DNA of 64,000 nt from a bacterium UBP13_UBA5359. Its GTDB lineage: Bacteria > UBP13 > UBA5359. The stretch spans positions 11,676 through 75,675 of the forward strand of contig DHPR01000011.1 of the NCBI GenBank assembly GCA_002410925.1. Reading direction: 5' to 3'. A program made the position numbers and the translations under genes. Below the pieces are notes generated by a model. The model was not told the origin of the DNA. It saw only the letters and a list, made by a program, of their open reading frames with translations, and searched no databases. Within the stretch, counting starts at the first letter, position 1; the number at the start of each line of letters is the position of its first letter. Shown here one piece after another: positions 1 to 64,000 of this stretch.

Positions 1-77
1 GACTGAACCGGTATCTTCTCTCCACAGCTGCACGTTATGGTCGTCTTGACGACCTTAGGATGTATTCCCGTTTTCAT
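1..77 (-). CDS. rpmE: 50S ribosomal protein L31, first 26 codons only (gene runs off the left edge)
   Basis: Not in the ORF track. The reverse strand from the ATG at 77 reads MKTGIHPKVVKTTITCSCGEKIPVQS, the canonical L31 N-terminus with a CxC zinc motif. A purine-rich SD-like GAGGAAAGAGGG lies just upstream. Confidence 0.75.
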   Translation of the reverse strand, partial: MKTGIHPKVVKTTITCSCGEKIPVQ

Positions 78-174
78 GATTCAACCCTCTTTCCTCTTCC
101 ACCTTGCCTTTAGCATGGAAATCAAGCCTTATGCTATAGCGCGACAAGACCGATTTTCAAATGAAAGCTATAGT

Positions 175-204
175 ATTCTACCATATATGCCCGCTACCCT
201 TCAA
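175..204 (-). promoter_or_regulatory. Candidate sigma-70-type promoter for rpmE (TTGAAG - 18 nt - TGgTAGAAT, extended -10)
   Basis: Hexamers read on the reverse strand about 95 nt upstream of the rpmE ATG. By-eye match only. Confidence 0.3.
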
Positions 205-215
205 TAAGCCGGGTT

Positions 216-1076
216 TTATTTTACCGCCGCAACTCTCTTCTTATCCAAGCGCTGTTTTTTTATAAAGTGGTCAAGCTGAAGCCTGGTCATTTTAGGAACT
301 TTACGGCTGTTATACTCTATACCTGCCGCCCTGACAGCATTAATCCAACCCCCGAAATAACGCTTCTTCTGCGTGGCCGCATAGAGTGCGGGATAACGCT
401 TCAGAATGTATGTGCTGCGCAAGCTCTCGCCGTCTTCATGAAGCGCTTTGATTTTATTTAGAATCTTATCCCTGGTCCAATGCTCACGCTTGCGAATCTT
501 ATCGTAATCGAGACCTACATGATTTATGGCTTTTTCCCAGCTGCCGAATCTCTTGCGCGCAGCACTAATCAGAGGCTGGTGAGATATATCCATCTGCTTG
601 GAACTGAGATCTTTACCGGCACGATGCAGCTGAAGAATGGCCTCCTCTATTTCGCTCTGACTCCAGGTCTTCTGCCTGGCAATGGCATCATAATCAAGCC
701 CGGCTTCCTCTATGGCATTCTTCCAGGATTCAAAGTGCCGGCTGGCAGCATAGGTGATGCGTGAAAGCTCCTTATCGGCCACCATATTCCTGAGGCTGAG
801 ATCGTAGCCCTCTTTGTAAAGCTCCTTGATCTTGCTCACGATTTTATCAGCATCCCAAGAAGCAACACGACGTATGGCGCTGTAATCAAGACCGATAAAT
901 TCAACAGCTTCCTGCCATCCGCCGAAGTATCTGCTGGCAGCTGCCAGCAGATAGCCGTATTCCTGCCGCATAGAAGTCCAACTAAGATCCTGCCCCATCT
1001 CATGTAAACGTTTTATTTCAGCCGCTATTATAGACCTTGTCCAAATTTTTCTGGGCATGCAATTTCCCTCCCGCAA
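216..1076 (-). CDS. Protein made of four tandem ~63-aa homing-endonuclease-associated (HNH-repeat-like) repeats plus a basic C-terminal tail; no nuclease domain
   Basis: Four units follow the pattern W-x3-I-x3-I-x2-L-x3-G-x-(D/S)-LS ... (R)(Y/H/R)FG(G/S)W-x2-A(I/V)-x3-G(L/I)(D/E)Y. Examples: WTRSII...YFGGWQEAVEFIGLDY, WDADKI...HFESWKNAIEEAGLDY, WSQSEI...RFGSWEKAINHVGLDY, WTRDKI...YFGGWINAVRAAGIEY. Confidence 0.6.
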   Translation of the reverse strand: MREGNCMPRKIWTRSIIAAEIKRLHEMGQDLSWTSMRQEYGYLLAAASRYFGGWQEAVEFIGLDYSAIRRVASWDADKIVSKIKELYKEGYDLSLRNMVADKELSRITYAASRHFESWKNAIEEAGLDYDAIARQKTWSQSEIEEAILQLHRAGKDLSSKQMDISHQPLISAARKRFGSWEKAINHVGLDYDKIRKREHWTRDKILNKIKALHEDGESLRSTYILKRYPALYAATQKKRYFGGWINAVRAAGIEYNSRKVPKMTRLQLDHFIKKQRLDKKRVAAVK

Positions 1077-1325
1077 ACTTCGCTATCATCGCAATGGATA
1101 TCAAGCCTCGGCCAATGATTGAAATAGTTATTTCAATGCATTCGTGGCTATCGTTGTCCTTACTATTTTAATAGCTTTACTGATATGGAAGAACCTTCCA
1201 CCACCAAAATAGCTACGCCGGTGGTGAATATCCTATAAAATATTATCATCTCATAGAAGCTCTGTCAAACAAATACCGGTGCTTAAGCAACAGCAAAATT
1301 ATGGAGAGATATGTTGTTCAAAAGG

Positions 1326-2036
1326 TTATCTGCTAAAAAAACTAAGGATTACGCTCGGCTCGCGTATGAAGAGCTTGCCGCCCACATTTGCAGATTCCGT
1401 ATCAAGATGGCGATCGATAATAAAGGCCCTGCCAATGCCTGCCGCCAGCGGAACATCACCGTCTTCGTTCTCGTTATCGCCGATGGTGGCTATCCTCTTC
1501 GGCTCGATACCTGACTGCGCAACGGCTCGCAGCCAGAACTCCCGCAGGGATTTCTGCCCTCTCAGATTATTGGTACCCAGAATACGTCTGAAACAGGGCG
1601 CCGACCAACCGTCACTAAGTCCTGCTCGTCTCAGCTTATAAATACAGCCGACAATGGGATTGTTGCTGGCAATGAAGAGCTTCTTACCCAGACCATGCAA
1701 GGCCCTTACGGTTGCCACAGTATCCTGATAGACGGAAAGATTTTCGTCATGCCACTGACAAATCCTCTCCCATGTTCTGACCGTGGGCAAATGAAATTCG
1801 GCCATAAAATCGGGGTAATCCCACCATATTATCTCGCCGGCCAGGCCTTCAATACTCTTTCCTGCTACGGCGGGATCCCAGCCCTCTTCCACCATTACGT
1901 CCCTGATAACAGCCAGAATAGGATTTCCTCGGATCAATTGCTCTTGCGAATAATCCTTTTCCGGGCAGTTATCAATGAGAGTGCCGTCTATATCCACGAA
2001 AAAGCCCTCGAAATCCCATGGTTTATCTATCGGCAA
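1326..2036 (-). CDS. HAD-superfamily hydrolase/phosphatase
   Basis: Motif I is FFVDIDGTLID. The late motif IGDNENEDGD is also present. There is a 14-nt overlap with the upstream ORF. Confidence 0.75.
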   Translation of the reverse strand: MPIDKPWDFEGFFVDIDGTLIDNCPEKDYSQEQLIRGNPILAVIRDVMVEEGWDPAVAGKSIEGLAGEIIWWDYPDFMAEFHLPTVRTWERICQWHDENLSVYQDTVATVRALHGLGKKLFIASNNPIVGCIYKLRRAGLSDGWSAPCFRRILGTNNLRGQKSLREFWLRAVAQSGIEPKRIATIGDNENEDGDVPLAAGIGRAFIIDRHLDTESANVGGKLFIREPSVILSFFSR

Positions 2037-4032
2037 CTATAATCTCTCCCTTCCACTCCCTGCCGTCGACAAAGGCTGTCATCCCTTTAACCATTTCTGC
2101 GGCCGCCTCTCCATGACAAAAGATCTCCAGACAGGCAACACCTATACGTATATCCACTATGCGTTTGCTCTTGTCTGCAGGCACCGCCAGGCAACGATCC
2201 GTGGCATAAATCATAACCAGCTCTCCAGGATGAATGAATAAAGGTATCTTCTCATTAACTCCCACGGTGATATTGGCCTGGTGCAAACAACCGGGATCGG
2301 TGTTCAGAATATAGATCACCCGCAAATCGTTCTCTCGGTATACGGCAAAACGTACTAGATCACTGGTCTCTATCATGACATCTCCCTGCCAGGCAGCTGA
2401 GAAAAAATCCAGCAGATCGGCATAAAAACGTCTCAGCCCTCGGCAGCCGGGAAATTCGGTGCTGTTGACCAGAAAGGATGCTCCTTTATCGCATTGCTTG
2501 ACCGTCAGAATCGGACTACCGTCCAAAGACTCCAGGTTATCGCTGAAGCTGTCGGAGGCAGCAGCTATGATCTCGGCTCCATCCAGGGCTAGGGCAGCCA
2601 TAGGGAATCCGCCGTCGTCATATTTGGGATCACTCTTCACCGTCCATAAAGGGAAGTGGTAATTGCCGACGGATGGCTGACGCAGGAACTTTATGCCCCA
2701 GTTGTTCCGCAGGCCATCTTTCGGCACAGCTCTGACGCCAAAGAGCTCCCGTAGATCACCGCCGTTAATCAAGGATATCGGTGTGTCTCTTCTAGTCCGG
2801 GTATCCAGATGGGCCAGCGTCGCCAGAAGATGCCCTCCCTGCCTGACATACGCCAGCATCTTTTCATAGAGTTCCGGGGTCATGGTATTCCATCCCAAAA
2901 AGATCAGACAGTCATACTCCTGCATCAGTGACAGCGGGCTTTCAGATGGAATAATGTCCGCCTGCCCCAGCGGCGGATTGCCGGATAGGTCCTGATCTCC
3001 ATATCTGTAACGGAACTCCCACGGCCTTTTTTTATAAAGAACATTGAACAGTTCCCAGGATTCTTCAGCAGTGCCGGATGGAACCCCATTCTCTCCGCGC
3101 TGCCCCCAAACGCAGGATTGCCCCTGAGCAAAGCTATCCAGGTTGCCTTGCACAAAGGCTATACGAGCCTCGGGAAAGCCGGACGGCCGCGGGTTGGATT
3201 TCGCAAACCCGGCCAGCCCGGCCAATTCACGGCGAAAGGCTTTAACTTCCGGCGCATCGGTTGATAGATCCTTTCCCAGGGCTTTGTAATCCATAAGGCC
3301 ATGCTCTGCGTAGATGGGATCGGCGCCGCGCATAAAGGTATGATAAAGCGAAACTCTCCAACGATGCCGCCACAGATCGTCGTGTTCGTTGCCGCCATAC
3401 CATACCATGGCCATGTCGGCACCAAAATGGCCTTTGCCGTAGGCCAGAGTTGCACCCTTAACGGCGGAATGATAGAGCTCGTTGAAGCGATCGTAGGTGA
3501 CCTCCAGATCTACTCGGTCAATGCCGGCCCGATAGAGATATCTAGCTACGGCCGAGGCCTCTATGCAAATCAACGGATGCCGAACAATAGTCTGCTCTGC
3601 CCTGGCGATGGAATCTCTCAGCTTGCTTATAAAGTATCCTTCCGCCTCGGCGGCACAGGCAGTGGGTGGTATGGCATTGGGAGAGCCTTTGATAGTGCTC
3701 TCCGGCCAGTATAGTCCCAGGCCGCCGTATTCGCACATGAAGAGAGTGCCGTCATAAGCTTCGCCAGCTTCGGCTATCAGTCTATCCATCTCTTGCGGCG
3801 TGATCATAGCATAGTTCTCCCGCAGGACATCCCGCAGCCGGCTCCACATCTCATCCATGACGAACTTTATCTTATGCTCCCTGCAAAAGGCTATTACCCG
3901 ACACAACACCTCCACGGGCCACGGCCCGACAAAGAGAACCGTATAATCCCCCAAGCCCTCGTCTCGGATGCGTTCAAGCGTGCTTATCTCATAGGATGCC
4001 TCGCTCATGCCTCCGACTGAAACACGTTTCAT
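2023..4032 (-). CDS. Uncharacterised 669-aa cytoplasmic protein, possibly glycoside-hydrolase-like (weak resemblance to GH42-type TIM barrel plus amidotransferase-like middle domain)
   Basis: Long intact ORF with no signal peptide. The segment YDCLIFLGWNTMTPELYEKMLAYVRQGGHLLATLAHLD resembles the GH42 trimerisation/GATase1-like module. The function is not recognised. Confidence 0.45.
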   Translation of the reverse strand: MKRVSVGGMSEASYEISTLERIRDEGLGDYTVLFVGPWPVEVLCRVIAFCREHKIKFVMDEMWSRLRDVLRENYAMITPQEMDRLIAEAGEAYDGTLFMCEYGGLGLYWPESTIKGSPNAIPPTACAAEAEGYFISKLRDSIARAEQTIVRHPLICIEASAVARYLYRAGIDRVDLEVTYDRFNELYHSAVKGATLAYGKGHFGADMAMVWYGGNEHDDLWRHRWRVSLYHTFMRGADPIYAEHGLMDYKALGKDLSTDAPEVKAFRRELAGLAGFAKSNPRPSGFPEARIAFVQGNLDSFAQGQSCVWGQRGENGVPSGTAEESWELFNVLYKKRPWEFRYRYGDQDLSGNPPLGQADIIPSESPLSLMQEYDCLIFLGWNTMTPELYEKMLAYVRQGGHLLATLAHLDTRTRRDTPISLINGGDLRELFGVRAVPKDGLRNNWGIKFLRQPSVGNYHFPLWTVKSDPKYDDGGFPMAALALDGAEIIAAASDSFSDNLESLDGSPILTVKQCDKGASFLVNSTEFPGCRGLRRFYADLLDFFSAAWQGDVMIETSDLVRFAVYRENDLRVIYILNTDPGCLHQANITVGVNEKIPLFIHPGELVMIYATDRCLAVPADKSKRIVDIRIGVACLEIFCHGEAAAEMVKGMTAFVDGREWKGEIIVADR

Positions 4033-4095
4033 CTAAACCTCCTGCCTGTCTGTTTCGGCTTTCTTACAGTACGCCCGATAGCGTTACCTTTTGAG

Positions 4096-4854
4096 TTATT
4101 CACCATTATTACTCTTGAATTTTTTTGTTTCAACCTTGATGCTCTCTATGGCCTTATCGGCGCTGATCATATTCAGCCTGACCTTGTCCAGCTCCGGATA
4201 TAATACTTGAGATTGCCAGGCAGAGAACCAGGTGAACCTGGCAGAGCTGGGAACGAATTCATCTATGTATTTATAGAAGGCCTGGTAGTTCTTATCAGGT
4301 GAAGAGAAGCGCCGTTCCGCAACCAGCTTATCTGCCGGTATAGCAAGCTTGCCTCCGGCCAGAATCTCCGCACCCGGGCCATAGGCGGCAAATTTAACGA
4401 ATTCCCATGCCTGACGAGGATACTTTGTCCGGTTATATACCACCAGCACGCCGGAGCCTTCTATTACTTTGCGCTCTCCATCCTTATTCACGGGCACCGG
4501 GGCCAGATCCCACTCAAAGGCGCTGATATCCTTCAGGGTAGACAGTGTCCATGATGAAGCTACCAGCATAGCCAATCTGCCAGTCATGAAGAACTCCAAT
4601 TCGCTGCGGTAGGCATTCGGCAGCTCAGCCGCTGAAGGTGCTACCTTGTACTTATTGCGCATATCATTGACAAAAGTGACAGCCTCTCTGACCTGCCGGC
4701 TGTCACCCGTAAAATTGCCCCGAGCATCGAACCACGCTCCACCCCAATAACCAACGGCCGGGCCTATGCCAGGGGGTATTGAGCCATAACTTACAATTCG
4801 GCCATTCTTCCTGACAGTAAGGGTCCTAGCTGCCCTCTCACCCTTCACCCGCAC
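4096..4854 (-). pseudogene. C-terminal ~60% of a family-1 extracellular solute-binding protein (sugar ABC type), lacking signal peptide and N-lobe
   Basis: The sequence is typical of the second half of sugar SBPs (RLAMLVASSWTLSTL, WDLAPVPV, GSGVLVVYNRTKYPRQAWEFVKF). It begins mid-domain. No lipobox or signal peptide is present, and no permease or ATPase gene is nearby. Confidence 0.55.
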
Positions 4855-4875
4855 AACATCACTCGGAAAAATATT

Positions 4876-6303
4876 CTACTTGCCCATCTCTACCACCTTG
4901 CCCGGATTGAGAATATTATCCGGGTCAAGCGCTTTTTTGATGGCCGTCATCAGATCGAGATTAGCGGCAGGCGACATCGCTTCCAGATGGTCTCTCTTGG
5001 CCAGCCCTATGCCGTGTTCCCCTGAAATCACTCCGCCACGAGCAGCGGCATCAGCAAAAAGATCCCGCCGGACCTGCTCATGCATCTCTCGCCATCCGGG
5101 CAGATCTTCACCAATAATTCCATCATCCAGGCGGCAGCGCAGTGAATGAGTGTGGACATTGCCGTCGGCTGCGTGACCGTAGGTGGGAAGCGATATGTTA
5201 TACCGAGCTTCCAATTCATGAATAAAACCGATGTGTCCGGCTATTTCAGACCTGGGAACGCAGATGTCGAAGAGTTCTACCGTGCCGGGACGCAACGCTT
5301 CATAAAGCATGCTGCGCAGTTCCAGTATATCGGCCTGGCGGCTGTCATCCTCTGCCAGCAGCATATCCAGAGCTCCGCCGGCCTCAGCTATGGCAGCCAG
5401 ATCCTCTGCCTGCCCCAGCACTTCATCCTCACTGCGCCCATCCAGAATAAGCATCAGCGAGGCCGCCCCGTCACGAGCCGGCCAGCTTCTATCGAGCAGC
5501 CTTTCTGCACAGCGTATTACGGAGTGCTCCAGAAATTCCACAGCACACGGTATAATATCTGCTTTGAGTATCTTCGGCACAACGGAAACGGCCTCTGCTA
5601 CGCCGGCAAAGGGAGCTACCAGAGTCTTGCTTACACTTGGAGGCGGCAGCAGGGATATTGTAACCCTGGTGATTATACCCAGTGTGCCTTCAGAGCCGAT
5701 CATCAGATCCAATAAATTGTAGCCGGAGCTGGATTTAATAAACTTGCCCCCCAGATTTGCTATTCTACCGTCAGCCAGAACAACCTGAAGTCCGATAACA
5801 TATCGCTTCACCGTACCGTACTTGACGGCGCGTGCGCCACCTGCGTTGGCGGCTGCGGCACCACCGATAAAGGCTCCTTCATCTCCCGGATGAGGCGGGA
5901 AGAAGAGCTTCATCTCCTTTACATGCTGATAAAGATCATGCAGAGTCATGCCCGCCTGGACGGTAATGGTATGATTATCCGAATCAGCATCCACAACGCC
6001 ATTCAATCTATTCAGACTGAGCACGACTCCACCTGCCGCAGGGACGCACCCGGCAGAGAGACCCGTTCCTCCTCCGCGAGCAGTCAAAGGTATTTTCATC
6101 TCCGCACACAACCTGACGATAGCCGACGTTTCCTCTTCTGACCCGGGGCGAACAACAGCTGCCGGCATACAGGCAAACTCTTCCATGGCGTATTCATCGC
6201 GAGAAAAGGGCTCGATATCCTCAAAAGATATCAATACATTTTCACTTCCTACGATATTTTCAGCTCGCTCGATCCATTTTTCAATATTTGGCCGAGTAGT
6301 CAT
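4876..6303 (-). CDS. FAD-linked oxidase, GlcD / D-lactate (D-2-hydroxyacid) dehydrogenase family
   Basis: The FAD_binding_4-type N-domain (TARGGGTGLSAG) is present. The C-terminal GGVISGEHGIGLAKR motif is typical of the GlcD family. Confidence 0.85.
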   Translation of the reverse strand: MTTRPNIEKWIERAENIVGSENVLISFEDIEPFSRDEYAMEEFACMPAAVVRPGSEEETSAIVRLCAEMKIPLTARGGGTGLSAGCVPAAGGVVLSLNRLNGVVDADSDNHTITVQAGMTLHDLYQHVKEMKLFFPPHPGDEGAFIGGAAAANAGGARAVKYGTVKRYVIGLQVVLADGRIANLGGKFIKSSSGYNLLDLMIGSEGTLGIITRVTISLLPPPSVSKTLVAPFAGVAEAVSVVPKILKADIIPCAVEFLEHSVIRCAERLLDRSWPARDGAASLMLILDGRSEDEVLGQAEDLAAIAEAGGALDMLLAEDDSRQADILELRSMLYEALRPGTVELFDICVPRSEIAGHIGFIHELEARYNISLPTYGHAADGNVHTHSLRCRLDDGIIGEDLPGWREMHEQVRRDLFADAAARGGVISGEHGIGLAKRDHLEAMSPAANLDLMTAIKKALDPDNILNPGKVVEMGK

Positions 6304-6329
6304 TTCGCTTTTTCCCCCTTGTTTATTCG

Positions 6330-7637
6330 TTAGTTTTCCTCCTTGATATAAGGTATGGTCATCGGTCCCTCCGGCAAAACGGCTATGGAAGAACGGCCTC
6401 CCAGCTCATCCATCTCTGCTGCCAGGCGTATTTCAATATTTTCAACCGCTTCCATATATGCCTGTGATACCTCATGTGCCTCCAGACCGGAATAGAGAGC
6501 TATCCGAGCTCGGGAAGCTATAATTGCCAATAGTTGTGCCTCCCACTGATCGAGCATGCCCTCTTTCGAAATCCTTACTTGAGCTAACAAATCCTCCGGA
6601 GAGCTATGAGTTGTCAACAGGCTCTTGAAATTGCCGTGATCCGGGAAACCATCACGGCACTCAGCGGCACATAGTATAAGCCCCCCTGAACGAACAATCC
6701 TGCCGGCTGCCGACATACCTTTTACCGTCTGATAAAGATTCTGATCCAGCGGATAACCGCCGTTGGTGGTTATCACTATATCGTAATGATCGGGAACAGA
6801 TACCATGGCGCTTTCACGACAAAAACGGCAGGCCTCTTCATGACAGGCTATCGGTTCTCCGGCAAACAATCCGGTGATATGACGATCACGGTTCAAAGTT
6901 ACGTTGATGCAAAAATCCGCCGGCTGCAAAGCACCGCATTCTCTGATCATGTTCTGGGTAGGATTGCCATCAAGCATACCCCAGGTGGAGCGAGAATGAT
7001 CGATCATTTCAGCTCCGTGAAAGTATATGATATCCTCTATGCCGAGTATCCCCGGGCAGACGGCTTTGTATCCCCCAGAAAATCCGGCCATAAAATGCGG
7101 CTCAACAAAACCTAATAGAATGCGTTTATCCGCCCGAATATATTCACGATTCATCCTTATGCAACGTCCTCCGCGAAGTCGACCGGCACTGTCCAGCTTA
7201 TCCGCTTTGAAAGCATCGTGATTGACGACGTGATATCGGCTGATTATCTCCCGCCCCAGCATAGCTGCCATCTCATCTGAATTACAGGCTCGGTGTGACC
7301 CGGTACCGATGATTATCGTTAATCTATCAGGCGATACATGCCCCATCTCTTTCATCAGCCAGGGTATGACCCTGTTACCGGGGAAAGGCCTTGTAATATC
7401 AGGTATTACTACCGCCACGTTCTCTTCAGAGGAGATCATTTCTCTAAGCGGCAATGAGCCTGAGGGAGCTCTGACAGCCTTGCTGAAGGCCTCTCTTTCG
7501 TCAGGTAATCCGGCGGTATATACGGGTTCGATAACGTTGATATCGGTATCTGGCAGATTTACCATCAGATGGCCGCCACCATATTTTAACGCTACTCTCA
7601 TTTTTCCTCTCACTATTTCAAAGGTATTTTCCCGCAA
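6330..7637 (-). CDS. larA: LarA-family nickel-pincer-dependent 2-hydroxyacid racemase/epimerase
   Basis: The motifs IIIGTGSHR and EPHFMAGFSGGYK match the catalytic His and the cofactor-tethering Lys regions of lactate racemase. The size (435 aa) is typical. Confidence 0.8.
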   Translation of the reverse strand: MRENTFEIVRGKMRVALKYGGGHLMVNLPDTDINVIEPVYTAGLPDEREAFSKAVRAPSGSLPLREMISSEENVAVVIPDITRPFPGNRVIPWLMKEMGHVSPDRLTIIIGTGSHRACNSDEMAAMLGREIISRYHVVNHDAFKADKLDSAGRLRGGRCIRMNREYIRADKRILLGFVEPHFMAGFSGGYKAVCPGILGIEDIIYFHGAEMIDHSRSTWGMLDGNPTQNMIRECGALQPADFCINVTLNRDRHITGLFAGEPIACHEEACRFCRESAMVSVPDHYDIVITTNGGYPLDQNLYQTVKGMSAAGRIVRSGGLILCAAECRDGFPDHGNFKSLLTTHSSPEDLLAQVRISKEGMLDQWEAQLLAIIASRARIALYSGLEAHEVSQAYMEAVENIEIRLAAEMDELGGRSSIAVLPEGPMTIPYIKEEN

Positions 7638-7761
7638 CAGCTTCAGACGTTGCAGCTTTTATCAGCCACGCCCCCAAATTCCTGCTGCCGATTCGCAGAT
7701 AGCTCAAGCTATTGTAGATTGTATACATTACCGTATGGAGCCTTATCGGCCTATATAGTTC

Positions 7762-8442
7762 TTAGGACTCCGCTTTTAAAGTTTTCATTATATTGCTTCT
7801 GGTATGAAGAATATGCTCCCTCATGGCTTCTGCCGCCGCCGTTACATCTCTCTTTTCAAGAGCCTCTATGATTTGTATATGCTCTTCAAGAGCCTGCCTG
7901 ATCTGTTTATCCTCTCTGGCTATGACGGTAGTCCTGAAGAAATTAACCATGTTACCCAGAGATTCTATGGTTGCAGCCAGGCGTTTGTTACCGGAATGCT
8001 CGGCAATGCAGTAGTGAAATTCCCGGTCAAAAGCATGGCTTCCTTCATTATGGCCTGATATTATCTCCTGGCGGCTCTTCTCAGCTTCGATCCTGAGTTC
8101 CTTGATAATGGCCTTCGGTATCCGCAGCGTTGCCAGAGTTACAGCCAGCTCCTCCAGAACTGCTCTGATATCGTAAATCTCAACTACATCCTGCAACTCC
8201 AGTTTCTTGACATACATGCCTTTTCGCGGAAGAAGCTCCACCAGTTCATCCTTGGCCAGAGACTTCATCGCTTCTCTGACCGGCGTCCGGCTGACACCCA
8301 GTTGCCGTGCTACCTCCTCTTCAGTAAGGCGGTCCCCGGGAGCCAGCTTCCCGGTGAGGATCTGCTCTGTTATGATCTCGTATATTCGATGATCTATATT
8401 GGTATGCTCTATTTGCGACAGATTAAATGACATGGCAACCAC
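7762..8442 (-). CDS. GntR-family (FadR/FCD subfamily) transcriptional regulator
   Basis: The N-terminal wHTH reads LTEEEVARQLGVSRTPVREAMKSLAKDELVELLPRKGMYV. The C-terminal domain is helical and FCD-like. Confidence 0.85.
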   Translation of the reverse strand: MVAMSFNLSQIEHTNIDHRIYEIITEQILTGKLAPGDRLTEEEVARQLGVSRTPVREAMKSLAKDELVELLPRKGMYVKKLELQDVVEIYDIRAVLEELAVTLATLRIPKAIIKELRIEAEKSRQEIISGHNEGSHAFDREFHYCIAEHSGNKRLAATIESLGNMVNFFRTTVIAREDKQIRQALEEHIQIIEALEKRDVTAAAEAMREHILHTRSNIMKTLKAES

Positions 8443-8602
8443 CCAGCTTTAATTGTGCATTGTATACAACATTCGACGTTATCAGAAAAGTTCCTCTTTT
8501 CCTTTACAGCTTGCATAAAGCATCGCAAGTTGAACCGGGGCGACAGCCGCCATAGAAAGATGTCCGAGAAAACTAAGCGCTAGAAGCAGCGATTAGTTGC
8601 CG

Positions 8603-9775
8603 TCAGAGACGGGCTACATCGCTCTCCCTGGCTGCACGCGCCACAGCTTCTGCTACAGCCGGTCCTACGCGCCTGTCAAAGGCTTCAGGGATGATATAGT
8701 CGGGCTTCAGATCCTCCGGCTTTACCAGAGCGGCTATGGCTTCCGAGGCGGCCATCTTCATGGCATGGTTTATCTCCCTGGCTCTGACATCCAAAGCGCC
8801 GCGAAAGATACCCGGAAAAGCCAACACATTATTGATCTGGTTTGGATAATCAGAGCGCCCGGTGCCTATTACTGAAGCCCCGGCAGACTGGGCTTCTTCC
8901 GGTGTTATCTCCGGTACCGGGTTAGCCATAGCAAAGATAATGGGGTCGTCGGCCATACGCCTGATCATATCCGGCTTCAGAACTCCGGCTACAGAGACTC
9001 CGATAAAGAGGTCCATGCCCTCGATGATCTCCTCCAGATTTCCTTTTAGGCCCTCTCTATTGGTCTCCCCGGCCAGCTTCTCCTTGAAGCTATTGTTGCC
9101 GGAGCGTCCTGTATAGAGAGCTCCCCTGGTATCGCATATCACTATGTCATGAACTCCGGACGCCAATAGGTAACGTGAAATAGCTGTACCGGCCGCCCCC
9201 GCGCCATTCATTAAAACTCGTAAATCCCCCATCTCCTTGCCGGTTATCTTCAAGGCATTGATAAGTCCGGCCAGCACTACTACAGCTGTGCCGTGCTGGT
9301 CATCGTGAAAAACAGGAATATCCAATCGTTTTTTAAGCTCATCCTCTATATAAAAACACTCCGGAGCCGCTATATCTTCGAGATTTATGCCTCCAAAAGT
9401 AGGAGCTATGGCTTCAACAGTTTCGACGATGGAATCCGGATTTCCGGCATTAAGGCATATCGGAAAGGCATCCACATTGCCGAAAGTTTTGAAGAGCACT
9501 GCTTTACCTTCCATGACCGGCATACCGGCCTCCGCACCTATCTTTCCCAGACCCAGCACCGCCGTGCCATCCGTAACCACCGCCACCAGATTCCCTCTGG
9601 CCGTATAATCCCAGACTCTATCCGGATGGTGGTAGATTTCCATACAGGCGTCAGCTACACCCGGCGTATATGCCAGACTCAGATCATAATTATTCTCTAC
9701 CGGAACCTTGCTGATAACCTCTATCTTTCCTTTGTGCTCCAGATGCAGCTTCAGAGCTTCTTCCCTTATTCCCAT
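8603..9775 (-). CDS. NAD(P)-dependent malic enzyme (short, ~390-aa type)
   Basis: The N-terminus REEALKLHLEHKGKIEV...LSLAYTPGVA and the Rossmann motif NGAGAAGTAI are both present. Confidence 0.85.
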   Translation of the reverse strand: MGIREEALKLHLEHKGKIEVISKVPVENNYDLSLAYTPGVADACMEIYHHPDRVWDYTARGNLVAVVTDGTAVLGLGKIGAEAGMPVMEGKAVLFKTFGNVDAFPICLNAGNPDSIVETVEAIAPTFGGINLEDIAAPECFYIEDELKKRLDIPVFHDDQHGTAVVVLAGLINALKITGKEMGDLRVLMNGAGAAGTAISRYLLASGVHDIVICDTRGALYTGRSGNNSFKEKLAGETNREGLKGNLEEIIEGMDLFIGVSVAGVLKPDMIRRMADDPIIFAMANPVPEITPEEAQSAGASVIGTGRSDYPNQINNVLAFPGIFRGALDVRAREINHAMKMAASEAIAALVKPEDLKPDYIIPEAFDRRVGPAVAEAVARAARESDVARL

Positions 9776-12700
9776 TCGTCTTTCTCCCTTCCAGCCAAAC
9801 AGCGCCGTCCGGCAACAATTGCTTCAATTTTTTCACAACAATCTGCTTATCAGTTACCTTATAAGCATCGCCAAGAGCTATCGTAACCGATTCTCCATTC
9901 TGCAGATGCAAGTAGACTGCTATCGTCCCGGGATAAAGCGCCAGCACTTCTTTGATACCGGCCAGCATTTCTTGAGTGGCATTGCGCCCAGGTCTGATAT
10001 GCAAATCGGGCATCATCCCGGCTAACGTTTCCGTCAGCGGCGAGACCTCCTCGCATATTATCTTGATCTCCTCGACCTCTTCTTCCTCTATCTCTGTGCC
10101 ACCTTTTCTGGATGTCTTTCGACTTATCTTTCCTCTGGCTACCAGAACAGCATCCTTGTTAAGGCAGGAACGGCATTTCTCATAGGCCTCAGAGAAGACT
10201 ATAAGCTCCAGCTTTCCGGTGAGATCCTCCATCTGAACAAAGGCCATAGCTTTATTGTTACGAGTGATAATAGGCTTGACGGAAGAGACCATACCCACAA
10301 CGGTGACTTCATCCTTATCCTGGAACATATCAAGACTCTCAACATTTAACGAAGTTATTCTCTTTATCTCATCCTGAAGATGACGCAATGGATGATCGGA
10401 TACATAGAGGCCCAGCATATCTCGCTCCATATCAAGCATTACATTATGCTCAAGTTCAGGAATATGGGGCATCTCTGGCTTGATGGCATCCCGAGTTGTA
10501 TCTTCGCCTAGAAGATCGAATAGGGATGTCTGGCCTGATTGAGCCTCCTGTTGGCGCCGCTGCCCGTAATCCATAGCTGTATCGGCAACTGCTAACAATT
10601 GCCCCCTGTGGCCTTCCAGGCAATCGCAGGCGCCGCAACGAATAAGGCTTTCCAACACCTGCTTGTTCAGCGACCTGCCGTCCACTCTGCAACAAAGATC
10701 AAAGATATCGCTGAAAGCCCCCTGCCGGCGCGCCTCCACAATAGCATCAACCGAGCCTCGCCCGACATTCTTTACCGCCCCCAGTCCAAAGCGTATACCT
10801 CCCTTTTCTACGCTGAAACCCCAGTTACTGCAGTTAATATCCGGCGGCAAGATTTCCAGACTCAAACGGCGGCTCTCTTCAATATACAGGGAAAGCTTGT
10901 CATCACTGCCCATTTCACTGGATAGCAAGGCAGCCATAAACTCTACCGGATAGTGGCATTTCAAATAAGCCGTCTGATAGGTAATAATACCATAAGCGGT
11001 GGAATGGCTTTTGTTAAAGCCATATTCGGCAAAAAAGGCAATCTGATCAAAAATGGCATTGGCCGTGTTGCCGTCAATGCCTCTCTTCCGACAGCCGCTT
11101 ATGAAGATATCTCTCTGCTTATCCATGACCTGAAAGTTCTTCTTGGCCATAGCCCGGCGCAACAAGTCAGCCTGTCCCAGCGAGAAGCCGGCCAGCTCAT
11201 TAGCTATCTGCATAACCTGCTCTTGATAAACTATAACGCCATAGGTCTCTTTAAGTATCGGCTCCAGCATGGGGTGGAGATATTCTACCGGCTGCTCGCC
11301 TCTCTTTCTGGCGGCAAAAAGTGGCGTGCCGCTACCCAGCGGACCTGGGCGATAAAGGGCTATCAAAGCAATAATATCATCTATGCAGTCCGGCCTGATC
11401 TCTCGACAGAGATTCCTCATGCCGGCACTTTCCATCTGGAACAGACCGATACATTGGCCTTCTGAGATAGCGGCATAAACGGCAGCATCATCAAGCGGCA
11501 AATTATCCAGGTCTATGCTCTCTCCACTTGCTTCCATAATTAAATCCAGAGCATCGTTGATAACCGTCAATGTTCTAAGCCCTAGAAAATCCATCTTCAG
11601 CAGACCTATCTTCTTTAAGGCATCCATGGAATATTGAGTGGTGACGTCGCTCTCCCCCAGACGCTGCAGCGGCGCATAATTCGATAAAGGCTCATTGGCG
11701 ATAACTACTCCAGCAGCATGAGTAGAAGCATGCCGGCTCAAACCTTCCAGCGCTATGGCAGCGTCTATCAGATCTCGTCCGATGGGATTGGTATTGTAGT
11801 AATCCCTCAGCTCGGGCGAAAGCTCCAATGCAGCCTTTAAAGTCTCTCCAAAGGGAATCATCTTAGCAACGCGATCCACATCTGCGTAAGGAATATCCAT
11901 TGCCCGGCCTACATCCCTGACGGCAGCCCGGGCCTTCATTGTCCCAAAAGTGATTATTTGAGCAACTTTCTCTTGACCGTATTTCCCCGTCACATATTGA
12001 ATAACTTCGTCACGTCTTTCATAACAGAAATCGGTGTCTATATCGGGCATATCTACTCTTTCAGGATTGAGCATACGCTCGAAAAGCAGGTTATAACGCA
12101 GAGGATCGATATTAGTTATTCCCAAAGAATAAGCTACCAGGCTGCCACCGGCAGAACCTCGTCCAGGCCCCACGGCTATGCCCTGCTCTCTGGCATACCT
12201 GATAAAATCCCAGACTATCAAAAAGTAAGAAGGAAAGCCCATCCGGGAGATAACGGATAACTCATACTCCAGGCGTTCCTGCACCTCCGATGTCATGGGA
12301 TTATAGCGCTCTTTCAATCCCTCCAGACAAAGCCGGCGCAGATACTCCTCCTGGGAGACACCATCAGGCGTATCATATTGAGGCAGATGGATGCTCTTCA
12401 TATCCATATTAAAATTACATTTCTCGGCTATTTCAAGAGTGTTCGATAACGCTCCGGGAATCTCTCCAAAGAGATCAGCCATCTCGCCGGCCGATTTGAA
12501 ATAAAATTCCTGAGTACCGAATCGCAGCCTGCCGGGATCGTTGACCGTCTTCCCTGTCTGTATACAGAGCAGGATATCGTGCGCTCCTGCATCCTCTAAA
12601 CGAGTATAATGGCTGTCATTTGCTGCCACCATCGGTATAGCTAAGCGCCTTGATAGTTCAATCAGTCCGGGCAGAACCTTGCGTTCCTCAGCCAGATTAT

Positions 12701-13286
12701 GATCGTGAAGTTCCAGATAGAAGTCCTCGCCAAAGAGATCATGATAAAAGCCGGCCACCGTAGCGGCCTGATCGACATTATCCTGTAGCAGTAACTCAGG
12801 AATCTCTCCAGCCAGGCAGGCACTGGCAGCTACCAGGCCCTTGCAATGTTGTGACAACAAGTCCTTGTCTATGCGCGGCTTATAATAAAAACCTTCCAGC
12901 CAGCCGACGGAAACTAATTTTATAAGATTGCGGTATCCCTCATCGTCCTTAGCCAGCAACAATAAATGATGGTTGGCGGCATCCAGGCCGGGGGATTTAT
13001 CATGACGCGAACGCGGCGCGACATAGACTTCGCACCCTATAATAGGTTTAATGCCGACATCCTTGCAGGCCTTATAGAAATCCACCGCTCCATACATGCT
13101 GCCGTGATCCGTAAGCGCCAGGGCAGGCATTTTAAATTCAGCCGCCCGAGCAGCCAGATCCTTAAGCCGGCTGGCTCCATCCAGAAGTGAATATTCGCTG
13201 TGACAATGCAGATGCACAAACTGAGAGGGAGCCCTCAAGCTCCCCTCCACGCTATGCGAATTAATAGCCTTACTCTTGCTGCTCAT
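9690..13286 (-). CDS. dnaE: DNA polymerase III alpha subunit
   Basis: The PHP N-terminus FVHLHCHSEYSLLDGA is present and the protein is 1198 aa with a typical DnaE core throughout. The C-terminal 28 codons overlap the malic enzyme start. Confidence 0.95.
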   Translation of the reverse strand: MSSKSKAINSHSVEGSLRAPSQFVHLHCHSEYSLLDGASRLKDLAARAAEFKMPALALTDHGSMYGAVDFYKACKDVGIKPIIGCEVYVAPRSRHDKSPGLDAANHHLLLLAKDDEGYRNLIKLVSVGWLEGFYYKPRIDKDLLSQHCKGLVAASACLAGEIPELLLQDNVDQAATVAGFYHDLFGEDFYLELHDHNLAEERKVLPGLIELSRRLAIPMVAANDSHYTRLEDAGAHDILLCIQTGKTVNDPGRLRFGTQEFYFKSAGEMADLFGEIPGALSNTLEIAEKCNFNMDMKSIHLPQYDTPDGVSQEEYLRRLCLEGLKERYNPMTSEVQERLEYELSVISRMGFPSYFLIVWDFIRYAREQGIAVGPGRGSAGGSLVAYSLGITNIDPLRYNLLFERMLNPERVDMPDIDTDFCYERRDEVIQYVTGKYGQEKVAQIITFGTMKARAAVRDVGRAMDIPYADVDRVAKMIPFGETLKAALELSPELRDYYNTNPIGRDLIDAAIALEGLSRHASTHAAGVVIANEPLSNYAPLQRLGESDVTTQYSMDALKKIGLLKMDFLGLRTLTVINDALDLIMEASGESIDLDNLPLDDAAVYAAISEGQCIGLFQMESAGMRNLCREIRPDCIDDIIALIALYRPGPLGSGTPLFAARKRGEQPVEYLHPMLEPILKETYGVIVYQEQVMQIANELAGFSLGQADLLRRAMAKKNFQVMDKQRDIFISGCRKRGIDGNTANAIFDQIAFFAEYGFNKSHSTAYGIITYQTAYLKCHYPVEFMAALLSSEMGSDDKLSLYIEESRRLSLEILPPDINCSNWGFSVEKGGIRFGLGAVKNVGRGSVDAIVEARRQGAFSDIFDLCCRVDGRSLNKQVLESLIRCGACDCLEGHRGQLLAVADTAMDYGQRRQQEAQSGQTSLFDLLGEDTTRDAIKPEMPHIPELEHNVMLDMERDMLGLYVSDHPLRHLQDEIKRITSLNVESLDMFQDKDEVTVVGMVSSVKPIITRNNKAMAFVQMEDLTGKLELIVFSEAYEKCRSCLNKDAVLVARGKISRKTSRKGGTEIEEEEVEEIKIICEEVSPLTETLAGMMPDLHIRPGRNATQEMLAGIKEVLALYPGTIAVYLHLQNGESVTIALGDAYKVTDKQIVVKKLKQLLPDGAVWLEGRKTNGNKGRSSEAASGAQRKDRGYQQGSGRE

Positions 13287-13450
13287 ATAGATAATAATAC
13301 TGTTGTTTTAGCGATAGGGCAAGCCCCCGGTTGTCCTTGAATATATACCATTAATGGTGTAGATTATGGATAACTATATAAAATATGTTATTACATTCGG
13401 TATTTTAGGTATAACTATTACAGCTATTTTGATAAGGTGGCAGCTAGCGC

Positions 13451-14353
13451 ATGAAGCTTCAAAGGTTAACGGATCAACCTATTCTCACCCCTAACCCGTC
13501 CCATACCTGGGAGGCCGCAGCTGTTTTTAATGCCGCTGTGGCCAAAGATAACGATCTTATACACATGCTGTACCGAGCAACAGATAAGGCCTGCAAGGCC
13601 TTCAGTTGCGAGGAAAAATATGTTTCCAGCATCGGTTACGCCGTCAGCCATGACGGCATCAGTTTTTACCGTTTTGATAAACCGGTTTTTCAAGGCGGTG
13701 GACCGGAGGAAGCCTGGGGATGCGAGGACCCGCGCATCACACAGATAGGTGATGAGTTTTACATGGTCTATACCGCTTTCGGCGGCTTTGCCTCTCATGA
13801 TAATTTCCGCCTGGCTATGGCCAGTACAAGAAACTTCGTGCAGTGGGAGCGCAAAGGTATCGTCCTGGATGAGGCCAATAAGGACGGAGCGCTCTTTCCA
13901 GAAAAGATCAGCGGCAAATATTTCATGTTGCATCGGCGTCCTCCTGCCATATGGCTGGCCGATTCCGGCACTCTGAGCAATTGGGGCAATCATCGTAAAA
14001 TTATCGATGTCCAACCGAACACCTGGATGTCGTCCCGTATAGGTGCCGGCGCTCCGCCGATAAAGATCGATCAGGGCTGGCTGATCATCTTTCACGGCGT
14101 AGATGAGGACAATATCTACCGTCTTGGAGCGGCCCTGCTTGATGCAAATGATCTCGGCAACGTTCTGGCTATCTATCCTGAGCCTATCCTGGAACCGGAG
14201 CTGCCGTGGGAGAAGGAAGGCTTTGTTCCCAACGTAGTCTTTAGTTGCGGTGCCGCCGATATGGGAGACGAATACTACGTTTATTACGGCGCAGCCGATA
14301 CCGTTATCGGCGTAGCCTCCCTCAAAAAGGCAAATATTGATTTCGGGATATAA
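13451..14353 (+). CDS. GH130-family glycosidase/phosphorylase (beta-mannoside type, DUF377-like)
   Basis: The sequence pattern PILTPNPSHTWEAAAVFNAAV...EDPRI...FYMVYTAF...GAGAPP...W..IFHGV...YR.GAALLD...YYGAADT is characteristic of GH130. Confidence 0.8.
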   Translation: MKLQRLTDQPILTPNPSHTWEAAAVFNAAVAKDNDLIHMLYRATDKACKAFSCEEKYVSSIGYAVSHDGISFYRFDKPVFQGGGPEEAWGCEDPRITQIGDEFYMVYTAFGGFASHDNFRLAMASTRNFVQWERKGIVLDEANKDGALFPEKISGKYFMLHRRPPAIWLADSGTLSNWGNHRKIIDVQPNTWMSSRIGAGAPPIKIDQGWLIIFHGVDEDNIYRLGAALLDANDLGNVLAIYPEPILEPELPWEKEGFVPNVVFSCGAADMGDEYYVYYGAADTVIGVASLKKANIDFGI

Positions 14354-14358
14354 TCTGC

Positions 14359-14874
14359 TTATAAAACCCTGTTGAGCATAGCGATAGCCCAGTTGAGGTA
14401 AAAGGCAAAGCTCACCCATAGAATGTACGGCAGCAACAGCAGGCCGGCCACCCGGTTCAGGCGCCAAAATATGACTACGGCTGCCAGGGTGCTGAGCCAT
14501 AGCAGGATCATCTCCAGCAGCGCCCCGGTTATAGAGTGCTGCATAAAGAAAATATACGTCCACAGCATATTGAGCAGCAGATTTATGCCCAGTATCTCCA
14601 TAGCCACAACATTATCACCGCCGCGGGGGCGCATATTCCAAGCTAGAATTCCGGCCATGGCCGTAAGGGTAAAGAGTATTGTCCACACGGTGCCGATGAC
14701 GCTGCCCAAGGGAGTCCAGGCCGGCTTGGCGATATTCTGGTACCACCCGGGCATACCGACAGCCGTGAACAGTGAGCCGATAGCGGCAGTGCCGTAAACA
14801 AAGGCTGCGATGATCAGTGCGGACAACCAGGATATTCGCAGGTATCGAGCCATAACGCCACACTCCTTTGTCAC
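14359..14874 (-). CDS. tspO: TspO/MBR family tryptophan-rich sensory protein
   Basis: Five predicted TM helices are present. The motifs WYQNIAKPAWTP and W-rich loops are typical of TspO. Confidence 0.8.
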   Translation of the reverse strand: MTKECGVMARYLRISWLSALIIAAFVYGTAAIGSLFTAVGMPGWYQNIAKPAWTPLGSVIGTVWTILFTLTAMAGILAWNMRPRGGDNVVAMEILGINLLLNMLWTYIFFMQHSITGALLEMILLWLSTLAAVVIFWRLNRVAGLLLLPYILWVSFAFYLNWAIAMLNRVL

Positions 14875-14921
14875 CCGTCTGCCATCAGTATACCCGTACG
14901 GCCTTTCCCAAAACGTATATC

Positions 14922-16442
14922 TTAGCCGAAGAGTTCCAAATGGTGCTTCATATGCGTCGCCAGAATCTCATAATGCTTCTCTTCATGCCGGCGCAGAACA
15001 TCTCTAAGGCTATCGCGAAAGAGCAGTTTGCCATCCGGCTTAACGGCGGTCAGAACTGAACCGAAGGTAACGTGCAGCATCTGGCGAATATCAAAGTGAT
15101 CCAATAACTCCGGTAAATCGGCGTCGCTCAGGACGGATATATCCGGCACGCGCTCCATGGAGGCGGAAACATGATAAGTTGCCTTATCCATTTCATAACG
15201 CTGGCGGGCAAAGACGAATATCTCGCGGAAGAGAGCCGGAGCATAGGCAGCTATCACCCTTACAGCCTCCAAATAACTGGTGCCGGCCGTTTTGAGATGA
15301 ACGAGCTGTCCGGTATATCGGGCTACCGCAGGATAGATGGAGAACTTATCGCTGCCGGAGTGCAAACTGATCTTATATCCGCCAAAAAGCTTGGCAATAG
15401 CAGCATGCTCGGCAAAACGGGCTTCAAATTCCGACAGATCGCCAATATAATCTACGCCTTTCTCGAACCTGCCTGTAAAGCGTGGCGCCAAACTGACCCA
15501 TTTCACCCCCAGACGCTTCAGCTCGGAAGCGATAAAGATATGCTCCAACGCGGTAGTGGGAGTTTCCGTTTCGTCCACGGAGACTTCCAGTTCATATGGC
15601 CTACCGGCCGCCGCTTCTCCTAGATGCCGGTACATACCGGCCGTATGCAGCACTGCATCAGAGTATTTGACCGCTGCCTTAAGCAGAGTATGGTGATCGA
15701 AACTTAACATTGATTGCCCCAAGTCAAACTGCCTGTCTTCGTAGATGAATATCATTTCATCAGCTGTAATCCCCAAATCAGCAAAGGATAACTTCTGGAA
15801 GCGTGCCTCCAATTCGGCATCGTTATAGCCATCGGCCGCATTATCCACATGGTCGCCCGGATCAACAGTGAAGAGAGTAAAGCCTGCCGCCAGGCAACTA
15901 TCTATATCTTTCGGTTGCTTCAGATGATCAGCATCCGAGCCATAGCCATCGGTATATCCTTCCTGCATTACGCCCCAGGTTGCATCATCCATGACATCTT
16001 CCGGTGTACGTCCGGTCCGTTCCATTTCACGAATTGATTGCTGAGCCAGAAAGGGAATAAATCCGCTGCCGCAAGCCGCCCTGATATGGCCGGGCGTGGC
16101 CAGTCCCAGGCGATCTCCACAGCCCACGCTCCCGGACAGACCCACCAACCGAGGTGCCGTAAAGGGAAGCGCCTTACGTAACGCAACGGCATTGCCATGG
16201 GTCAGAGGGCAAATTTTGATAACTATATCTTCACCGCGAACTACGTTACCTTCAAAATCAGGCGAGAGCTCGCAACCACAACCGCATATGGTAGCGATTA
16301 ATAAATATTTATCAAGATCCTTGCGTCCCATGGCCCAGATCAGACCGCCGGCCTCCGTTACGGAGGCCGGATATATATCCATATCCGCAACTGCAGCCAG
16401 CGATGCCTGATGCTTTTTAGAGTTTGTTACATCTGTGCTCAC
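14922..16442 (-). CDS. uxaE: Tagaturonate/fructuronate epimerase
   Basis: The blocks GDRLGLATPGHIRA, FLAQQSIREMERTGRTPEDVMDDATWGV, SVDETETPTT, ISLHSGSDKFS and HLKTAGTSYLEA match the UxaE family as I recall it. Confidence 0.7.
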   Translation of the reverse strand: MSTDVTNSKKHQASLAAVADMDIYPASVTEAGGLIWAMGRKDLDKYLLIATICGCGCELSPDFEGNVVRGEDIVIKICPLTHGNAVALRKALPFTAPRLVGLSGSVGCGDRLGLATPGHIRAACGSGFIPFLAQQSIREMERTGRTPEDVMDDATWGVMQEGYTDGYGSDADHLKQPKDIDSCLAAGFTLFTVDPGDHVDNAADGYNDAELEARFQKLSFADLGITADEMIFIYEDRQFDLGQSMLSFDHHTLLKAAVKYSDAVLHTAGMYRHLGEAAAGRPYELEVSVDETETPTTALEHIFIASELKRLGVKWVSLAPRFTGRFEKGVDYIGDLSEFEARFAEHAAIAKLFGGYKISLHSGSDKFSIYPAVARYTGQLVHLKTAGTSYLEAVRVIAAYAPALFREIFVFARQRYEMDKATYHVSASMERVPDISVLSDADLPELLDHFDIRQMLHVTFGSVLTAVKPDGKLLFRDSLRDVLRRHEEKHYEILATHMKHHLELFG

Positions 16443-16489
16443 ACTTTTTACCTCATTCCTTGAGAAATCACTAATCCTTTTTACTTGTT

Positions 16490-17899
16490 CTATCCGGGAG
16501 TCTCCTTATCCTGCCTGTCGAAAAAGGATATCTCTGCCAGCTTGCCTATGGCTGTCTTTCCCATTCGACCGGCCATGCCTATCGAGGCCAAATCTCCTTC
16601 CCAATTTATACGTTTTTTCAACGCCATAGCTGTTATTATCAGCAGAACATCCGCCAGGAACAGGATACTATAAGACGAAATACCGCTATGCAGAATGCTT
16701 GCATTATTATTCATAAAGAGTATTGCCTTGCCTCCGATAATCGGACCCAGACCCAGAGCTGTTCCGCCGGCTATAAATGCGGCTATGACGTAGGAAGCAC
16801 CGTTGATGCGCGGCGCAATCCGCATGCTGTAGCTGATCTGTCCCAGATTAATGCCGGCAACAGCAGCTCCACGGAGCAGGCTTATCAGCGCTGCTGAAAA
16901 GATCAATGCCGCCCCCTCTCCATAAATAACGGCCCAGGCTAATGTCGTCACTCCAAGAAGAAAGGCTGATAATCCAAAGACACTGCGTTGGCCGTACCTG
17001 TCCGATATCTTTCCCCAGAGTATGAGCGTAACAACAGCTCCGGCGGCCTCCATAGCAGAGATAACGGCCACCACTCCGGATGGCAGCTTAAGATAACTCT
17101 TCATGTAAACTACAATAAATGGTGTTACGAAACCTACAGCAAAAAAGAGCATCATGGAAAAGAGAAGATAGCGCCTGTAATTACGATCCTGCAGCGGCGT
17201 GATCAAAGCCTGTGCCAGGCTGATTTCCCCGGCTTCAGGATTGGCCTTTCGTTCGGGTACGCGTGAAATAAAAAACTGCCTGATGGCCGCCGCCACAAAA
17301 CCGATAGCAAAAACAACTGAAAACCTGGTCATAGAAGGCTCACTGCCCAGATATATGCCTGTAAGAATAAGATAGAGTGTGCCGGCTATCTGCCAGGCTG
17401 TTCTCATTCGGGCGAAGAAGCGCCCGGTTATTGCCTCCGGAACAGAATCCCTGATCAGCGGGAACCATCCGGCCTGGCCCAGGTTGCCGAACATAGCAGC
17501 GGCAGCAGTGACCAGCAGCAATGTATTTATAGCCTGAGCGCTGCCTAAATAATGATAGATTAAAGGTATTAATGGGAAGGCAAAGGCACAAAGCGCCTGC
17601 AAACCATAAAACGGCAGTACATAACGTCGCTTGCCATCTCTCTCAAGAGCATTCGCCAGAAAAAGCTGTACTATGGCAAAGAGAGAAACAAAAGAGTTCA
17701 TCAGACCCACTTTATCCGGAGGCATGCCTATTCTGACAGCAAAGAGATTGAGAACCGTGGCATTTACTGAATAAAAGTATATTATACTAAAAACCGAGGT
17801 GATGGTGATATTGCGCTGCCCGCGTCGTTGCTGCGCTTTTGTCAATTGATCCTTTAGGTTATAGTTATCGGAATTCAAGGAGGATCCCGTCCCAATCAT
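16490..17899 (-). CDS. MFS transporter
   Basis: The protein is 469 aa and mostly hydrophobic with about 12 helices. The start codon is uncertain: the ATG lies 12 nt after the rnpB 3' end and has no obvious SD. Confidence 0.75.
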   Translation of the reverse strand: MIGTGSSLNSDNYNLKDQLTKAQQRRGQRNITITSVFSIIYFYSVNATVLNLFAVRIGMPPDKVGLMNSFVSLFAIVQLFLANALERDGKRRYVLPFYGLQALCAFAFPLIPLIYHYLGSAQAINTLLLVTAAAAMFGNLGQAGWFPLIRDSVPEAITGRFFARMRTAWQIAGTLYLILTGIYLGSEPSMTRFSVVFAIGFVAAAIRQFFISRVPERKANPEAGEISLAQALITPLQDRNYRRYLLFSMMLFFAVGFVTPFIVVYMKSYLKLPSGVVAVISAMEAAGAVVTLILWGKISDRYGQRSVFGLSAFLLGVTTLAWAVIYGEGAALIFSAALISLLRGAAVAGINLGQISYSMRIAPRINGASYVIAAFIAGGTALGLGPIIGGKAILFMNNNASILHSGISSYSILFLADVLLIITAMALKKRINWEGDLASIGMAGRMGKTAIGKLAEISFFDRQDKETPG

Positions 17900-17911
17900 A
17901 TCTCAAAAAGT

Positions 17912-18348
17912 GAGAGCAGACCTGTAAGCCGGGTTCTGTATCCCTTGCGAGACAGTGGTCATCTATCTGGGACGATAGTTACCTATCGCCTCGTCGGCCT
18001 TTCCGCCTTGAACCTTGCAGTTCTCAGCGACACGATAGCCGGTAGCGATCATACCCGAGAGTCCGGCGGGCCACCGCTATCCGCCTGAGCGGATTCTCTC
18101 CTATTTGATCTTGCTCCAGGTGGGGTTTACCAAGCCGAATGGTCACCCATTCGCTGGTGCGCTCTTACCGACACCTTTTCACCCTTACCGCCTTCGGGGC
18201 CATTCCTGACCCCTGAGAGACGGCGGTTTGTTTTCTGTGGCACTTTCCCTGGGGTCGCCCCCGCTGGAGGTTATCCAGCACCCTGCCCTGTGGAGCCCGG
18301 ACTTTCCTCGAACGACATCAGCCGTCCGCGACCACCCGATCTGCTCTC
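17912..18348 (-). ncRNA. rnpB: RNase P RNA, bacterial type A
   Basis: The reverse strand contains GAGGAAAGTCCGGGCTCCACAGGGCAGGGTGCTGGATAAC, GGGAAAGTGCCACAGAAA, GGTAAGGGTGAAAAGGTG, GGTAAACCCCACCTGGAGCAAG and ACAGAACCCGGCTTA. The P1 helix pairs GAGAGCAG with CTGCTCTC. Confidence 0.9.
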
Positions 18349-18354
18349 ATAGTT

Positions 18355-18383
18355 ATTATACCCGAATCAACGTATGATCACAA
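18355..18383 (-). promoter_or_regulatory. Candidate rnpB promoter (TTGTGA - 17 nt - TATAAT)
   Basis: The perfect -10 box ends 7 nt before the predicted P1 5' end (18348). The -35 box abuts the rnhA stop codon. Confidence 0.5.
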
Positions 18384-18797
18384 TCAGCAATGGGCCAGAG
18401 CCTTATCCACAGCACGGTTGACGAGTTTATCCGCCCAACGGTTTTTAGCACGAGGAATATGAGTGAAGGATATCAAGAAAAACCGTTGGGTGATTCTCAT
18501 CGCCTCCTGATAAAGAGGTATCAGTCCCTCATTCCTTACCTTATACTCTCCCTTGAGCTGACGCACCATCAATTCGCTATCGGAATAGACCTCCAATCTA
18601 TCTATTCCCTGCGCCAGCGCCCACTCTAAACCCAGAAGCAAAGCACGATACTCAGCCACATTATTAGTAGCTTCGCCAATATATCGACCCTCTTCCGCCA
18701 GCAAATTGTCGTCGCTGTCCAGAAGCACAAACCCTATGCCGGCAGGACCGGGGTTGCCCCTGGCTCCACCGTCCGTATATAGTTTTGCTTCCCCCAT
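18384..18797 (-). CDS. rnhA: Ribonuclease HI-family protein
   Basis: The motifs YTDGGARGNPGPAG, NNVAEYRALL and VYSDSELMV (the DEDD catalytic pattern) are present. Confidence 0.8.
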   Translation of the reverse strand: MGEAKLYTDGGARGNPGPAGIGFVLLDSDDNLLAEEGRYIGEATNNVAEYRALLLGLEWALAQGIDRLEVYSDSELMVRQLKGEYKVRNEGLIPLYQEAMRITQRFFLISFTHIPRAKNRWADKLVNRAVDKALAHC

Positions 18798-18822
18798 CCA
18801 AGCTGCTCCTTCAATTGGCTTG

Positions 18823-19650
18823 CTACTCTGCTTCTTCCATTGCAGACAGCATAGCCGACTGTATTACCAAACGTTCCTTCATCTCCGATACGGAGATAAA
18901 TCTGTCGCCCAAATTGTATGACAACGCTTTCATCACTATATTGCTTGTTCCGGGAGTCAGCTCCGGCCTCAGTTCAAACGGAGCAGCAACGCTGACGTTA
19001 GGCTGGCGCCTCTCCAGCTTTCTACCGGTAAGCAGGTAATACATAGTGGCTCCCAGGGAATAAATATCCGAGCGCGGTCCAACATGCCCCACAAATTGCT
19101 CCGGCGCAGCATAACCTGGCGTCCCTCCCGTATGATCGGAAGAGCCGTTCCTATAGAATCCGGCCAAACCCAGATCTACCAGGTGAACGACACCATTATC
19201 ATCCAATAACATATTGCTGGGTTTGAGATCAGCCACCACTACCGGCACCGGCAGGCTATGCAAATAGGCCAGCACCTCCGCCATCTGTATGGCCCAATTC
19301 AGAACATTCCTCTCCGGCGGTAATGAATGCTCTTTTACCACATCTTTCAAACTGACACCCTGAATAAATTGCCGTACCATATAATGCCTGCCCCAGATGG
19401 AAAACCTCTCCTTTAAAGCCGGTATTCTGGGATGGTTCAAATATGATAAAATAGCACCCTCATGCCGTAAAGCTCTGATAGCCTGGCGGCCATTCCGCGG
19501 AAGAGCCTGCTTTACAGCCCATAAATCACCTGTCTTTATCTCTTCCGATTTATATACGGCACCAACGGCGCCTTGTCCCAATAACTGCAATATACGATAG
19601 CGTCGGCGCAGCACGCTGCCCGATGCCAATGTCACAGACAATACCTTCAC
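18823..19650 (-). CDS. Stand-alone Hanks-type Ser/Thr protein kinase (kinase domain only, non-RD)
   Basis: The G-loop is GQGAVGAVY, and the VAIK-like motif is WAVKQ. The catalytic loop is VVADLKPSN (HRD replaced by VAD), the DFG-like motif is DLG, and the APE motif is YAAPEQ. There is no TM or sensor domain. Confidence 0.8.
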   Translation of the reverse strand: MKVLSVTLASGSVLRRRYRILQLLGQGAVGAVYKSEEIKTGDLWAVKQALPRNGRQAIRALRHEGAILSYLNHPRIPALKERFSIWGRHYMVRQFIQGVSLKDVVKEHSLPPERNVLNWAIQMAEVLAYLHSLPVPVVVADLKPSNMLLDDNGVVHLVDLGLAGFYRNGSSDHTGGTPGYAAPEQFVGHVGPRSDIYSLGATMYYLLTGRKLERRQPNVSVAAPFELRPELTPGTSNIVMKALSYNLGDRFISVSEMKERLVIQSAMLSAMEEAE

Positions 19651-19667
19651 CTGCCTTAAGACTCCGG

Positions 19668-20342
19668 TTAATCCCGGTATATCCGGGTCATTATCCCGGA
19701 AGCCTTGCTCCTTATTCTGGCTAAGGCATTGTCTACAGATTTCTTAGATCTGCTTATCTCGGCAGCAATTTGCTTGTAGCTCTTACCATCGATGTAGGAA
19801 AGAAGCACTCTCTGTTCCAGAGGCGACAGAGCTTCCTCCAGATTGATTTTCAAAAGCCTGATAAACTCAGAGCTTATAAGCAACGTTTCAGGATCATCAC
19901 TACCGGCAACAGCCAGATACTCATGCATCGCTTTATCTTCATTATCGCCATCGTATGAGGCGTCAATCGATCTGGAAGTGTTGAGCGGTACATGCTTACG
20001 CCTGTTGGCTCCTTTTACGGCTGTAAGAACCTGGCGCCGGATGCAGAGACCGGCAAAAAAATGAAAAGATGAATGCTTCCGGGGGTCATAATCCCTGATA
20101 GCGCTTAAAAGGCCGATCATTCCCTCCTGCATCAGGTCCTCACGCTCGGCTCCTCTGAGATAATATGATCTTATATTTCTGTAAACAAGGCCCCTGTATT
20201 TATTTAAAATATATTCACAGGCACGCTCGTTGCCGCCGGCGGCGGCATACACAACCTCCTCTTCAGGCAATTCTGACCAGGGATTTATTCGATTATCGGA
20301 ATATACCAACCAATAGGCTATATCCTCTTTCGCCATTCGCAT
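19668..20342 (-). CDS. sigH: Sigma-70 family sigma factor, SigH-like
   Basis: The block REDLMQEGMIGLLSAIRDYDPRKHSSFHFFAGLCIRRQVLTAVKGANRRKHVPLN closely follows the conserved SigH region 2 to linker sequence of Firmicutes. The region 4 HTH reads SYKQIAAEISRSKKSVDNAL. Confidence 0.7.
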   Translation of the reverse strand: MRMAKEDIAYWLVYSDNRINPWSELPEEEVVYAAAGGNERACEYILNKYRGLVYRNIRSYYLRGAEREDLMQEGMIGLLSAIRDYDPRKHSSFHFFAGLCIRRQVLTAVKGANRRKHVPLNTSRSIDASYDGDNEDKAMHEYLAVAGSDDPETLLISSEFIRLLKINLEEALSPLEQRVLLSYIDGKSYKQIAAEISRSKKSVDNALARIRSKASGIMTRIYRD

Positions 20343-20366
20343 GGTAAACTCCTTCCATTAACTAAC

Positions 20367-21485
20367 TTAACGCTGCCAGAACAACCTGATAGGATCGGTT
20401 GCCACCGATGATATTAAGATTTCAACCTCGCCGCTAAGCCTTTGCTGCAGGCTATCCCTAAGCCTGAAAACAACCGGTCTCTCCGTAGCGGCATGCCCTG
20501 CATCAATCAATGCCAAGCCCAGAGCTTCCGCCTGCTGAGCCTCATGATACTTAATATCACCGGTCAAAAGCAGGTCTGCCTGGCGATCTGCGGCACGCTC
20601 TATAAGCCTTCCTCCACCGCCGCCGCAAACCGCCACCCTTTTTATAATACGCTCTGCCTCTCCTACTATTTTCAGATATTCAACTCCCAGAAGGCTCTGA
20701 ATCTCTCCGGCCAGTTCATCCAGGCGTTTCTCCTGCGGTAACCGCCCGTAACGACCTAAACCACTCTCCACACCTGTTTGCAGCAACCGAAAAACGTCAT
20801 AAGCCACCTCCTCATAAGGATGTGCCTTGCGCATAGCAGCTATCACTCTGTCCAGAGAGGAGGCAGGAACTATGGTTTCCAGCCTATATTCATCCACCTC
20901 CTCCAGACGCCCTACTTCTCCAAGATAAGGCTGTGCCTCTTCCAAAGGCTTGAATGTACCCGTCCCTCTGGTCATAAAAGTGCAATGGCTATACCGCCCA
21001 ATATGCCCCGTGCCGACATCAGAAACAGCCTCTCTGACCGCATTGACGGCATCGACGGGAACAAATACGATCAGCTTGAAGAGAGCTTCAGCTTCTGTTC
21101 GCTGTAATACCCTGAGCTCCAGCAGACCGAGCAGCTCCGCCAGAGTATCATTGACGCCGCCGGCGGCGGCATCAAGATTGGTATGAGCTGAAATAAGAGC
21201 TATATCGTGACTGATGAGAACTGATAAAGCTGCTCCTACAGGGCTGTCTGAACGCAGAGTCGCTAAAGGTTTGAAGATAAGAGGATGATGGCTTATTATG
21301 GCCTGAACATCCTGCTGTACAGCCTCCTCAGCCACCGCACCATTGATATCCAAAGTCAGCATTATGCGATCGATATTCTTTTCGGGGTGGCCCGTCTGTA
21401 AGCCCGTGTTATCCCATTCGGAGGCCAGCCTGGATGGAGCCAATTCCTCCATGATACGTAATAGCCTTTTAACCTTTACAGCCAT
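20367..21485 (-). CDS. Nif3-like dinuclear metal centre protein (YqfO/GTP cyclohydrolase 1 type 2 homologue)
   Basis: The motif IISHHPLIFKPL is present, along with an inserted PII-like domain and the C-terminal motif IDAGHAATE. Confidence 0.85.
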   Translation of the reverse strand: MAVKVKRLLRIMEELAPSRLASEWDNTGLQTGHPEKNIDRIMLTLDINGAVAEEAVQQDVQAIISHHPLIFKPLATLRSDSPVGAALSVLISHDIALISAHTNLDAAAGGVNDTLAELLGLLELRVLQRTEAEALFKLIVFVPVDAVNAVREAVSDVGTGHIGRYSHCTFMTRGTGTFKPLEEAQPYLGEVGRLEEVDEYRLETIVPASSLDRVIAAMRKAHPYEEVAYDVFRLLQTGVESGLGRYGRLPQEKRLDELAGEIQSLLGVEYLKIVGEAERIIKRVAVCGGGGGRLIERAADRQADLLLTGDIKYHEAQQAEALGLALIDAGHAATERPVVFRLRDSLQQRLSGEVEILISSVATDPIRLFWQR

Positions 21486-21561
21486 CTTCCACCTCTTTTA
21501 TAGACGGAATAGAACCCGCCTGCTATCTTTTCATAACAAGCAATGCATCGCTGGCAAGACA

Positions 21562-21880
21562 CTATAGTCCTTCTGCAGAAGAATTCGCTGCTCTGTCGCC
21601 CGCGTATAGATTACCGGAGTCGCCACTATCAAGCCTCATAGCGCCAATTGCGTCCATGCCGTGCATCAGGCACGCCGGTTCAGTAAAGGTTGTGCCGATG
21701 CCCTATCCTTTGCGCTCTCCATCTACAACTACCGGCAGCAAACGATTATCAGCAGCCTCGCCTATAGCGGGCCTGGAGGTCGGAGATAAAAGCCCTCCTT
21801 TGAAGCCTTCCTGCTTTGATCTTACCCAGATACTGCCGTTCTTAAGCAATCCGGAACCACCGGTCAGAGCCTGAAAAACA
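21562..21880 (-). pseudogene. Relic of a phosphodiester glycosidase (NAGPA-domain) gene, C-terminal fragment with in-frame stop
   Basis: The reverse strand reads ALTGGSGLLKNGSI...SRPAIGEAADNRLLPVVVDGERKG*GIGTTFTEPACLMHGMDAIGAMRLDSGDSGNLY. This follows the NAGPA pattern (prtaiG...lllvvvDGR...Gmtl.ela.lm..lGa..AlnLDGGGS). No intact ORF is present. Confidence 0.4.
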
Positions 21881-22016
21881 CCCTCCAGTCATCTCCCAAA
21901 GAGAACTGTATCTGCCATTGTCACGCCGATAAGCGTCGAGAATCGAAGTAGGCTTTTATTATACTACGAATAAAAGCGGTTGTCTGTTTCGCTGAGCTAT
22001 CTTCATTAAAAAGATA

Positions 22017-22706
22017 TCAGGTATGGGAAAGCGATATTAATCTCCTGACAATAGCGTCAGGGCTGGTAACTGCTTTGCCGATAACTACGGCACCGGCTCC
22101 CATTGAAAAAGCATGGCGGATATCCTGCGGCGTCCAGTAACGCCCTTCAGCCACTACTTTAGCGCTTCCTTTGGCTATATCGAACAGGCTCCGTACCAAT
22201 TCAAAATCGGGTGGATCATTGGGCTGAGCGTAACCGCTCGCTTCTCTATAGCCGGATAACGTTGTCGCAACCGCGTCGCAACCTGCTGCAACGGCACGTC
22301 TGCCCTCTTCCAAAACCGCAACATCAGCCATGATAGCCGCACCGGCAGCATGCACGCTGTTTATCAGCTTCAACAAATCCTTATCTGAGGAATAAGCGGC
22401 TATTTCGAAAGCTATTATTAAAGCCCCCGCTTCTATTATTTCCATAGCGCTCTCCTCCGTAGGCGTTATGACCGTACTGCCGCTGCAATCCCGCTTATAG
22501 ATACCGATAATCGGTACGCTTATCATGCGTCTTATGGCAGCAATGTTCAAAGGGTTATCAGCTCGCACGGCAACGGCGCCGCCTCTTTCTGCAGAGGCGG
22601 CCAGAGCCGCCAGAAGCGGCGGCTCATTAAGAGGGCTGTCCGACTCGGCCTGACAGGAAATTATAATTCCATCCGGTACTTCTACAGACAAATCTTTTTT
22701 ACCCAT
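22017..22706 (-). CDS. nanE: N-acetylmannosamine-6-phosphate 2-epimerase
   Basis: The blocks IISCQA, PIIGIYKRD, ITPT, IMADV, TTLSGY, PDFELV, AEGRYWTP and GAGAVVIGKAVT match NanE family blocks. Confidence 0.8.
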   Translation of the reverse strand: MGKKDLSVEVPDGIIISCQAESDSPLNEPPLLAALAASAERGGAVAVRADNPLNIAAIRRMISVPIIGIYKRDCSGSTVITPTEESAMEIIEAGALIIAFEIAAYSSDKDLLKLINSVHAAGAAIMADVAVLEEGRRAVAAGCDAVATTLSGYREASGYAQPNDPPDFELVRSLFDIAKGSAKVVAEGRYWTPQDIRHAFSMGAGAVVIGKAVTSPDAIVRRLISLSHT

Positions 22707-22842
22707 TCCTTATCTCCTGCTTCTCTTCAGCCGGCTTGTTGCGCCGCCTTTACATCCACAACCCTTGACAGAGAAATGCTCTCTCTTGCAAGTAGCGACA
22801 CGCTGTTTTCCATGCAAAGGTTTTCAGGTGTTATTCTAATTG

Positions 22843-25527
22843 TCACAGATCAATTTCAAAACTATGATTGCCGGCACCCACCTCATAAATAGAACGCCGT
22901 TTTTTCTCCCATACTTTGCCTGTACCGAAAAAGGCCTCTGTCTCATCTGCCGGCAAACAGATCGTCGCAGTGGTATTTACCGGGATGCCGATATCAAATA
23001 CCACCTTCTTTCCTTCTTTTCGCCAGTTACTATAAATCCTACCGCGCACAGACCTATACTCGGCCTGAACAAATTCCAGGTCTTGCACCGGATTAGGTCT
23101 GATTATTATATGCTCAAAGCCGGGATACAGCGGATCGGCATTTATTCCCGCCAACCCCTGATAGAACCATGCGCTGATATCTCCGAACATTATATGATTT
23201 CTGGAGTTCTCTCCGTTCCAGTTCTCCCATAACGTGGATGCCCCCTGTTTTATCCAGTAGCCCCACCCGGGATAATCCATGCCGGCAGCAAGATGGTAAG
23301 CTATATCAGCCCAGCCATTATCTGTCAGAACTCTAAGCAGGTATTTGGCACCCATGATTCCGGTATCCAGCCGCCAGCCGCCAGTCTCGATCTTTTGCAA
23401 CAGGCGTTGTAAAACCGCCGATTTATATCTATCCTTTACCAGGCCGTGATACAGAGCGCAACAAAAAGAGGTCTGGCTTCCATTGCCGTATCGGCCGATG
23501 GTCGGATCGAAAAACTTTTTATCAAAAGCATTTTGGATCTCTTGAGCCAGGCAGACGTAATTCTCCTTATCCTCATGCAGACCCAGCATGCCTGCTATGC
23601 GTGATAAAAGAATGGTATCCGAATAGTAATACGCTGTAGAAAGAAGCTCTACCGGAGTTTCTTCCCCTGCCGGGCACCAGTCTCCCAATCCACCGTAAAT
23701 TATATAATCATCAGCCATTCTACTCATGCAATCCACATAACGACGCATCTGCCGATAATTATCTTTTAGAATCCTCTTATCGCCATAATAAATGAACATA
23801 TACCAGGGTATCAGAACCACAGCACTGTCCCAGGCCGGACAGATATTACCGCGCTCTTCAAACTGGCCCCATCCGCCTGTCGGAACTATCACCGGCAACG
23901 CCCCGTTATCACGCTGTGCATCACACAGATCAGCCATCCACTTGGTATAAACAACGGCAACGTCAAAATTCATAATTCCCTGCTCTGCCGCCAGATGAGC
24001 ATCTCCAGTCCAACCATTCTTCTCTCTATGCGGGCAATCGGTAGGGTAGCCTATAAGATTGCTGGCATATGACCATAAAGAGTTACGCCAGACTTTATTC
24101 AACATCTTATTTGAGCAGAAAAAACGTCCAGCCCGCTCAACAGCTGTATTGATAGCCAGCCCGCATAGATCATCGAGCTTCGGTTTTTCAGTCAGACCTC
24201 TAACTTCTACATATTGGAAGCCGTGATAGGTAAAGCTGGAAGCCCATGTCTCCGTTTGATCGCCTTTGAGTATGTATTCGTCCGTTTGAAACCGGCGTGC
24301 GGGATCTCCCAGCTTTACATACTGCGCTATATTTTCCTGATCGAGCGTTCCATCCTTGTTCAACCTTTCGCCGTATTTAAGTGTTACCTTCACTCCACGT
24401 GGTCCGCGCACTGTCAACCTGACACAACCGGCAAAATTCTGCCCCATATCGTAAATATAAGTGTCCGGCGAAGGCTCGGCAAGGCTTACCGGATTCATAA
24501 TCATCATAACGCTGGCTGGAGCCATGAGCATAGCCTTAAGAGCTCCGGCTGGAGGCTCAACCATTTTTACACCGTTCCAGGCCGTATCGTCATAGCCGAC
24601 GATATCCCAGCCGGCCTTTTCCAGACGTGCATCGTATGTTTCGCCGCCATATATGCTGTTATAGATTACAGGGCCGGCAGTTGTTTTCCACTCGCTGCCG
24701 CTGCTTACAATCTCACTTCCGCCATCGGTATACTCTATTCGCATCTCCAGTAAAAACCTTGGTGATGCACGCCAGGGCGCCTTATGAAAATCCCATTCAG
24801 CCTCGGTATGAACGTTATACCAGCCGTTTCCCAGGATAACGCCGACAGCATTATCACCCTCTGCGAGGCAGGAGGTTATATCATAGGTAACATAAAGTAC
24901 TCGTTTGTCATAGTTGGTGAAGGCCGGATCAAGAAGGCGCTCTCCTACTCTGACACCGTTAAGTCTCAATTCGTAATATCCCAGGCCGCAGATATACGCT
25001 CTGGCTCTTTTAATCCTGCTCTTTAACCTGAATTCATTTCTCAGCAGAGGAGCGCCCTCAAAAGAAGTATCGGTAGTCGCGGCTATCCATCGGCCATGCC
25101 AATCTTCCCGGTGGAGCAATCCCATCTCCCACCAGGCAGGCGGACTCTCCGGCAGAGAATGATTATCTCTGTCCCAGAGCATGACTTTCCACCAGGCACG
25201 TTGCCCGGACGATAAGGCCTGTCCGCCGTATTCCACGGATTGGAGACAACCGCCATCGACCTTTCCGCTATCCCATAAGTCATAATCACCGGTCTGTAAA
25301 CTATCCTTTGTGCTCGATACCATTATACGATAAGCCGATTGGCACTGGTTGCTCCCGGCCCCTTCAATGGACCAGCTTAACCTTGGACGAGAGATATCTA
25401 CTCCCAGAGGATTCTGCAGATATTCACACCTGAGATTTACCGGGTGCAAGGCCTTGCAGTCATCACAGCTGCCGATAAGTTTCTCATTTACTACATTTGT
25501 AAGGTTCATATTTCGCACCTTTTGCAT
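22843..25527 (-). CDS. Alpha-L-rhamnosidase (GH78)
   Basis: The N-terminus LRCEYLQNPLGVDISRPRLSWSI is present, together with an (alpha/alpha)6 core containing DCPHREKNGWTGD. Confidence 0.85.
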   Translation of the reverse strand: MQKVRNMNLTNVVNEKLIGSCDDCKALHPVNLRCEYLQNPLGVDISRPRLSWSIEGAGSNQCQSAYRIMVSSTKDSLQTGDYDLWDSGKVDGGCLQSVEYGGQALSSGQRAWWKVMLWDRDNHSLPESPPAWWEMGLLHREDWHGRWIAATTDTSFEGAPLLRNEFRLKSRIKRARAYICGLGYYELRLNGVRVGERLLDPAFTNYDKRVLYVTYDITSCLAEGDNAVGVILGNGWYNVHTEAEWDFHKAPWRASPRFLLEMRIEYTDGGSEIVSSGSEWKTTAGPVIYNSIYGGETYDARLEKAGWDIVGYDDTAWNGVKMVEPPAGALKAMLMAPASVMMIMNPVSLAEPSPDTYIYDMGQNFAGCVRLTVRGPRGVKVTLKYGERLNKDGTLDQENIAQYVKLGDPARRFQTDEYILKGDQTETWASSFTYHGFQYVEVRGLTEKPKLDDLCGLAINTAVERAGRFFCSNKMLNKVWRNSLWSYASNLIGYPTDCPHREKNGWTGDAHLAAEQGIMNFDVAVVYTKWMADLCDAQRDNGALPVIVPTGGWGQFEERGNICPAWDSAVVLIPWYMFIYYGDKRILKDNYRQMRRYVDCMSRMADDYIIYGGLGDWCPAGEETPVELLSTAYYYSDTILLSRIAGMLGLHEDKENYVCLAQEIQNAFDKKFFDPTIGRYGNGSQTSFCCALYHGLVKDRYKSAVLQRLLQKIETGGWRLDTGIMGAKYLLRVLTDNGWADIAYHLAAGMDYPGWGYWIKQGASTLWENWNGENSRNHIMFGDISAWFYQGLAGINADPLYPGFEHIIIRPNPVQDLEFVQAEYRSVRGRIYSNWRKEGKKVVFDIGIPVNTTATICLPADETEAFFGTGKVWEKKRRSIYEVGAGNHSFEIDL

Positions 25528-25912
25528 TATCGAAATCCTGCAATATAAATAGAGCTAAGGCTTCCTCTCCAATCCCATATCCATACTGTAATTACTACGC
25601 CGGATGACTCTTTCTGCCTTCCTCGCAAAAGATATCTGCAACACCTTCACAGTTACCGGTAAGATTGCCTGAGAGGATGCTAGCCTGGCCTTTTCCCGGC
25701 CAGGCTAAACCGGTAAAACCCATAAAAGATAGGGATAAAATTTATATGCTGATTATATCAAAAAGCAAGAAAAATAAAAGCACGCACATTAGCGCTTTCA
25801 TACACGTAACAGGCTCCCGCGGTTTACAGCCGGTTTTTCAAAACCTTCTTCACACAAACCTATATCTATGGTTTAATATCAGCGAACAATAGCCCGGAAG
25901 GAGACTGAACAA

Positions 25913-26626
25913 ATGATTCTACACCAGAAATACGCCGACAGCATAAACGAGGCTGTAGCCGTCTGCAACCTCTTATCAAGCCGAGGATATGTTACTGCAG
26001 AGGGCGGCAATCTGGCCGTAAGGCTGGAAGAGAATCTTCTGCTGATAACTCCCACCCGCCTTAACAAGGGTCTGATCCGTGATTGCGATATGGTCTTTAT
26101 AGATATGGAAGGCCGGATTATAGAGAGCACTCGCAAGCCGACCGGAGAAACGCCGATGTATCTTAGCATCTTCAGCCAGCGCCCCGATATCGGCAGCATC
26201 ATCCATGCGCACCCGCCGGCAGCCTGTGCCTTTGCCATTATAGATGATGATAATCCTTTGATGCGCCCCTTCTATCCGGAGATGGTCATCGATTGCGGCC
26301 CCGTACCGGTGGTGCCTTACGCCGAGCCGTTAACAGAGCAGCTGGCGGATAATTTCGCTTCCTTCCTGGATAAATACAACACCTTTATCATGGAAAACCA
26401 CGGCGTACTAGTGTTAAATCGCGGTGGAATAATGGAAGCTTACGGCAAGCTGGATTTGCTGGAGGGCACCTCTCGCAGCCTGCTCTATGCCAAAGGCGCA
26501 GGATTTGAGCTGAAAGAAATTTCCCGGCAGGAAGTTGGGAACCTGGAGAGGACCATGCAGACCAGAGGCATACCATTTACCGGAAGACCGGACGCAGTTA
26601 AAGGGCTGAAAGAGCTATATTATTAG
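25913..26626 (+). CDS. Class II aldolase/adducin-family protein (fuculose/rhamnulose-1-phosphate aldolase-like)
   Basis: The motifs GGNLAVR, PTGETPMYL and the metal-His cluster IIHAHPPAACAF are present. Confidence 0.8.
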   Translation: MILHQKYADSINEAVAVCNLLSSRGYVTAEGGNLAVRLEENLLLITPTRLNKGLIRDCDMVFIDMEGRIIESTRKPTGETPMYLSIFSQRPDIGSIIHAHPPAACAFAIIDDDNPLMRPFYPEMVIDCGPVPVVPYAEPLTEQLADNFASFLDKYNTFIMENHGVLVLNRGGIMEAYGKLDLLEGTSRSLLYAKGAGFELKEISRQEVGNLERTMQTRGIPFTGRPDAVKGLKELYY

Positions 26627-26706
26627 AGAATAAATCCCAAGCTCCATGTAAGAGTACACATAAGTTGTATGTGCCGGCTAGTATGGTAATGAGCTGCTTG
26701 CTAACG

Positions 26707-27138
26707 TCAATTAATGGTATACTTCCATTCTATTTCTATTCCCTCATCCAGCATCGCCCATACCGGACATATCCTTTCTTCCGCCTCCTTTATTGCCTTC
26801 TCAAAGGCAGAAGCGCTCAAGTTATTGCCCCTTATTTGATACTCCAGTTCCATTCTGGTCAGAATGGTTGGATGCTCATTCATACGACGCTGCCCGGTTA
26901 CAATAACATTTATATCGTCAACTTTAATTCCTGATTTGCCCAGAATATACTGAATAGTATGGATGCTGCAACCGGCCAGGCTTATCATTAGTAATTCTAT
27001 GGGGGTAAACCCGTTATCTTCTCCCAATGGTGATGAATAATCTATAGCTACAGTACTGGCTGAATGCCCCTTTCCAGTCAGCTGCATCTTTCCCTTTGCT
27101 TTGCCGACTTCCACTTTCAGTATTTTGATAGCATCCAT
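26707..27138 (-). CDS. OsmC/Ohr-family protein
   Basis: The protein is 143 aa. A Cys pair sits in LAGCSIHT and ERICPVW contexts, as is typical of OsmC. Confidence 0.7.
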   Translation of the reverse strand: MDAIKILKVEVGKAKGKMQLTGKGHSASTVAIDYSSPLGEDNGFTPIELLMISLAGCSIHTIQYILGKSGIKVDDINVIVTGQRRMNEHPTILTRMELEYQIRGNNLSASAFEKAIKEAEERICPVWAMLDEGIEIEWKYTIN

Positions 27139-27350
27139 ATTCCCTCTCTCCTTTCACATCTCCATGCGGCCATTATCTCTTAAAAAGAGCATATCGTAAA
27201 GTCAGTTGTCAAGCAAGCGGAAGATGGCATTGATTATGCCTTTACATTATCCAAAACATCTGTACACAATATCTGTTATAATAATGCTTCAGGATAGTGC
27301 TTGCTTGAGGGCTTCCAAAAATAACAGATGCACACCAAAGGAGAAGAAGC

Positions 27351-27527
27351 ATGGCAAACAGAGCTAATAGATGCGAAAGAGATGCCGTTTACGGCCTGGG
27401 TTTTATAGGAGCCGTGATTTATTACATTGCTCATGCCGGAACATTCTGGGCGGGAGTCCTGGGAATTCTTAAAGCAATAGTCTGGCCGGCAATTTTGGTT
27501 TATCTGGCTTTGGGAAGACTATCGTAA
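27351..27527 (+). CDS. Small (58-aa) two-helix membrane protein
   Basis: Below the ORF-track cutoff. An AAAGGAGAAG SD sits 5 nt before the ATG. The translation is MANRANRCERDAVYGLGFIGAVIYYIAHAGTFWAGVLGILKAIVWPAILVYLALGRLS. The 3' end overlaps the convergent hydrolase gene by 28 nt. Confidence 0.5.
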   Translation: MANRANRCERDAVYGLGFIGAVIYYIAHAGTFWAGVLGILKAIVWPAILVYLALGRLS

Positions 27528-29512
27528 CACCCATTGCTGCCGCCTGTTACAGAAACCTGAGCAGGAACCCCCATAAGAGTTGACAATCGTTCCGTATCGG
27601 CCTGCAAAACACTGCTTCGGGCGGCATCATACGGCTGCCCTGCCCAGTCCACAGGACAGGTTATGCATACGGGCGCCAGAGACAACGCAGCCAGCATGGA
27701 AATATCGCCCCATTTCAGAATACCGGGAATATGAACAGCCATGGACTGAGTTATATCCTCTCCTTCCCGCAGATATGATCCCAGCATATCCCTGACCTCA
27801 ACAGAGGCATATTCATCTTCCAGAGCGGCTGCAGCCAGAGCTGCCAGGCCCGTCTCGCCAAAAGCCAGCAAATTCAATTCTTTTATTTCACACTGGTATT
27901 TCAGATACCCCGCTATGGCCTCGATATCCCTTACCCAATCGCCTATCATGGTCCTGCCCAGCCAGAGCGCCGCCCTGGCCTCGCTATGAAAGGCACATCC
28001 ATACACAGGCTCGCTATCCCAGCAGGTTTCGCCGGTTCCTCTGAGGTCGGCCAGAACGACCGCCCGGTCGCCAGAGACCATCTCCGACAGCGACAGCCTG
28101 TCCAGCGCAGTTTGCTTGCCTTCCGGATGGATTACCAGCACGGCTTCACGGGGATTGGTTCTCGGCCGTGAAATAATGGTCAGCGGCAACGGTATACCCG
28201 GCTCGGATTCCAAATGCAGTTTATCGATCTGCAAGCCGTTTTCTATCGTTACCCTCGCCTCGCTATCGAAACCGACGTCATAGAGAATAGGAAGCTGTAG
28301 CAACTCTTCCAGCTCGTTGCGCTTATCTTCGGGATCAGGAAGAGTATCGCCCTCCAGATGCCCCTGGGCCAAACGGTGAGCAATGGGAGATACGTATTCC
28401 GCAATAGAGATTACGCTCGACGGCCTTTCTTCTCCCAGGAAGCAACGACATTCATCCTCTGTCAGATCCTTAAAGTCAGGCTCATCGCAGGGACGCCCCT
28501 GACCCTCTCCTTTAAGCCAGAGCCTGAACCATCCCAGCATCTGACGGCGCATCTCCGGCCAATAGCCGTGCGGCAGATCTATGGCCTGGTAAGAGATGTT
28601 ATCAACTGCGCCATAATGCCTGTATATCTCTCTGGCCGCATTGAAGGAACGGATCATCTCGGTAACATAAAAAGTGGGATTGCTGTCCTGCAGGGCATTG
28701 AGAATCAGCAACGGTCTGGGAGCTATCAGCCCCAGAACGGCCCATTCCTCCACGAAGGTCAAGCCGCCCGGCAACAGTTCGCAGATACAATTAGCCCTGG
28801 TGACGTATGATTCGAAAGAGCCTACGGAAACCACCGGCACAGAGGCCTTGACTCTGTCGTCCAAGGCCGACACCCACATAGTCTGGTTGCCGCCGCCGGA
28901 GGCTCCGGTCACGCCTATTTTGTCCGGATCTACACAATCCAGGGACTGCAGCAGGTCTATCCCCCGTATGTTATCATATACCTGCATGCCCAGCAGCGTC
29001 TCTCCAATATTCAGCAGAGAGGCTCCCAGGCCGACACCATGATATTCAAAACAGCCGGGCTGTGTGCCCCGCTCCCCGGCACCGAAGGCATCCACCGCCA
29101 GAACTACAAAACCATCACGAGCCAGCACATGCCCTCTGGCTTGCACTCTGACTGCTATTTTGCCCTGGCTCCAGTGCCCGTGGGCATTCAACACTCCGGG
29201 AAACGGCCCCGGTCCGTCGGGAAGGTAGAGATTGGCGGTAACACGCATGCCGGGACGACTCTGATAGGTGATCTTTTTAAGGGTATAACCTTCCAGCCGT
29301 ATGCTGCCGTGCTCCTGCACATCCAGCGGGCAGGGCTCGGAGAATGTCCCGGCAGCAGTGCGTATATTCTCCAGGAGCCGCGATCGCTGCTCCTGCCAGG
29401 CTTCCAAAGTCAGGGGCGGCTGATGCTGCAAATGCCTCCGCCGGGCCTCCATCGTTAGCGTATCTTGAACTACGGAACTAGCCTTCCCGAGCCATACATC
29501 AGTATCAACCAT
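27500..29512 (-). CDS. Alpha/beta hydrolase (acetyl-xylan-esterase / dienelactone-hydrolase-like) with extra C-terminal domain
   Basis: The nucleophile elbow is GVTGASGGGN. The block PGVLNAHGHW is also present. The protein is 670 aa. Confidence 0.65.
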   Translation of the reverse strand: MVDTDVWLGKASSVVQDTLTMEARRRHLQHQPPLTLEAWQEQRSRLLENIRTAAGTFSEPCPLDVQEHGSIRLEGYTLKKITYQSRPGMRVTANLYLPDGPGPFPGVLNAHGHWSQGKIAVRVQARGHVLARDGFVVLAVDAFGAGERGTQPGCFEYHGVGLGASLLNIGETLLGMQVYDNIRGIDLLQSLDCVDPDKIGVTGASGGGNQTMWVSALDDRVKASVPVVSVGSFESYVTRANCICELLPGGLTFVEEWAVLGLIAPRPLLILNALQDSNPTFYVTEMIRSFNAAREIYRHYGAVDNISYQAIDLPHGYWPEMRRQMLGWFRLWLKGEGQGRPCDEPDFKDLTEDECRCFLGEERPSSVISIAEYVSPIAHRLAQGHLEGDTLPDPEDKRNELEELLQLPILYDVGFDSEARVTIENGLQIDKLHLESEPGIPLPLTIISRPRTNPREAVLVIHPEGKQTALDRLSLSEMVSGDRAVVLADLRGTGETCWDSEPVYGCAFHSEARAALWLGRTMIGDWVRDIEAIAGYLKYQCEIKELNLLAFGETGLAALAAAALEDEYASVEVRDMLGSYLREGEDITQSMAVHIPGILKWGDISMLAALSLAPVCITCPVDWAGQPYDAARSSVLQADTERLSTLMGVPAQVSVTGGSNGCYDSLPKAR

Positions 29513-29757
29513 TTGTCTCCCTCCGCGCTTTGCTCTTAAACTTGGTTCGTATTAAATATCAGAAGCAAAACAAAAGCATACTGCTTCCAGCTACCTTATC
29601 TTCGACAGCTCGGCGGGATATTCCTGCTGTTTAAGGAAAAGAGCCGCCATGCCGAGTGTTAAGGCAGCCGAGTAATTTTATTTCGGCCTGATCTCCGCTT
29701 GTTGGCGTCTCCTTTATAAACGCTTATGCTAAATGTAACTTCCTGCCCTCAAAGCGT

Positions 29758-30534
29758 TCAAAGTCCATATTCATTGTTATAGCACTTTTCGGGTACGATT
29801 TTTAACATGGTGCCGTCGCCGGCGATGGTAATCCTTTCTTTGGGTAAAAAATCGAGCAGCATGTTGAAAACTTCCTTCTCCTTGCCCTCCAGATCCGGAT
29901 GAATATGCGATAGAACAATCTTGCCTATCTTGCTTTTTATCTTTAAAAACTGAAGGACATCGTCAAGAGGCACATGCGCTAGTTCCATAATAAGAACATC
30001 AGCCTCTTGAAGCCAGCGCAAATCATTTATGGATCCAATATCTCCTGAGTAAACAATCTTTATATCACCTTCAAATGAATAGGAATAAGCCGGACGATTA
30101 TACGGCTTCAAGTGATTCGTAGGGCAAGCGGTGACCTGGAAATTATCATCTTTGAAGATATAACCACTTTGAACCGGAATTATCTCCAACTGGTAAGGAA
30201 GCATATCTCCATGAAGCAATATCAACTCCAGAAAGCTCTTGAATGTGTTAATTGCGTTTTCCGGCATCATAATTGAAAGCTTTTCCGTTCTGCCTGCTAT
30301 CTGCAACGATTGCAATAGCTGAAATATACCGGAAAAATGATCAGCATGCATATGCGAGATAAAAACAGCTTTTATCTCCTTCCAATCAAATCCGGTTCTC
30401 AGCAGCAAACTGCTCACCGGCTCTCCGCAATCAATTAAATACTTATCCTGATCGCAGCAAAGCAACGTGGCAGAATTAAACCGATAAAACGTCGGTATTC
30501 CTGATGCAGTTCCTAAAAAATGCAAACTAATCAT
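29758..30534 (-). CDS. MBL-fold metallo-hydrolase (RNase Z / phosphodiesterase-like)
   Basis: The HxHxDH motif is present as SHMHADHFSG. There is a 4-nt overlap with the upstream PHP gene. Confidence 0.8.
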   Translation of the reverse strand: MISLHFLGTASGIPTFYRFNSATLLCCDQDKYLIDCGEPVSSLLLRTGFDWKEIKAVFISHMHADHFSGIFQLLQSLQIAGRTEKLSIMMPENAINTFKSFLELILLHGDMLPYQLEIIPVQSGYIFKDDNFQVTACPTNHLKPYNRPAYSYSFEGDIKIVYSGDIGSINDLRWLQEADVLIMELAHVPLDDVLQFLKIKSKIGKIVLSHIHPDLEGKEKEVFNMLLDFLPKERITIAGDGTMLKIVPEKCYNNEYGL

Positions 30535-31283
30535 TTGTAGGTTATCCTCTCAATAAGTTGATTATGCAAATTTACTTTTTCTACTATCTGATTCGCCCAA
30601 CCGAGATTGCCCACTCCACAGGCTGAGTGCGCATCAGACCCCAGAGCGAATATCACCCCTCGCTCAGCAAAAATCCTCACTACCCTTAGATAGCTTCTGG
30701 TGAGCTCCTTCACAGGCATAGATGGAAACCACCAACTCATCATATTCATTATTTCAAATGCCTTCCCTCCAGCAACAAAGGCATCGGCAACCTGCATTAA
30801 AAGGTTATCCGGGAAATCGTCAATGCAGATATTCGCTTGCAAGCGCCCGACATTGAAAGGATGTGCAATGATATTGACCAGCGGATTGCCGCACGCATAT
30901 ATATAAGCATCTGCTATATTCCGGCAAAGTTTACCGGGATCGCAAGGAGCATTTGTGTATACACCCTGTGTCAATTTTCCGAGGTCCACCAAAACGATGT
31001 CAAGCTTGCCGGCAATCGCTTCGTCCACTGAAAGAGTACCTCGAGTATCAAGAATTGTTCCTTCTACGCCTGCCAATATGTTAATTGGCGCCTTGATATC
31101 CTTTATTTCCGCCACCAGAGACGGAAGCCATTCGGCATCATCGCTATCAAAGCAATGGTCGGTAATAGCCACGGTATCAAGTCCATTGCTCACTGCGGCC
31201 CTGATATTATCGCTTATCGTATTCTGGCCATCCGAATACAGCGTGTGTGTATGTAGATCATGGCGACCCAATACTTTGCCCAT
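30531..31283 (-). CDS. PHP-domain phosphoesterase (histidinol-phosphatase family)
   Basis: The N-terminal motif DLHTHTLYSDG is present, with later motifs ITDH and GSDAH. Confidence 0.75.
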   Translation of the reverse strand: MGKVLGRHDLHTHTLYSDGQNTISDNIRAAVSNGLDTVAITDHCFDSDDAEWLPSLVAEIKDIKAPINILAGVEGTILDTRGTLSVDEAIAGKLDIVLVDLGKLTQGVYTNAPCDPGKLCRNIADAYIYACGNPLVNIIAHPFNVGRLQANICIDDFPDNLLMQVADAFVAGGKAFEIMNMMSWWFPSMPVKELTRSYLRVVRIFAERGVIFALGSDAHSACGVGNLGWANQIVEKVNLHNQLIERITYK

Positions 31284-31304
31284 ATCTTATCATTTCATAC
31301 CTTT

Positions 31305-34112
31305 CTACTCATTATCGCTTCTTTCCAGAAAGATTATACCCTTTGCCGGATTATGGCCCCCCCTCCATCTCTTATCCAATACGTTTAACTTACCCTTCTC
31401 AAATTTGGCCACGAGCTTATTCTCGCTACCAATGGATAAAGCTTGAGCCTTCCCGATCCTGACCTCAATCCGTCCTCTGGGGAATTCAACATGCCCCGGT
31501 TCATAATCAAGCTTTAGCGATGGGGGCAATGGATCTATCAGTTCCATCGACAATCGTAGCCGGTTCCTTGCCGGTCTCTCTACGTTCGTAAATTTAACAT
31601 CAAGAGAAGAAAAGGCCTCTATGTCCATCTCCGGATCCAGCAACGCATGTTCAAAGAGCAATGGAAGGCCATAATAAGGTCTGATCAACTGCAATCCTAA
31701 TTGCCAACTATTCAAAAAGACTTTATACCCGTTGGCAAAATCCTTTTTTTGCCATAAGTATCTATCCTCAGCATCCTTAAGAAGAAATCTGGAAGCCAAC
31801 GGCTCAACTAAATTAAAGTTCAATACCACATAGCGGTTATTCTTAAAGTTGGTTACCGGAATCCTTATAACCGGCGTTACAGTTTCACTCTGTGAAGGAT
31901 TATATTCCAGAACCAGCAAATCATTTTTGCAGCTTCGCAATGCAATATCCGGATGATAATCGTCCGTTTTGATTTGCTCCTCACTGCGCGTCAGCCAGCG
32001 AGCAATCCCGGCAAGAAGACTGTGCCCAAAATCATACTCCAGATTATATTCCCTTCCCAGATAGGCTACCCTCCCTTTCCCCAGTTCCCTTGTTGACAAA
32101 AGAGGCGTTTCGCCATCTTGACATAGTATCTTACAAAGATTTCGGTAAGGCTTTGCCCCTGCCTCAGAATATTCTTCCCACGGAGGCAGAAGTTGGCGAA
32201 TCATCTCTCTCGACATTTGTCCGCCTGCAAACCATGCCGTAGGATGCGGCATATAATACCTATCCCACCATTCGTATTTCAAATTTTGAAACTGAACCAG
32301 CCATTTGCGGTCATTATATATATTCTCTCTCTTTGAAAGGCTGCGAGCGATAGGATGCAATAATCCCGCTTCAGTTTTGTTGAAGCTTAACAATCTATGT
32401 TTTGCCGGTTTTGCATAATCTACACCTGTTATCTCTCTGAGAGGAGCATATCCTCTATCCCGGCCATAGATATCAGTGTAGCTGGCAGCTCTTAAAGCCA
32501 GCAGCGAGTGCCCCTTCTCTACCCATGACCTGATCTTCCGGACAGCTTTATCATCGATAAGACCACTCATAAAGGGTTCGCTGGGCAAGAGGAGCAAGTC
32601 ACAGTCCGCAGGAATCCTGCCCTGAGCCAAGTCTGCCAGATCAAGATGCTTCCATTTTATCGGAGTGTCCCAGAGATACCCCTCTCTGGTAAAAAGACCG
32701 AAAATAGAAGGCGAATAGTAGCCGGTACCCAAAGATGGTATGTAGCCGGTAGCCGCATAGGAAGGCTTGAAGTTCTTCAAAAGGCCATACAAGAACTTAT
32801 ATTGCAAATTGATCTCCCTTATTGCCCTTAATTGATGAGGTTTTGGCTTGTGCTGAACAGTATTAATTCCCCACCACAGTTTATTCGGCAAGCTATCGTT
32901 AATAGCGCCCCTCAATGTCAGGTGCCACCACCAGCGCAACATCGCATCTCGGTCATCCCGGTTGTAAACCCAATATAAATGAGAATAACCCGGCTTCTTT
33001 TCCCAATTGCCCAGGAAGGCTTTGTTCCAGATAAACTCCCATCCCCAATCAGGAATTTGATTGCCGCCACCCTCCCATTTTCCATTCCAGCTATTCGTCC
33101 AGATAAGCTGGTTGTCAACACCGACTCTTCCCAAGGTTTCGGGGCTTCCACCCTGTGTGAAATCTCCGATATAATAATCATGTCCAGCATTGTTTTTGTG
33201 AATAACCTTGGAGATAACTGATATGGCCTGAGCCACAACGTCGGCTTTAATTTTTATCCAATGCGCCCAGTAAAACGGATCAAGTTCCACAAGTTCAGGA
33301 TCAAATTCAAATCCGGTCTTCTTTCTGTAAAGCTTTTGCATAACAGGAGAACAATCAGCCCATGTATCGCCAAGATAACAGTGCATACTCGCTATAGCTT
33401 CCCAGGTTACGTAGCTGATTTCTCTATATGTCTGTAAGAAAAGATTCAATTTATGAGCCACATATTCAGAATAATCTGTAGGAAGCAAAGCCGGTATGCC
33501 TGATTGGCAAGGAAGATAAGCGGTATAATATTGCCCCGGGCTGCTTTTAATCACAATTTTCCCGTCTCTTATACTCCATTGCTCCCGGAACGGCAACCTT
33601 CTCTTCTTGTGTAATTCTTCGTAAAGGATTCTTCCATCCGGCAAAAAGATATCAGTGGTATCTTTGATAAACCAATATTGGTAGTCTTCTCCTTTCACTA
33701 TATCTTCAGGCAAGGGTATGGATACTGAGCTGCCTTCTGCCTTTACTCTAAACCATTTATAATACCACTGCCGTCTGTCAGGGTATTTTTTTAAATACTC
33801 TAAGCTCCTACCCTTTAATGCCCCTTCCGTGGCTATACCTACTGCATGGAGTTTCAAGCCTTCCCGTCCGTATTCTTGCAACTTCGTAAGATGCGGGACA
33901 TTCCGTTCTTCCGCCGTAACTCCCTCCCAAATATTAAAATTGCTTCCCATAGTTCCATCGGCACAGAGTTTCTTTGCCTGCTTGCCGCCTCCGTCCCAAG
34001 CAAAGACAATCATTCCATCGTCAACAGGCATACTTGCCGGCAAAGCAACGGAAGAAACCTCGCAAAGCAGTATCAAAGCGCTCGACAGTAGAGCAGTAAT
34101 TATCTTATCCAC
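31305..34112 (-). CDS. Large secreted protein of unrecognised family (paralogue of 34141..36915)
   Basis: The track ORF runs to 34226 but that overlaps the upstream gene. A GTG at 34112 preceded by AAAGAGG (8-nt spacer) gives the signal-peptide-like start VDKIITALLSSALILLCEVSS. The protein is collinearly homologous to its neighbour. Confidence 0.65.
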   Translation of the reverse strand: MDKIITALLSSALILLCEVSSVALPASMPVDDGMIVFAWDGGGKQAKKLCADGTMGSNFNIWEGVTAEERNVPHLTKLQEYGREGLKLHAVGIATEGALKGRSLEYLKKYPDRRQWYYKWFRVKAEGSSVSIPLPEDIVKGEDYQYWFIKDTTDIFLPDGRILYEELHKKRRLPFREQWSIRDGKIVIKSSPGQYYTAYLPCQSGIPALLPTDYSEYVAHKLNLFLQTYREISYVTWEAIASMHCYLGDTWADCSPVMQKLYRKKTGFEFDPELVELDPFYWAHWIKIKADVVAQAISVISKVIHKNNAGHDYYIGDFTQGGSPETLGRVGVDNQLIWTNSWNGKWEGGGNQIPDWGWEFIWNKAFLGNWEKKPGYSHLYWVYNRDDRDAMLRWWWHLTLRGAINDSLPNKLWWGINTVQHKPKPHQLRAIREINLQYKFLYGLLKNFKPSYAATGYIPSLGTGYYSPSIFGLFTREGYLWDTPIKWKHLDLADLAQGRIPADCDLLLLPSEPFMSGLIDDKAVRKIRSWVEKGHSLLALRAASYTDIYGRDRGYAPLREITGVDYAKPAKHRLLSFNKTEAGLLHPIARSLSKRENIYNDRKWLVQFQNLKYEWWDRYYMPHPTAWFAGGQMSREMIRQLLPPWEEYSEAGAKPYRNLCKILCQDGETPLLSTRELGKGRVAYLGREYNLEYDFGHSLLAGIARWLTRSEEQIKTDDYHPDIALRSCKNDLLVLEYNPSQSETVTPVIRIPVTNFKNNRYVVLNFNLVEPLASRFLLKDAEDRYLWQKKDFANGYKVFLNSWQLGLQLIRPYYGLPLLFEHALLDPEMDIEAFSSLDVKFTNVERPARNRLRLSMELIDPLPPSLKLDYEPGHVEFPRGRIEVRIGKAQALSIGSENKLVAKFEKGKLNVLDKRWRGGHNPAKGIIFLERSDNE
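32411..32681. repeat. 271-bp patch ~98% identical to 35253..35523 (gene-conversion tract, copy 1)
   Basis: Direct by-eye alignment gives about 6 mismatches in 271 nt. The flanking sequence of the two paralogues is strongly diverged. Confidence 0.85.
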
Positions 34113-34140
34113 TTGCTGCACCTCTTTCAGAGATATCCTC

Positions 34141-36915
34141 TTAGCGGCCGATATACACCTTAAGAAGGTCATTTTTCTCATCATAATCTGCATGCCAGAA
34201 AGGTAAATAGTTGCGAATCGTGCCACCCATGAACTCCAAAGCTGTATTGCCCATAAATCTCAGAACAAGATTCTCTCTTTTCGAAATATAGATATCTATT
34301 CCCTCATTCCCCAACTGCACTACTTCCCATGGCTCCTCGCCGGGCTTCCGTTTCTCTTTATCCTTTTGTAAATAATAGAGAGGAACCTGATAGGGCGGAA
34401 TATCCAAGAGCCGCAGGTCGAGTTCATGCATGGTACCTATATCTTGAACGCTTTCCACCCATTCTTCAAATTGGACTTTCAAGGATGAATATGCAGCGAT
34501 CTTTCGATCAGGGTTGATATAACTGTGCTTAAGCATAATCGGTTTCCGATCATATCTGCAGATTATTTGCAAGCTCAAATCACTAGGAAAAAGAGATACG
34601 CTATAACCGCTTTGCCTTAGCTCCTGGCCATTCCATACTACCCCACCATCTGCCGCTCTTATAAAGCGAGAGTTGGATAATTGCTCTAAATTCATAGATA
34701 GAACAACGTATTCTTTCTGGGGGTTAACTTTATCGGAAATCAACCGCAATTTGCTCTCAACCATATTTTTTGTTGGATTATATGCAGCTACAAGAAATTC
34801 ATCACCGCTTTTACTGTAATGCAGAGATGCGTCAAGGTTGTAATCGCTGTTTTCCAGCGCCAGACTCTTTTCTGCACCCGTCAGCCAAAAAGACGTTCGC
34901 TTCAGAAGATGATGTCCAAAATCATTGCCAAGACCGTATTCTTGAGCCAGGTATGCTACTCTTCCACGGCCAAGAGTTCGCACAGCCACAAAAGGATTAT
35001 TGCCTTTACGGTAAATTACACTTACATCATCTCCGTATACCTTGCTTCCTCTACCCGGATATTCACCCCATGCCGGCAACAGAGCATAAATCATATCAAT
35101 CTGTCTTCCGCCTCTGAACCAATGGGCTGATGGATTGAGCAAATAACGCCCGGCATTTTCGCTGACAGTAACTTGCCCGGGCAAAGAAGATGTAATCCAA
35201 TGTTCCGATGTCTTTATCGCTTCTGTCTTTCCGGCAGCCACCGGCTTAGCATTTGCATAATCTATACCGGTTATCTCTCTGAGAGGAGCATATCCTCTAT
35301 CCCGGCCATAGATATCAGTGTAGCTGGCAGCTCTTAAAGCCAGCAGCGAGTGTCCCTTCTCTACCCATGACCTGATCTTTCGGACAGCTTTATCATCGAT
35401 AAGGCCGCTCATAAAGGGTTCGCTGGGCAAGAGGAGCAAGTCACAGTCCGCAGGAATCCTGCCCTGAGCCAAGTCTGCCAGATCAAGATGCTTCCATTTT
35501 ATCGGAGTGTCCCAGAGATACCCATTCTCGGTGAAGAGAGAGGTCAATGACGGCATGTAAAAATTCGGTCCGAGGCTTGGGATATATCCAGTAGCGATGA
35601 AATCCTGACGATAAGCCTTAAGAAGATCATAAACGAATTTGTATCTCCAGTTTATATCATGCATCCACTTTACTTGTGCAGGGCCGGGGGCCCCGCCAGT
35701 ACCTGTCAACCCCATCCAAAGAAAATCAGGTAAAGACTGATTGACAGCGCCTCTAAAAATAGAGGCTTTCCAATCTTTATTAATGTAATCAGTTGTATTC
35801 CTGACCCAAACGGGTTGTCCATAACCCGGTTTATCCTCCCAACCGCCCCAGAATGTGTTAACCCATTGTTGCGAAGTGTTTACCCACATGTAATTCAAAC
35901 CTGCCGCTCCCAGCGAATCAGCACTTCCACTATATGTGCAATCTCCGATATAATAAGACCCTTTGATTCCGTGTTGTTGATAAAGGCCAAAGAGTATGCG
36001 AGCAGCTTCTGCGACAATCCCCGCCTTGAAATTCGTCCAAAGCCTCCACTGTAGAGGGTCCAGCTGCACTCTTTCCGGATCAAAATCACTGCCGGTTTTC
36101 TCCTTGAAGAGCTTTTGCATGGATGGAGAACAATCGGGCCAGGTTGTGTTGCCGGCATAATTTCCCATACTGGCCAACTCTTCAGCCCAAACATATGAAC
36201 ACGCTCCGCCGCCATCGGCAAAGGACTTCAAAAACCGGCCAAATCTTTCACTGCCGTATCTCTGAGAATCAAATGGCAGAATGCTTACCAGGCCATGCTT
36301 CTCCCTGCAAGGTATGTAGGCAATATATTTGTGCCCCGGCTTGCTTTTCAGAAAAAGACGGCCATCCTTTATATACCACTGAGAAAGAGGAAGTTCACGG
36401 GTTTCTTTGAGAAGATTGAAGTTAATACCCTTATCCAGCAAACCCGTGACATCCTTAATCCTCCAGTATTCAAGGCCCTTGCTCATATCTGCATTATCCG
36501 GAAGAGAGATGGAAAGCAAATCGCCCTCCGCTGTAGCCTGCTGCCAGGCGTACATCCATTGGTATCTATCAGGATGTTCTTGCAGATATTCGCCAAGCTG
36601 CCCCGTTCTCTCGGCAGCATGGATTACCACCCCGACCTCTATACCATTCCGAGTATATTGCCTGGAGAGCCATGAAGAGTATTCCATTTCATTAGTGGAA
36701 TAAGGACGATGTATATACCATGAAAAGAGATTATCAACGTCTATTCCAATTTTTTTGTCGAAAAGAATTCGGTTTTCCGTACTTAACCTGGTCACTCCTC
36801 CCCATGTAGCAACCTTTCCGCCGTCGGGAGAAATAGCGGCCCTTGATGGCAGACAAAGCAATTTCAATAATATTGTGATGGTAATTACCACAAAAAAGGA
36901 CTGTTTCCTTACCAT
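34141..36915 (-). CDS. Large secreted protein of unrecognised family (paralogue of 31305..34112)
   Basis: The signal peptide reads MVRKQSFFVVITITILLKLLCLPSRAA. The protein is 924 aa. It shares blocks with its neighbour (WPDCSP.MQKL, YYIGD, GYIPSLG, and an identical 88-aa segment). Confidence 0.7.
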   Translation of the reverse strand: MVRKQSFFVVITITILLKLLCLPSRAAISPDGGKVATWGGVTRLSTENRILFDKKIGIDVDNLFSWYIHRPYSTNEMEYSSWLSRQYTRNGIEVGVVIHAAERTGQLGEYLQEHPDRYQWMYAWQQATAEGDLLSISLPDNADMSKGLEYWRIKDVTGLLDKGINFNLLKETRELPLSQWYIKDGRLFLKSKPGHKYIAYIPCREKHGLVSILPFDSQRYGSERFGRFLKSFADGGGACSYVWAEELASMGNYAGNTTWPDCSPSMQKLFKEKTGSDFDPERVQLDPLQWRLWTNFKAGIVAEAARILFGLYQQHGIKGSYYIGDCTYSGSADSLGAAGLNYMWVNTSQQWVNTFWGGWEDKPGYGQPVWVRNTTDYINKDWKASIFRGAVNQSLPDFLWMGLTGTGGAPGPAQVKWMHDINWRYKFVYDLLKAYRQDFIATGYIPSLGPNFYMPSLTSLFTENGYLWDTPIKWKHLDLADLAQGRIPADCDLLLLPSEPFMSGLIDDKAVRKIRSWVEKGHSLLALRAASYTDIYGRDRGYAPLREITGIDYANAKPVAAGKTEAIKTSEHWITSSLPGQVTVSENAGRYLLNPSAHWFRGGRQIDMIYALLPAWGEYPGRGSKVYGDDVSVIYRKGNNPFVAVRTLGRGRVAYLAQEYGLGNDFGHHLLKRTSFWLTGAEKSLALENSDYNLDASLHYSKSGDEFLVAAYNPTKNMVESKLRLISDKVNPQKEYVVLSMNLEQLSNSRFIRAADGGVVWNGQELRQSGYSVSLFPSDLSLQIICRYDRKPIMLKHSYINPDRKIAAYSSLKVQFEEWVESVQDIGTMHELDLRLLDIPPYQVPLYYLQKDKEKRKPGEEPWEVVQLGNEGIDIYISKRENLVLRFMGNTALEFMGGTIRNYLPFWHADYDEKNDLLKVYIGR
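35253..35523. repeat. 271-bp patch ~98% identical to 32411..32681 (gene-conversion tract, copy 2)
   Basis: See copy 1. Confidence 0.85.
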
Positions 36916-36944
36916 AATTCGCCCCCTGCCCTAATCAATCGGCT

Positions 36945-37628
36945 CTATTCCTCTTTGAAAATCCTGAGGTAATCAAACTGCGCTGTGCAGTTCATGAAGA
37001 ACAACCCAGCTGGTCCGCATAGATATGGGTCACTCTCATCGAGGTATTCAAATTCCAATTTGTCGTCGCAGTGGACGGCGATTGATACGGTATCGTTCTC
37101 TAGATTCTTGACAGATACTCTTATCTTATGCTCTTCGTAAGGATCCAACTTAGTCTTGCCAAAAATGTCTCCTCTACCATAGCTCTTGGAAAGGGTAATT
37201 CTCCCCTCCCAGATAGAAACAGCATAATGCTTATAATTATCCCTTTGCTTCCTGAAAACGATATGCGGTATACTGGAGGAAAAACCCCCTTTGGTTAGCA
37301 TTCGCATCTTCGTTTCGATTTCATAATTCAGCCAGCTCTCACTCTCCGCCAACATAAGGTATGCATTAGTCCCATATGCCGCTGGGCCGGTTCTGGCTCC
37401 CGGGAATTCAACAATCAACTTTCCATTCTTCAATCGGATGCAATTCCTCGCACCGGACCATTGAAATGAGAGATCATCAGAATCAAAATCGTCACTGAAG
37501 AGAACTTCTTTTTTCGCCTTTTCAGCCTTTTCCGCTATTTCGGCCGCGTTACCGAGAGTACCGGGTAAAAAAAGAAACAGCCACAAAGAAAGAATAAGCA
37601 TTGATACTTTTACTTGCAGATCTGACAT
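36945..37628 (-). CDS. Secreted jelly-roll/lectin-like protein (weak LamG / DUF1080-type resemblance)
   Basis: The signal peptide reads VSMLILSLWLFLFLPGTLGNAAE. The beta-rich sequence ends in ...FDYLRIF, as in concanavalin-like domains. The family call is tentative. Confidence 0.5.
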   Translation of the reverse strand: MSDLQVKVSMLILSLWLFLFLPGTLGNAAEIAEKAEKAKKEVLFSDDFDSDDLSFQWSGARNCIRLKNGKLIVEFPGARTGPAAYGTNAYLMLAESESWLNYEIETKMRMLTKGGFSSSIPHIVFRKQRDNYKHYAVSIWEGRITLSKSYGRGDIFGKTKLDPYEEHKIRVSVKNLENDTVSIAVHCDDKLEFEYLDESDPYLCGPAGLFFMNCTAQFDYLRIFKEE

Positions 37629-37663
37629 AACACAACCCCTCCCTTTTTATCTAATCAACACAA

Positions 37664-38335
37664 TTAATAGTCAATGCGGTTCATAATATTAATAAAATCA
37701 TTAGTTTCTACATGCCCCCATGATGTTAATCTTATTGATTGATCCAACTTTCCACCGGGATCATTACACCATACAACCTCACCGTTGAAGAGCAATACAT
37801 TAAAACCGTCCCGATGAGGCGGGTAGGAGCGTTCCATGTATTGAGCATACAAGGCATCGATGACAGCTGGGAATTTTTCTCTGATAGCCTCCTCAATAGT
37901 CATAGTAGTTGCGTTTTTATAGCTATAGCCCATAAAATAATTATACGAGCAAAACATATGATTATAGTAAGCTGTCCGGGGTAAATAGAAGTAACTCTTT
38001 TTGTCATCTTTAAGATACGAAGGACAGTACAGTGTTGCTCCATTGCCGAGATATTTACCTTCATACAGCAGGCCTAACCCTGTCCATTTGTTGTTTACTC
38101 TAACTGCATTATCCCAATCTGTCTGTGCCGTGTTGGTCGGCAACACATCATCGTAATCTTGAACATACATAAGCAGAGCCATGCCTATTTGCTTCATATT
38201 ACTGATGCATTTGGTTTGCCTGGCTTTTTCCCGGGTTTGTGAAAAGACAGGGAAAAGTATTCCTGCCAATAACGCTATTATAGCTACAACTACTAATAGC
38301 TCTATTAAGGTGAACCCCTTACGCTCCATGATCAT
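37664..38335 (-). CDS. Prepilin-type N-terminal methylation-domain protein, H-X9-DG (DUF1559-like) pseudopilin
   Basis: The leader and cleavage site read [31 protein letters not shown]. The C-terminal [16 protein letters not shown] gives H-x9-NG. Confidence 0.85.
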
Positions 38336-38410
38336 AGCCCTCTTTATCTATGATTATAATCTCGCTGCTTTGTATATGCGTTTCCTGACATTTTCTATAA
38401 GCACCTTATA

Positions 38411-39172
38411 TCAACAAATAACGACCTCAATCCCTTCTTCTCTAAGATAACGCACACTATTCTCAGATGCATCGGAATCTGTAATAATCATGCGGACAAC
38501 ACTTAACGGAGCAACAGCAGCAAAATACACCTTACCGATTTTTGAGCTATCGGTTACTATAATAACTTCCTTGGCCACATTGATCATCGCTTGCTTCATT
38601 TGAGCTACTGGAAGATTAGGATCTGTGATCCCCTTAAATATATCCAGACCACTGGTACCAAGCACTACTTTATCAACAAAAATCTTATCAATAGTAGCGC
38701 AGGCTAACGGACCATATAGCGCATAAAATGCCTTATCTGCAGTGCCTCCGGTAAGATTTACCGTAACGCCTTTTGACGGAGCAAGCGTGTACGCTATCTC
38801 CAGCGAATTGGTAACTACAGTAAGGTTCATTTTATCTTTCAGCAACTTCGCCAACTCATAGGTCGTGCTGCCGGCATCAAGTATGATGGTTTCATTATTA
38901 TTAATATAATCTCTTGCCTTTAAAGCAATTCTTTTTTTTATATCTAAATTTGGTATTTCCTTTAACAGAGATAATTCGGGAGACGGCCCCCTGCTAGCAA
39001 CAGCCCCTCCATGAACTTTCAAAAGCAAACCCTTGCTTGATAAATCCTTTATATCTCTTCTAACAGTAGCTTCGCTTACACGACAAATCGCGGCAATTTC
39101 GCTGATCTTGCCTTTGGCGTTAGTTTCTATATATTCAATAATTTTCTTTCTTCTCTCAACAGCACTACACAT
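38411..39172 (-). CDS. DeoR-family transcriptional regulator
   Basis: The HTH reads ISEIAAICRVSEATVRRDIKDLSSKGLLLKVHGGA. A DeoR C-terminal sugar-phosphate sensor domain follows. Confidence 0.85.
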   Translation of the reverse strand: MCSAVERRKKIIEYIETNAKGKISEIAAICRVSEATVRRDIKDLSSKGLLLKVHGGAVASRGPSPELSLLKEIPNLDIKKRIALKARDYINNNETIILDAGSTTYELAKLLKDKMNLTVVTNSLEIAYTLAPSKGVTVNLTGGTADKAFYALYGPLACATIDKIFVDKVVLGTSGLDIFKGITDPNLPVAQMKQAMINVAKEVIIVTDSSKIGKVYFAAVAPLSVVRMIITDSDASENSVRYLREEGIEVVIC

Positions 39173-39225
39173 AGTTTGCTTACCCTTATATTTATATCCT
39201 TCTAGGTTGCTCTTGCTTTATGAAT

Positions 39226-39254
39226 AATCTAGCATTATTCGTCATTTTTGTCAA
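39226..39254 (-). promoter_or_regulatory. Candidate promoter of the DeoR-pseudopilin operon (TTGACA - 17 nt - TAGATT)
   Basis: The consensus -35 and a good -10 were read on the reverse strand, 54 nt upstream of the DeoR ATG. Confidence 0.4.
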
Positions 39255-39264
39255 CATTTGATCG

Positions 39265-39308
39265 TTTACGCAATAATACTGCTCATTTGCGCAGTATTAT
39301 TGCGTAAA
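39265..39308. promoter_or_regulatory. Perfect 18-bp inverted repeat (TTTACGCAATAATACTGC - 8 nt - GCAGTATTATTGCGTAAA)
   Basis: Read directly from the sequence. It lies 11 nt upstream of the candidate -35 box. The flanking GCTCATTT/AAATGAGC adds a second, interleaved dyad. Confidence 0.6.
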
Positions 39309-39565
39309 TGAGCAATATTACAGGAAGTGCCTTGTCTCATAAAAACCTATTCGAAACAGTATCGATGCCTCAAATTAAAAATCTACTTGGAATGACCTCC
39401 GGATTAAGGGCTTATTTAGCATTAGCAGAGCAGAGTATTTTGCAATCCGGAGGTTAGCTATGTATGGGTAGCCTTTGCCATGTAAAGAACACAAATCCCT
39501 TTTCAGAGGGACTAAAGCCGAATACAAACGTGTCTCTAAAAGGGATAAAAAGACTATCCTTAGAG

Positions 39566-39938
39566 TGTACCCGAAAGAGTGGAGACTTCAAGAGGCAAAG
39601 TGATAAAATAAGCCAAAGGGGGTCTTCAGGGTATGAGAAAAGGACAGAAACAGAATAAGTATACAACGGAGTTCAAGGAGAGGGCGGCTCTCGCTATACC
39701 CCAACGGAGCATGAAGAGTTAAAGGCTCTACGTAAAGAGAACCAACGATTGCGGGAAGAACGTGACATCTTAAAAAAAGCAGTCATCTTCTTCACGAAGG
39801 AGAGCGAAAGCGGTTCGAGTTTATAGCGGACCATGAAGGCCAGTTCTCCATAGAGACAGGATGCCGAGTTCTGGGCGTATCCCCCAGTGGGTATTACGCT
39901 TATAAGCGGCGTGACGCCAGCAGGCGTGAGGAAGATAA
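39566..39938 (+). mobile_element. Decayed, 3'-truncated IS3-family element (left end, orfA remnant, A6G slippery site, first ~45 codons of orfB)
   Basis: The orfA remnant reads MRKGQKQNKYTTEFKERAA, then in other frames TPTEHEELKALRKENQRLREERDILKKAVIFF. The orfB start reads KRFEFIADHEGQFSIETGCRVLGVSPSGYYAYKRRDASRREEDN. The slippery motif AAAAAAAG sits at LKKA. A possible IRL begins with TGTAC at 39566. The element ends at the GH38 stop codon. Confidence 0.65.
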
Positions 39939-39943
39939 TATTT

Positions 39944-42397
39944 CTATATCCTCTCCATCAAATTGTCCGATTGCATTGTCCATTTTTGTTTCCGAATGAA
40001 AAGACGTACCGTTAACAATTGCCATGGATATAGTTTCACCGTTCCTACAATCTTCCCCAACACGCATATGTCCGCTCTTCGTTCATTGCCGGTCTCTTCC
40101 CATAAATGCAACACCCAACCGTGACCGTCTTCGGCTTTTTTCAGAGCAGTCATCACTACACCGTCGGAATCAACCGAAATCACTGATTGAGATGGGGGCA
40201 ATTCCCCTGCATGAGGAAACCCCAATGTAATGTGTACCGGCATATTCAATTCTCTTGCAGCCTGCGAAATGCTCTTTGCAGGTACGATGACATATTTGAA
40301 AATATGGGTGCCGATATCCATAAAGGGCCTTTCAGGTGAAGCATGGCGCTCATCTATTATCTTATTGCCACATAATGGTGAACGCACTACCGACATGCGC
40401 AACTTGTTGCCGGTTATATTAAAGCCGTACTTTCCGGTAGCAGCCAAGCCGACGCCATCACTGTTGCCTGTAAATACCGCTACCCATCCGTTACAGGGAA
40501 CCTCACCAATATCAGGCACTCTCTCTACAACAGCGTACGGTGCGGAAAACAACGCCTTGAAATTCTCTCCATCAATAGGAAATTCCAATTTGCACAGACT
40601 ATTAGGTTCATTCCATATCAATCTTGCCTGACAATCGATACGTTTTAATCCACGATAGAGAGTGAACTCTTGAATAAGACGGCTGCAGCTATATTGACTG
40701 ATTACCAGTAGTGTGGCTTTTATCGGCCCTTTTTGCAATATATGAACCTTTGTTGTTTTGAATTTGCCTGATACTTTATCCCAGGAATCTATTTTTGATC
40801 CCCATAAGTTACCCATATCTTCCAAAACGATACCGGCTGCCGCATCGCCGCTGAACCACTGTTTTCCGCTTTCGACATCGCTTACCCGGATACCGTATCT
40901 CCCCGGCTGGGCTGCAATACGGAGGTACTTATTACTAATAAAACGCTCATCATTCTTTTCACCCGCCGTGATTTCCTCAGGCAAAAGTAATGGTGTTTCA
41001 GTTGGCTGCAACCAGTAGGTAGCATACCCGCAGGCAGGTATTTGTGCCATAAAACAGCCCCTTACCCGCCATTCCTGCTTAATATTCACTTCTGTGGGCA
41101 AAAATTGAATAGGAACTTTTGTGCCATCAGATGCAATGGCACAAGCATACCGTATTCTTCGTTCGCCGTCTCCCGAGCTTAACGGTCTGTATTCCAATAA
41201 CCATTCCAATTCTATCGGTCCGCTGAAAGGTGTTCCATGAGAATTGAAAAGTAAAACAGGCATTCCCTCGCGTACGGAAGTATCGATATTCAAAAAAATC
41301 GGCAAAGCGGCATCATTGGCTACTGATTTGGCTTCATGCCGAACACACCCTAAATGATCGAGCGCCTCGTCACAAACGCGTTCGATAGCAGTTCCAGGCA
41401 AGATATCATGGGCTTGGTTAAAAAGGATGCCTTTCCATATCTTTTTTATGGGCTCTCCAGGGTACCCGGCCTGGCCTAGTATATCTGCAACAGAGGCCCA
41501 TCTTTCGGCACAATTTACCAGACTTTCTGCTTCATGATAGGCGCTTTTTACTGTTGCCGCTGAAGTATAGCAGCCACGTGCATAAAACTGCAATTCCCCT
41601 TCAATCACAGGAAGCTGCAAAGCATATTCTTCTACATTGGCAAAAAACTGACCCAGGGTAGAGAGTCTTAATTCGCAACCCTCCGGCGGATGAGCAATGT
41701 TTTCGTATATCTCGGCTACAAGCCGCCGATTTAAGCCGCCACCGTGATCGCCAAATCCAATCAGCATTAACCAGTCATGCAGGCCGTCCGGCACCTGCTG
41801 TAATCCACGGCGAATACGCGCATTCAACGTAAAAGCAGGATCGGTTTCCTCAAACTCCAACCCATAGCTCTCCAAGTTGACAGTTATAATTTCACTTCCA
41901 TCCGAACCTCGCCAGCGGAAAAGCCTTGAAGGTGTAGGTAAATCTTCTTGGGAGGGGCGACGTTGTACAGCAAAACGACAGCCGACAGCCCGGTATATTG
42001 ACGGCAAACCGGCAGCATGCCCAAAGCTATCAACATTATAGGCTATTTCAGGTATGATACCGAAACGACTATGAAAATACTGCTGGCCATATAAAAACTG
42101 CCTTACATATGTTTCTCCATCGCCCAAATTATTATCCGGTTGCAACAGTGTGCCACCGGTAATCTCCCAGCGGCCTGCCCCAATCAAACGTGTTATACGA
42201 GCAAAAAGGTCTGGATCATGTTTTTCGATATGCTCATAAATGAACGCTTCTCCACGTGTAAAAGTGATATCGCTATGCTCTTCCATGAGAGATGCTACCG
42301 CCCTGCATGTAGCTATCCCTTCGTTCAATCCTTCCCGCCAATCCCAAAGCCAAGCAATATCGAGATGTGCGTTGGGAATCAAATGAATTCTAAGCAT
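39944..42397 (-). CDS. GH38 alpha-mannosidase
   Basis: The N-terminus is MLRIHLIPNAHLDIAWLWDW. The protein is 817 aa, has no signal peptide, and shows a typical GH38 layout. Confidence 0.85.
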   Translation of the reverse strand: MLRIHLIPNAHLDIAWLWDWREGLNEGIATCRAVASLMEEHSDITFTRGEAFIYEHIEKHDPDLFARITRLIGAGRWEITGGTLLQPDNNLGDGETYVRQFLYGQQYFHSRFGIIPEIAYNVDSFGHAAGLPSIYRAVGCRFAVQRRPSQEDLPTPSRLFRWRGSDGSEIITVNLESYGLEFEETDPAFTLNARIRRGLQQVPDGLHDWLMLIGFGDHGGGLNRRLVAEIYENIAHPPEGCELRLSTLGQFFANVEEYALQLPVIEGELQFYARGCYTSAATVKSAYHEAESLVNCAERWASVADILGQAGYPGEPIKKIWKGILFNQAHDILPGTAIERVCDEALDHLGCVRHEAKSVANDAALPIFLNIDTSVREGMPVLLFNSHGTPFSGPIELEWLLEYRPLSSGDGERRIRYACAIASDGTKVPIQFLPTEVNIKQEWRVRGCFMAQIPACGYATYWLQPTETPLLLPEEITAGEKNDERFISNKYLRIAAQPGRYGIRVSDVESGKQWFSGDAAAGIVLEDMGNLWGSKIDSWDKVSGKFKTTKVHILQKGPIKATLLVISQYSCSRLIQEFTLYRGLKRIDCQARLIWNEPNSLCKLEFPIDGENFKALFSAPYAVVERVPDIGEVPCNGWVAVFTGNSDGVGLAATGKYGFNITGNKLRMSVVRSPLCGNKIIDERHASPERPFMDIGTHIFKYVIVPAKSISQAARELNMPVHITLGFPHAGELPPSQSVISVDSDGVVMTALKKAEDGHGWVLHLWEETGNERRADICVLGKIVGTVKLYPWQLLTVRLFIRKQKWTMQSDNLMERI

Positions 42398-42564
42398 ACA
42401 AATTTCCTCCTGTTCAATAACATCCTCCGGAATTATTGATCCCGGAACAAATTGTAACAGGATGCTTCGGTTACGGATATGCAGACATTCTGCTGAAGCA
42501 CCCCGTTACAGAAGTTCATGAAATCAATAGCACAGCATATTGAGCAATGTTTGCCTCTTCCTCG

Positions 42565-43386
42565 TTAGTCTTGGTATGTCGGAAATTCCGACGATTGGAC
42601 TGTGGCACGAGGCTGATAACTTAATATGGCGCTTATTTCTTGATCCATCGCAGACACATCTACGCTTGAGGGAGGGTTATAAGGATCGAAGTTATCCGTA
42701 TACCTTATACACTTGGAGATACGCAGTTCATCAATAGATCCCGTGAAGTAACTCCATATACCCCCCGAGGGATAACCTCTTCCTATGTAAAGAGGATTTC
42801 CGCTTTCGCTTCTCAAAGGATTCTTATTAGTCGGTATATAGCCGATACGGGTACCATCAACATACAACCCCATATGCCCAGAACCGTACGTTGCCGCTAT
42901 ATGATGCCATACGCCCAATGTCAAAGCGGGAGTATAGATACTATCCAGTACTCCTACCGAGTCATAGAAAATCATCCTGAGAATGTTTCCCGATCTTCCG
43001 GCTAATCGCCAGTTCCAGTTTCTAAACAGTATATCCTTATTAAGCACTATAGTCGTAGGCTTGAACCAGAACTCTATGGTGAGGTTATCCACAACGTTCA
43101 GACTGGTGTGATTGGGGATCGTTACGTAATCATCGACCCCGTCGAAGTTAACGGCTGAACCGAATACACCCGCACCTCTGCCGGCGCCACCGGAGATTGT
43201 CCCCATGTTGTCATTGCTGCTGGCATCCGTAACCGTATCACCCCCCGCCTCGTTGAAATGCAACAGCAGCACCGTGTTAGCATCATTTTGATAAAGCGTA
43301 TCTGCGGCCGAGCTTACCTTTACGCACACCGACAACATCATGATACTGATTAGAAGAATCCCACTGAATACTCGTCCCATTCTCAT
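42565..43386 (-). CDS. Secreted LamG (laminin-G_3/concanavalin-like) domain protein, short copy
   Basis: A signal peptide is followed by LLLHFNE...D.S.N.N.GTISGGA...FG.A.NFDG.DDYVTIP...IEFWFKP...DELRIS. The first ~235 aa are near-identical to the N-terminus of 43420..45852. Confidence 0.7.
   Translation of the reverse strand: MRMGRVFSGILLISIMMLSVCVKVSSAADTLYQNDANTVLLLHFNEAGGDTVTDASSNDNMGTISGGAGRGAGVFGSAVNFDGVDDYVTIPNHTSLNVVDNLTIEFWFKPTTIVLNKDILFRNWNWRLAGRSGNILRMIFYDSVGVLDSIYTPALTLGVWHHIAATYGSGHMGLYVDGTRIGYIPTNKNPLRSESGNPLYIGRGYPSGGIWSYFTGSIDELRISKCIRYTDNFDPYNPPSSVDVSAMDQEISAILSYQPRATVQSSEFPTYQD
42671..43370. repeat. 700-bp direct repeat, copy 1 (roughly 93% identical to 45143..45842)
   Basis: Aligned by eye along the whole length. 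It covers the signal peptide plus the LamG module of both genes. Confidence 0.85.
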
Positions 43387-43419
43387 TTCGCTTTCCCTCC
43401 TTAATACGCATCATTTACC

Positions 43420-45852
43420 CTACAGCAATGCGGCAATCTCATTATCCAGATTCGATACATCAATATATAGTGTCTCTACCTGTGATGCAATTGTTACGGC
43501 GTTACCTGCAAGAAATTCGTTTTCATAATCAAAAAACGATTGGCTCAAAGTTATTATCTGATTTCGGCAAGGTCCTATAACGTCTTCACCGTGAGTAAGA
43601 CAAAGAATGTTCATATTATTGTTAATATTAGTAAAAACATCTCTGATGTTCTCCAATCTTCCGCTAACTGTGTTAAATGATGGGGCTGCCCCAAGCACGG
43701 TCGTTATTTGTGACTTGCACTCATCAACTTTCTGCATGGCTAACACATAGTTACCTGCGTTCCATGCCGTTTGAATATCCTGTAAATAGCCTTGAAATGT
43801 TATGTTATAGCTTTCTGGATTATATGCTTGAACCTGTTCCAAATCTATTTTTATAATGTCTCTTTCGGCATTTATGCGTTTGCGTAAGATTTGGTTCTTT
43901 ATATCCGCGAACTCCTGCTGTGTTGCAAATAAGAAAATCCTTCCTTCGCCGGGTAGCAAACTACTAACACTAAAAGACACTGTAGTCTCTCCAACAGTAC
44001 CGATGCTTTGATCACTTAGGTTATAAAGATCAAAAACATTCTTATCACCCTGCTTGGGTATGGATATTCCCCCCGGTCCAGTTTGTCGCGAGTTGTTCAC
44101 ATCATTATTGAAAACAACATAATAATCTACATCCCATCCACTATCCCTTAAAACTCCCGTTGCGATAGCCGGCCGCTGTACCCCGCCACAATCAATATTA
44201 ACAGTGTCAACTGTTATTTCAGGCGAATTAACTACCTGCGTTTTGGCAAGCAACGGACCTATTGAAGTAAAATACTTCCCCATATTTCCGACTTCTTCCC
44301 AGAGGTTAGTGGCACCTATCCATGGCGTTGTCAAGGTAAAATCAAACTTTTCCCCTCCCCATGGGACGATCCGCCATCTGGTTTCGTGGTTATAAATGAA
44401 GAAGTAAAGTCCTTTTGCTCCGTTAGCCAATGCCTGATAGCACATTACTCGAAACTCCGGCACAGATGGAAACATGGCTATTCTTTTATCCTGATACCCT
44501 TGAATCCAAGTCCATGCGGGCTTGTTCCCTGCAAACTCACGAATGTTCCGGACCCGTTCTCCCATAATCCAAGGATCCCGAACACCCGGACTCGACCTAA
44601 TGGGATAATTAGTGGCGTAACTCGACCTAATGGGATAATTAGTGGAGTAATAAACGTTCAGATATGGTGCATAATACCGCATACTGCTTTGTAACTCGAA
44701 ATCAAAGCCAAAGCCTGTCTCTCCCCAATGCTTCTGGCTTATGCCTTCTATAAGCTTTTTAAGCTTAATAAACGAAAGTATATGTTGTGGCTTCGCTTCG
44801 TCCGCCAATGCCCAATATAAAATGTTGCTTTCGTCTTTATACTTTTCCAATCTCGCTGAACAAGCGTCTATTACATCCTGAGGGACATCAGCTTGAGCAG
44901 CAGCAGGATGTAATCCGGGCACCAAATAAAGACCGTATTTTTTGATGTCTGCGCAGAGGCTATCCGTCGTTCCGATAGTTGGATCGGGAAAATAGTTTGG
45001 GGAATAAGCAGTGTTTATATAGTGCTTTTTTATATCTTTGAACTGTTTTGCTCTCATTGTCTCAATGCTTTCATTAAATATCCCCGCCATATGAGAAGAG
45101 ATAATCGGATGAAAATAAACCCCATATAGGAAACATGGCAGAGGAGGATTATAAGGATCAAAGCTATCCGTATACCTTATACACTTGGAGATACGCAGTT
45201 CATCAATGGATCCCGTGAAATAACTCCATTTCTCCCCCGAGGGATAACCCCTTCCTATGTAAAGAGGATTTCCGTTTTCGCTTCTCAAAGGATTCTTATT
45301 TGTCGGTATATAGCCGATACGGGTACCATCGACATATAACCCCATATGCCCAGAACCGTACGTTGCCGCTATATGATGCCATACGCCCAGCGTCAAAGCG
45401 GGAGTAAAGATATCGAACAGCCCTCCTGCAGAGTCATAGAAAATCATCCTGAGAATGTTTCCCGATCTTCCTGCTAATCGCCAGTTCCAGTTTCTAAAGA
45501 GTATATCCTTATTAAGCGCTATCGTCGTAGGCTTGAACCAGAACTCTATGGTGAAGTTATCCGCAACGTTCAGACTGGTGTGGTTGGGGATCGTTACATA
45601 ATCATCGACTCCGTCAAAGTTAAGGGCTGAACCGAATACACCCGCACCTCTGCCGGCGCCGCCGGAGATTGTTCCCGTGTTGGCATTACTGCTGGCATCT
45701 GCAACCGTATCGCCCTCCGCCTCGTTGAAATGTAACAGCAGCACCGTGTTAGCATCATTTTGATAAAGCGTATCTGCAGCCGAGCTTACCTTTACATACA
45801 CCGACAACATCATGATACTGATTAAAAGAACCACACTGAATAACTTTTTCAT
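43420..45852 (-). CDS. Secreted LamG-domain protein fused to a ~550-aa TIM-barrel-like (GH42/GH-like) domain
   Basis: The N-terminus matches the short copy. The C-terminal part (NILYWALADEA..., WTWIQGYQ, GAKGLYFFIY) resembles a glycoside-hydrolase barrel, but the family is not identified. Confidence 0.7.
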   Translation of the reverse strand: MKKLFSVVLLISIMMLSVYVKVSSAADTLYQNDANTVLLLHFNEAEGDTVADASSNANTGTISGGAGRGAGVFGSALNFDGVDDYVTIPNHTSLNVADNFTIEFWFKPTTIALNKDILFRNWNWRLAGRSGNILRMIFYDSAGGLFDIFTPALTLGVWHHIAATYGSGHMGLYVDGTRIGYIPTNKNPLRSENGNPLYIGRGYPSGEKWSYFTGSIDELRISKCIRYTDSFDPYNPPLPCFLYGVYFHPIISSHMAGIFNESIETMRAKQFKDIKKHYINTAYSPNYFPDPTIGTTDSLCADIKKYGLYLVPGLHPAAAQADVPQDVIDACSARLEKYKDESNILYWALADEAKPQHILSFIKLKKLIEGISQKHWGETGFGFDFELQSSMRYYAPYLNVYYSTNYPIRSSYATNYPIRSSPGVRDPWIMGERVRNIREFAGNKPAWTWIQGYQDKRIAMFPSVPEFRVMCYQALANGAKGLYFFIYNHETRWRIVPWGGEKFDFTLTTPWIGATNLWEEVGNMGKYFTSIGPLLAKTQVVNSPEITVDTVNIDCGGVQRPAIATGVLRDSGWDVDYYVVFNNDVNNSRQTGPGGISIPKQGDKNVFDLYNLSDQSIGTVGETTVSFSVSSLLPGEGRIFLFATQQEFADIKNQILRKRINAERDIIKIDLEQVQAYNPESYNITFQGYLQDIQTAWNAGNYVLAMQKVDECKSQITTVLGAAPSFNTVSGRLENIRDVFTNINNNMNILCLTHGEDVIGPCRNQIITLSQSFFDYENEFLAGNAVTIASQVETLYIDVSNLDNEIAALL
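44591..44650. repeat. 30-nt tandem duplication x2 inside the 810-aa gene (1 mismatch)
   Basis: CTCGACCTAATGGGATAATTAGTGGCGTAA is followed by CTCGACCTAATGGGATAATTAGTGGAGTAA. The duplication is in frame and encodes S/A-TNYPIRSS-Y twice. Confidence 0.9.
45143..45842. repeat. 700-bp direct repeat, copy 2
   Basis: See 42671..43370. Confidence 0.85.
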
Positions 45853-45965
45853 TATCCGTTCCCTTCATTCTTTTTTACAGGACCTCACCACGTATATTCC
45901 ATCTCTACAGATTTATAAATACAACTGCCTTGATTGTAATTAACTGCTGGGTATCTATTCAATAA

Positions 45966-46847
45966 TTATATTGCGACCCTATTTGCGTCAGGAATACCAA
46001 AGCTTTCCTCGCATATTCTTTTTGCCTCTTTTGCAATACTATAAGGATTTTTATAGCGCCTGGACGAAACTGTTTCCAGCATAAAGACACCCTGATAGTT
46101 TATGTCATGCAGCGCCCTTGATATTTCACTCCAATCGATACTACCTTCACCAGGCATAAGGTGTTCATCCTCTTTTTTATTATTATCATGAATGTGCAAA
46201 TATGACATCAATTCTCTGTTTTCGTTGATTACCGCTGCCGGCGATGAGTTGCCAAGCCAGAAATGGGCTAAATCAAAACAAAGACCAATCCTTTCTTTCC
46301 CTATCGACCTTATGACCCTTCCTAACATTCCTATATCGCCATTAAACCTGCCCAGCAAATTCTCCAGCAATATCTTAATTCCGTTCTTTTCACCGACATC
46401 AGCCAACTCATTGGCAGCATCCATTAACCGTTTTTCGGCCTCGGAAACGCTATCGGATGTGGTAAAAAATGCTTCCTCTTCACTGGGATGAAAAACAGCG
46501 TATTCTATCCCTAACTCCCCCCCATTCTCTAAACTACGCCTAACAATTTTCATTGCATGCGCCCTCTCAGCCCTATCCAATGAAACAACAGATCCCAAAC
46601 CATTATCGGGAGGAAGATGGAGTGATATAATTTTCACTCCAAGCATATCAACAAGCTTCTTTAATTCCCTTATCTTCTCTCCGCTGAGATAACCGCTGTC
46701 TAAAAAGGGACTACTCATGTCGCTATATTCAAAGTATTTATAACCGATGTCCGCCAAACCACTTAATGCGTAGGTGACATCCCTTGTTAGCTTTGAGTAT
46801 CCCAACGTAGATATACCGAGCTTAATACCGTTATAATTATCTATCAT
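45966..46847 (-). CDS. Sugar phosphate isomerase/epimerase (xylose-isomerase-like TIM barrel)
   Basis: The protein is 293 aa. The blocks AVFHPSE, LLENL, CFDLAHF, HIHDN and FMLE are typical of the AP_endonuc_2 fold. Confidence 0.8.
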   Translation of the reverse strand: MIDNYNGIKLGISTLGYSKLTRDVTYALSGLADIGYKYFEYSDMSSPFLDSGYLSGEKIRELKKLVDMLGVKIISLHLPPDNGLGSVVSLDRAERAHAMKIVRRSLENGGELGIEYAVFHPSEEEAFFTTSDSVSEAEKRLMDAANELADVGEKNGIKILLENLLGRFNGDIGMLGRVIRSIGKERIGLCFDLAHFWLGNSSPAAVINENRELMSYLHIHDNNKKEDEHLMPGEGSIDWSEISRALHDINYQGVFMLETVSSRRYKNPYSIAKEAKRICEESFGIPDANRVAI

Positions 46848-46870
46848 TAAATCCTACCCAACCAATCCAA

Positions 46871-47455
46871 TCAATTTCTATCCCACCAATTAGATTTGTC
46901 GATGGTGTCAAATAAATACCATTTAACATGGCCATCTGCGAACAAAACGTTTGCTCCGCCACTATGCCTGTCGCTGACCTTATGATTAGGATTAGTATTC
47001 AGCGGCGCAATAACAAAATCAACCCCTGCATCAGCAATGATAATCGTCTCTGAGGGATTTACAATCTGAGACAAGCTTACCCCCTTTCTAGTACCCGTGG
47101 AAAGCCAAGAATAATTGTATCCATACGACATCTTGGCGTTCCACACATAATCAGGATGAGAAGGACACTTAAATATATTGGTATTTTTTATATAGTTGTT
47201 ATTGAGCGTCTTGTGCCAGTCGTCTAATCCTACTGCCGAATGGGCAGGGAAAATTTCATCGTAATCTTGAAGATACAGCATTACAGCATGCCCTAGCTGC
47301 TTCAAATTGCTCATACAGGCCCCTTGCCTGGCTTTTTCCCTGGCTTTACCAAATACCGGGAAAAGTATGGCAGCCAATATAGATATTATGGCAATGACTA
47401 CCAGTAATTCTATTAATGTGAAGCCTTTCTTAACCACATCAATCTTCCTTATCAT
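46871..47455 (-). CDS. Prepilin-type N-terminal methylation-domain protein, H-X9-DG pseudopilin
   Basis: The leader and cleavage site read [27 protein letters not shown]. The C-terminal [17 protein letters not shown] gives an exact H-x9-DG. Confidence 0.85.
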
Positions 47456-47613
47456 TTATAATTCCTCCCCTGAAAATATTTGCTTATTACGCTTCTAAAC
47501 TCATCTTTGTACCAGTCCCGAATGTGCATCAAATTCAAGTGAGCAACTGGATCACTTTCTAGTTGGCGTTCGCAAAAAATATGCGCTATGACACGATCAA
47601 CATCTTTCGAATG

Positions 47614-48759
47614 TCAATTGCTTGCGCTATTTTGCCCGATTCCACTAGATTCTCTTACGATCAATTTAGGTTTTAATCGAACCTGCTTAAACTTAGTCGT
47701 CTTTTTGTTTATCTTATCTATTAACATTTCTACAGCTACTTTACACATATCTTTCCAAGGCTGAACGACCGTAGTTAGCGAAACCGGCAGGTCTGTGGCA
47801 AATCTTGAGTCATCAAATCCAACTATTGCTATGTCATTAGGTATGCTTAAATCATTATCTGCGATTATCCTCATCGAATTTACAGCAAGATACTCCATGG
47901 CAGCAAAACAGGCGGTTGAACCTTTATGCATGCCGGCAATTTTAATTATCTCGTGCTGCCAATCGCACTCGCCATCAACAAATACATAATCTGAATTATA
48001 TTGAAGCCCTGAATCAATAAGGGCCTGCTTATACCCCTCTAATCTCTCTTTTGCCGAAGTGCAGTTTCTTACCACAGGTTTGGTAAGATGGAGAATAGTC
48101 GTAAATCCGTTTAACACGAGATGCTTTACTGCCGTATAAGCTCCGTAATAATTATCACTTACTACATAATCCGTATCAACCTGCGGCAAATATCTATCAA
48201 TAAGGACAAATGGAAAGTCTTTATCAAGAACGATGTCTTCTATATATTCCTTATTTAATCTACCCTGCCCATTTTTACTGGCAAGCCAAATAATTGCTCC
48301 ATCGACGTTACTATTCCTCAGTTCTTCTATCCTCATTATCTCCATGGAATAATCGTCCTCAGAGTTACAGAAGATAAGGTGGTAACCGTTATTTCGACAT
48401 GTTCTCTCCAATCCTAGCACTGCGCCGGTAATTACTAAATTTGTTACTTCCGGAGCAATAAAAGCAATTGTTTTAAAATTTTTCTCAAGACTGACTCTTT
48501 TTTCGGGAATTATATTTACAAACGTTCCGTGCCTTGGCCTACGGTAAGCAAGACCTTCTTTTATCAACTCCGTAATTGCCTGTCTTGCAGTAACAATGCT
48601 AATAGCATACATTTTGCAAAGAGTTTCCAACGTGGGAATTTTATCACCTGAAAGCAACTCCTTGCTTAATATATCGCTCTTTATTATATCTTTCAGTTGA
48701 ATATATAAAGGAGTCGGATCATCTCTTTTTAATTGTTTCTTCATTCCCTTTTCAATCAT
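47614..48759 (-). CDS. Hybrid regulator: GntR-type wHTH fused to a LacI/periplasmic-binding-protein-type sugar-binding domain
   Basis: The N-terminus reads PLYIQLKDIIKSDILSKELLSGDKIPTLETLCKMYAISIVTARQAITELIKEGLAYRRPRHGTFV. The C-terminus has a Peripla_BP-like pattern (IAIVGFDD). Confidence 0.85.
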   Translation of the reverse strand: MIEKGMKKQLKRDDPTPLYIQLKDIIKSDILSKELLSGDKIPTLETLCKMYAISIVTARQAITELIKEGLAYRRPRHGTFVNIIPEKRVSLEKNFKTIAFIAPEVTNLVITGAVLGLERTCRNNGYHLIFCNSEDDYSMEIMRIEELRNSNVDGAIIWLASKNGQGRLNKEYIEDIVLDKDFPFVLIDRYLPQVDTDYVVSDNYYGAYTAVKHLVLNGFTTILHLTKPVVRNCTSAKERLEGYKQALIDSGLQYNSDYVFVDGECDWQHEIIKIAGMHKGSTACFAAMEYLAVNSMRIIADNDLSIPNDIAIVGFDDSRFATDLPVSLTTVVQPWKDMCKVAVEMLIDKINKKTTKFKQVRLKPKLIVRESSGIGQNSASN

Positions 48760-48771
48760 TTCAGTAATACT

Positions 48772-48816
48772 GTCCTTATATTCTTTATATTCTTTATATT
48801 CTTAACATTCTTTATA
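48772..48816. repeat. Five tandem 9-mers (TTCTTTATA and variants) directly upstream of the hybrid regulator gene
   Basis: The + strand reads TCCTTATA TTCTTTATA TTCTTTATA TTCTTAACA TTCTTTATA. The array starts 13 nt from the ATG at 48759. Confidence 0.7.
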
Positions 48817-49124
48817 TGAAGAATATCACTATTGTATAAAAAGTCAAGCGATAAATTTTCCTCCTCAGGGGCATCGTTTTTAACACAGGGGAAATGAATC
48901 GATCAAAAAGAGAGCTGGAAACGCCACAAATTGGAAAGAGATTCTTTAAATGCTGGATGACTTTGCAGATTATAGAAAGCGCAAGAGTATTCCTCTCTTT
49001 TTGTTCTGCAACCTTCTTGTGCATAAGGCGCTGCAGAGGAACCTGAAACCGGGAATAGAAGAGAAGAGAAAGCTCTGCTGGGCGGTGCGTTGCTTTATGT
49101 TGATATTTCTTGCTATAATATCGT

Positions 49125-50009
49125 ATGGTAAATCGCTTCTTTACAGATAGCATGATAGATGTCCTGGGATCGTCGCACAGCAGGACAATAATCTGCACGC
49201 AACTCCCGGCTGAAGCTCCATCTCTTGATGATCCCCGGCATAAGGCCTGGGCTGCAGAGAACTCGGATAGTCATTCTCATATGGAAGTGCTGGTGTCTCT
49301 GTGTGGAGAAACGCACTACGGCTTCCATGGCGACGTTTATCCGTGTCGTCCCGGCACTGTCATGATATTCGAGCCCCTGGAAGAGCACGATTCATACTAC
49401 CCCGACTGGTCTCCGGATGTGGACCATCTATGGTTCCATTTTACCCATAACAGTATCCTATTCAGGATATTGCATATCCGCGAAGGAGCACTTCAGAAGC
49501 TTATCCCTGGTGGGCGCCTGGAGATTCCGGGAACGTTGGCTGAATATCTCAGACAGGGCCTGCTGCTGCAGGTCGACTCGATGAATGCTGCACCGGTGAT
49601 GCTCAGACAGAGAGTGGACGCGATTCTTTCCATTCTCATATTTGAAGTCGTCCAGGCAGGATACCAGGCCGAATCTCCTGCAGACAAGGAAGAATTCCAT
49701 CGGCAGATAATTACGACCATTGAGCGTCATATACAAAAAACGTCCGGCTGCGGCATGAATCTGTCCAGCCTTGCCCGCATGAGCGGCTACAGTCCATTTT
49801 ATTTCGCGCGCATCTTCAAGCAGCACACTGGATGCTCTGTGCACCGATACATCGATATGTGCCGGAGAGCCCGCGTCAGAGAGATGCTGACGGAAGGATG
49901 CAAGATGAAGCAGATTGCAGATAGGTTAGGTTTCTCCTGCCCCTCCGCCTTTTCCAGGTGGTATAAGGCTAATTCAACCAAGAAGATACCGACACCAACA
50001 ATTGAGTAG
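49125..50009 (+). CDS. AraC-family transcriptional regulator (cupin sensor plus HTH)
   Basis: The C-terminus reads LSSLARMSGYSPFYFARIFKQHTG...IADRLGFSCPSAFSRWYK. A TATAAT at 49114..49119 lies only 5 nt before the ATG, so the transcript may be leaderless. The start is uncertain. Confidence 0.8.
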   Translation: MVNRFFTDSMIDVLGSSHSRTIICTQLPAEAPSLDDPRHKAWAAENSDSHSHMEVLVSLCGETHYGFHGDVYPCRPGTVMIFEPLEEHDSYYPDWSPDVDHLWFHFTHNSILFRILHIREGALQKLIPGGRLEIPGTLAEYLRQGLLLQVDSMNAAPVMLRQRVDAILSILIFEVVQAGYQAESPADKEEFHRQIITTIERHIQKTSGCGMNLSSLARMSGYSPFYFARIFKQHTGCSVHRYIDMCRRARVREMLTEGCKMKQIADRLGFSCPSAFSRWYKANSTKKIPTPTIE

Positions 50010-50025
50010 GCATCTTCTGTCCTGT

Positions 50026-50410
50026 TTACTTGCCGAAGGCCTTGTCAAAGACCCTGTCTGGCTTGGGGAAAGGATTCCACTTGTCGGCAAAATCACGATA
50101 GCCTGCCTCCCAAGCGGCCATAACTACAGGCAAGTGCATGAAGTTGGGGGGTGACTATGTTAACAAAGTCCATCCGCTCACCCGCAGGCAGAGCCGACTC
50201 ACGCCGGAACATCTCTTCATAACTGCCGTATACTCTGTCTGCAGATAGAAAGAGTTCCCGACCGGTCTCATGGAGCTTATCGGCATTTGAACTGAAGGCA
50301 CTGCAGACCGACTCTATCTTGCCGTCCAGCCTGGCGACCATACGGTGTATCGCTCCTATAAAGGCGTCTTTGCCTCTACCTACCATTCCCATACACATCC
50401 TGCGTTTCAT
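50026..50410 (-). pseudogene. N-terminal relic of a Gfo/Idh/MocA oxidoreductase (frameshift at a G6 run, then truncated)
   Basis: The sequence MKRRMCMGMVGRGKDAFIGAIHRMVARLDGKIESVCSAFSS...ERMDFVNIVTP is the conserved N-terminus of a ~390-aa family. After the homopolymer at 50146..50151 the +1 frame continues NFMHLPVVMAAWEAG. The sequence then diverges and stops. Confidence 0.55.
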
Positions 50411-50424
50411 GGAACCTCTCTTTT

Positions 50425-51600
50425 TTACGATTGTATGCTTGACCACATGCCGTTCTTTTTGGAACGCAGAGCCGCTTCCAGCACCAGCATCTCGGCGTGC
50501 CCATCCCGAAAAGCGGGATATTTGTAATCAGGCTCCTGCTCGGCATCCTTCAAAGTTATGGCGGTGTAGAAATCGCTGAACAGGTTAAGCATGGCATCCA
50601 TATAACCCATAGGGTGCCCTGAGGGCAATTTGGCGTACTTTCGGGTGCTCTCCATCTGCAAAAGTGGAGATTCAAAGAATATCTGGTTAGCCTCATTCCT
50701 GTGCCCCATCCACAGCTCGGCTGGCCGCTCATGGTTCCAGGCAATGGAGCCTTCAGAGCCGTATATCTGAATGTCTATATGGCACTTCCTGCCGGCCGCA
50801 AGCTGAGAAGTGGTGAAGGTGCCTCTGGCCCCGCCTTCAAAGCGCAACAGCATGGCCCCGTACTCATCCAGCTCAACCGAGACTTCTTCATACTCCGTAT
50901 CCGCCGTGCCGGAGAATGTCAGCACCTGTCCCCATTTGGGACGCTTTCTAGAAGGCAGTGTGGTGCGAACGTCCGCCATGACTTCCTCTATCTTCAAGCC
51001 TGAGATAAACTGAGCCAGATCACACCAGTGGCTTCCCAAATCACCGATAATGTTGGATACCCCCGCCATTTGCGGATCGAGCCGCCAAGAGTAATCGGTG
51101 GCATAAAGGAGCCAGTCCTGCAGATAGCTGCCGCTGATATTGTAAATCGTGCCGATGTCTCCCCGGGCTATGCGAGCTGCCGCCTCCTGCAGCACCGGGT
51201 AATATCTATAACAAAAGCCTATGCCGGTAACACGGTCATGTTTCTCCGCCAGTTGGACCAGTTGCCCGGACTCAGCGGCGCTGAGCGCCAGCGGCTTCTC
51301 AGAAAAGACGTGCTTGCCGGCCTCCATAGCCCGACTGTTTATCTCAAAGTGCAGGTTGTTGGGCGTGCAGTTATGAATTACATCTATGCTGTCATCCTGC
51401 AGGATCTCTTCGGCGCCGTCATAAACCCGCGGTATGCCGTAGCGGGCCGCAGTCGTTCGGGCAATGCCCATGTCCCTGTCTGCAACCCCGGCTATTTCCA
51501 GACCGGGCAGACGCAGAAGTTGCTCTATATGCACTACTCCGATATATCCGGTTCCGATAACAGCTACTCTGTATCGCTTCATCGTTATCTCCTTTGGCAT
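50425..51600 (-). CDS. Gfo/Idh/MocA-family oxidoreductase
   Basis: The Rossmann motif is VAVIGTGYIGVVH and the EKP motif is FSEKPLALS. The protein is 391 aa. Confidence 0.85.
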   Translation of the reverse strand: MPKEITMKRYRVAVIGTGYIGVVHIEQLLRLPGLEIAGVADRDMGIARTTAARYGIPRVYDGAEEILQDDSIDVIHNCTPNNLHFEINSRAMEAGKHVFSEKPLALSAAESGQLVQLAEKHDRVTGIGFCYRYYPVLQEAAARIARGDIGTIYNISGSYLQDWLLYATDYSWRLDPQMAGVSNIIGDLGSHWCDLAQFISGLKIEEVMADVRTTLPSRKRPKWGQVLTFSGTADTEYEEVSVELDEYGAMLLRFEGGARGTFTTSQLAAGRKCHIDIQIYGSEGSIAWNHERPAELWMGHRNEANQIFFESPLLQMESTRKYAKLPSGHPMGYMDAMLNLFSDFYTAITLKDAEQEPDYKYPAFRDGHAEMLVLEAALRSKKNGMWSSIQS

Positions 51601-52626
51601 TTATTTCATCAGCAGACTGGTGATATAGAAGCTCAATTCCTCGTAATCCCTGACTTGGCGCAACTCTTCCATGTAACTTTCGTTACAGCTCCTGACCTTC
51701 TGTACCAGCATCTCAAAGATCCTTTTGCTGTTGGACAGATGCTTCATGGATACGTCTCTCGGCTGGGTACGCAGCACCTTGATGTCCAGGCCTACATACT
51801 CGCCGTCGTTGCCGTAGCCATATTTATCCAGGATATACACCTGGCTGAAGGCCCGGCCCAGGTTGACGCTGCCAAAGGTCTTGTCCTCATCAAACTTCAA
51901 CCCATTCTGGTCGTTAAGATGTATGCCCCAAAGTTTGCTAAAGGAGAGAGCAAAGCCCATCTCTTCTGACGGCTCCAGGTTGGCCAGTATAGCATGGGCG
52001 CTCTCTATCAATATGCCTACCCTGTCCGGATCAATCGTTCTGGAGGCTATGGCCAGAAAATGCCCGGTGGTGGGACAGAAGGTGCTGTCCATGGGCTCGT
52101 TGGGCTTCATTTCGCCCAATATACGGATATCTTTATCGTAATTCAGGAGCATGTCGATATACTCCACAAACCTGTCGGCTGCCACCTTAGGATCCTTGGC
52201 TTCGCGAATATACGTCCCTTCCCGGGCCGGCCAGAGCACTATCCTCTTCGTTCCCAAAGCATTGGCTATATCTACCGCTCTCTTTGATCTATCAAAGGCA
52301 TATTGTCTGCACACTGTGCTGTTGGATGTCCAGCCCCCGTCTACAACCTGCGGGTGTTCCCAGAGCCTGGGAGCCACAAACTCGGCTTCCAGGCCCATAT
52401 CATCCAGCATAGCCTTAAGCTCTTTGAGACGCTTCTCCTGCTCAGCTAACGGCAAAGCGATGTCTACGGCATCGTCGTCGTGAAACTGGATACCCCCAAA
52501 GCCTTCCTTGACGGCAAAATCAAGCTTCTCCTTAAAGGAAAATGAATCCCGGGTTACCGGCCCGAAGGGATCTGCCCCTTCGTGAATATTCCATGGTCCG
52601 AATGAGAATCTGTAGGTTCCTGCCAC
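51601..52626 (-). CDS. Xylose-isomerase-like TIM-barrel protein (class-I XylA-like N-terminus)
   Basis: The N-terminus reads FSFGPWNIHEGADPFGPVTR...GFGGIQFHDDD. A GTG start follows an AGGAGG SD. The stop codon abuts the start of the next gene. Confidence 0.75.
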   Translation of the reverse strand: MAGTYRFSFGPWNIHEGADPFGPVTRDSFSFKEKLDFAVKEGFGGIQFHDDDAVDIALPLAEQEKRLKELKAMLDDMGLEAEFVAPRLWEHPQVVDGGWTSNSTVCRQYAFDRSKRAVDIANALGTKRIVLWPAREGTYIREAKDPKVAADRFVEYIDMLLNYDKDIRILGEMKPNEPMDSTFCPTTGHFLAIASRTIDPDRVGILIESAHAILANLEPSEEMGFALSFSKLWGIHLNDQNGLKFDEDKTFGSVNLGRAFSQVYILDKYGYGNDGEYVGLDIKVLRTQPRDVSMKHLSNSKRIFEMLVQKVRSCNESYMEELRQVRDYEELSFYITSLLMK

Positions 52627-52816
52627 TGTGCTTTACCTCCTGCCAACGTATAGTAATTTCATCTAAATAGGCAAAATTCATAGCCCACCGTCTGAGAGCT
52701 CAGGTTTTATTAAAACATTATTACGCATTGCGGCAGCAGAACAAGATGCTAAAGTTGCTTTTATGCGCACATTTATTGCTATAATGAGGGAAGCTGCCAC
52801 AGGTGTAGTATTACCC

Positions 52817-53656
52817 TTATACCGCATGGGTGCTGATACAGCCAATTCGTCCCAACTGCGAATCCTCCAGCAAGCGGAGGAAGTTACCGGCCAGGATCTT
52901 CTTCTTAATCTCATCGGGTAAGGTCAAGAACGTTACTTGCCCTAGATCGAAGCGAGGATCGAGATTGATCAAGTCACTGCCGTAGATCAGACGGTCTTCT
53001 CCTGTCATGGCAACATAATCCTCCATGGAATAGGTATTCCCAAGAGAGCCGCATGTTTCCATGTAGAGGTTGGCATAATCGCTCATCAGTTTTACGTATT
53101 TGTCGGTGCAGGCCGCACTGCCTCCGCCCTGGTGAGCTGTAACAAATTTCAGGCTCGTCCGATCCTTGACCGCTCTTTCGATATCGGCCATGGCCTCCGC
53201 CGCCCAGCCCCAGACATGGCATAAGACCGGACATCCGGCTTCAGCGGCAAAGTCCAGCGCATAATCATACTCCGGGCATGCCAGAGGTCCATGGTAGCCG
53301 GCCAAAAACTTGAAGCCGACGAAGGACGTATTGCCGGAATACTTGTCGATGGCAGCTTTGACGGCATCCATACCGCGCTGCGGGCAGACAAAGATATAGC
53401 CGTATATGCGTCCCGGCCAGGCGGCGGCAGAGGCAGCTGCCGTACCGTTGGTAAGCTCCATATCTCCAAGGAGCAGGCTATGCGGTGCGGTGACGATGCA
53501 GTCTATCCCCAGGAGATCCATAAGGGCAATTATTTCTGCATCGGTGCGGATCGACTGATACCAGCCATTATATGAGCTGTTTCCGGTATGGGTATGGGCA
53601 TCTATCACCGGCGCCGATATCGGCAGCCCTGCATAGGCTTCATCTCTTATTTCCAT
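52817..53656 (-). CDS. Amidohydrolase-2 family protein (lactonase/decarboxylase-type metal hydrolase)
   Basis: The N-terminal metal motif is VIDAHTHTG. The later motifs VTAHQGGG and LIYGSD are present. Confidence 0.7.
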   Translation of the reverse strand: MEIRDEAYAGLPISAPVIDAHTHTGNSSYNGWYQSIRTDAEIIALMDLLGIDCIVTAPHSLLLGDMELTNGTAAASAAAWPGRIYGYIFVCPQRGMDAVKAAIDKYSGNTSFVGFKFLAGYHGPLACPEYDYALDFAAEAGCPVLCHVWGWAAEAMADIERAVKDRTSLKFVTAHQGGGSAACTDKYVKLMSDYANLYMETCGSLGNTYSMEDYVAMTGEDRLIYGSDLINLDPRFDLGQVTFLTLPDEIKKKILAGNFLRLLEDSQLGRIGCISTHAV

Positions 53657-54401
53657 CTTATCCCCTCCTGCACGGACCGCCAGTTGCCTGAGAATATTGC
53701 GGCTTTATCATCGTCGGAGATGCGGCTGTAAAGGATCAGCCCCAACGCTCCGGCGGGAAGATACTGCGGCATGGCGCTGCCGAAAAGAAAACGCCCACTG
53801 CCGTATTTGGATACAGCTTCCTCTATAAAACAGGTATCCATCATGATGCTGACGTCGAAGAAGACGTTCTCCAGTTTGTTTAGAAGCGGCCTCGTATACC
53901 TGGTTTGATTGATAGCCTGCCTCAGCATAACAAATCTGATATTGGGAAAAGAGGCGGCCAAGGCAGGCAAGCCGTCATATGCCGGGTATTGATCCGGGTT
54001 CAGCAGAACGGGAAGCCCCAGTTCATTGATTACCTCTAGCAGTTCTCCGGCATAGAAGGCATCCAGTATATAGCCTTCAGTTCTGGGATAGAGCCTGACG
54101 GCTGCCGGTCGTTCCGCTCTGAGTTGCGTCAGCAACTTATCCTGTGAGGGAATCTCGCTGCCGCCCAGATCGGGACGCAGGACGTAGCAGGATGCAACAC
54201 GCCCCCGGATTTCCCGGCTGCATCCAATGCCAACTGGTTGCCCATGACCACATCCCGCAACGCTTCCATATGAAAAGCCACGGACTTCGATATGCGATAC
54301 GTGTCCATGACCTGTAAAAGACCGTTCAAATCGTGAAAACGCGGGCGCACTCCCACCGGATAACCCAGCCCACAATTGATATCTACAATCTCAAAGTCCA
54401 T
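53647..54401 (-). pseudogene. Amidohydrolase-like gene split by a 1-nt frameshift in a C5/G5 run
   Basis: The 90-aa ORF (MDFEIVDINCGLGYP...AAGKSGG) and the 242-aa ORF (...RVASCYVLRPDLGG...FLFGSAMPQY...) are consecutive parts of one protein. They join at the homopolymer at 54202..54206. Confidence 0.55.
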
Positions 54402-54407
54402 AGCTCG

Positions 54408-55241
54408 TCAACCTCTCCCCAGATTGCTCTCCATATACGCCATATTGGCAAAAGCGCTCTCTCGATTGGTTGTAGGCGATTTATCCAGTTCCACCGTCAG
54501 ATAGCCCTCGTAGCCGCCCTTTTCCAACACATCAAAAACGGACGGCAGGTCGACATCGCCCTGTCCCAATTCAAGGAAGCCGCTAAAAACCTCAAAACCC
54601 TGCTTTTCAGATTCGTCCGCCTTGATATCTCTTAGCCTCTTGACGTCCTTGATATGGGTAAATTGAATGCGATCGATATACCTGGCAAATATCTCCGCCG
54701 GGTCACATTCACCCACCATCAGATGAGCGGTGTCCGGTCCCAGGGCCACCAGATCGGGATCCGTATTCTTCATGACGAAGTCGATCTCCGGCTCGTACAT
54801 GATCATGGTCCGTGCGTGCGGATGGACACAGGGAACGATGCCATAAGGCTTGGTCAATTCTCCGATCCTTTCCACCACCTTCACCACGGCGGCCAACTCT
54901 TCCTCTGTAGCGCCGCCCTCCTTGCCCGGAGCCTGCAAACTCATACGCTTCACCTTATTGGCCGCCAGAAAGTCAAGCGAACGCTCAACCAGCCCGATAT
55001 CCTGAGCATAATCGCCGGTCTGCCAGAAATAGAAGCTGACAGGATAGGCGCCGTATTCATCGGTAATAGCCTGAAACCCCTTGAGATCGTCGGCAAATAG
55101 CTCGACGGCTGCCACCACGCTCTCAAAGCGATAGAATCCAGCCTCACTTATATCTTTCAGCGCCTCGGCCATCTGCTCCTTCTCCGCCAGTCCCCAGGGC
55201 CATACGGCATAAGCCAGTTGTTCCTTCTTCATTGATCCCAT
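54408..55241 (-). CDS. Sugar phosphate isomerase/epimerase (xylose-isomerase-like TIM barrel)
   Basis: The protein is 277 aa. It has the blocks CVHPH, FTHIKD and TVELD. Confidence 0.8.
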   Translation of the reverse strand: MGSMKKEQLAYAVWPWGLAEKEQMAEALKDISEAGFYRFESVVAAVELFADDLKGFQAITDEYGAYPVSFYFWQTGDYAQDIGLVERSLDFLAANKVKRMSLQAPGKEGGATEEELAAVVKVVERIGELTKPYGIVPCVHPHARTMIMYEPEIDFVMKNTDPDLVALGPDTAHLMVGECDPAEIFARYIDRIQFTHIKDVKRLRDIKADESEKQGFEVFSGFLELGQGDVDLPSVFDVLEKGGYEGYLTVELDKSPTTNRESAFANMAYMESNLGRG

Positions 55242-55477
55242 TTCACTATACCTCCATTTGCAAAATACTTCGATTATTTATCGGCAGCTATATATTCTAT
55301 ATCCAGGACGAAGCAAACCACAAATTCCAGCGCCGTTGAACGATTCCTGAATAGCTCTCTGGGAATTGGCGTATTCCAGATGGTTGGCCGTGCCGTTAAG
55401 GGCACAGACGCCATCGATCATATCCGGTTAACACCATCTCAAGGCAGAGGCATGGTTTTAACATACCGGTTGCCTCC

Positions 55478-56671
55478 TTAGCTCACCACGCCGGCCGTAG
55501 CCAGGCTCCTGACTGCCCGCCGGCAGGCGTCGATGCGCGATGCAGCCTCAGCTTCAGGCTTATCCAGTTGCAGCGGCAACAATACGGTGCGCTTCAGGAT
55601 GTCCAGCGTAGCCGGGCACATATCGACAGAGTAATCTATGCGCAGACCTTTGTTCTGCTCCAGGTTGAACGGATTGAAAGCAGGATGGTGCCAGATGTTA
55701 TGATTAAGAATCGGCTCCCAGTTGCTGTAAACATGCTTGCCGCTGTTGATGGGAATACCGCCCATTACACCATCCGTGCCGGCAAAGGCCTGGGCTGATG
55801 CTTCGTCGGGGAAGATAAATCCTAGAGTGGTACCGCAATCGCCATCGATATCATTGGATCTCAGGAAGGTAATTCCCGGCTCACCGGACAGCTCCTCCAT
55901 ATACTGTCTCTTCAGCGCCCGCAGATCGGAGAGTATACCTTCCAGGCGGCTCAATTGCACCCGAAGAATGGCCCCGGTCACTTCGCTGATACGGTACTGC
56001 TGAGCAGCGAATACCGGGATGGAGAGGCCTGAAGTATAGGGGCGGAATGACGCCCCTCCGTCATGAAAGACCAGCGCTCTCTCGTAGATCAGTGGATCGT
56101 CGGTGACCATGGCGCCACCCTCGCCGGCGGTCAGTATCTTATAGTCGTTGAAGCTGTAAGCACCGGCAACACCCCAGGAACCCAATCTCTTGCCCTTATA
56201 GCTGCCGCCGTCGGCCTGGCAGCAATCCTCCAGTATCTTCAGTCCATATTTGCCGGCAATAGCGGTCAGACTCTCCATATCGGCCGGGAAACCGTTGATA
56301 TGCACCGGGATAACAGCCTTGGTTTGAGGTGTTATCTTCTCTTCAACATCCCGAGGATCGAGGGTAAGCGTATCGTCGATTTCGGCAATGACCGGTATTG
56401 CACCTACGGCCGCCACTGCCAGGGCAGTGGCCATGAAGGTGTAGCCCGGCACGATGACCTCATCCCCGGGGCCTATGCCCATTCCCGCCAGAGCACAGAT
56501 CAGAGCTCCGGTTCCGCCTGAAACGCAAAGGGCGTATTCGGCACCTATAGCAGCGGCCCATTCCTTCTCAAAATTGTCTACCTCCTGCCCGGCGTTGTTA
56601 ACCCTGAAAAGCGTTTTGCCTGCAATAACACGGGCTACGGCGTCTACTTCTTCCTGTCCGATGCGATACAT
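55478..56671 (-). CDS. DegT/DnrJ/EryC1/StrS-family PLP-dependent sugar aminotransferase
   Basis: The blocks ALCVSGGTGAL, GDEVIVPGYTF and the Schiff-base region YSFNDYKILTAGEGG are present. Confidence 0.85.
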   Translation of the reverse strand: MYRIGQEEVDAVARVIAGKTLFRVNNAGQEVDNFEKEWAAAIGAEYALCVSGGTGALICALAGMGIGPGDEVIVPGYTFMATALAVAAVGAIPVIAEIDDTLTLDPRDVEEKITPQTKAVIPVHINGFPADMESLTAIAGKYGLKILEDCCQADGGSYKGKRLGSWGVAGAYSFNDYKILTAGEGGAMVTDDPLIYERALVFHDGGASFRPYTSGLSIPVFAAQQYRISEVTGAILRVQLSRLEGILSDLRALKRQYMEELSGEPGITFLRSNDIDGDCGTTLGFIFPDEASAQAFAGTDGVMGGIPINSGKHVYSNWEPILNHNIWHHPAFNPFNLEQNKGLRIDYSVDMCPATLDILKRTVLLPLQLDKPEAEAASRIDACRRAVRSLATAGVVS

Positions 56672-57090
56672 GGCTGTGCCTCCTCAAATATTACAGTGCG
56701 ATCTGACATACAAATCCTATCACGCGCTATATATCGGAACAAGGCACCAAACTTGCCTTATGTTAACATTCCTTGCTGTAAATGCGTATGCTGAAACGCT
56801 TATGCGAAATACGATTGTTATATATTTTCATAATTTTACAGTAGCGGCTTTCCAGGTTATTTTTTTGTCAAATTTTATTCCTGTTATAGTTGGCTAAAGT
56901 TCTCCCGGTCTTTGAATTTCAGACCGGTGATACTATATCTCTGGAAGATCATATTTATGAAAAAGCAAAATAGCCGGCAATCCGCTTGTTTACTGGGCTG
57001 CCGGCTGCCTTTTTCTCCATTTTACTGTAAAAGTTAGGATTCTAGCATTTATCAACAAATATTTGCAAACTTATACTGTTACGCTCAACT

Positions 57091-57120
57091 CAAAAAACAA
57101 AACCCCGTTTGCCACGGGGT
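57091..57120 (-). terminator. Rho-independent terminator downstream of tRNA-Asn
   Basis: The reverse strand reads ACCCCGT GGCAA ACGGGGT followed by TTTGTTTTTT. Confidence 0.6.
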
Positions 57121-57133
57121 ACAAGAAACAAAT

Positions 57134-57208
57134 TGGCTGCTCGAGTAGGATTCGAACCTACAACCCTCCGGTTAACAGCCGGATGCTCTACCGTTGAGCT
57201 ATCGAGCA
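57134..57208 (-). tRNA. tRNA-Asn (anticodon GUU), CCA encoded
   Basis: The manual cloverleaf is as follows. The acceptor stem pairs TGCTCGA with TCGAGCA. The D arm is GCTC-AACGGTA-GAGC. The anticodon arm is TCCGG-CTGTTAA-CCGGA. The T arm is GTAGG-TTCGAAT-CCTAC. The discriminator is G, followed by CCA. Confidence 0.92.
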
Positions 57209-57246
57209 GCGCAAGCGCAGTGAATATTTATTCAGTTGCACAAATT

Positions 57247-57274
57247 ATTCTACCAGAAGTATAAAAAAAATCAA
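57247..57274 (-). promoter_or_regulatory. Candidate tRNA-Asn promoter (TTGATT - 16 nt - TAGAAT)
   Basis: Read on the reverse strand about 40 nt upstream of the tRNA 5' end. Confidence 0.35.
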
Positions 57275-57326
57275 TAGCCGTTGACTTTTTTATCAGAATT
57301 TATCCCGGCCGGTTGATAATTCATAC

Positions 57327-58058
57327 TTACGGCAACAATCTCTCGGTCTTATTCCTGGGCCAAACATCGAGGCGGCAGAAGCCTTCGGCGTACCTGGCAT
57401 CACATTGCAGGCCGCGAAATCGAGCACTGGTTTCTATATACTCAAAAATATCTATATTATCGTGCTCTGCCAGCCAGGTAACCTGGCTCTGATGGCAATT
57501 CAGAGCATTGCGCTTTATCTCATACTCCTCTGTGATATCTACATACTCCTGCGGCAAAAAGCCTACGCCCACCAGCGTATCCATATAGTAGATAGGAGCC
57601 ACTGTGTCATGATACTCGGCTATATCGGTCTTATAATATGGTAAAGTGGCATGAAAGGAGGCATCAAAGACATGCTTGCCGACCATAACATGATCCGGCA
57701 TATAATCGTAGGGTGGGTGGGTGATGATTATATCCGGCCGGGTCTGACGAATAAGATCGATAAACCTGTCCAGGCCATCTTTAGTAGGCGGTATTTCGCA
57801 ATCGGGAAAATCCAAAGCGATTGATTCGGCTCCTATTATGGCAGCGGCTGCTTTGGCTTCCTCTCGACGAATCAGTCGCAACTCGTCACTGGGTATAACA
57901 AAGTGTCCCTTATTGCCGTTAGCGGCATGGCACATATAGACCTTGTGGCCCGCTTTGGCATACTTTGCCAGGGTGCCGGCACAGAGCATTTCAATATCAT
58001 CTGGATGCGCACCTACGGCCAGCACCGTCATTCTTTCTTCCATTCTTATCTCCTCCAT
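57327..58058 (-). CDS. PIG-L/LmbE-family N-acetylglucosaminyl deacetylase
   Basis: The motif VLAVGAHPDDIEMLCAG is present. The track ORF extends to 58115 but overlaps the LOG gene. The ATGs at 58058 or 58043 (after GGAGGAG) are more plausible starts. Confidence 0.8.
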   Translation of the reverse strand: MEEIRMEERMTVLAVGAHPDDIEMLCAGTLAKYAKAGHKVYMCHAANGNKGHFVIPSDELRLIRREEAKAAAAIIGAESIALDFPDCEIPPTKDGLDRFIDLIRQTRPDIIITHPPYDYMPDHVMVGKHVFDASFHATLPYYKTDIAEYHDTVAPIYYMDTLVGVGFLPQEYVDITEEYEIKRNALNCHQSQVTWLAEHDNIDIFEYIETSARFRGLQCDARYAEGFCRLDVWPRNKTERLLP

Positions 58059-58062
58059 CCGT

Positions 58063-58881
58063 TCAAGGGGCTTGCTGCCCTTGCTCATTCTCTTCCAGGG
58101 AAACAGAGACGACATTGCGCTTCTCTGCGTCAGGATATTTCTGGCATACCCCTGCCTTCACTATGGCCGCTACCTCATCTATAGTATCGGCAATGTGAAA
58201 AAGATCCGTATCCCCAGGAGAGATAAAGCCGTCTCCCATCAATCGCTTATTCATCCAATCCATCAAGCCCTGCCAGTGCTCTCTATTGACCAATGCCACC
58301 GGAAAGGGTTTTATCTTTTTTGTTTGAATAAGCGTCAGAGATTCAAAAAACTCATATAGCGTACCGAAGCCTCCGGGCAGAATAACGAAGGCTACAGCAT
58401 ATTTAACAAACATAACGTTCCTGATAAAGAAGTAGCGAAAATTAAGCGGCACAGTCTGATATTGATTGGGTTGCTGTTCATGGGGCAACTCTATATTGAG
58501 ACCTACGGAAATACCACCGGCGGCCATAGCACCCTTGTTGGCAGCCTCCATAACGCCGGGGCCGCCACCGGTAATGATGGCGAAACCATCTCCGGCCAAA
58601 CGATAGGCAATATCATGCGCCAGCTTGTAATCGGCATCACCCGATTTGGTACGAGCCGAGCCGAAGATAGTAACCGCAGGAGGTAAATCAGACAGCTCCT
58701 CAAAGCCGTTGACGAACTCGGACATAATCCGGAACATCCGCCAGGTATCCTGCTTGGTAAAGGCATCTATGAGATATTGCCTCTCTGTATGGTTATTGCT
58801 ACCAGCCTGTGCGGGTTTGATCGATTTGCTCAATTCAATTTCACGCTCCCCTCTATCTTCGCCGTGAAGGCAGGCTATCAA
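58063..58881 (-). CDS. LOG-family (TIGR00730) nucleotide phosphoribohydrolase
   Basis: The motifs GGGPGVMEAANKGA and PGGFGTLYEFFE are present. There is a 4-nt overlap with the upstream gene. Confidence 0.8.
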   Translation of the reverse strand: MIACLHGEDRGEREIELSKSIKPAQAGSNNHTERQYLIDAFTKQDTWRMFRIMSEFVNGFEELSDLPPAVTIFGSARTKSGDADYKLAHDIAYRLAGDGFAIITGGGPGVMEAANKGAMAAGGISVGLNIELPHEQQPNQYQTVPLNFRYFFIRNVMFVKYAVAFVILPGGFGTLYEFFESLTLIQTKKIKPFPVALVNREHWQGLMDWMNKRLMGDGFISPGDTDLFHIADTIDEVAAIVKAGVCQKYPDAEKRNVVSVSLEENEQGQQAP

Positions 58882-60050
58882 ATATTGCGGCCTTTAAACT
58901 CTTCATAGCGTTCCATTATCATACTGTAAAGGCTTTCACCGGGCTTTATCAGGCAGAGGCTCTCTATTACAGCTCCTGCTCCCTTATCGGCTATTTCCTG
59001 CTGTAAAGCTACCGCTGATGGATCACTGGGATGAGCAAAGCATAACGCTGCAGCTATGCCGCCGGCAATATATTGTGGCTTGATACCGCATTTCTCAGCC
59101 ATTCTGGCCGCCCCTACCAGGCGATCTCCGGGCGCCAGTTTGCGATATGGATCACGCCCCACCCGCAGCACGGTATCACGAAGCTTACGGCTGCCAAAAC
59201 GCCGTAATAAATCATCGATATTCTCCTGTAGCCCCAGACGATCCAGACGGTGTTTTTTCTCCAATGCAAGACGTGCTTCCCTCAGAGCACCATACACCCG
59301 GCGATGGATATCTTCATCTTCTATCGCCTCATAGATAAAACGATAACCTTTGATATAGCCTTCATAAGCTGAAAGAGCATGTCCAGCATTATGAATAAAG
59401 AGCTTGCGCTCTACATAAGCAATGAAGTTATCACAGAAGAGAAAGCCCTCTATACGCAAACGTTCTCCCTTCCAGGCAACAGCATCCAGCGGCAATATCT
59501 TGTACGGTTCCACTACCATCAGCAGAGGATCGCTATTATTGAAGCTCTCTTCCATAACGGGCACCATACGGGCTACAACCGTTTCCACAAAGGCTACATG
59601 TTCGCCGGCATAATTAAACAATGCAGGCGGCAAAGCATCCTGCACATACCCGTGCATTATCTTACCCGCATCATAAAGATTCTCGCAAAGAACCACATTC
59701 AGCGGCGTCTGTGCTCCGGCGGCATGCCGCCGGGCAATACCGGTTGCTAAAGTGGGAGCAATATGCCTGAGCGCCCCCCCACCCACAGCCGTAACTACCA
59801 GAGCCGCATCGGCTATCTCAGCTGCAGCCTCCTCTACCTGACGGCCGTCTACAGCGCGAATATTGCCCACCGGTACACGATAGTTCTCTTCGCCGATCGT
59901 CTCTATCTCATAGCTGCCTCGCTCGTTGAGCAGGCGAATCAGCTCCTGGTTGACATCAATAAAAACGGTCTCATAGCCGGATTCATACAGCAACTGAGCT
60001 ACAAAGCCTCGTCCAATATTTCCCGCTCCAAAAATTACGGCTTTTTCCAT
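58878..60050 (-). CDS. mtlD: Mannitol-1-phosphate 5-dehydrogenase-like (mannitol dehydrogenase family)
   Basis: The N-terminus is VIFGAGNIGRGFVAQLL. The size (390 aa) is typical of MtlD. Confidence 0.7.
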   Translation of the reverse strand: MEKAVIFGAGNIGRGFVAQLLYESGYETVFIDVNQELIRLLNERGSYEIETIGEENYRVPVGNIRAVDGRQVEEAAAEIADAALVVTAVGGGALRHIAPTLATGIARRHAAGAQTPLNVVLCENLYDAGKIMHGYVQDALPPALFNYAGEHVAFVETVVARMVPVMEESFNNSDPLLMVVEPYKILPLDAVAWKGERLRIEGFLFCDNFIAYVERKLFIHNAGHALSAYEGYIKGYRFIYEAIEDEDIHRRVYGALREARLALEKKHRLDRLGLQENIDDLLRRFGSRKLRDTVLRVGRDPYRKLAPGDRLVGAARMAEKCGIKPQYIAGGIAAALCFAHPSDPSAVALQQEIADKGAGAVIESLCLIKPGESLYSMIMERYEEFKGRNI

Positions 60051-60057
60051 TATATCC

Positions 60058-60996
60058 TCATTTCAGCGGCGTCTTTTCCATAAATTCCAATGTTTCCTCA
60101 AGACTGCGTATGCCGGTGGTAGCTCCTATGGCAGTCACACAAAGAGCTCCGGCAGCATTGGCAAACTTCAACGTCTTTTCCAGATCCCAGCCTTGCATAA
60201 TGCCGGTTAGAAAGCCGGCTACAAAGCTATCTCCGGCTCCTACCGCATCCACGGCTTCCACCACAAAGGGCGGCATAGTCAGCTCTTTCTCTCCATCGGT
60301 AACGTAGCTGCCCTTGCTTCCCATCTTAATGGCTACCAGCTCGATACCATAATCCATGAAAAAACGAGCAATATCCCGCGGCTCCTTCAATCCGGAGATC
60401 TGCTGTGCTTCATCCAGACTGGGAAGAAAAATATCCAGATGTTGCAGACAGGGTTTTAGCAAAGAGAGCCAGCGCCCAGTAGCATCCCAAGCGGTATCCA
60501 GCGATGTCTTTACGCCCATTTTCCTAATTCTCTCCAGAGCCTCGGCCGCCTGGCGGCCATCGAATTTAGGCATCAGAAAATGTCCGGCTACATGTAATAG
60601 TTGGCTCTGTGCCACTACTGTATAATTAATATCGCTCTCTTCAAAATCTCCGTTGGCTCCGGTATGATGAAGAAAAGTTCTCTCCCCGGAGGAATCCACC
60701 ATAACCATGGTAGCAGAGGTGCTCATCTCTCGGCTGCGAACTATGCCGCGGGTATCCAGCCCGTGATGATTGCAGGCATTAACCATGAAATCACCGAAGC
60801 CATCGTTGCCCACCTTACCGATGATGCCGGTTTTCAGGCCTATCTTAGCCAGGGCTATGCCTGTATTGGCAGCACAACCGCCGCTATGCAGCTCCATCTG
60901 CGATACCAAGGCCAGCTTGCCTTTATCGGGTAGCTCTTCCACCGGTTTAGCTACCACATCGGCTACCAGAATACCCAAAGTAGTTACCTCAAGCAT
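60058..60996 (-). CDS. PfkB-family carbohydrate kinase
   Basis: The block GGCAANT and the C-terminal signature DAVGAGDSFVAGF are present. Confidence 0.85.
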   Translation of the reverse strand: MLEVTTLGILVADVVAKPVEELPDKGKLALVSQMELHSGGCAANTGIALAKIGLKTGIIGKVGNDGFGDFMVNACNHHGLDTRGIVRSREMSTSATMVMVDSSGERTFLHHTGANGDFEESDINYTVVAQSQLLHVAGHFLMPKFDGRQAAEALERIRKMGVKTSLDTAWDATGRWLSLLKPCLQHLDIFLPSLDEAQQISGLKEPRDIARFFMDYGIELVAIKMGSKGSYVTDGEKELTMPPFVVEAVDAVGAGDSFVAGFLTGIMQGWDLEKTLKFANAAGALCVTAIGATTGIRSLEETLEFMEKTPLK

Positions 60997-61127
60997 GTCG
61001 CCTCTCCCTCAATAATACATGCGGTCATCTGTCCACAGTTGTTAATGATCTCTCTTTACGTTCATCGCTCCAGACCTCTCTCGGGAAGACGCCTTTCCGA
61101 GAATCTTTAACCGCTAACTGTTAACCC

Positions 61128-61157
61128 ATTATACCAGCAGCAGCCGAAATGTAACAA
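61128..61157 (-). promoter_or_regulatory. Candidate promoter of the pfkB-mtlD-LOG-PIG-L operon (TTGTTA - 18 nt - TGgTATAAT) with ~130-nt leader
   Basis: Extended -10 read on the reverse strand. The leader contains an imperfect hairpin (TCTCGGAAAGGCGTCTTCCCGAGA). Confidence 0.35.
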
Positions 61158-61339
61158 GGCGGATAAAAGCGCTTCCTCGCTTAAAAGAGATAGGTATCAA
61201 CTGTTTACATTTGCTAAATATGCATACCAAACCCCGAAGCTGCGCACAAATGCTCAGCTCCCGCCAAGATGTTCAGTAACAATTTATTCTGGAAACTTTC
61301 CGAAAATCCTGCTAAAGAGGGTTAAAGAGGATAGAAGTA

Positions 61340-62368
61340 TCAACGCCGTCTTTCCGAAGCAGCCCGTTGCGGCAGCACCATGCCCTTGATCATATCCGGA
61401 GCGGGATTGAGACCGGCCGCTATCTCATCCAGACTGAGACGATGTGTCACCAGTTGCTTGAGTTTCAGGCGACCGGAAGCAATAATCTCTATGCTGCGAG
61501 AAAAGGTGAAGGGATTAATAAATGATCCGATAATACTCAGCTCCCGGCTGAAAATATCGTAGGGTGAAAAATTGACCGGCGCACCCTTCGGAGCTACGCC
61601 GAAGATCAGTATCCGACCTCCCTTACGTGGCAGTTTGAGAGCCTGCTCTACTGTTTCTGTACGTCCCACAGCCTCAACAACCACATCTGCTCCATCCGTG
61701 AATTCCGCTTTCGTAAGGCTATGGAGCCGCTCCGGCTCAACTGCTTCAACAGCACCCAACTCCAGGGCGACAGCCCTTTTAACCGGACTGGGGTCGGAAA
61801 GGATAACACGAGAGGCACCCGCTTCCAGGCAAAGTTGCAGAAGAACAAGCCCTATAAACCCGCCGCCTATAATAACCACGCGCTCGCCGGCACGCAAATC
61901 CAGCAGATCGAGTCCGTGCAGACAACAGGATACAGGCTCCACCATGGCCCCTTCCTCTATATCCATCTGTCCGGGCAGTTTGTAGATCTGTCTGGAGGGT
62001 ACCCGGCAGTACTGGGCGAAGCCTCCGTCTATATCCACCCCCAAAGCAATCAGATTATCGCACAGATGTGGTTGCCCGCGGCGACAGGCGGCGCATTCGG
62101 CGCAATCAACGATGTTGGGGTCTACGGATACTCTGTCGCCAACGACAAAGTTTTTGACCCCGGGTCCTATCTCATCGATAACACCGGCAAATTCATGACC
62201 CAGAACAACAGGAAATTTAGCTGGAGACGTTCCTTTGTTAATGCGAAAATCCGTGCCGCAAAGGCCGGCCGCCTCAACCCTGACCATGACATCACCATAG
62301 CCCGGGGGGATAGGAGAACGCTCTACAACCGCGTAATTGCCAGGCGTATTAAAAACTATTGCTCGCAA
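61340..62368 (-). CDS. Zinc-dependent medium-chain alcohol/polyol dehydrogenase (sorbitol/threonine dehydrogenase-like)
   Basis: The motifs GHEFAGVI, the structural zinc site CAECAACRRGQPHLC, and the Rossmann motif IGGGFIGL are present. Confidence 0.85.
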   Translation of the reverse strand: MRAIVFNTPGNYAVVERSPIPPGYGDVMVRVEAAGLCGTDFRINKGTSPAKFPVVLGHEFAGVIDEIGPGVKNFVVGDRVSVDPNIVDCAECAACRRGQPHLCDNLIALGVDIDGGFAQYCRVPSRQIYKLPGQMDIEEGAMVEPVSCCLHGLDLLDLRAGERVVIIGGGFIGLVLLQLCLEAGASRVILSDPSPVKRAVALELGAVEAVEPERLHSLTKAEFTDGADVVVEAVGRTETVEQALKLPRKGGRILIFGVAPKGAPVNFSPYDIFSRELSIIGSFINPFTFSRSIEIIASGRLKLKQLVTHRLSLDEIAAGLNPAPDMIKGMVLPQRAASERRR

Positions 62369-62369
62369 G

Positions 62370-64000
62370 TTACATCCTTTCCGGAGCCGAGATGCCCATT
62401 ATTGCAAGCAGATTAGCCAGGACCTGGCGTGTAGCCTTGCAAAGAGCCAATCTGGATGAAGAGAGGCCTCTATTCTCGCCCAGGATACGACAATTGTTAT
62501 AAAACTGATGAAATAATGCCGCCAGGTCCTGTGAGAAACGCGGCAGGCGATGCAACTCAAAGGTCTCCGCCACTTCCTTTATCTCACGCGAATAATCCAA
62601 CAGTTTTTTCATCAGCTCTATTTCGCTCGGCTCCTGCAGCAGACTTAGATCAGCCTCATCAGGCTGCAACTTCCATGCCTCATCATGGAATAAGAGGCTG
62701 CAGATACGCGCATGAGCATACTGCACATAGTAAACGGGGTTCTCATTGGATTGTTCCACCGCTAAGGCCATATCAAAATCAAGCTGGCTATCTGTACTGC
62801 GCATGATGAAGAAGAACCGGGCGGCATCACGTCCTACCTCAGCCAGAATATCATCCAAACTGGTGAACTCTCCGGCACGCTTGGACATCATAACCTGCTC
62901 ACCGCCGCGCATCAGACGCACCATCTGTATTATCAGAACTTCCAGAGCCTCGGAAGAATATCCCAGAGCCTGTATGGATGCCCTCATGCGCGGGATATAA
63001 CCGTGATGGTCGGCTCCCCAAATATCTACAAGGCGAGTAAATCCTCTGTCCAGTTTATTTTTATGATAAGCTATATCCGCAGCCAGATAGGTGGGCACCT
63101 CGTTTTGGCGTATCAGTACACGATCCTTATCATCACCGAAAGCGGTGGCTTTAAACCATAGCGCATCAGCATTGGAATAAACATAGCCCCTCTCTTTAAG
63201 CGCTTCTATGCCTTCTTCCACTAAACCGGATTCATAAAGATCGCATTCGCTGAACCATGTATCAAAGGTTACCCCGAAATTCTCCAGCGTCTTTTTCTGT
63301 TCAGCCAGAAGGCGCTTTTCACCTATTTTACGAAAATGAGCTATACGTTCCTCTTCAGGCATCTTACTGGGAACATCGCCCTCCCGTTCAAATATATCGC
63401 GGGCAATATCAATTATATATTCACCGTGATAACCATCTGCGGGCATCGCTGCCGCCTCTCCCAGGATTTCACGATAGCGAACATCTATGGAACGCCCCAA
63501 CATCTCCATCTGAGTGCCGGCATTATTTATATAGAATTCCTTGCTCACATCCCTGCCGGCGGCTTTGAGCAACCTGGCCAGCGTATCGCCCACAGCGGCA
63601 CCGCGCCCATGCCCTACATGCAGCGGACCTGTGGGATTGGCGCTGACAAATTCCACCAATATGCGTTCACCCGGTAGCGGCTCTGCACAACCGTAATCTT
63701 TTTTCTCCGCTAATATGCGTTTCAGATTATCGGCCAGGATCTTTTGAGCCATGAAAAAATTTATGAAACCAGGGCCGGCTACCTCTGTGCTACTGATGAT
63801 ATCAGTGTCCAGGTCCAACCGCTGTTTGATGGCCTCCGCCAGCATTCTAGGCGGCATGGAACTGCCCTTGGCTGCCTGCAGCGCAATGTTGCAAGCATAA
63901 TCTCCATGCGCTTTATCACGGGGAACCTCTATGATTACTTCCGCTCTGTTATCGACAGAGAGAATGCCCTCTTCCCGCAGGAGTTGCAATGCATGGGCTA
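62370..64000 (-). CDS. argS: Arginine--tRNA ligase (5' end beyond the window edge)
   Basis: The HIGH motif is ANPTGPLHVGHGR and the KMSK motif is MMSKRAG. The frame stays open upstream of the TTG at 63989 (...AHALQLL), so the true start lies off-window. Confidence 0.9.
   Translation of the reverse strand, partial: AHALQLLREEGILSVDNRAEVIIEVPRDKAHGDYACNIALQAAKGSSMPPRMLAEAIKQRLDLDTDIISSTEVAGPGFINFFMAQKILADNLKRILAEKKDYGCAEPLPGERILVEFVSANPTGPLHVGHGRGAAVGDTLARLLKAAGRDVSKEFYINNAGTQMEMLGRSIDVRYREILGEAAAMPADGYHGEYIIDIARDIFEREGDVPSKMPEEERIAHFRKIGEKRLLAEQKKTLENFGVTFDTWFSECDLYESGLVEEGIEALKERGYVYSNADALWFKATAFGDDKDRVLIRQNEVPTYLAADIAYHKNKLDRGFTRLVDIWGADHHGYIPRMRASIQALGYSSEALEVLIIQMVRLMRGGEQVMMSKRAGEFTSLDDILAEVGRDAARFFFIMRSTDSQLDFDMALAVEQSNENPVYYVQYAHARICSLLFHDEAWKLQPDEADLSLLQEPSEIELMKKLLDYSREIKEVAETFELHRLPRFSQDLAALFHQFYNNCRILGENRGLSSSRLALCKATRQVLANLLAIMGISAPERM

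Follow-up and report, generated by a model that had tools for sequence, protein, structure and literature searches.

In the window, the whole 64,000-nucleotide stretch of DNA analysed here, four genes lie on the minus strand (Table 1). All of them stand where an earlier note, made from the sequence alone, had placed them, with a GlcD-type oxidase downstream of a LarA homologue and with a GntR/FCD regulator and a 390-aa malic enzyme upstream. The GTGSHR and EPHFMAGFSGGYK motifs reported there for the LarA homologue were both found in its translation, and the protein contains both the Lar_N and the LarA_C domains. The larA open reading frame spans 7637-6330, and ATG 7601 is probably the real start because it is preceded by GAGAGGAAAA and agrees with relatives of 423 aa. 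The regulator gene has an in-frame ATG at 8433 as a possible alternative start. Only 26 nt lie between the stop of larA and the start of the oxidase gene (here lctD), which has an AAGGGGG ribosome-binding site of its own. The order regulator-larA-lctD is kept in all three genomes of the genus, and a GntR/FCD gene is found beside larA in the relatives' loci L014, L015 and L052.

Table 1. Genes and operator-like sites of the larA locus
Feature	Position	Strand	Details
Malic enzyme, small-type, 390 aa	8603..9775	-	PF00390 3e-32, PF03949 4e-26
GntR/FCD (FadR-subfamily) transcription regulator, 226 aa	7762..8442	-	PF00392 1e-19, PF07729 7e-27
LarA-family nickel-pincer (NPN) dependent 2-hydroxyacid racemase, 423 aa	6330..7601	-	PF09861 8.5e-53, PF21113 1e-30
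LctD-type FAD-dependent D-lactate dehydrogenase (VAO/PCMH fold), 475 aa	4876..6303	-	PF01565 4e-40, PF02913 1e-50
Operator-like site 1, TTGTATACAATGCACAAT	8452..8469	-	10-27 nt upstream of regulator gene
Operator-like site 2, TGTATACAATCTACAAT	7711..7727	-	about 110 nt upstream of larA start

In each of the three genomes of the genus, the motif TGTATACAAT-NN-ACAAT is found upstream of the regulator gene and again upstream of larA. Site 1 holds its position in L015 and L014 though the flanks diverge, and site 2 is identical in these two loci. The 10-mer of the motif occurs 6 times genome-wide on both strands against about 4 expected, so the operator argument rests on position and conservation and not on count. 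Site 1 is a putative site of autoregulation of the regulator, which itself reaches no NCBIfam equivalog.

Active site and substrate pocket of the LarA homologue

The LarA homologue was placed by means of NCBIfam models, alignments to PDB structures and published diagnostic residues. Aligned to 5HUQ, 6C1W, 2YJG and 9EIA, it conserves R75, H108, H174, K184, H200, Y294, Q295, V297 and K298. The catalytic histidines (H108/H174), the NPN-tethering K184 and the Ni ligand H200 are thus kept together with R75, and the loss of catalytic His or Lys residues, which the earlier note had named as a way for its reading to fail, does not apply. The substrate pocket, whose inspection the same note had proposed, reads F-M-W-E with V at 297 and is lactate-racemase-like. 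Lactate racemases carry F, F, W and E/Q in the pocket and malate racemases H/Q and K (PMC11770544). Compared with the lactate-racemase set F175, F176, W358 and E/Q359, three of the four positions match and F176 is replaced by Met, a residue also present at the 176 position of a broad-spectrum Isosphaera enzyme (PMC11851776). Among 121 members of the LarA family the catalytic residues do not vary, and 88 of them have an FMWE pocket and 26 an FMWQ pocket; this FMW(E/Q) branch appears to be large and without a characterised member. Most LarA relatives at about 50% identity have no LctD neighbour and share no consistent neighbourhood.

Among the LarA-family models, NF033504 (lactate racemase) matches the protein best, by more than 115 bits; the score of 438 bits is 22 bits short of the cut-off of 460, and some members of its clade pass this cut-off (best E-value 8e-145). 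Lactate or short-chain substrates are predicted for LarA.

The earlier note had also offered a D/L-malate racemase tied to the malic enzyme, in which LarA would turn D-malate into L-malate for the adjacent gene product. Going upstream on the same strand, the malic enzyme is indeed the next gene, in an order conserved in the genus, and pairwise phmmer comparison gives the LarA homologue similar scores against Mar2 (207 bits) and L. plantarum LarA (212 bits). However, the pocket holds W and E at the positions of W358 and T359, where malate racemases carry H/Q and K, and its Glu would repel a second carboxylate. Mar2 has Y-K and Q at the diagnostic positions (PMC7583248), against F-M in the loop and V297 here. 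The models for malate racemases (LarAH5/LarAH6, Mar1/Mar2), NF052593 with a cut-off of 500 and NF052595 with one of 462, gave 322 and 302 bits, respectively. The gene organisation points the same way: the first 86 nt of the malic enzyme gene overlap the end of dnaE (13286-9690), the operator-bounded unit does not include the gene, which is found upstream of the operator of the regulator itself, and in one relative, L014, a hicAB pair stands between it and the GntR gene. Pocket residues, model scores and gene organisation together led us to drop the malate route, which we regard as highly improbable. The malic enzyme, which scores 448 bits against PDB 5CEE, is probably a neighbour and not part of the module, and presumably serves unrelated housekeeping.

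The flavoenzyme and the cofactor genes

The top PDB match of the flavoenzyme was chain C of 7QH2, the LctD of the Acetobacterium woodii Ldh-EtfAB complex, with 352 bits and 133 bits ahead of the others, which were glycolate oxidase (219 bits), LDHD (204 bits) and D2HGDH (178 bits). The metal ligands H377, H384 and E422 and the catalytic base H423, as named for LctD in PMC9232219, are kept, and so are L80, R328, L332 and D346; Tyr386 of LctD is His here and throughout the clade. The closest relatives outside the genus, with 66% and 48% identity, have unrelated genes around them, and neither Etf nor LarA nor GntR is encoded nearby; relatives in the range of 48-66% identity show no consistent neighbourhood.

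There is a small but appreciable chance that the pair handles another small 2-hydroxyacid (glycerate, 2-hydroxybutyrate or 2-hydroxyisovalerate), with the flavoenzyme acting as a stand-alone D-2-hydroxyacid dehydrogenase that uses a non-Etf acceptor. Enzymes of the lactate-racemase group are promiscuous, glycerate or 2-hydroxybutyrate being the preferred substrate of some (PMC11770544), Met176 gives a larger pocket, as it does in the Isosphaera enzyme, and LarA stays under the NF033504 equivalog cut-off; moreover, close LctD relatives lack an Etf linkage and no lactate permease was found in the genome. Yet F175, W358 and E359 are kept as in proven lactate racemases including 2YJG, all characterised enzymes of the lactate-racemase group also racemise lactate, and LctD is the best structural relative of the flavoenzyme by a wide margin, with the lactate-binding residues kept. 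We infer lactate to be the physiological substrate.

The absence of larB, larC and larE from the window, remarked on in the earlier note, was confirmed, and the genome-wide search that it recommended recovered all three elsewhere in the genome, which is 98.4% complete. Contig C9 carries larB (300 bits against an NCBIfam cut-off of 175) and larC, in which LarC1 (215 bits) and LarC2 (120 bits) are fused in one protein and are above their cut-offs; larE is located on contig C40 (316 bits against an NCBIfam cut-off of 150). The view of LarA as an orphan without cofactor genes was rejected on these grounds, and a complete lack of larBCE, on which the earlier note would have given up its proposal, does not apply. 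LarE has the SGGVDS and CXXC-C motifs, the latter being characteristic of the [4Fe-4S] type (PMC9283937).

Electron acceptor and source of lactate

No etfAB is present in cis with larA-lctD. The single EtfAB of the genome is of the bifurcating type, and its genes adjoin one for an acyl-CoA dehydrogenase on contig C13, in an acd-etfBA arrangement that is conserved in the genus and whose promoter region lacks the TGTATACA motif. EtfA has an N-terminal ferredoxin domain and two CxxCxxCxxxC motifs, and the best matches of the two subunits are CarDE (449 and 270 bits), followed by LctBC (320 and 235 bits), with non-bifurcating Etfs at 170 bits or less. When EtfB, residues 250-395 of EtfA and LctD were submitted to complex prediction, the score was 0.60, which counts as weak support, and the best of three controls scored 0.00; at least 61% of contacts recur between the runs, and the partner has a pLDDT of 86 or more. 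During calibration the mark was reached by 58 of 80 solved complexes and by 2 of 110 mismatched pairs; scores of 0.60 or less were seen in only 7 of the 80 solved complexes and in both of the passing mismatches. The pass may also reflect memory, since a similar complex, 7QH2, has already been solved. It is an even call whether LctD passes its electrons to this EtfAB. If it does, lactate oxidation would be tied to the reduction of NAD+ with reduced ferredoxin, which is how the Ldh-EtfAB of A. woodii works.

The genome carries 2-oxoacid:ferredoxin oxidoreductases and an [FeFe] hydrogenase, which indicate that the host is a ferredoxin-using anaerobe. In the same genome we found no NAD-dependent L-LDH, LutA-type gene set or convincing FMN L-LDH, and the racemase is for this reason the only visible L-lactate route.

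Two other arrangements were considered. Sharing of an Fe-S partner by the enzyme of the window is unlikely, as there is a single CCG/GlcF-like protein, and this one overlaps a GlcD paralogue of its own within a sugar-acid cluster on C9. As for an acrylate pathway, acryloyl-CoA reductase models give the best matches to the acyl-CoA dehydrogenase (471 bits against a cut-off of 640) and to EtfA (388 bits against a cut-off of 600). Lactoyl-CoA dehydratase has two HGD-D-family subunits, and this enzyme was judged unlikely because the genome contains a single gene of the family.

An LctP-family lactate permease (PF02652) gave no match across the 98.4%-complete genome. Because etfAB is not in cis and the permease was not found, we infer both the electron acceptor and the lactate source. 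If the module salvaged internal rather than imported lactate, the lack of a permease would be accounted for; the supply could stem, as L-lactaldehyde or L-lactate, from fucose/rhamnose-type deoxy-sugars or, as D-lactate, from methylglyoxal or MurNAc. The genome has many glycan-degrading genes, among them those for GH130 and UxaE within the window and, outside it, GH1 and sugar-acid clusters, and a third TTGTATACAA palindrome heads an operon for an HpcH-family aldolase, an SDR and an aldo/keto reductase. But this operon has its own GntR paralogue, 30% identical to the regulator of the window, which explains the palindrome without a link to larA; its HpcH-family aldolase reaches no equivalog cut-off; and lactate may be imported by other transporter families. 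Internal salvage appears rather unlikely, and we grade equally low its fuller version, in which larA-lctD would recover deoxy-sugar-derived lactate and LctD would either work without Etf or time-share EtfAB with the acyl-CoA dehydrogenase.

A putative lactate-utilisation module and its known counterparts

In our judgement the locus probably encodes a regulated larA-lctD pair that converts L-lactate to D-lactate and then to pyruvate. The gene identities, intact active sites, cofactor pathway, tight linkage and shared, conserved operator motif are established at the level of sequence. The supply of D-lactate from L-lactate to the FAD dehydrogenase, one of the two routes put forward in the earlier note, is supported by the lactate-racemase-like pocket, the LctD-type flavoenzyme and the placement of the pair, 26 nt apart, behind the operator motif. 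In the proposed mechanism, the GntR/FCD protein would act as a repressor of its own gene and of the two-gene operon larA-lctD, and the unlinked LarB, LarC and LarE would make the nickel-pincer nucleotide that loads LarA. LarA would then interconvert L- and D-lactate and probably also take 2-hydroxybutyrate, glycerate or other small 2-hydroxyacids closely related to lactate, while the D-specific, metal-assisted flavoenzyme LctD would oxidise D-lactate to pyruvate. The main gain is a firm annotation, in which LarA is neither an orphan nor a malate racemase and is paired with a D-lactate dehydrogenase. As LctD-type enzymes also occur without a cis-encoded Etf, the question of the acceptor is raised for such enzymes as well.

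At the level of single proteins, LarA shares with the enzymes of Lactiplantibacillus plantarum (5HUQ) and Thermoanaerobacterium thermosaccharolyticum (2YJG) the catalytic, NPN-binding and carboxylate-binding residues, F175, V297 and W358, and has E359 as in 2YJG; it differs from them in the replacement of F176 by Met and in an NF033504 score under the cut-off. Its best PDB score, 230 bits, is to Isosphaera pallida LarAH2/Sar (9EIA), a broad-spectrum short-chain 2-hydroxyacid racemase. Both have Met at the second loop position and W plus a polar residue at 358 and 359, but Phe takes the first loop position here, where Sar has Leu, and residue 359 is Glu here, whereas Sar has a flexible Gln conferring plasticity. 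With the Ldh-EtfAB complex (7QH2, LctBCD), the proteins of this genome share the FAD_binding_4 and FAD-oxidase_C domains, the metal ligands, H423 and R328, and an EtfA with an N-terminal ferredoxin domain. In contrast to 7QH2, Tyr386 is His, EtfA is nearer to CarE (449 bits) than to LctC (320 bits), and the complex is only predicted, and weakly.

At the level of gene clusters, the lct clusters of A. woodii and Anaerobutyricum comprise a regulator, LctD, EtfBA, an acyl-CoA dehydrogenase and a racemase (PMC8914356), arranged as lctABCDEF in A. woodii and as lctE-D-B-C-G-F-A in Anaerobutyricum soehngenii. Unlike in these clusters, EtfBA and the acyl-CoA dehydrogenase are encoded here on another contig without the operator motif, no LctP-type permease was found anywhere in the genome, and the host belongs not to Bacillota but to a lineage of phylum rank for which the reference set contains only three genomes. 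Nevertheless, a bifurcating EtfBA beside an acyl-CoA dehydrogenase (compare lctG-lctBC) exists in the genome, and a GntR/FadR-type regulator, the counterpart of LctA, an LctD-type FAD dehydrogenase and a LarA-type racemase are common to both in one cluster, the racemase of the lct clusters (LctF) being the enzyme that lets the D-specific dehydrogenase use L-lactate. The pairing resembles that of Acetobacterium and of gut butyrate producers, and larA-lctD is most likely a pared-down copy of the lactate-utilisation cluster known from anaerobes.

Organization and regulation of the locus

Five co-directional genes occupy the minus strand of the window, encoding DnaE, a malic enzyme, a GntR/FCD regulator, a LarA homologue and a GlcD-type flavoenzyme (lctD). 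Both LarA motifs quoted in the earlier note are found in the translation. The longest larA frame starts with a TTG at 7637; we took the ATG at 7601 as the start, because it is preceded by GAGAGGAAAA and yields a protein of the same full length as the relatives at 91% and 77% identity. The stop of larA is 26 nt from the start of lctD, which has an AAGGGGG site of its own in front, and the two genes look like a single transcription unit.

Locations of the features discussed (plain coordinates refer to the window; C numbers are contigs of the source genome, G000, L014 is a locus of the 77% relative, and the other L numbers are loci on G000 contigs)
Feature	Location	Strand	Remark
dnaE	13286-9690	-	
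malic enzyme gene	9775-8603	-	390 aa; strong Pfam assignment
dnaE/malic enzyme gene overlap	9690-9775		86 nt, out of frame
motif upstream of regulator gene	8452-8469		putative operator
GntR/FCD regulator gene	8442-7762	-	226 aa; strong Pfam assignment
motif upstream of larA	7711-7727		putative operator
larA	start taken as 7601	-	423 aa; strong Pfam assignment
lctD	6303-4876	-	475 aa; strong Pfam assignment
solute-binding-protein ORF	4096-4854	-	252 aa
ORF without matches	2023-4032	-	669 aa
HNH_repeat ORF	216-1076	-	286 aa
hicA-hicB	L014:2839-3323	opposite	
larE locus	C40, L013:4310-5206		
second larA homologue	C19, L012:4832-8494		415 aa
second GlcD paralogue with GlcF-like subunit	C9, L067:5254-7814		
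third palindrome	C10:18897 (L010:4890-9200)		

The order from dnaE to lctD is common to all three genomes of the genus, which carries little weight since the three are close kin. On the downstream side, synteny with the close relatives stops at lctD. In the ORF directly after lctD, the match to an ABC solute-binding protein covers just that protein's C-terminal half; the ORF is probably a truncated remnant. The next one has no match in Pfam or NCBIfam, and both lack a syntenic counterpart in the close relatives. The HNH_repeat ORF carries two matches to this homing-endonuclease-associated repeat and no other domain.

The earlier note had grouped the malic enzyme with the racemase and had offered a D/L-malate route beside a lactate route. 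Several points mark the malic enzyme as a probable bystander to the module: the first 86 nt of its gene overlap the end of dnaE, the gene lies upstream of the regulator's putative operator, and the 77% relative has an inserted hicA-hicB toxin-antitoxin pair that separates its malic enzyme and GntR genes. The same overlap is present in the three related contigs.

The motif TGTATACAAT-NN-ACAAT is found immediately upstream of the regulator gene and again upstream of larA; the core of the motif, TTGTATACAA, has the form of the GT-N-AC palindromes typical of GntR/FadR regulators. We take the two copies as putative operators through which GntR would control its own gene and larA-lctD, because neither changes in position or sequence between the window and the 91% and 77% relatives despite diverging intergenic flanks. 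The 10-mer is not enriched in the whole genome (6 occurrences, about 4 expected). A third TTGTATACAA palindrome lies on contig C10, where it overlaps both the -10 region and the start of an operon for a GFO/IDH/MocA oxidoreductase, an HpcH-family aldolase, a second GntR/FCD regulator, an SDR and an aldo/keto reductase; a [FeFe] hydrogenase gene is found immediately upstream. The GntR paralogue of this operon (30% identity to the window's regulator) accounts for the third copy without a link to larA.

Substrate of LarA and supply of its cofactor

In the alignment to solved LarA structures, the window LarA keeps R75, H108, H174, K184, H200, Y294, Q295, V297 and K298. Its pocket positions 175, 176, 358 and 359 are F, M, W and E, and those of lactate racemases are F, F, W and E/Q (PMC11770544). 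Malate racemases have H/Q at 358 and K at 359, the lysine being the partner for the second carboxylate of malate (PMC11770544), and Mar2 has Y-K following the catalytic His and Q preceding K298 (PMC7583248). None of the malate-racemase pocket features looked for in the alignment is present in the window LarA, and the Glu aligned at 359 speaks against a dicarboxylate substrate. Met176 is common to the window LarA and the broad-spectrum Isosphaera enzyme (L, M, W and Q), whose pocket is widened by smaller loop residues (PMC11851776).

Among the NCBIfam models, lactate racemase NF033504 ranks first at 438 bits, below its cut-off of 460, ahead of the malate racemase families LarAH6 (322 bits, cut-off 500) and LarAH5 (302 bits, cut-off 462) and of LarAH10 (247 bits, cut-off 540). 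We also surveyed the query together with its best 120 database relatives; the catalytic residues are invariant throughout, and 88 sequences have an FMWE pocket and 26 an FMWQ pocket. The window LarA is therefore placed in a large branch beside the proven lactate racemases, and this FMW(E/Q) branch apparently has no tested member. We read the protein as a racemase for lactate or short-chain 2-hydroxyacids.

The earlier note had seen no nickel-pincer cofactor genes in the window and held that their absence from the whole genome would refute its reading; all three are encoded elsewhere in the source assembly (2.25 Mb, 40 contigs, rated 98.4% complete; the window is on C37). On C9, larB (300 bits, cut-off 175) adjoins a full-length fused larC (LarC1 215 bits, LarC2 120 bits, Pfam Ni_insertion 453 bits), and larE is on C40 (316 bits, cut-off 150). 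LarE has the SGGVDS loop and the CXXC-C cysteine set, which belongs to the catalytic [4Fe-4S] type and not the sacrificial type (PMC9283937). The neighbour of larE encodes a MoeB/ThiF-like adenylyltransferase.

A second, distant LarA homologue is encoded on C19, flanked by a D-mannonate-oxidoreductase-like SDR and a 6-phosphogluconate dehydrogenase. Its top model is a putative hexonate-epimerase (175 bits, under the cut-off), and it is likely a gluconate/mannonate-type epimerase; the cofactor pathway would thus serve two client enzymes.

The flavoenzyme and its possible electron acceptor

The top solved relative of the flavoenzyme is by far LctD of the A. woodii Ldh-EtfAB complex (7QH2 chain C, 352 bits), followed by glycolate oxidase (219 bits), mammalian LDHD (204 bits) and D-2-hydroxyglutarate dehydrogenase (178 bits). 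From the 10 residues named for the LctD active site (PMC9232219), the window enzyme keeps L80, R328, L332, D346, H377, H384, E422 and H423; E344 aligns into an ambiguous two-residue gap, and Y386 is replaced by a His that is invariant in the clade.

No etf genes are found within the window. The genome has a single EtfBA pair, on C13, whose genes immediately follow one for an acyl-CoA dehydrogenase, an order recalling lctG-lctB-lctC of Anaerobutyricum (PMC8914356), and this trio is conserved in the genus. The N-terminal part of EtfA is a ferredoxin domain that holds two cluster motifs. Bifurcating Etfs match both subunits far better than non-bifurcating ones, with EtfA/EtfB reaching 449/270 bits against CarE/CarD and 320/235 bits against LctC/LctB, compared with at most 170 bits. 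A complex prediction with EtfB, EtfA residues 250-395 and LctD scored 0.60 (best of three controls, 0.00), with at least 61% of contacts agreeing between runs and a partner pLDDT of at least 86. In calibration, the mark was reached by 58 of 80 solved complexes and 2 of 110 mismatches; only 7 of the 80 were at or below 0.60, as were both of those mismatches. The prediction lends weak support to LctD-EtfAB binding. Since a like complex has already been solved, the pass may reflect memory and not binding.

Three observations speak against Etf coupling. The acd-etfBA promoter lacks the operator motif; neither Etf, LarA nor GntR is encoded near the closest LctD relatives from outside the genus (66% and 48% identity); and the only GlcF-like Fe-S protein of the genome belongs to another GlcD paralogue. 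We give the coupling of LctD to EtfAB an even chance. The gene of this second paralogue overlaps that of the GlcF-like subunit (Fer4_8 and CCG). The two genes belong to a sugar-acid cluster that also encodes an FGGY kinase, KduI/IolB and a GH1 enzyme.

Probable lactate metabolism and known lct clusters

The genome encodes several 2-oxoacid:ferredoxin oxidoreductases and a [FeFe] hydrogenase, and the organism is thus read as an anaerobe with ferredoxin metabolism. Neither an NAD-dependent L-LDH nor a convincing FMN or LutABC-type L-lactate dehydrogenase was found in the genome (98.4% complete), which leaves the racemase as the one visible means of passing L-lactate to a dehydrogenase. This reasoning also accounts for the use of D-lactate only by Anaerostipes hadrus, which is without lctF (PMC8914356). 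An LctP-family permease was likewise not found in the genome, and lactate may enter via another carrier or be formed inside the cell.

The host belongs to a deep lineage that has been sampled very sparsely; it is unusual because a phylum-level search of the reference set returned just three genomes from a single genus. The larA-lctD pair itself is ordinary and of an already known type; all gene functions at the locus are inferred from sequence. Among known systems, the lct cluster of A. woodii and Anaerobutyricum comes closest. Compared with that cluster, the window locus retains the genes for regulator, racemase and dehydrogenase. It is without a permease, and EtfBA and the acyl-CoA dehydrogenase have moved away or were never gathered there.

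Follow-up and report, generated by a model that had tools for sequence, protein, structure and literature searches.

Organisation of the two loci

Two neighbouring loci lie on the minus strand of the window, the whole 64 kb stretch of DNA that was analysed. Locus A (DeoR, ppA, A3, A4, A5, PHP, MBL) runs from 39172 down to 29758, and locus B (regulator, ppB, TIM, B4, B5, GH38) from 48759 down to 42565, possibly to 39944; all open reading frames reported by the first-pass annotation were found at its coordinates. In each locus a sugar regulator is followed by a pseudopilin of the DUF1559 family and then by proteins with Sec signals and cytoplasmic enzymes. The features are listed below, with a slash marking the prepilin cleavage site.

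Locus A
38411..39172, minus: regulator of the DeoR family, 253 aa (HTH_DeoR, E value 1.9e-15; DeoRC, E value 2.8e-47, 161 bits)
37664..38335, minus: ppA, pseudopilin of 223 aa, a divergent DUF1559 member, with H-x9-NG; leader MIMERKG/FTLIELLVV
36945..37628, minus: A3, 227 aa, signal-peptide-like N-terminus, no known family
34141..36915, minus: A4, 924 aa, Sec-signal protein, putatively a distant GH112/GH42-like enzyme
31305..34112, minus: A5 (gene product P0124), paralogue of A4, most likely 935 aa from a GTG at 34112
30531..31283, minus: PHP-domain phosphoesterase, 250 aa, cytoplasmic (PF02811, E value 1.6e-10)
29758..30534, minus: MBL-fold hydrolase, 258 aa, RNase Z-like in its N-terminal half (Lactamase_B_2, E value 1.3e-15)
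Locus B
47614..48759, minus: regulator of 381 aa, GntR-type HTH fused to a LacI-type sugar-binding domain (GntR, E value 2.9e-14, 52.9 bits; Peripla_BP_3, E value 7.8e-28, 98.1 bits)
46871..47455, minus: ppB, pseudopilin of 194 aa, DUF1559 / H-X9-DG family; leader of 11 residues, then /FTLIELLVV
45966..46847, minus: TIM-barrel sugar isomerase/epimerase, xylose-isomerase-like, 293 aa, no signal peptide (PF01261, E value 5.2e-45)
43420..45852, minus: B4, 810 aa, signal peptide, LamG_3 at residues 80-223 (PF13385, E value 2e-26)
42565..43386, minus: B5, 273 aa, signal peptide and a LamG_3 domain alone
39944..42397, minus: GH38 alpha-mannosidase, 817 aa, no signal peptide (Glyco_hydro_38N, E value 9.4e-52, with middle and C-terminal domains), perhaps the gene that closes locus B
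Non-coding features
39258..39315: inverted repeat with 28-nt arms, between loci A and B
48787..48826: candidate locus B operator, a palindrome with 13-nt arms between the divergent AraC and GntR genes

The Pfam matches agree with the assignments made earlier for both regulators, the PHP and MBL hydrolases, the TIM-barrel isomerase and GH38. The locus B regulator, having both an HTH and a Peripla_BP sugar-binding domain, is of the LacI/GntR type. A crude test detected no signal peptide in the TIM, GH38, PHP and MBL proteins.

The genes of locus A are separated, as had been described, by less than 80 nt or overlap (gaps of 75, 35, 29, 28, 21 and -4 nt, the last being the overlap of the MBL gene with the PHP gene), and the spacing in locus B is wider (158, 23, 113, 33 and 167 nt). 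The 167-nt gap lies upstream of GH38 and includes a weak hairpin (42447-42425). At both loci the spacing is compatible with co-transcription, which we infer; scans for promoters and terminators performed no better than on shuffled sequence, and the operon structure is therefore read from the spacing alone. The palindrome at 48787..48826 overlaps a promoter-like site at 48847-48820 (minus), and the inverted repeat, which might serve as operator, terminator or insulator, adjoins a promoter-like site for DeoR, 39254-39226 (minus). The stretch that holds both loci is low in GC and shows traces of gene conversion and recombination.

The pseudopilins

Both pseudopilins match the profiles for the prepilin methylation motif, TIGR02532 (ppA 32.9 and ppB 37.6 bits; cutoff 16.3) and PF07963 (31.9 and 35.0 bits; cutoff 21.2), as well as the DUF1559 profile PF07596 (36.3 and 52.0 bits; gathering cutoff 23.3), in which the best match extends only over positions 2-46 of the 268 in the profile. 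Both cleavage sites are intact and canonical (G at -1, F at +1, E at +5). At its C-terminal end (residues 161-179) ppB also matches TIGR04294 (35.8 bits; cutoff 19) with an exact H-X9-DG; ppA has no TIGR04294 match and carries NG-E where the family has DG-H. Judged by these profiles, ppA is a divergent member of the same family, and the description of a 223-aa H-x9-NG protein beside a 194-aa exact H-X9-DG protein holds. The two share 37% identity, ppB is preceded by a Shine-Dalgarno GGAGG about 7 nt 5' of its ATG, and the nearest relatives carry the annotation DUF1559 and come from Armatimonadota, Abditibacteriaceae and WS1. In a six-frame translation of the 64 kb only two prepilin motifs occur, those of the two family copies. 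In Pfam scans of the other large open reading frames of the window, the T2SS/T4P components (ATPase, platform protein, secretin, prepilin peptidase) were all absent, and no GspE/PilB-type Walker A motif was present in any frame, in agreement with the earlier statement that pilus and secretion machinery is missing from the 64 kb.

The N-termini of these proteins are closest to GspG/PulG and the type IVa pilins. Like GspG, they start with a class III signal peptide, in which G(-1), F(+1) and E(+5) are present, and have a hydrophobic N-terminal helix of about 50 residues, followed by what is modelled as a small alpha/beta head. Identification as GspG itself was rejected, since the TIGR01710 scores of 42.3 (ppA) and 38.2 bits (ppB) come from the N-terminal 58-61 residues only and fall far below the equivalog cutoff of 88.85. 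In contrast to GspG, which is encoded alongside gspD/E/F and the minor pseudopilins, none of which is found in this 64 kb, the window pseudopilins belong to sugar operons rather than a secretion operon, and these proteins have a further pair of conserved cysteines, a QDYDE motif and the H-X9-DG block. The resemblance nevertheless speaks for a serious rival to the acquisition role favoured below, namely that a T2SS pseudopilus takes in the pseudopilin as an inducible subunit matched to the cargo, helping to push or recruit the co-made A3, A4 and A5, or B4 and B5, through a shared secretin. The T2SS exports polysaccharide-degrading enzymes, and several products of each locus have an N-terminus resembling a signal peptide (crude test). 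On the other hand, we know of no cargo-specific major pseudopilin described for any T2SS, and on balance we regard this role as possible but rather unlikely.

Alignment of homologues revealed a constant-variable-constant layout. The helix region has a mean pairwise identity of 79%, a fixed length and an invariant E(+5), and the H-X9-DG block, also of fixed length, has 56%; the middle region between them falls to 18% and varies from 61 to 113 residues. The AF2 model of ppB (pLDDT 85.6) has a pilin-like architecture, with a long helix and a four-stranded sheet, and its best PDB matches in Foldseek were type IV pilins at E values (0.14-0.37) that are not significant. With about 130 aa the globular part is small, and no carbohydrate-binding module can be recognised in it, which counts against glycan binding. 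Alternatively, the protein might be a periplasmic binding protein that is anchored in the membrane and builds no filament. The helix would then, once the leader is cleaved, tether a variable binding domain to the inner membrane, where it would act like a solute-binding protein and hand oligosaccharides to a secondary transporter. The Pfam name of the family, SBP_bac_10, and an early paper that treated it as solute-binding (PMC2754498) point this way, as does the NCBI name "PulG-like putative transporter" given to some members. However, the conservation of the helix and the invariant E(+5) indicate a demand of filament assembly beyond that of a simple anchor, and neither structure nor profile comparisons of the pseudopilins found similarity to any solute-binding fold. 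We consider a binding protein of this kind improbable.

Other genes of the loci

A3 had been described as a signal-peptide jelly-roll protein. The signal-peptide-like N-terminus was recovered; the jelly-roll has no counterpart in any Pfam, NCBIfam or PDB match or in profile similarity to LamG. A4 gives weak matches to LBP_M (E value 1.9e-4) and to TIGR02336 (E value 5e-7), the latter at 28.2 bits against a cutoff of 560, and reaches 21.5 bits with PF17385 (cutoff 25.2), so that it has no family-level GH112 match; A5 matches neither GH112 profile. Foldseek with a poor model of A4 (mean pLDDT 45.3) returned GH112 phosphorylase for all of the top 11 matches (E values 7e-10 to 2e-8, about 300 columns), with TM-scores of only 0.2-0.28. 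Taken together, A4 and A5 look like distant GH112-like enzymes. The A4 family is rare, with only 5 clusters among 5.8 billion proteins. The two proteins are 41-43% identical overall and their genes have a common tract of 288 nt at 95% identity, which upholds the paralogy claimed for them. The length of 924 aa given for A4 holds; the 973 aa given for A5 should probably be 935. The GTG at 34112 is preferred because it yields a proper signal peptide and the 973-aa frame runs into A4. With sizes of 810-935 aa, "giant" was too strong a word for the secreted proteins.

In locus B the TIM gene (AP_endonuc_2) starts 23 nt past ppB. B4 and B5 are indeed related by duplication of a LamG domain, but they are not paralogues over their full length: B5 corresponds to no more of B4 than the LamG part at its N-terminus, to which it is 90% identical in amino acids and, over 701 nt, 92.7% identical in nucleotides. 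The C-terminal part of B4, about 570 aa, has no Pfam or PDB match. Between two strains B5 differs by 9.85%, compared with 0-1.4% for its neighbours. The designation "glycan loci" is accordingly supported by GH38, LamG and the GH112-like pair, and not by A3 or the C-terminal part of B4, which have no recognisable family.

Orthologous loci

The adjacency of these genes is kept in related genomes. In L085 the regulator, pseudopilin and TIM isomerase are retained, the regulator and TIM at 90% identity and with a 24-nt gap between pseudopilin and TIM; the gene after TIM is different and the LamG proteins are not kept. The pseudopilin changes faster than its neighbours (76% versus 90% identity). The conserved partners of ppB are thus the regulator and a cytoplasmic sugar enzyme rather than secreted cargo, which argues against a cargo-matched export subunit. 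L083 has a pseudopilin with A4 and A5, a PHP gene with the MBL gene adjoining it, and a GntR/PBP regulator. Its pseudopilin, beside homologues of A4 and A5, does not resemble ppA more closely than ppB, which again does not favour matching to cargo. A Verrucomicrobiae MAG (L084) has orthologues of ppA (45% identity), A3, A4 and PHP and a fragment of A5, that of A3 (E value 1e-39) lying directly upstream of the A4 homologue.

Linkage of regulators and pseudopilins across phyla

A survey of species genomes covered 77 pseudopilin loci with 771 genes, among them 17 LacI/GntR-Peripla_BP regulators; genes were called crudely as longest open reading frames, and the sample is biased to ppB-like and ppA-like sequences. 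A regulator stood directly upstream of the pseudopilin in 11 of the 17 cases (odds ratio 21.6, p = 1.3e-8), on the same strand in 10 of these 11, several overlapping the pseudopilin by 4-46 nt. On metagenome contigs collected with another query, 3 of 4 regulators were adjacent upstream (odds ratio 28, p = 0.004). Loci led by a regulator were seen in Lentisphaerota, Armatimonadota, Phycisphaerae and Verrucomicrobiota. Pseudopilins share the strand of their upstream neighbour in 71% and of their downstream neighbour in 68% of cases, compared with 49% for background genes. A GspE/PilB-type ATPase was found within 10 kb in only 3 of the 77 loci; the pseudopilins are orphans. The earlier suggestion that the pseudopilin is the first structural gene of sugar-regulated loci is borne out by both the enrichment and the orthologous loci. 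None of its refuting conditions open to sequence analysis applied: adjacency is conserved, the prepilin sites are intact and the spacing would permit joint transcription.

The regulator-led arrangement applies to about 8-16% of the sampled DUF1559 genes only. The remainder occur in tandem, beside housekeeping genes and occasionally beside secretin or T2SS-F genes. This heterogeneity of context, the 67-74 DUF1559-type paralogues per genome (PMC10632474, PMC2754498, PMC13274419) and the recombination and gene-conversion signs in the low-GC stretch at the window loci could mean that such numerous, duplicated or transferred genes fall behind regulators by accident. Against this stand the roughly 20-fold, replicated enrichment, the strand sharing, the start/stop overlaps of regulator and pseudopilin in several phyla, the orthologous loci that retain the arrangement, and co-induction of a pseudopilin at the protein level in the alginate operon discussed below. 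The arrangement is not due to chance, and we consider the absence of any functional link very improbable.

Downstream of the surveyed pseudopilins lie carbohydrate genes, among them GH92, GH78, GH39, GH42, GH67N, heparinase II/III and LamG_3, together with GFO_IDH_MocA, ThuA, PGI and an SSF symporter. At least one signal-peptide-like product (crude test) is encoded in 7 of the 11 regulator-led operons with same-strand downstream genes, as export would lead one to expect; the other 4 have none, and the immediate neighbours are often cytoplasmic sugar enzymes (GFO_IDH_MocA, PGI, ThuA), which count against it. In LacI-regulated sugar operons, genes for solute-binding proteins often directly follow the regulator. 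The pseudopilin gene holds this slot, and no ABC sugar importer is among the downstream families listed, both of which suit the anchored binding protein.

Comparison with known systems

In Verruconatronum alginivorum a pulG-like pseudopilin, with 67 paralogues in that genome, is encoded beside an SSF symporter within the alginate-induced operon pgaptmp_000046-60, which is upregulated as a unit (PMC13274419). By description this operon resembles those proposed here in placing a pseudopilin within a polysaccharide operon beside a sugar symporter, a neighbour that an anchored binding protein would also require; it differs in phylum, in substrate and in its polysaccharide lyases. Its authors read the pseudopilin as a T2SS export component without generalising, and fucoidan raises the T2SS in a planctomycete (PMC11685898), both of which favour export. 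The pattern had thus been glimpsed before; in the searched literature mentioning DUF1559, a systematic link of the family to LacI/GntR-type regulators and carbohydrate genes is not described.

In bacteria of the PVC group, pilus-like structures have been tied experimentally to the binding or uptake of large glycans, in keeping with the acquisition role favoured below. In Planctomycetes gold-labelled dextran binds pili-like fibres (PMC5394234, PMC12673574), and in Akkermansiaceae the uptake of mucin and fucoidan needs a type IV-like pilus locus (PMC13174399, PMC12418764). Compared by description, Akkermansia MUL2 (Amuc_1099-1102) differs in that it includes a dedicated PilM-like gene, in its pilin, which is archaeal-type and not DUF1559, and in not being regulator-led; Pfam scans of the window gave no PilM match. 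The likeness to PULs of Bacteroidota is one of analogy only, with many paralogous loci, each having its own sugar sensor, one small envelope protein of variable sequence encoded towards the front, and enzymes specific to the substrate. A PUL of that type was rejected for these loci, the same scans having revealed no SusC-like TonB-dependent transporter and no SusD-like gene.

Proposed role

Starting from the gene content, the intact prepilin sites, the conserved and enriched regulator-pseudopilin pair and the constant-variable-constant layout, we tentatively favour, at somewhat below even confidence, the view that the loci are two substrate-regulated carbohydrate-utilisation operons and that the pseudopilin is a co-regulated, locus-specific envelope subunit acting in substrate acquisition via a shared machine. 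A sugar or oligosaccharide effector would free the DeoR or GntR/LacI-type regulator and allow transcription, and a prepilin peptidase encoded elsewhere would cut the pseudopilin after Gly(-1). The invariant helix and the H-X9-DG block may then permit entry into a shared T2SS or type IV pilus-like machine, or the protein may remain anchored in the inner membrane. Its hypervariable middle would be the locus-specific part that acquires the substrate in the envelope, binding the glycan or oligosaccharide or passing it to the Sec-exported A3, A4 and A5, or B4 and B5, from where it would move towards import for the cytoplasmic TIM isomerase, GH38, PHP and MBL. Both the use of a distant machine and the direction of function, acquisition and not secretion, are what we infer. 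Since both loci encode Sec-signal proteins that need an outer-membrane route, T2SS export of these enzymes would fit most of the data just as well.

A broader and more speculative proposal, which we hold to be unlikely, is that DUF1559 pseudopilins are the substrate-recognition subunits of a fibre-based system for glycan "fishing" and import in PVC bacteria, Armatimonadota and related phyla, with one pilin of hypervariable tip per sugar regulon and a T2SS/T4P-type motor encoded elsewhere that extends and retracts the fibre. If this were true, the pseudopilin would fill the role that SusD or ABC solute-binding proteins have elsewhere, and both the presence of at least 60-70 paralogues per genome and the lack of classical sugar importers among the downstream genes of the surveyed loci would be accounted for. 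The linkage itself ties the large DUF1559 family to the use of sugars or glycans and makes its role testable.

Gene content of loci A and B

The open reading frames named for the two sugar-regulated gene clusters, locus A and locus B, in the first-pass annotation were all recovered where it had placed them, on the minus strand, and most of their labels were upheld by HMM scans.

Genes of loci A and B, in order of transcription
Locus A
38411-39172, minus strand: gene 1, DeoR regulator (HMM)
37664-38335, minus strand: gene 2, pseudopilin ppA (HMM)
36945-37628, minus strand: gene 3, A3, 227 aa (no family)
34141-36915, minus strand: gene 4, A4, 924 aa
31305-34112, minus strand: gene 5, A5
30531-31283, minus strand: gene 6, PHP phosphoesterase (HMM)
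29758-30534, minus strand: gene 7, MBL-fold hydrolase (HMM)
Locus B
47614-48759, minus strand: gene 1, regulator with GntR HTH and LacI-type Peripla_BP_3 domain (HMM)
46871-47455, minus strand: gene 2, pseudopilin ppB (HMM)
45966-46847, minus strand: gene 3, xylose-isomerase-like TIM barrel (HMM)
43420-45852, minus strand: gene 4, B4, 810 aa, LamG_3 domain (HMM)
42565-43386, minus strand: gene 5, B5, 273 aa, LamG_3 only (HMM)
39944-42397, minus strand: gene 6, GH38 alpha-mannosidase (HMM)

In transcription order, the genes of locus A are separated by 75, 35, 29, 28 and 21 nt and finally overlap by 4 nt, and those of locus B by 158, 23, 113, 33 and 167 nt. By a crude test, signal-peptide-like N-termini are present in A3, A4, A5, B4 and B5, and no signal peptide was found in the TIM-barrel protein, GH38, PHP or MBL. 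A length of 973 aa had been proposed for A5; a start at GTG 34112 yields a normal signal peptide and agrees with the recorded product (P0124), so the protein is probably 935 aa long. When 29.5-49.3 kb was scanned for promoters and terminators, the counts stayed at the level of shuffled sequence (47 vs 43.4; 14 vs 16.9), and the scan is thus uninformative on the operon boundaries of both loci. A palindrome with 13-nt arms (48787-48826) lies between the divergent AraC and GntR-PBP genes and is a candidate operator. In the 771-nt gap between the GH38 and DeoR genes there is a near-perfect inverted repeat (39258-39315; 28-nt arms, 2-nt spacer), which adjoins a promoter-like site and may serve as operator or as terminator/insulator. 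Neither locus is of the SusC/D-type PUL kind.

Pfam scans of the 64 kb agree with the earlier statement that it encodes no secretion or pilus ATPase, platform protein, secretin or prepilin peptidase. A Walker A motif of the GspE/PilB type is absent from all frames of the window, and its six-frame translation contains two prepilin motifs only, those of ppA and ppB. Elsewhere in the window, Pfam identifies GH130, GH78, UxaE, MFS, sugar dehydrogenases, a sugar kinase, DnaE, ArgRS and others. The GH130 gene (13451-14353, plus strand) is wholly covered by a longer, family-less antisense ORF (13466-14563, minus strand), which is almost certainly spurious. A 669-aa ORF (2023-4032, minus strand) has no Pfam family and lies among sugar-metabolism genes. 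A 252-aa ORF (4096-4854, minus strand) matches the ABC solute-binding families SBP_bac_1/8 over their C-terminal part alone and is perhaps a truncated gene or one with a mis-set start; matching permease genes were not seen nearby. The window also carries a bacterial class A RNase P RNA (17909-18347, minus strand; 274.9 bits) and one tRNA gene (57137-57208, minus strand).

Sequence and predicted structure of the pseudopilins

Both pseudopilins, which are preceded by good Shine-Dalgarno sequences, possess the intact prepilin site on which the initial interpretation depended: the class III signal peptide is canonical (KG↓FTLIELLVV, E at +5). Both exceed the cutoffs of TIGR02532, PF07963 and PF07596. 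The ppB sequence also passes TIGR04294 (35.8 bits; cutoff 19), which ppA, with its H-x9-NG motif, fails. With these profile matches, ppB belongs fully to the DUF1559 / H-X9-DG family, of which ppA is a divergent member; neither is an equivalog of GspG.

An alignment of ppB, ppA and 24 homologues (26 sequences) contains two invariant cysteines. Identity averages 79% in the N-terminal helix, up to and including the QDYDE motif, and is 56% in the H-X9-DG block, both being of fixed length; the middle region between them has 18% identity and ranges in length between 61 and 113 residues. The parts related to assembly are conserved and the middle is hypervariable, and the assembly machinery is not encoded locally. 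On this alignment, the pseudopilins share a constant-variable-constant layout, which is typical of filament subunits with specificity in the exposed part. A confident AF2 model built from the same alignment (pLDDT 85.6) shows a helix of 50 residues followed by a small head that contains a four-stranded sheet. Type IV pilins rank first in a Foldseek search with this model, at an E value (0.14) that is not significant, and the 26-sequence profile matches known pilins among the PDB sequences over the N-terminal helix only.

Orthologous loci

The adjacency proposed from the window survives in other genomes, as indicated by the arrangements at three loci, L085, L083 and L084. In L085, a ppB orthologue lies between the same two neighbours as in the window, the regulator and the TIM isomerase, and the gene after the isomerase differs. 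This orthologue (1335-1919, vs 46871-47455 in the window) is 76% identical to ppB, the regulator and the isomerase both being 90% identical, and the pseudopilin evolves faster than its operon partners. In L083, a pseudopilin is located immediately 5' of an A4/A5-like pair, with a GntR/PBP regulator, MBL and PHP genes divergent. L084, from a Verrucomicrobiae MAG, encodes a ppA orthologue (45% identity), an A3 orthologue immediately 5' of an A4 homologue, PHP and a LacI-type regulator; this locus is interrupted by an IS element, and its A5 is a C-terminal fragment only. The L083 pseudopilin is no closer to ppA than to ppB, and strict co-evolution of pseudopilin and A4 family is unsupported. No ppA orthologue above about 35% full-length identity was found in metagenome contigs.

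Linkage of regulators and pseudopilins

The survey covered 80 loci found with the 26-sequence alignment on one-genome-per-species contigs of Armatimonadota, Lentisphaerota, Verrucomicrobiota, Planctomycetota and Omnitrophota. Loci were selected by similarity to ppB or ppA, genes were called as simple longest ORFs, and the contigs include MAGs, in which chimeras are possible. The immediate upstream gene is co-oriented with the pseudopilin in 50/70 cases and the immediate downstream gene in 51/75, vs 161/330 background genes. Among the top 25 Pfam families listed for the 70 upstream neighbours are Peripla_BP_3 (10), GntR (6), LacI (3) and AraC (2); the corresponding listing for 120 controls located four or more genes away includes none of them. 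With the regulator of the window itself as seed, an iterated search recovered 17 regulators of its type in 771 genes. Eleven of these 17 are immediately upstream of a pseudopilin (Fisher odds ratio 21.6, p = 1.3e-8), 10 of the 11 on the same strand, and several overlap its start by 4-46 nt. In an independent sample of metagenome contigs, retrieved with a ppA-based query, 3/4 regulators occupied this position (odds ratio 28, p = 0.004). Sugar-type regulators therefore directly precede these pseudopilins far above chance, and the regulator-pseudopilin order first noticed in the two loci is borne out by both samples. Pure hitch-hiking of the pseudopilin, without any functional link to its neighbours, is rendered highly improbable by this enrichment and by the protein-level co-induction observed in the alginate operon of Verruconatronum alginivorum.

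The genes downstream of the surveyed pseudopilins encode chiefly carbohydrate-related or large unannotated proteins, including GH92, GH78, GH39, GH42, GH67N, heparinase II/III, DUF4838, LamG_3, GFO_IDH_MocA, ThuA, PGI, PHP and an SSF symporter; no ABC sugar importer is among the downstream families listed. A secretion or pilus ATPase is present within 10 kb in only 3/77 loci, and the pseudopilins are thus typically orphans. Roughly 8-16% of the sampled DUF1559 genes are of the regulator-led form. Further contexts are tandem pseudopilins within a large LamG/GH cluster, tandem copies close to sugar oxidoreductases, and a single pseudopilin amid housekeeping genes. On L166, a 3.78-Mb genome contig (region 1-14759), two tandem DUF1559 pseudopilins lie midway along a cluster of genes on one strand that encode very large proteins (LamG_3, DUF6259 and unannotated products of 997-1135 aa). 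This is a second type of pseudopilin-glycan locus, one that has no adjacent regulator.

Predicted secreted proteins of the two loci

The label of jelly-roll protein given to A3 is unproven and was dropped. A3 has no family match at any threshold, including Pfam at E values up to 10, and hhalign comparison of A3 and its orthologue with LamG_3 domains gave a probability of 0.1%. Searches of PDB sequences with A3, A4 and the C-terminal part of B4 returned nothing beyond the LamG domain.

A4 and A5 share 41-43% identity overall. A 288-nt tract (32410-32697 in A5, 35252-35539 in A4) is 95% identical at the nucleotide level, falls within the part with weak similarity to the GH112 central domain, and looks like a recent gene-conversion patch. 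The GH112 matches of A4 are weak (LBP_M, 1.9e-4; TIGR02336, 5e-7). An AF2 model of A4 from a 5-sequence alignment is of low confidence (mean pLDDT 45), and the top 11 Foldseek matches of this model are all GH112 phosphorylase structures. A distant GH112/GH42-like family is suggested as a lead, not as a family membership. The A4/A5 family is very rare (five clusters among 5.8 billion proteins); it is accompanied by PHP genes in L083 and L084, by an MBL gene in L083, and in these relatives also by a small pseudopilin or an A3-like gene.

B5 is a partial duplicate of B4, restricted to its LamG part at the N-terminus (701 nt, 92.7%). Between the window and the near-identical strain L002 (42565-43404; 14018-15033), B5 differs by 9.85% and the neighbouring genes by 0-1.4%; leftward from the B4 stop the identity is 99.88%, and L002 has about 139 additional bases between B4 and B5. 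The LamG duplicate is a recombination or diversification hot spot. The GC content is 0.40-0.47 over positions 30000-50000, which include both loci, vs 0.48-0.53 in the flanks. Because of this lower-GC stretch and the signs of recombination, loci A and B may have been acquired horizontally.

Proposed role of the pseudopilin

We propose that the pseudopilin would be induced along with its own operon, processed by a peptidase whose gene lies elsewhere, and used as a locus-specific subunit by a shared T2SS/T4P-type machine. The favoured role is substrate acquisition, in which the pseudopilin would bind or hand over a glycan or oligosaccharide. This reading draws on gene context, since the partners that ppB retains are a regulator and a cytoplasmic sugar enzyme and include no secreted protein, cytoplasmic sugar enzymes are often immediate neighbours of pseudopilins, and classical sugar importers are absent among the downstream families listed. 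It also draws on analogy, since pilus-like fibres bind dextran in Planctomycetes (PMC5394234, PMC12673574) and mucin uptake in Akkermansia requires a type IV-like pilus locus (PMC13174399, PMC12418764). The foremost rival reading, less probable but serious, is that the pseudopilin would be an inducible adaptor for secretion of the Sec-signal enzymes encoded alongside it. The GspG-like N-terminus is consistent with this role, which is also the published reading of a pulG-like pseudopilin in the alginate-induced operon of V. alginivorum (PMC13274419). Signal peptides in the downstream genes, scored by a crude heuristic, are mixed and do not separate uptake from secretion. It is less probable still that the pseudopilin is a membrane-tethered binding protein that forms no filament.

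Significance for the DUF1559 family

Among the paralogous families of Planctomycetota, Verrucomicrobiota, Lentisphaerota and Armatimonadota, the DUF1559 / H-X9-DG proteins rank with the largest, with published copy numbers of 67-74 per genome (PMC10632474, PMC2754498, PMC13274419); two copies are essential in Planctopirus (PMC10632474). This expansion has been documented without any known function, and a 2025 review still describes the players in binding and import of large polysaccharides in these phyla as unknown (PMC12673574). A 2026 study of V. alginivorum placed a pulG-like pseudopilin in a substrate-induced polysaccharide operon without generalising (PMC13274419). No other paper doing so was found in the literature searched, and mention elsewhere is possible. 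The parts list of pseudopilin, regulators and CAZymes is already known; the conserved, statistically supported wiring of regulator to pseudopilin is new. In at least four phyla, carbohydrate operons repeatedly begin with a pseudopilin gene placed immediately after a sugar-sensing repressor, which provides a concrete physiological context for the DUF1559 family as well as an experimental handle. The pattern would also be a practical marker for glycan-utilisation loci in phyla without SusC/D-type markers, and would help to locate unannotated enzyme families such as A4/A5.
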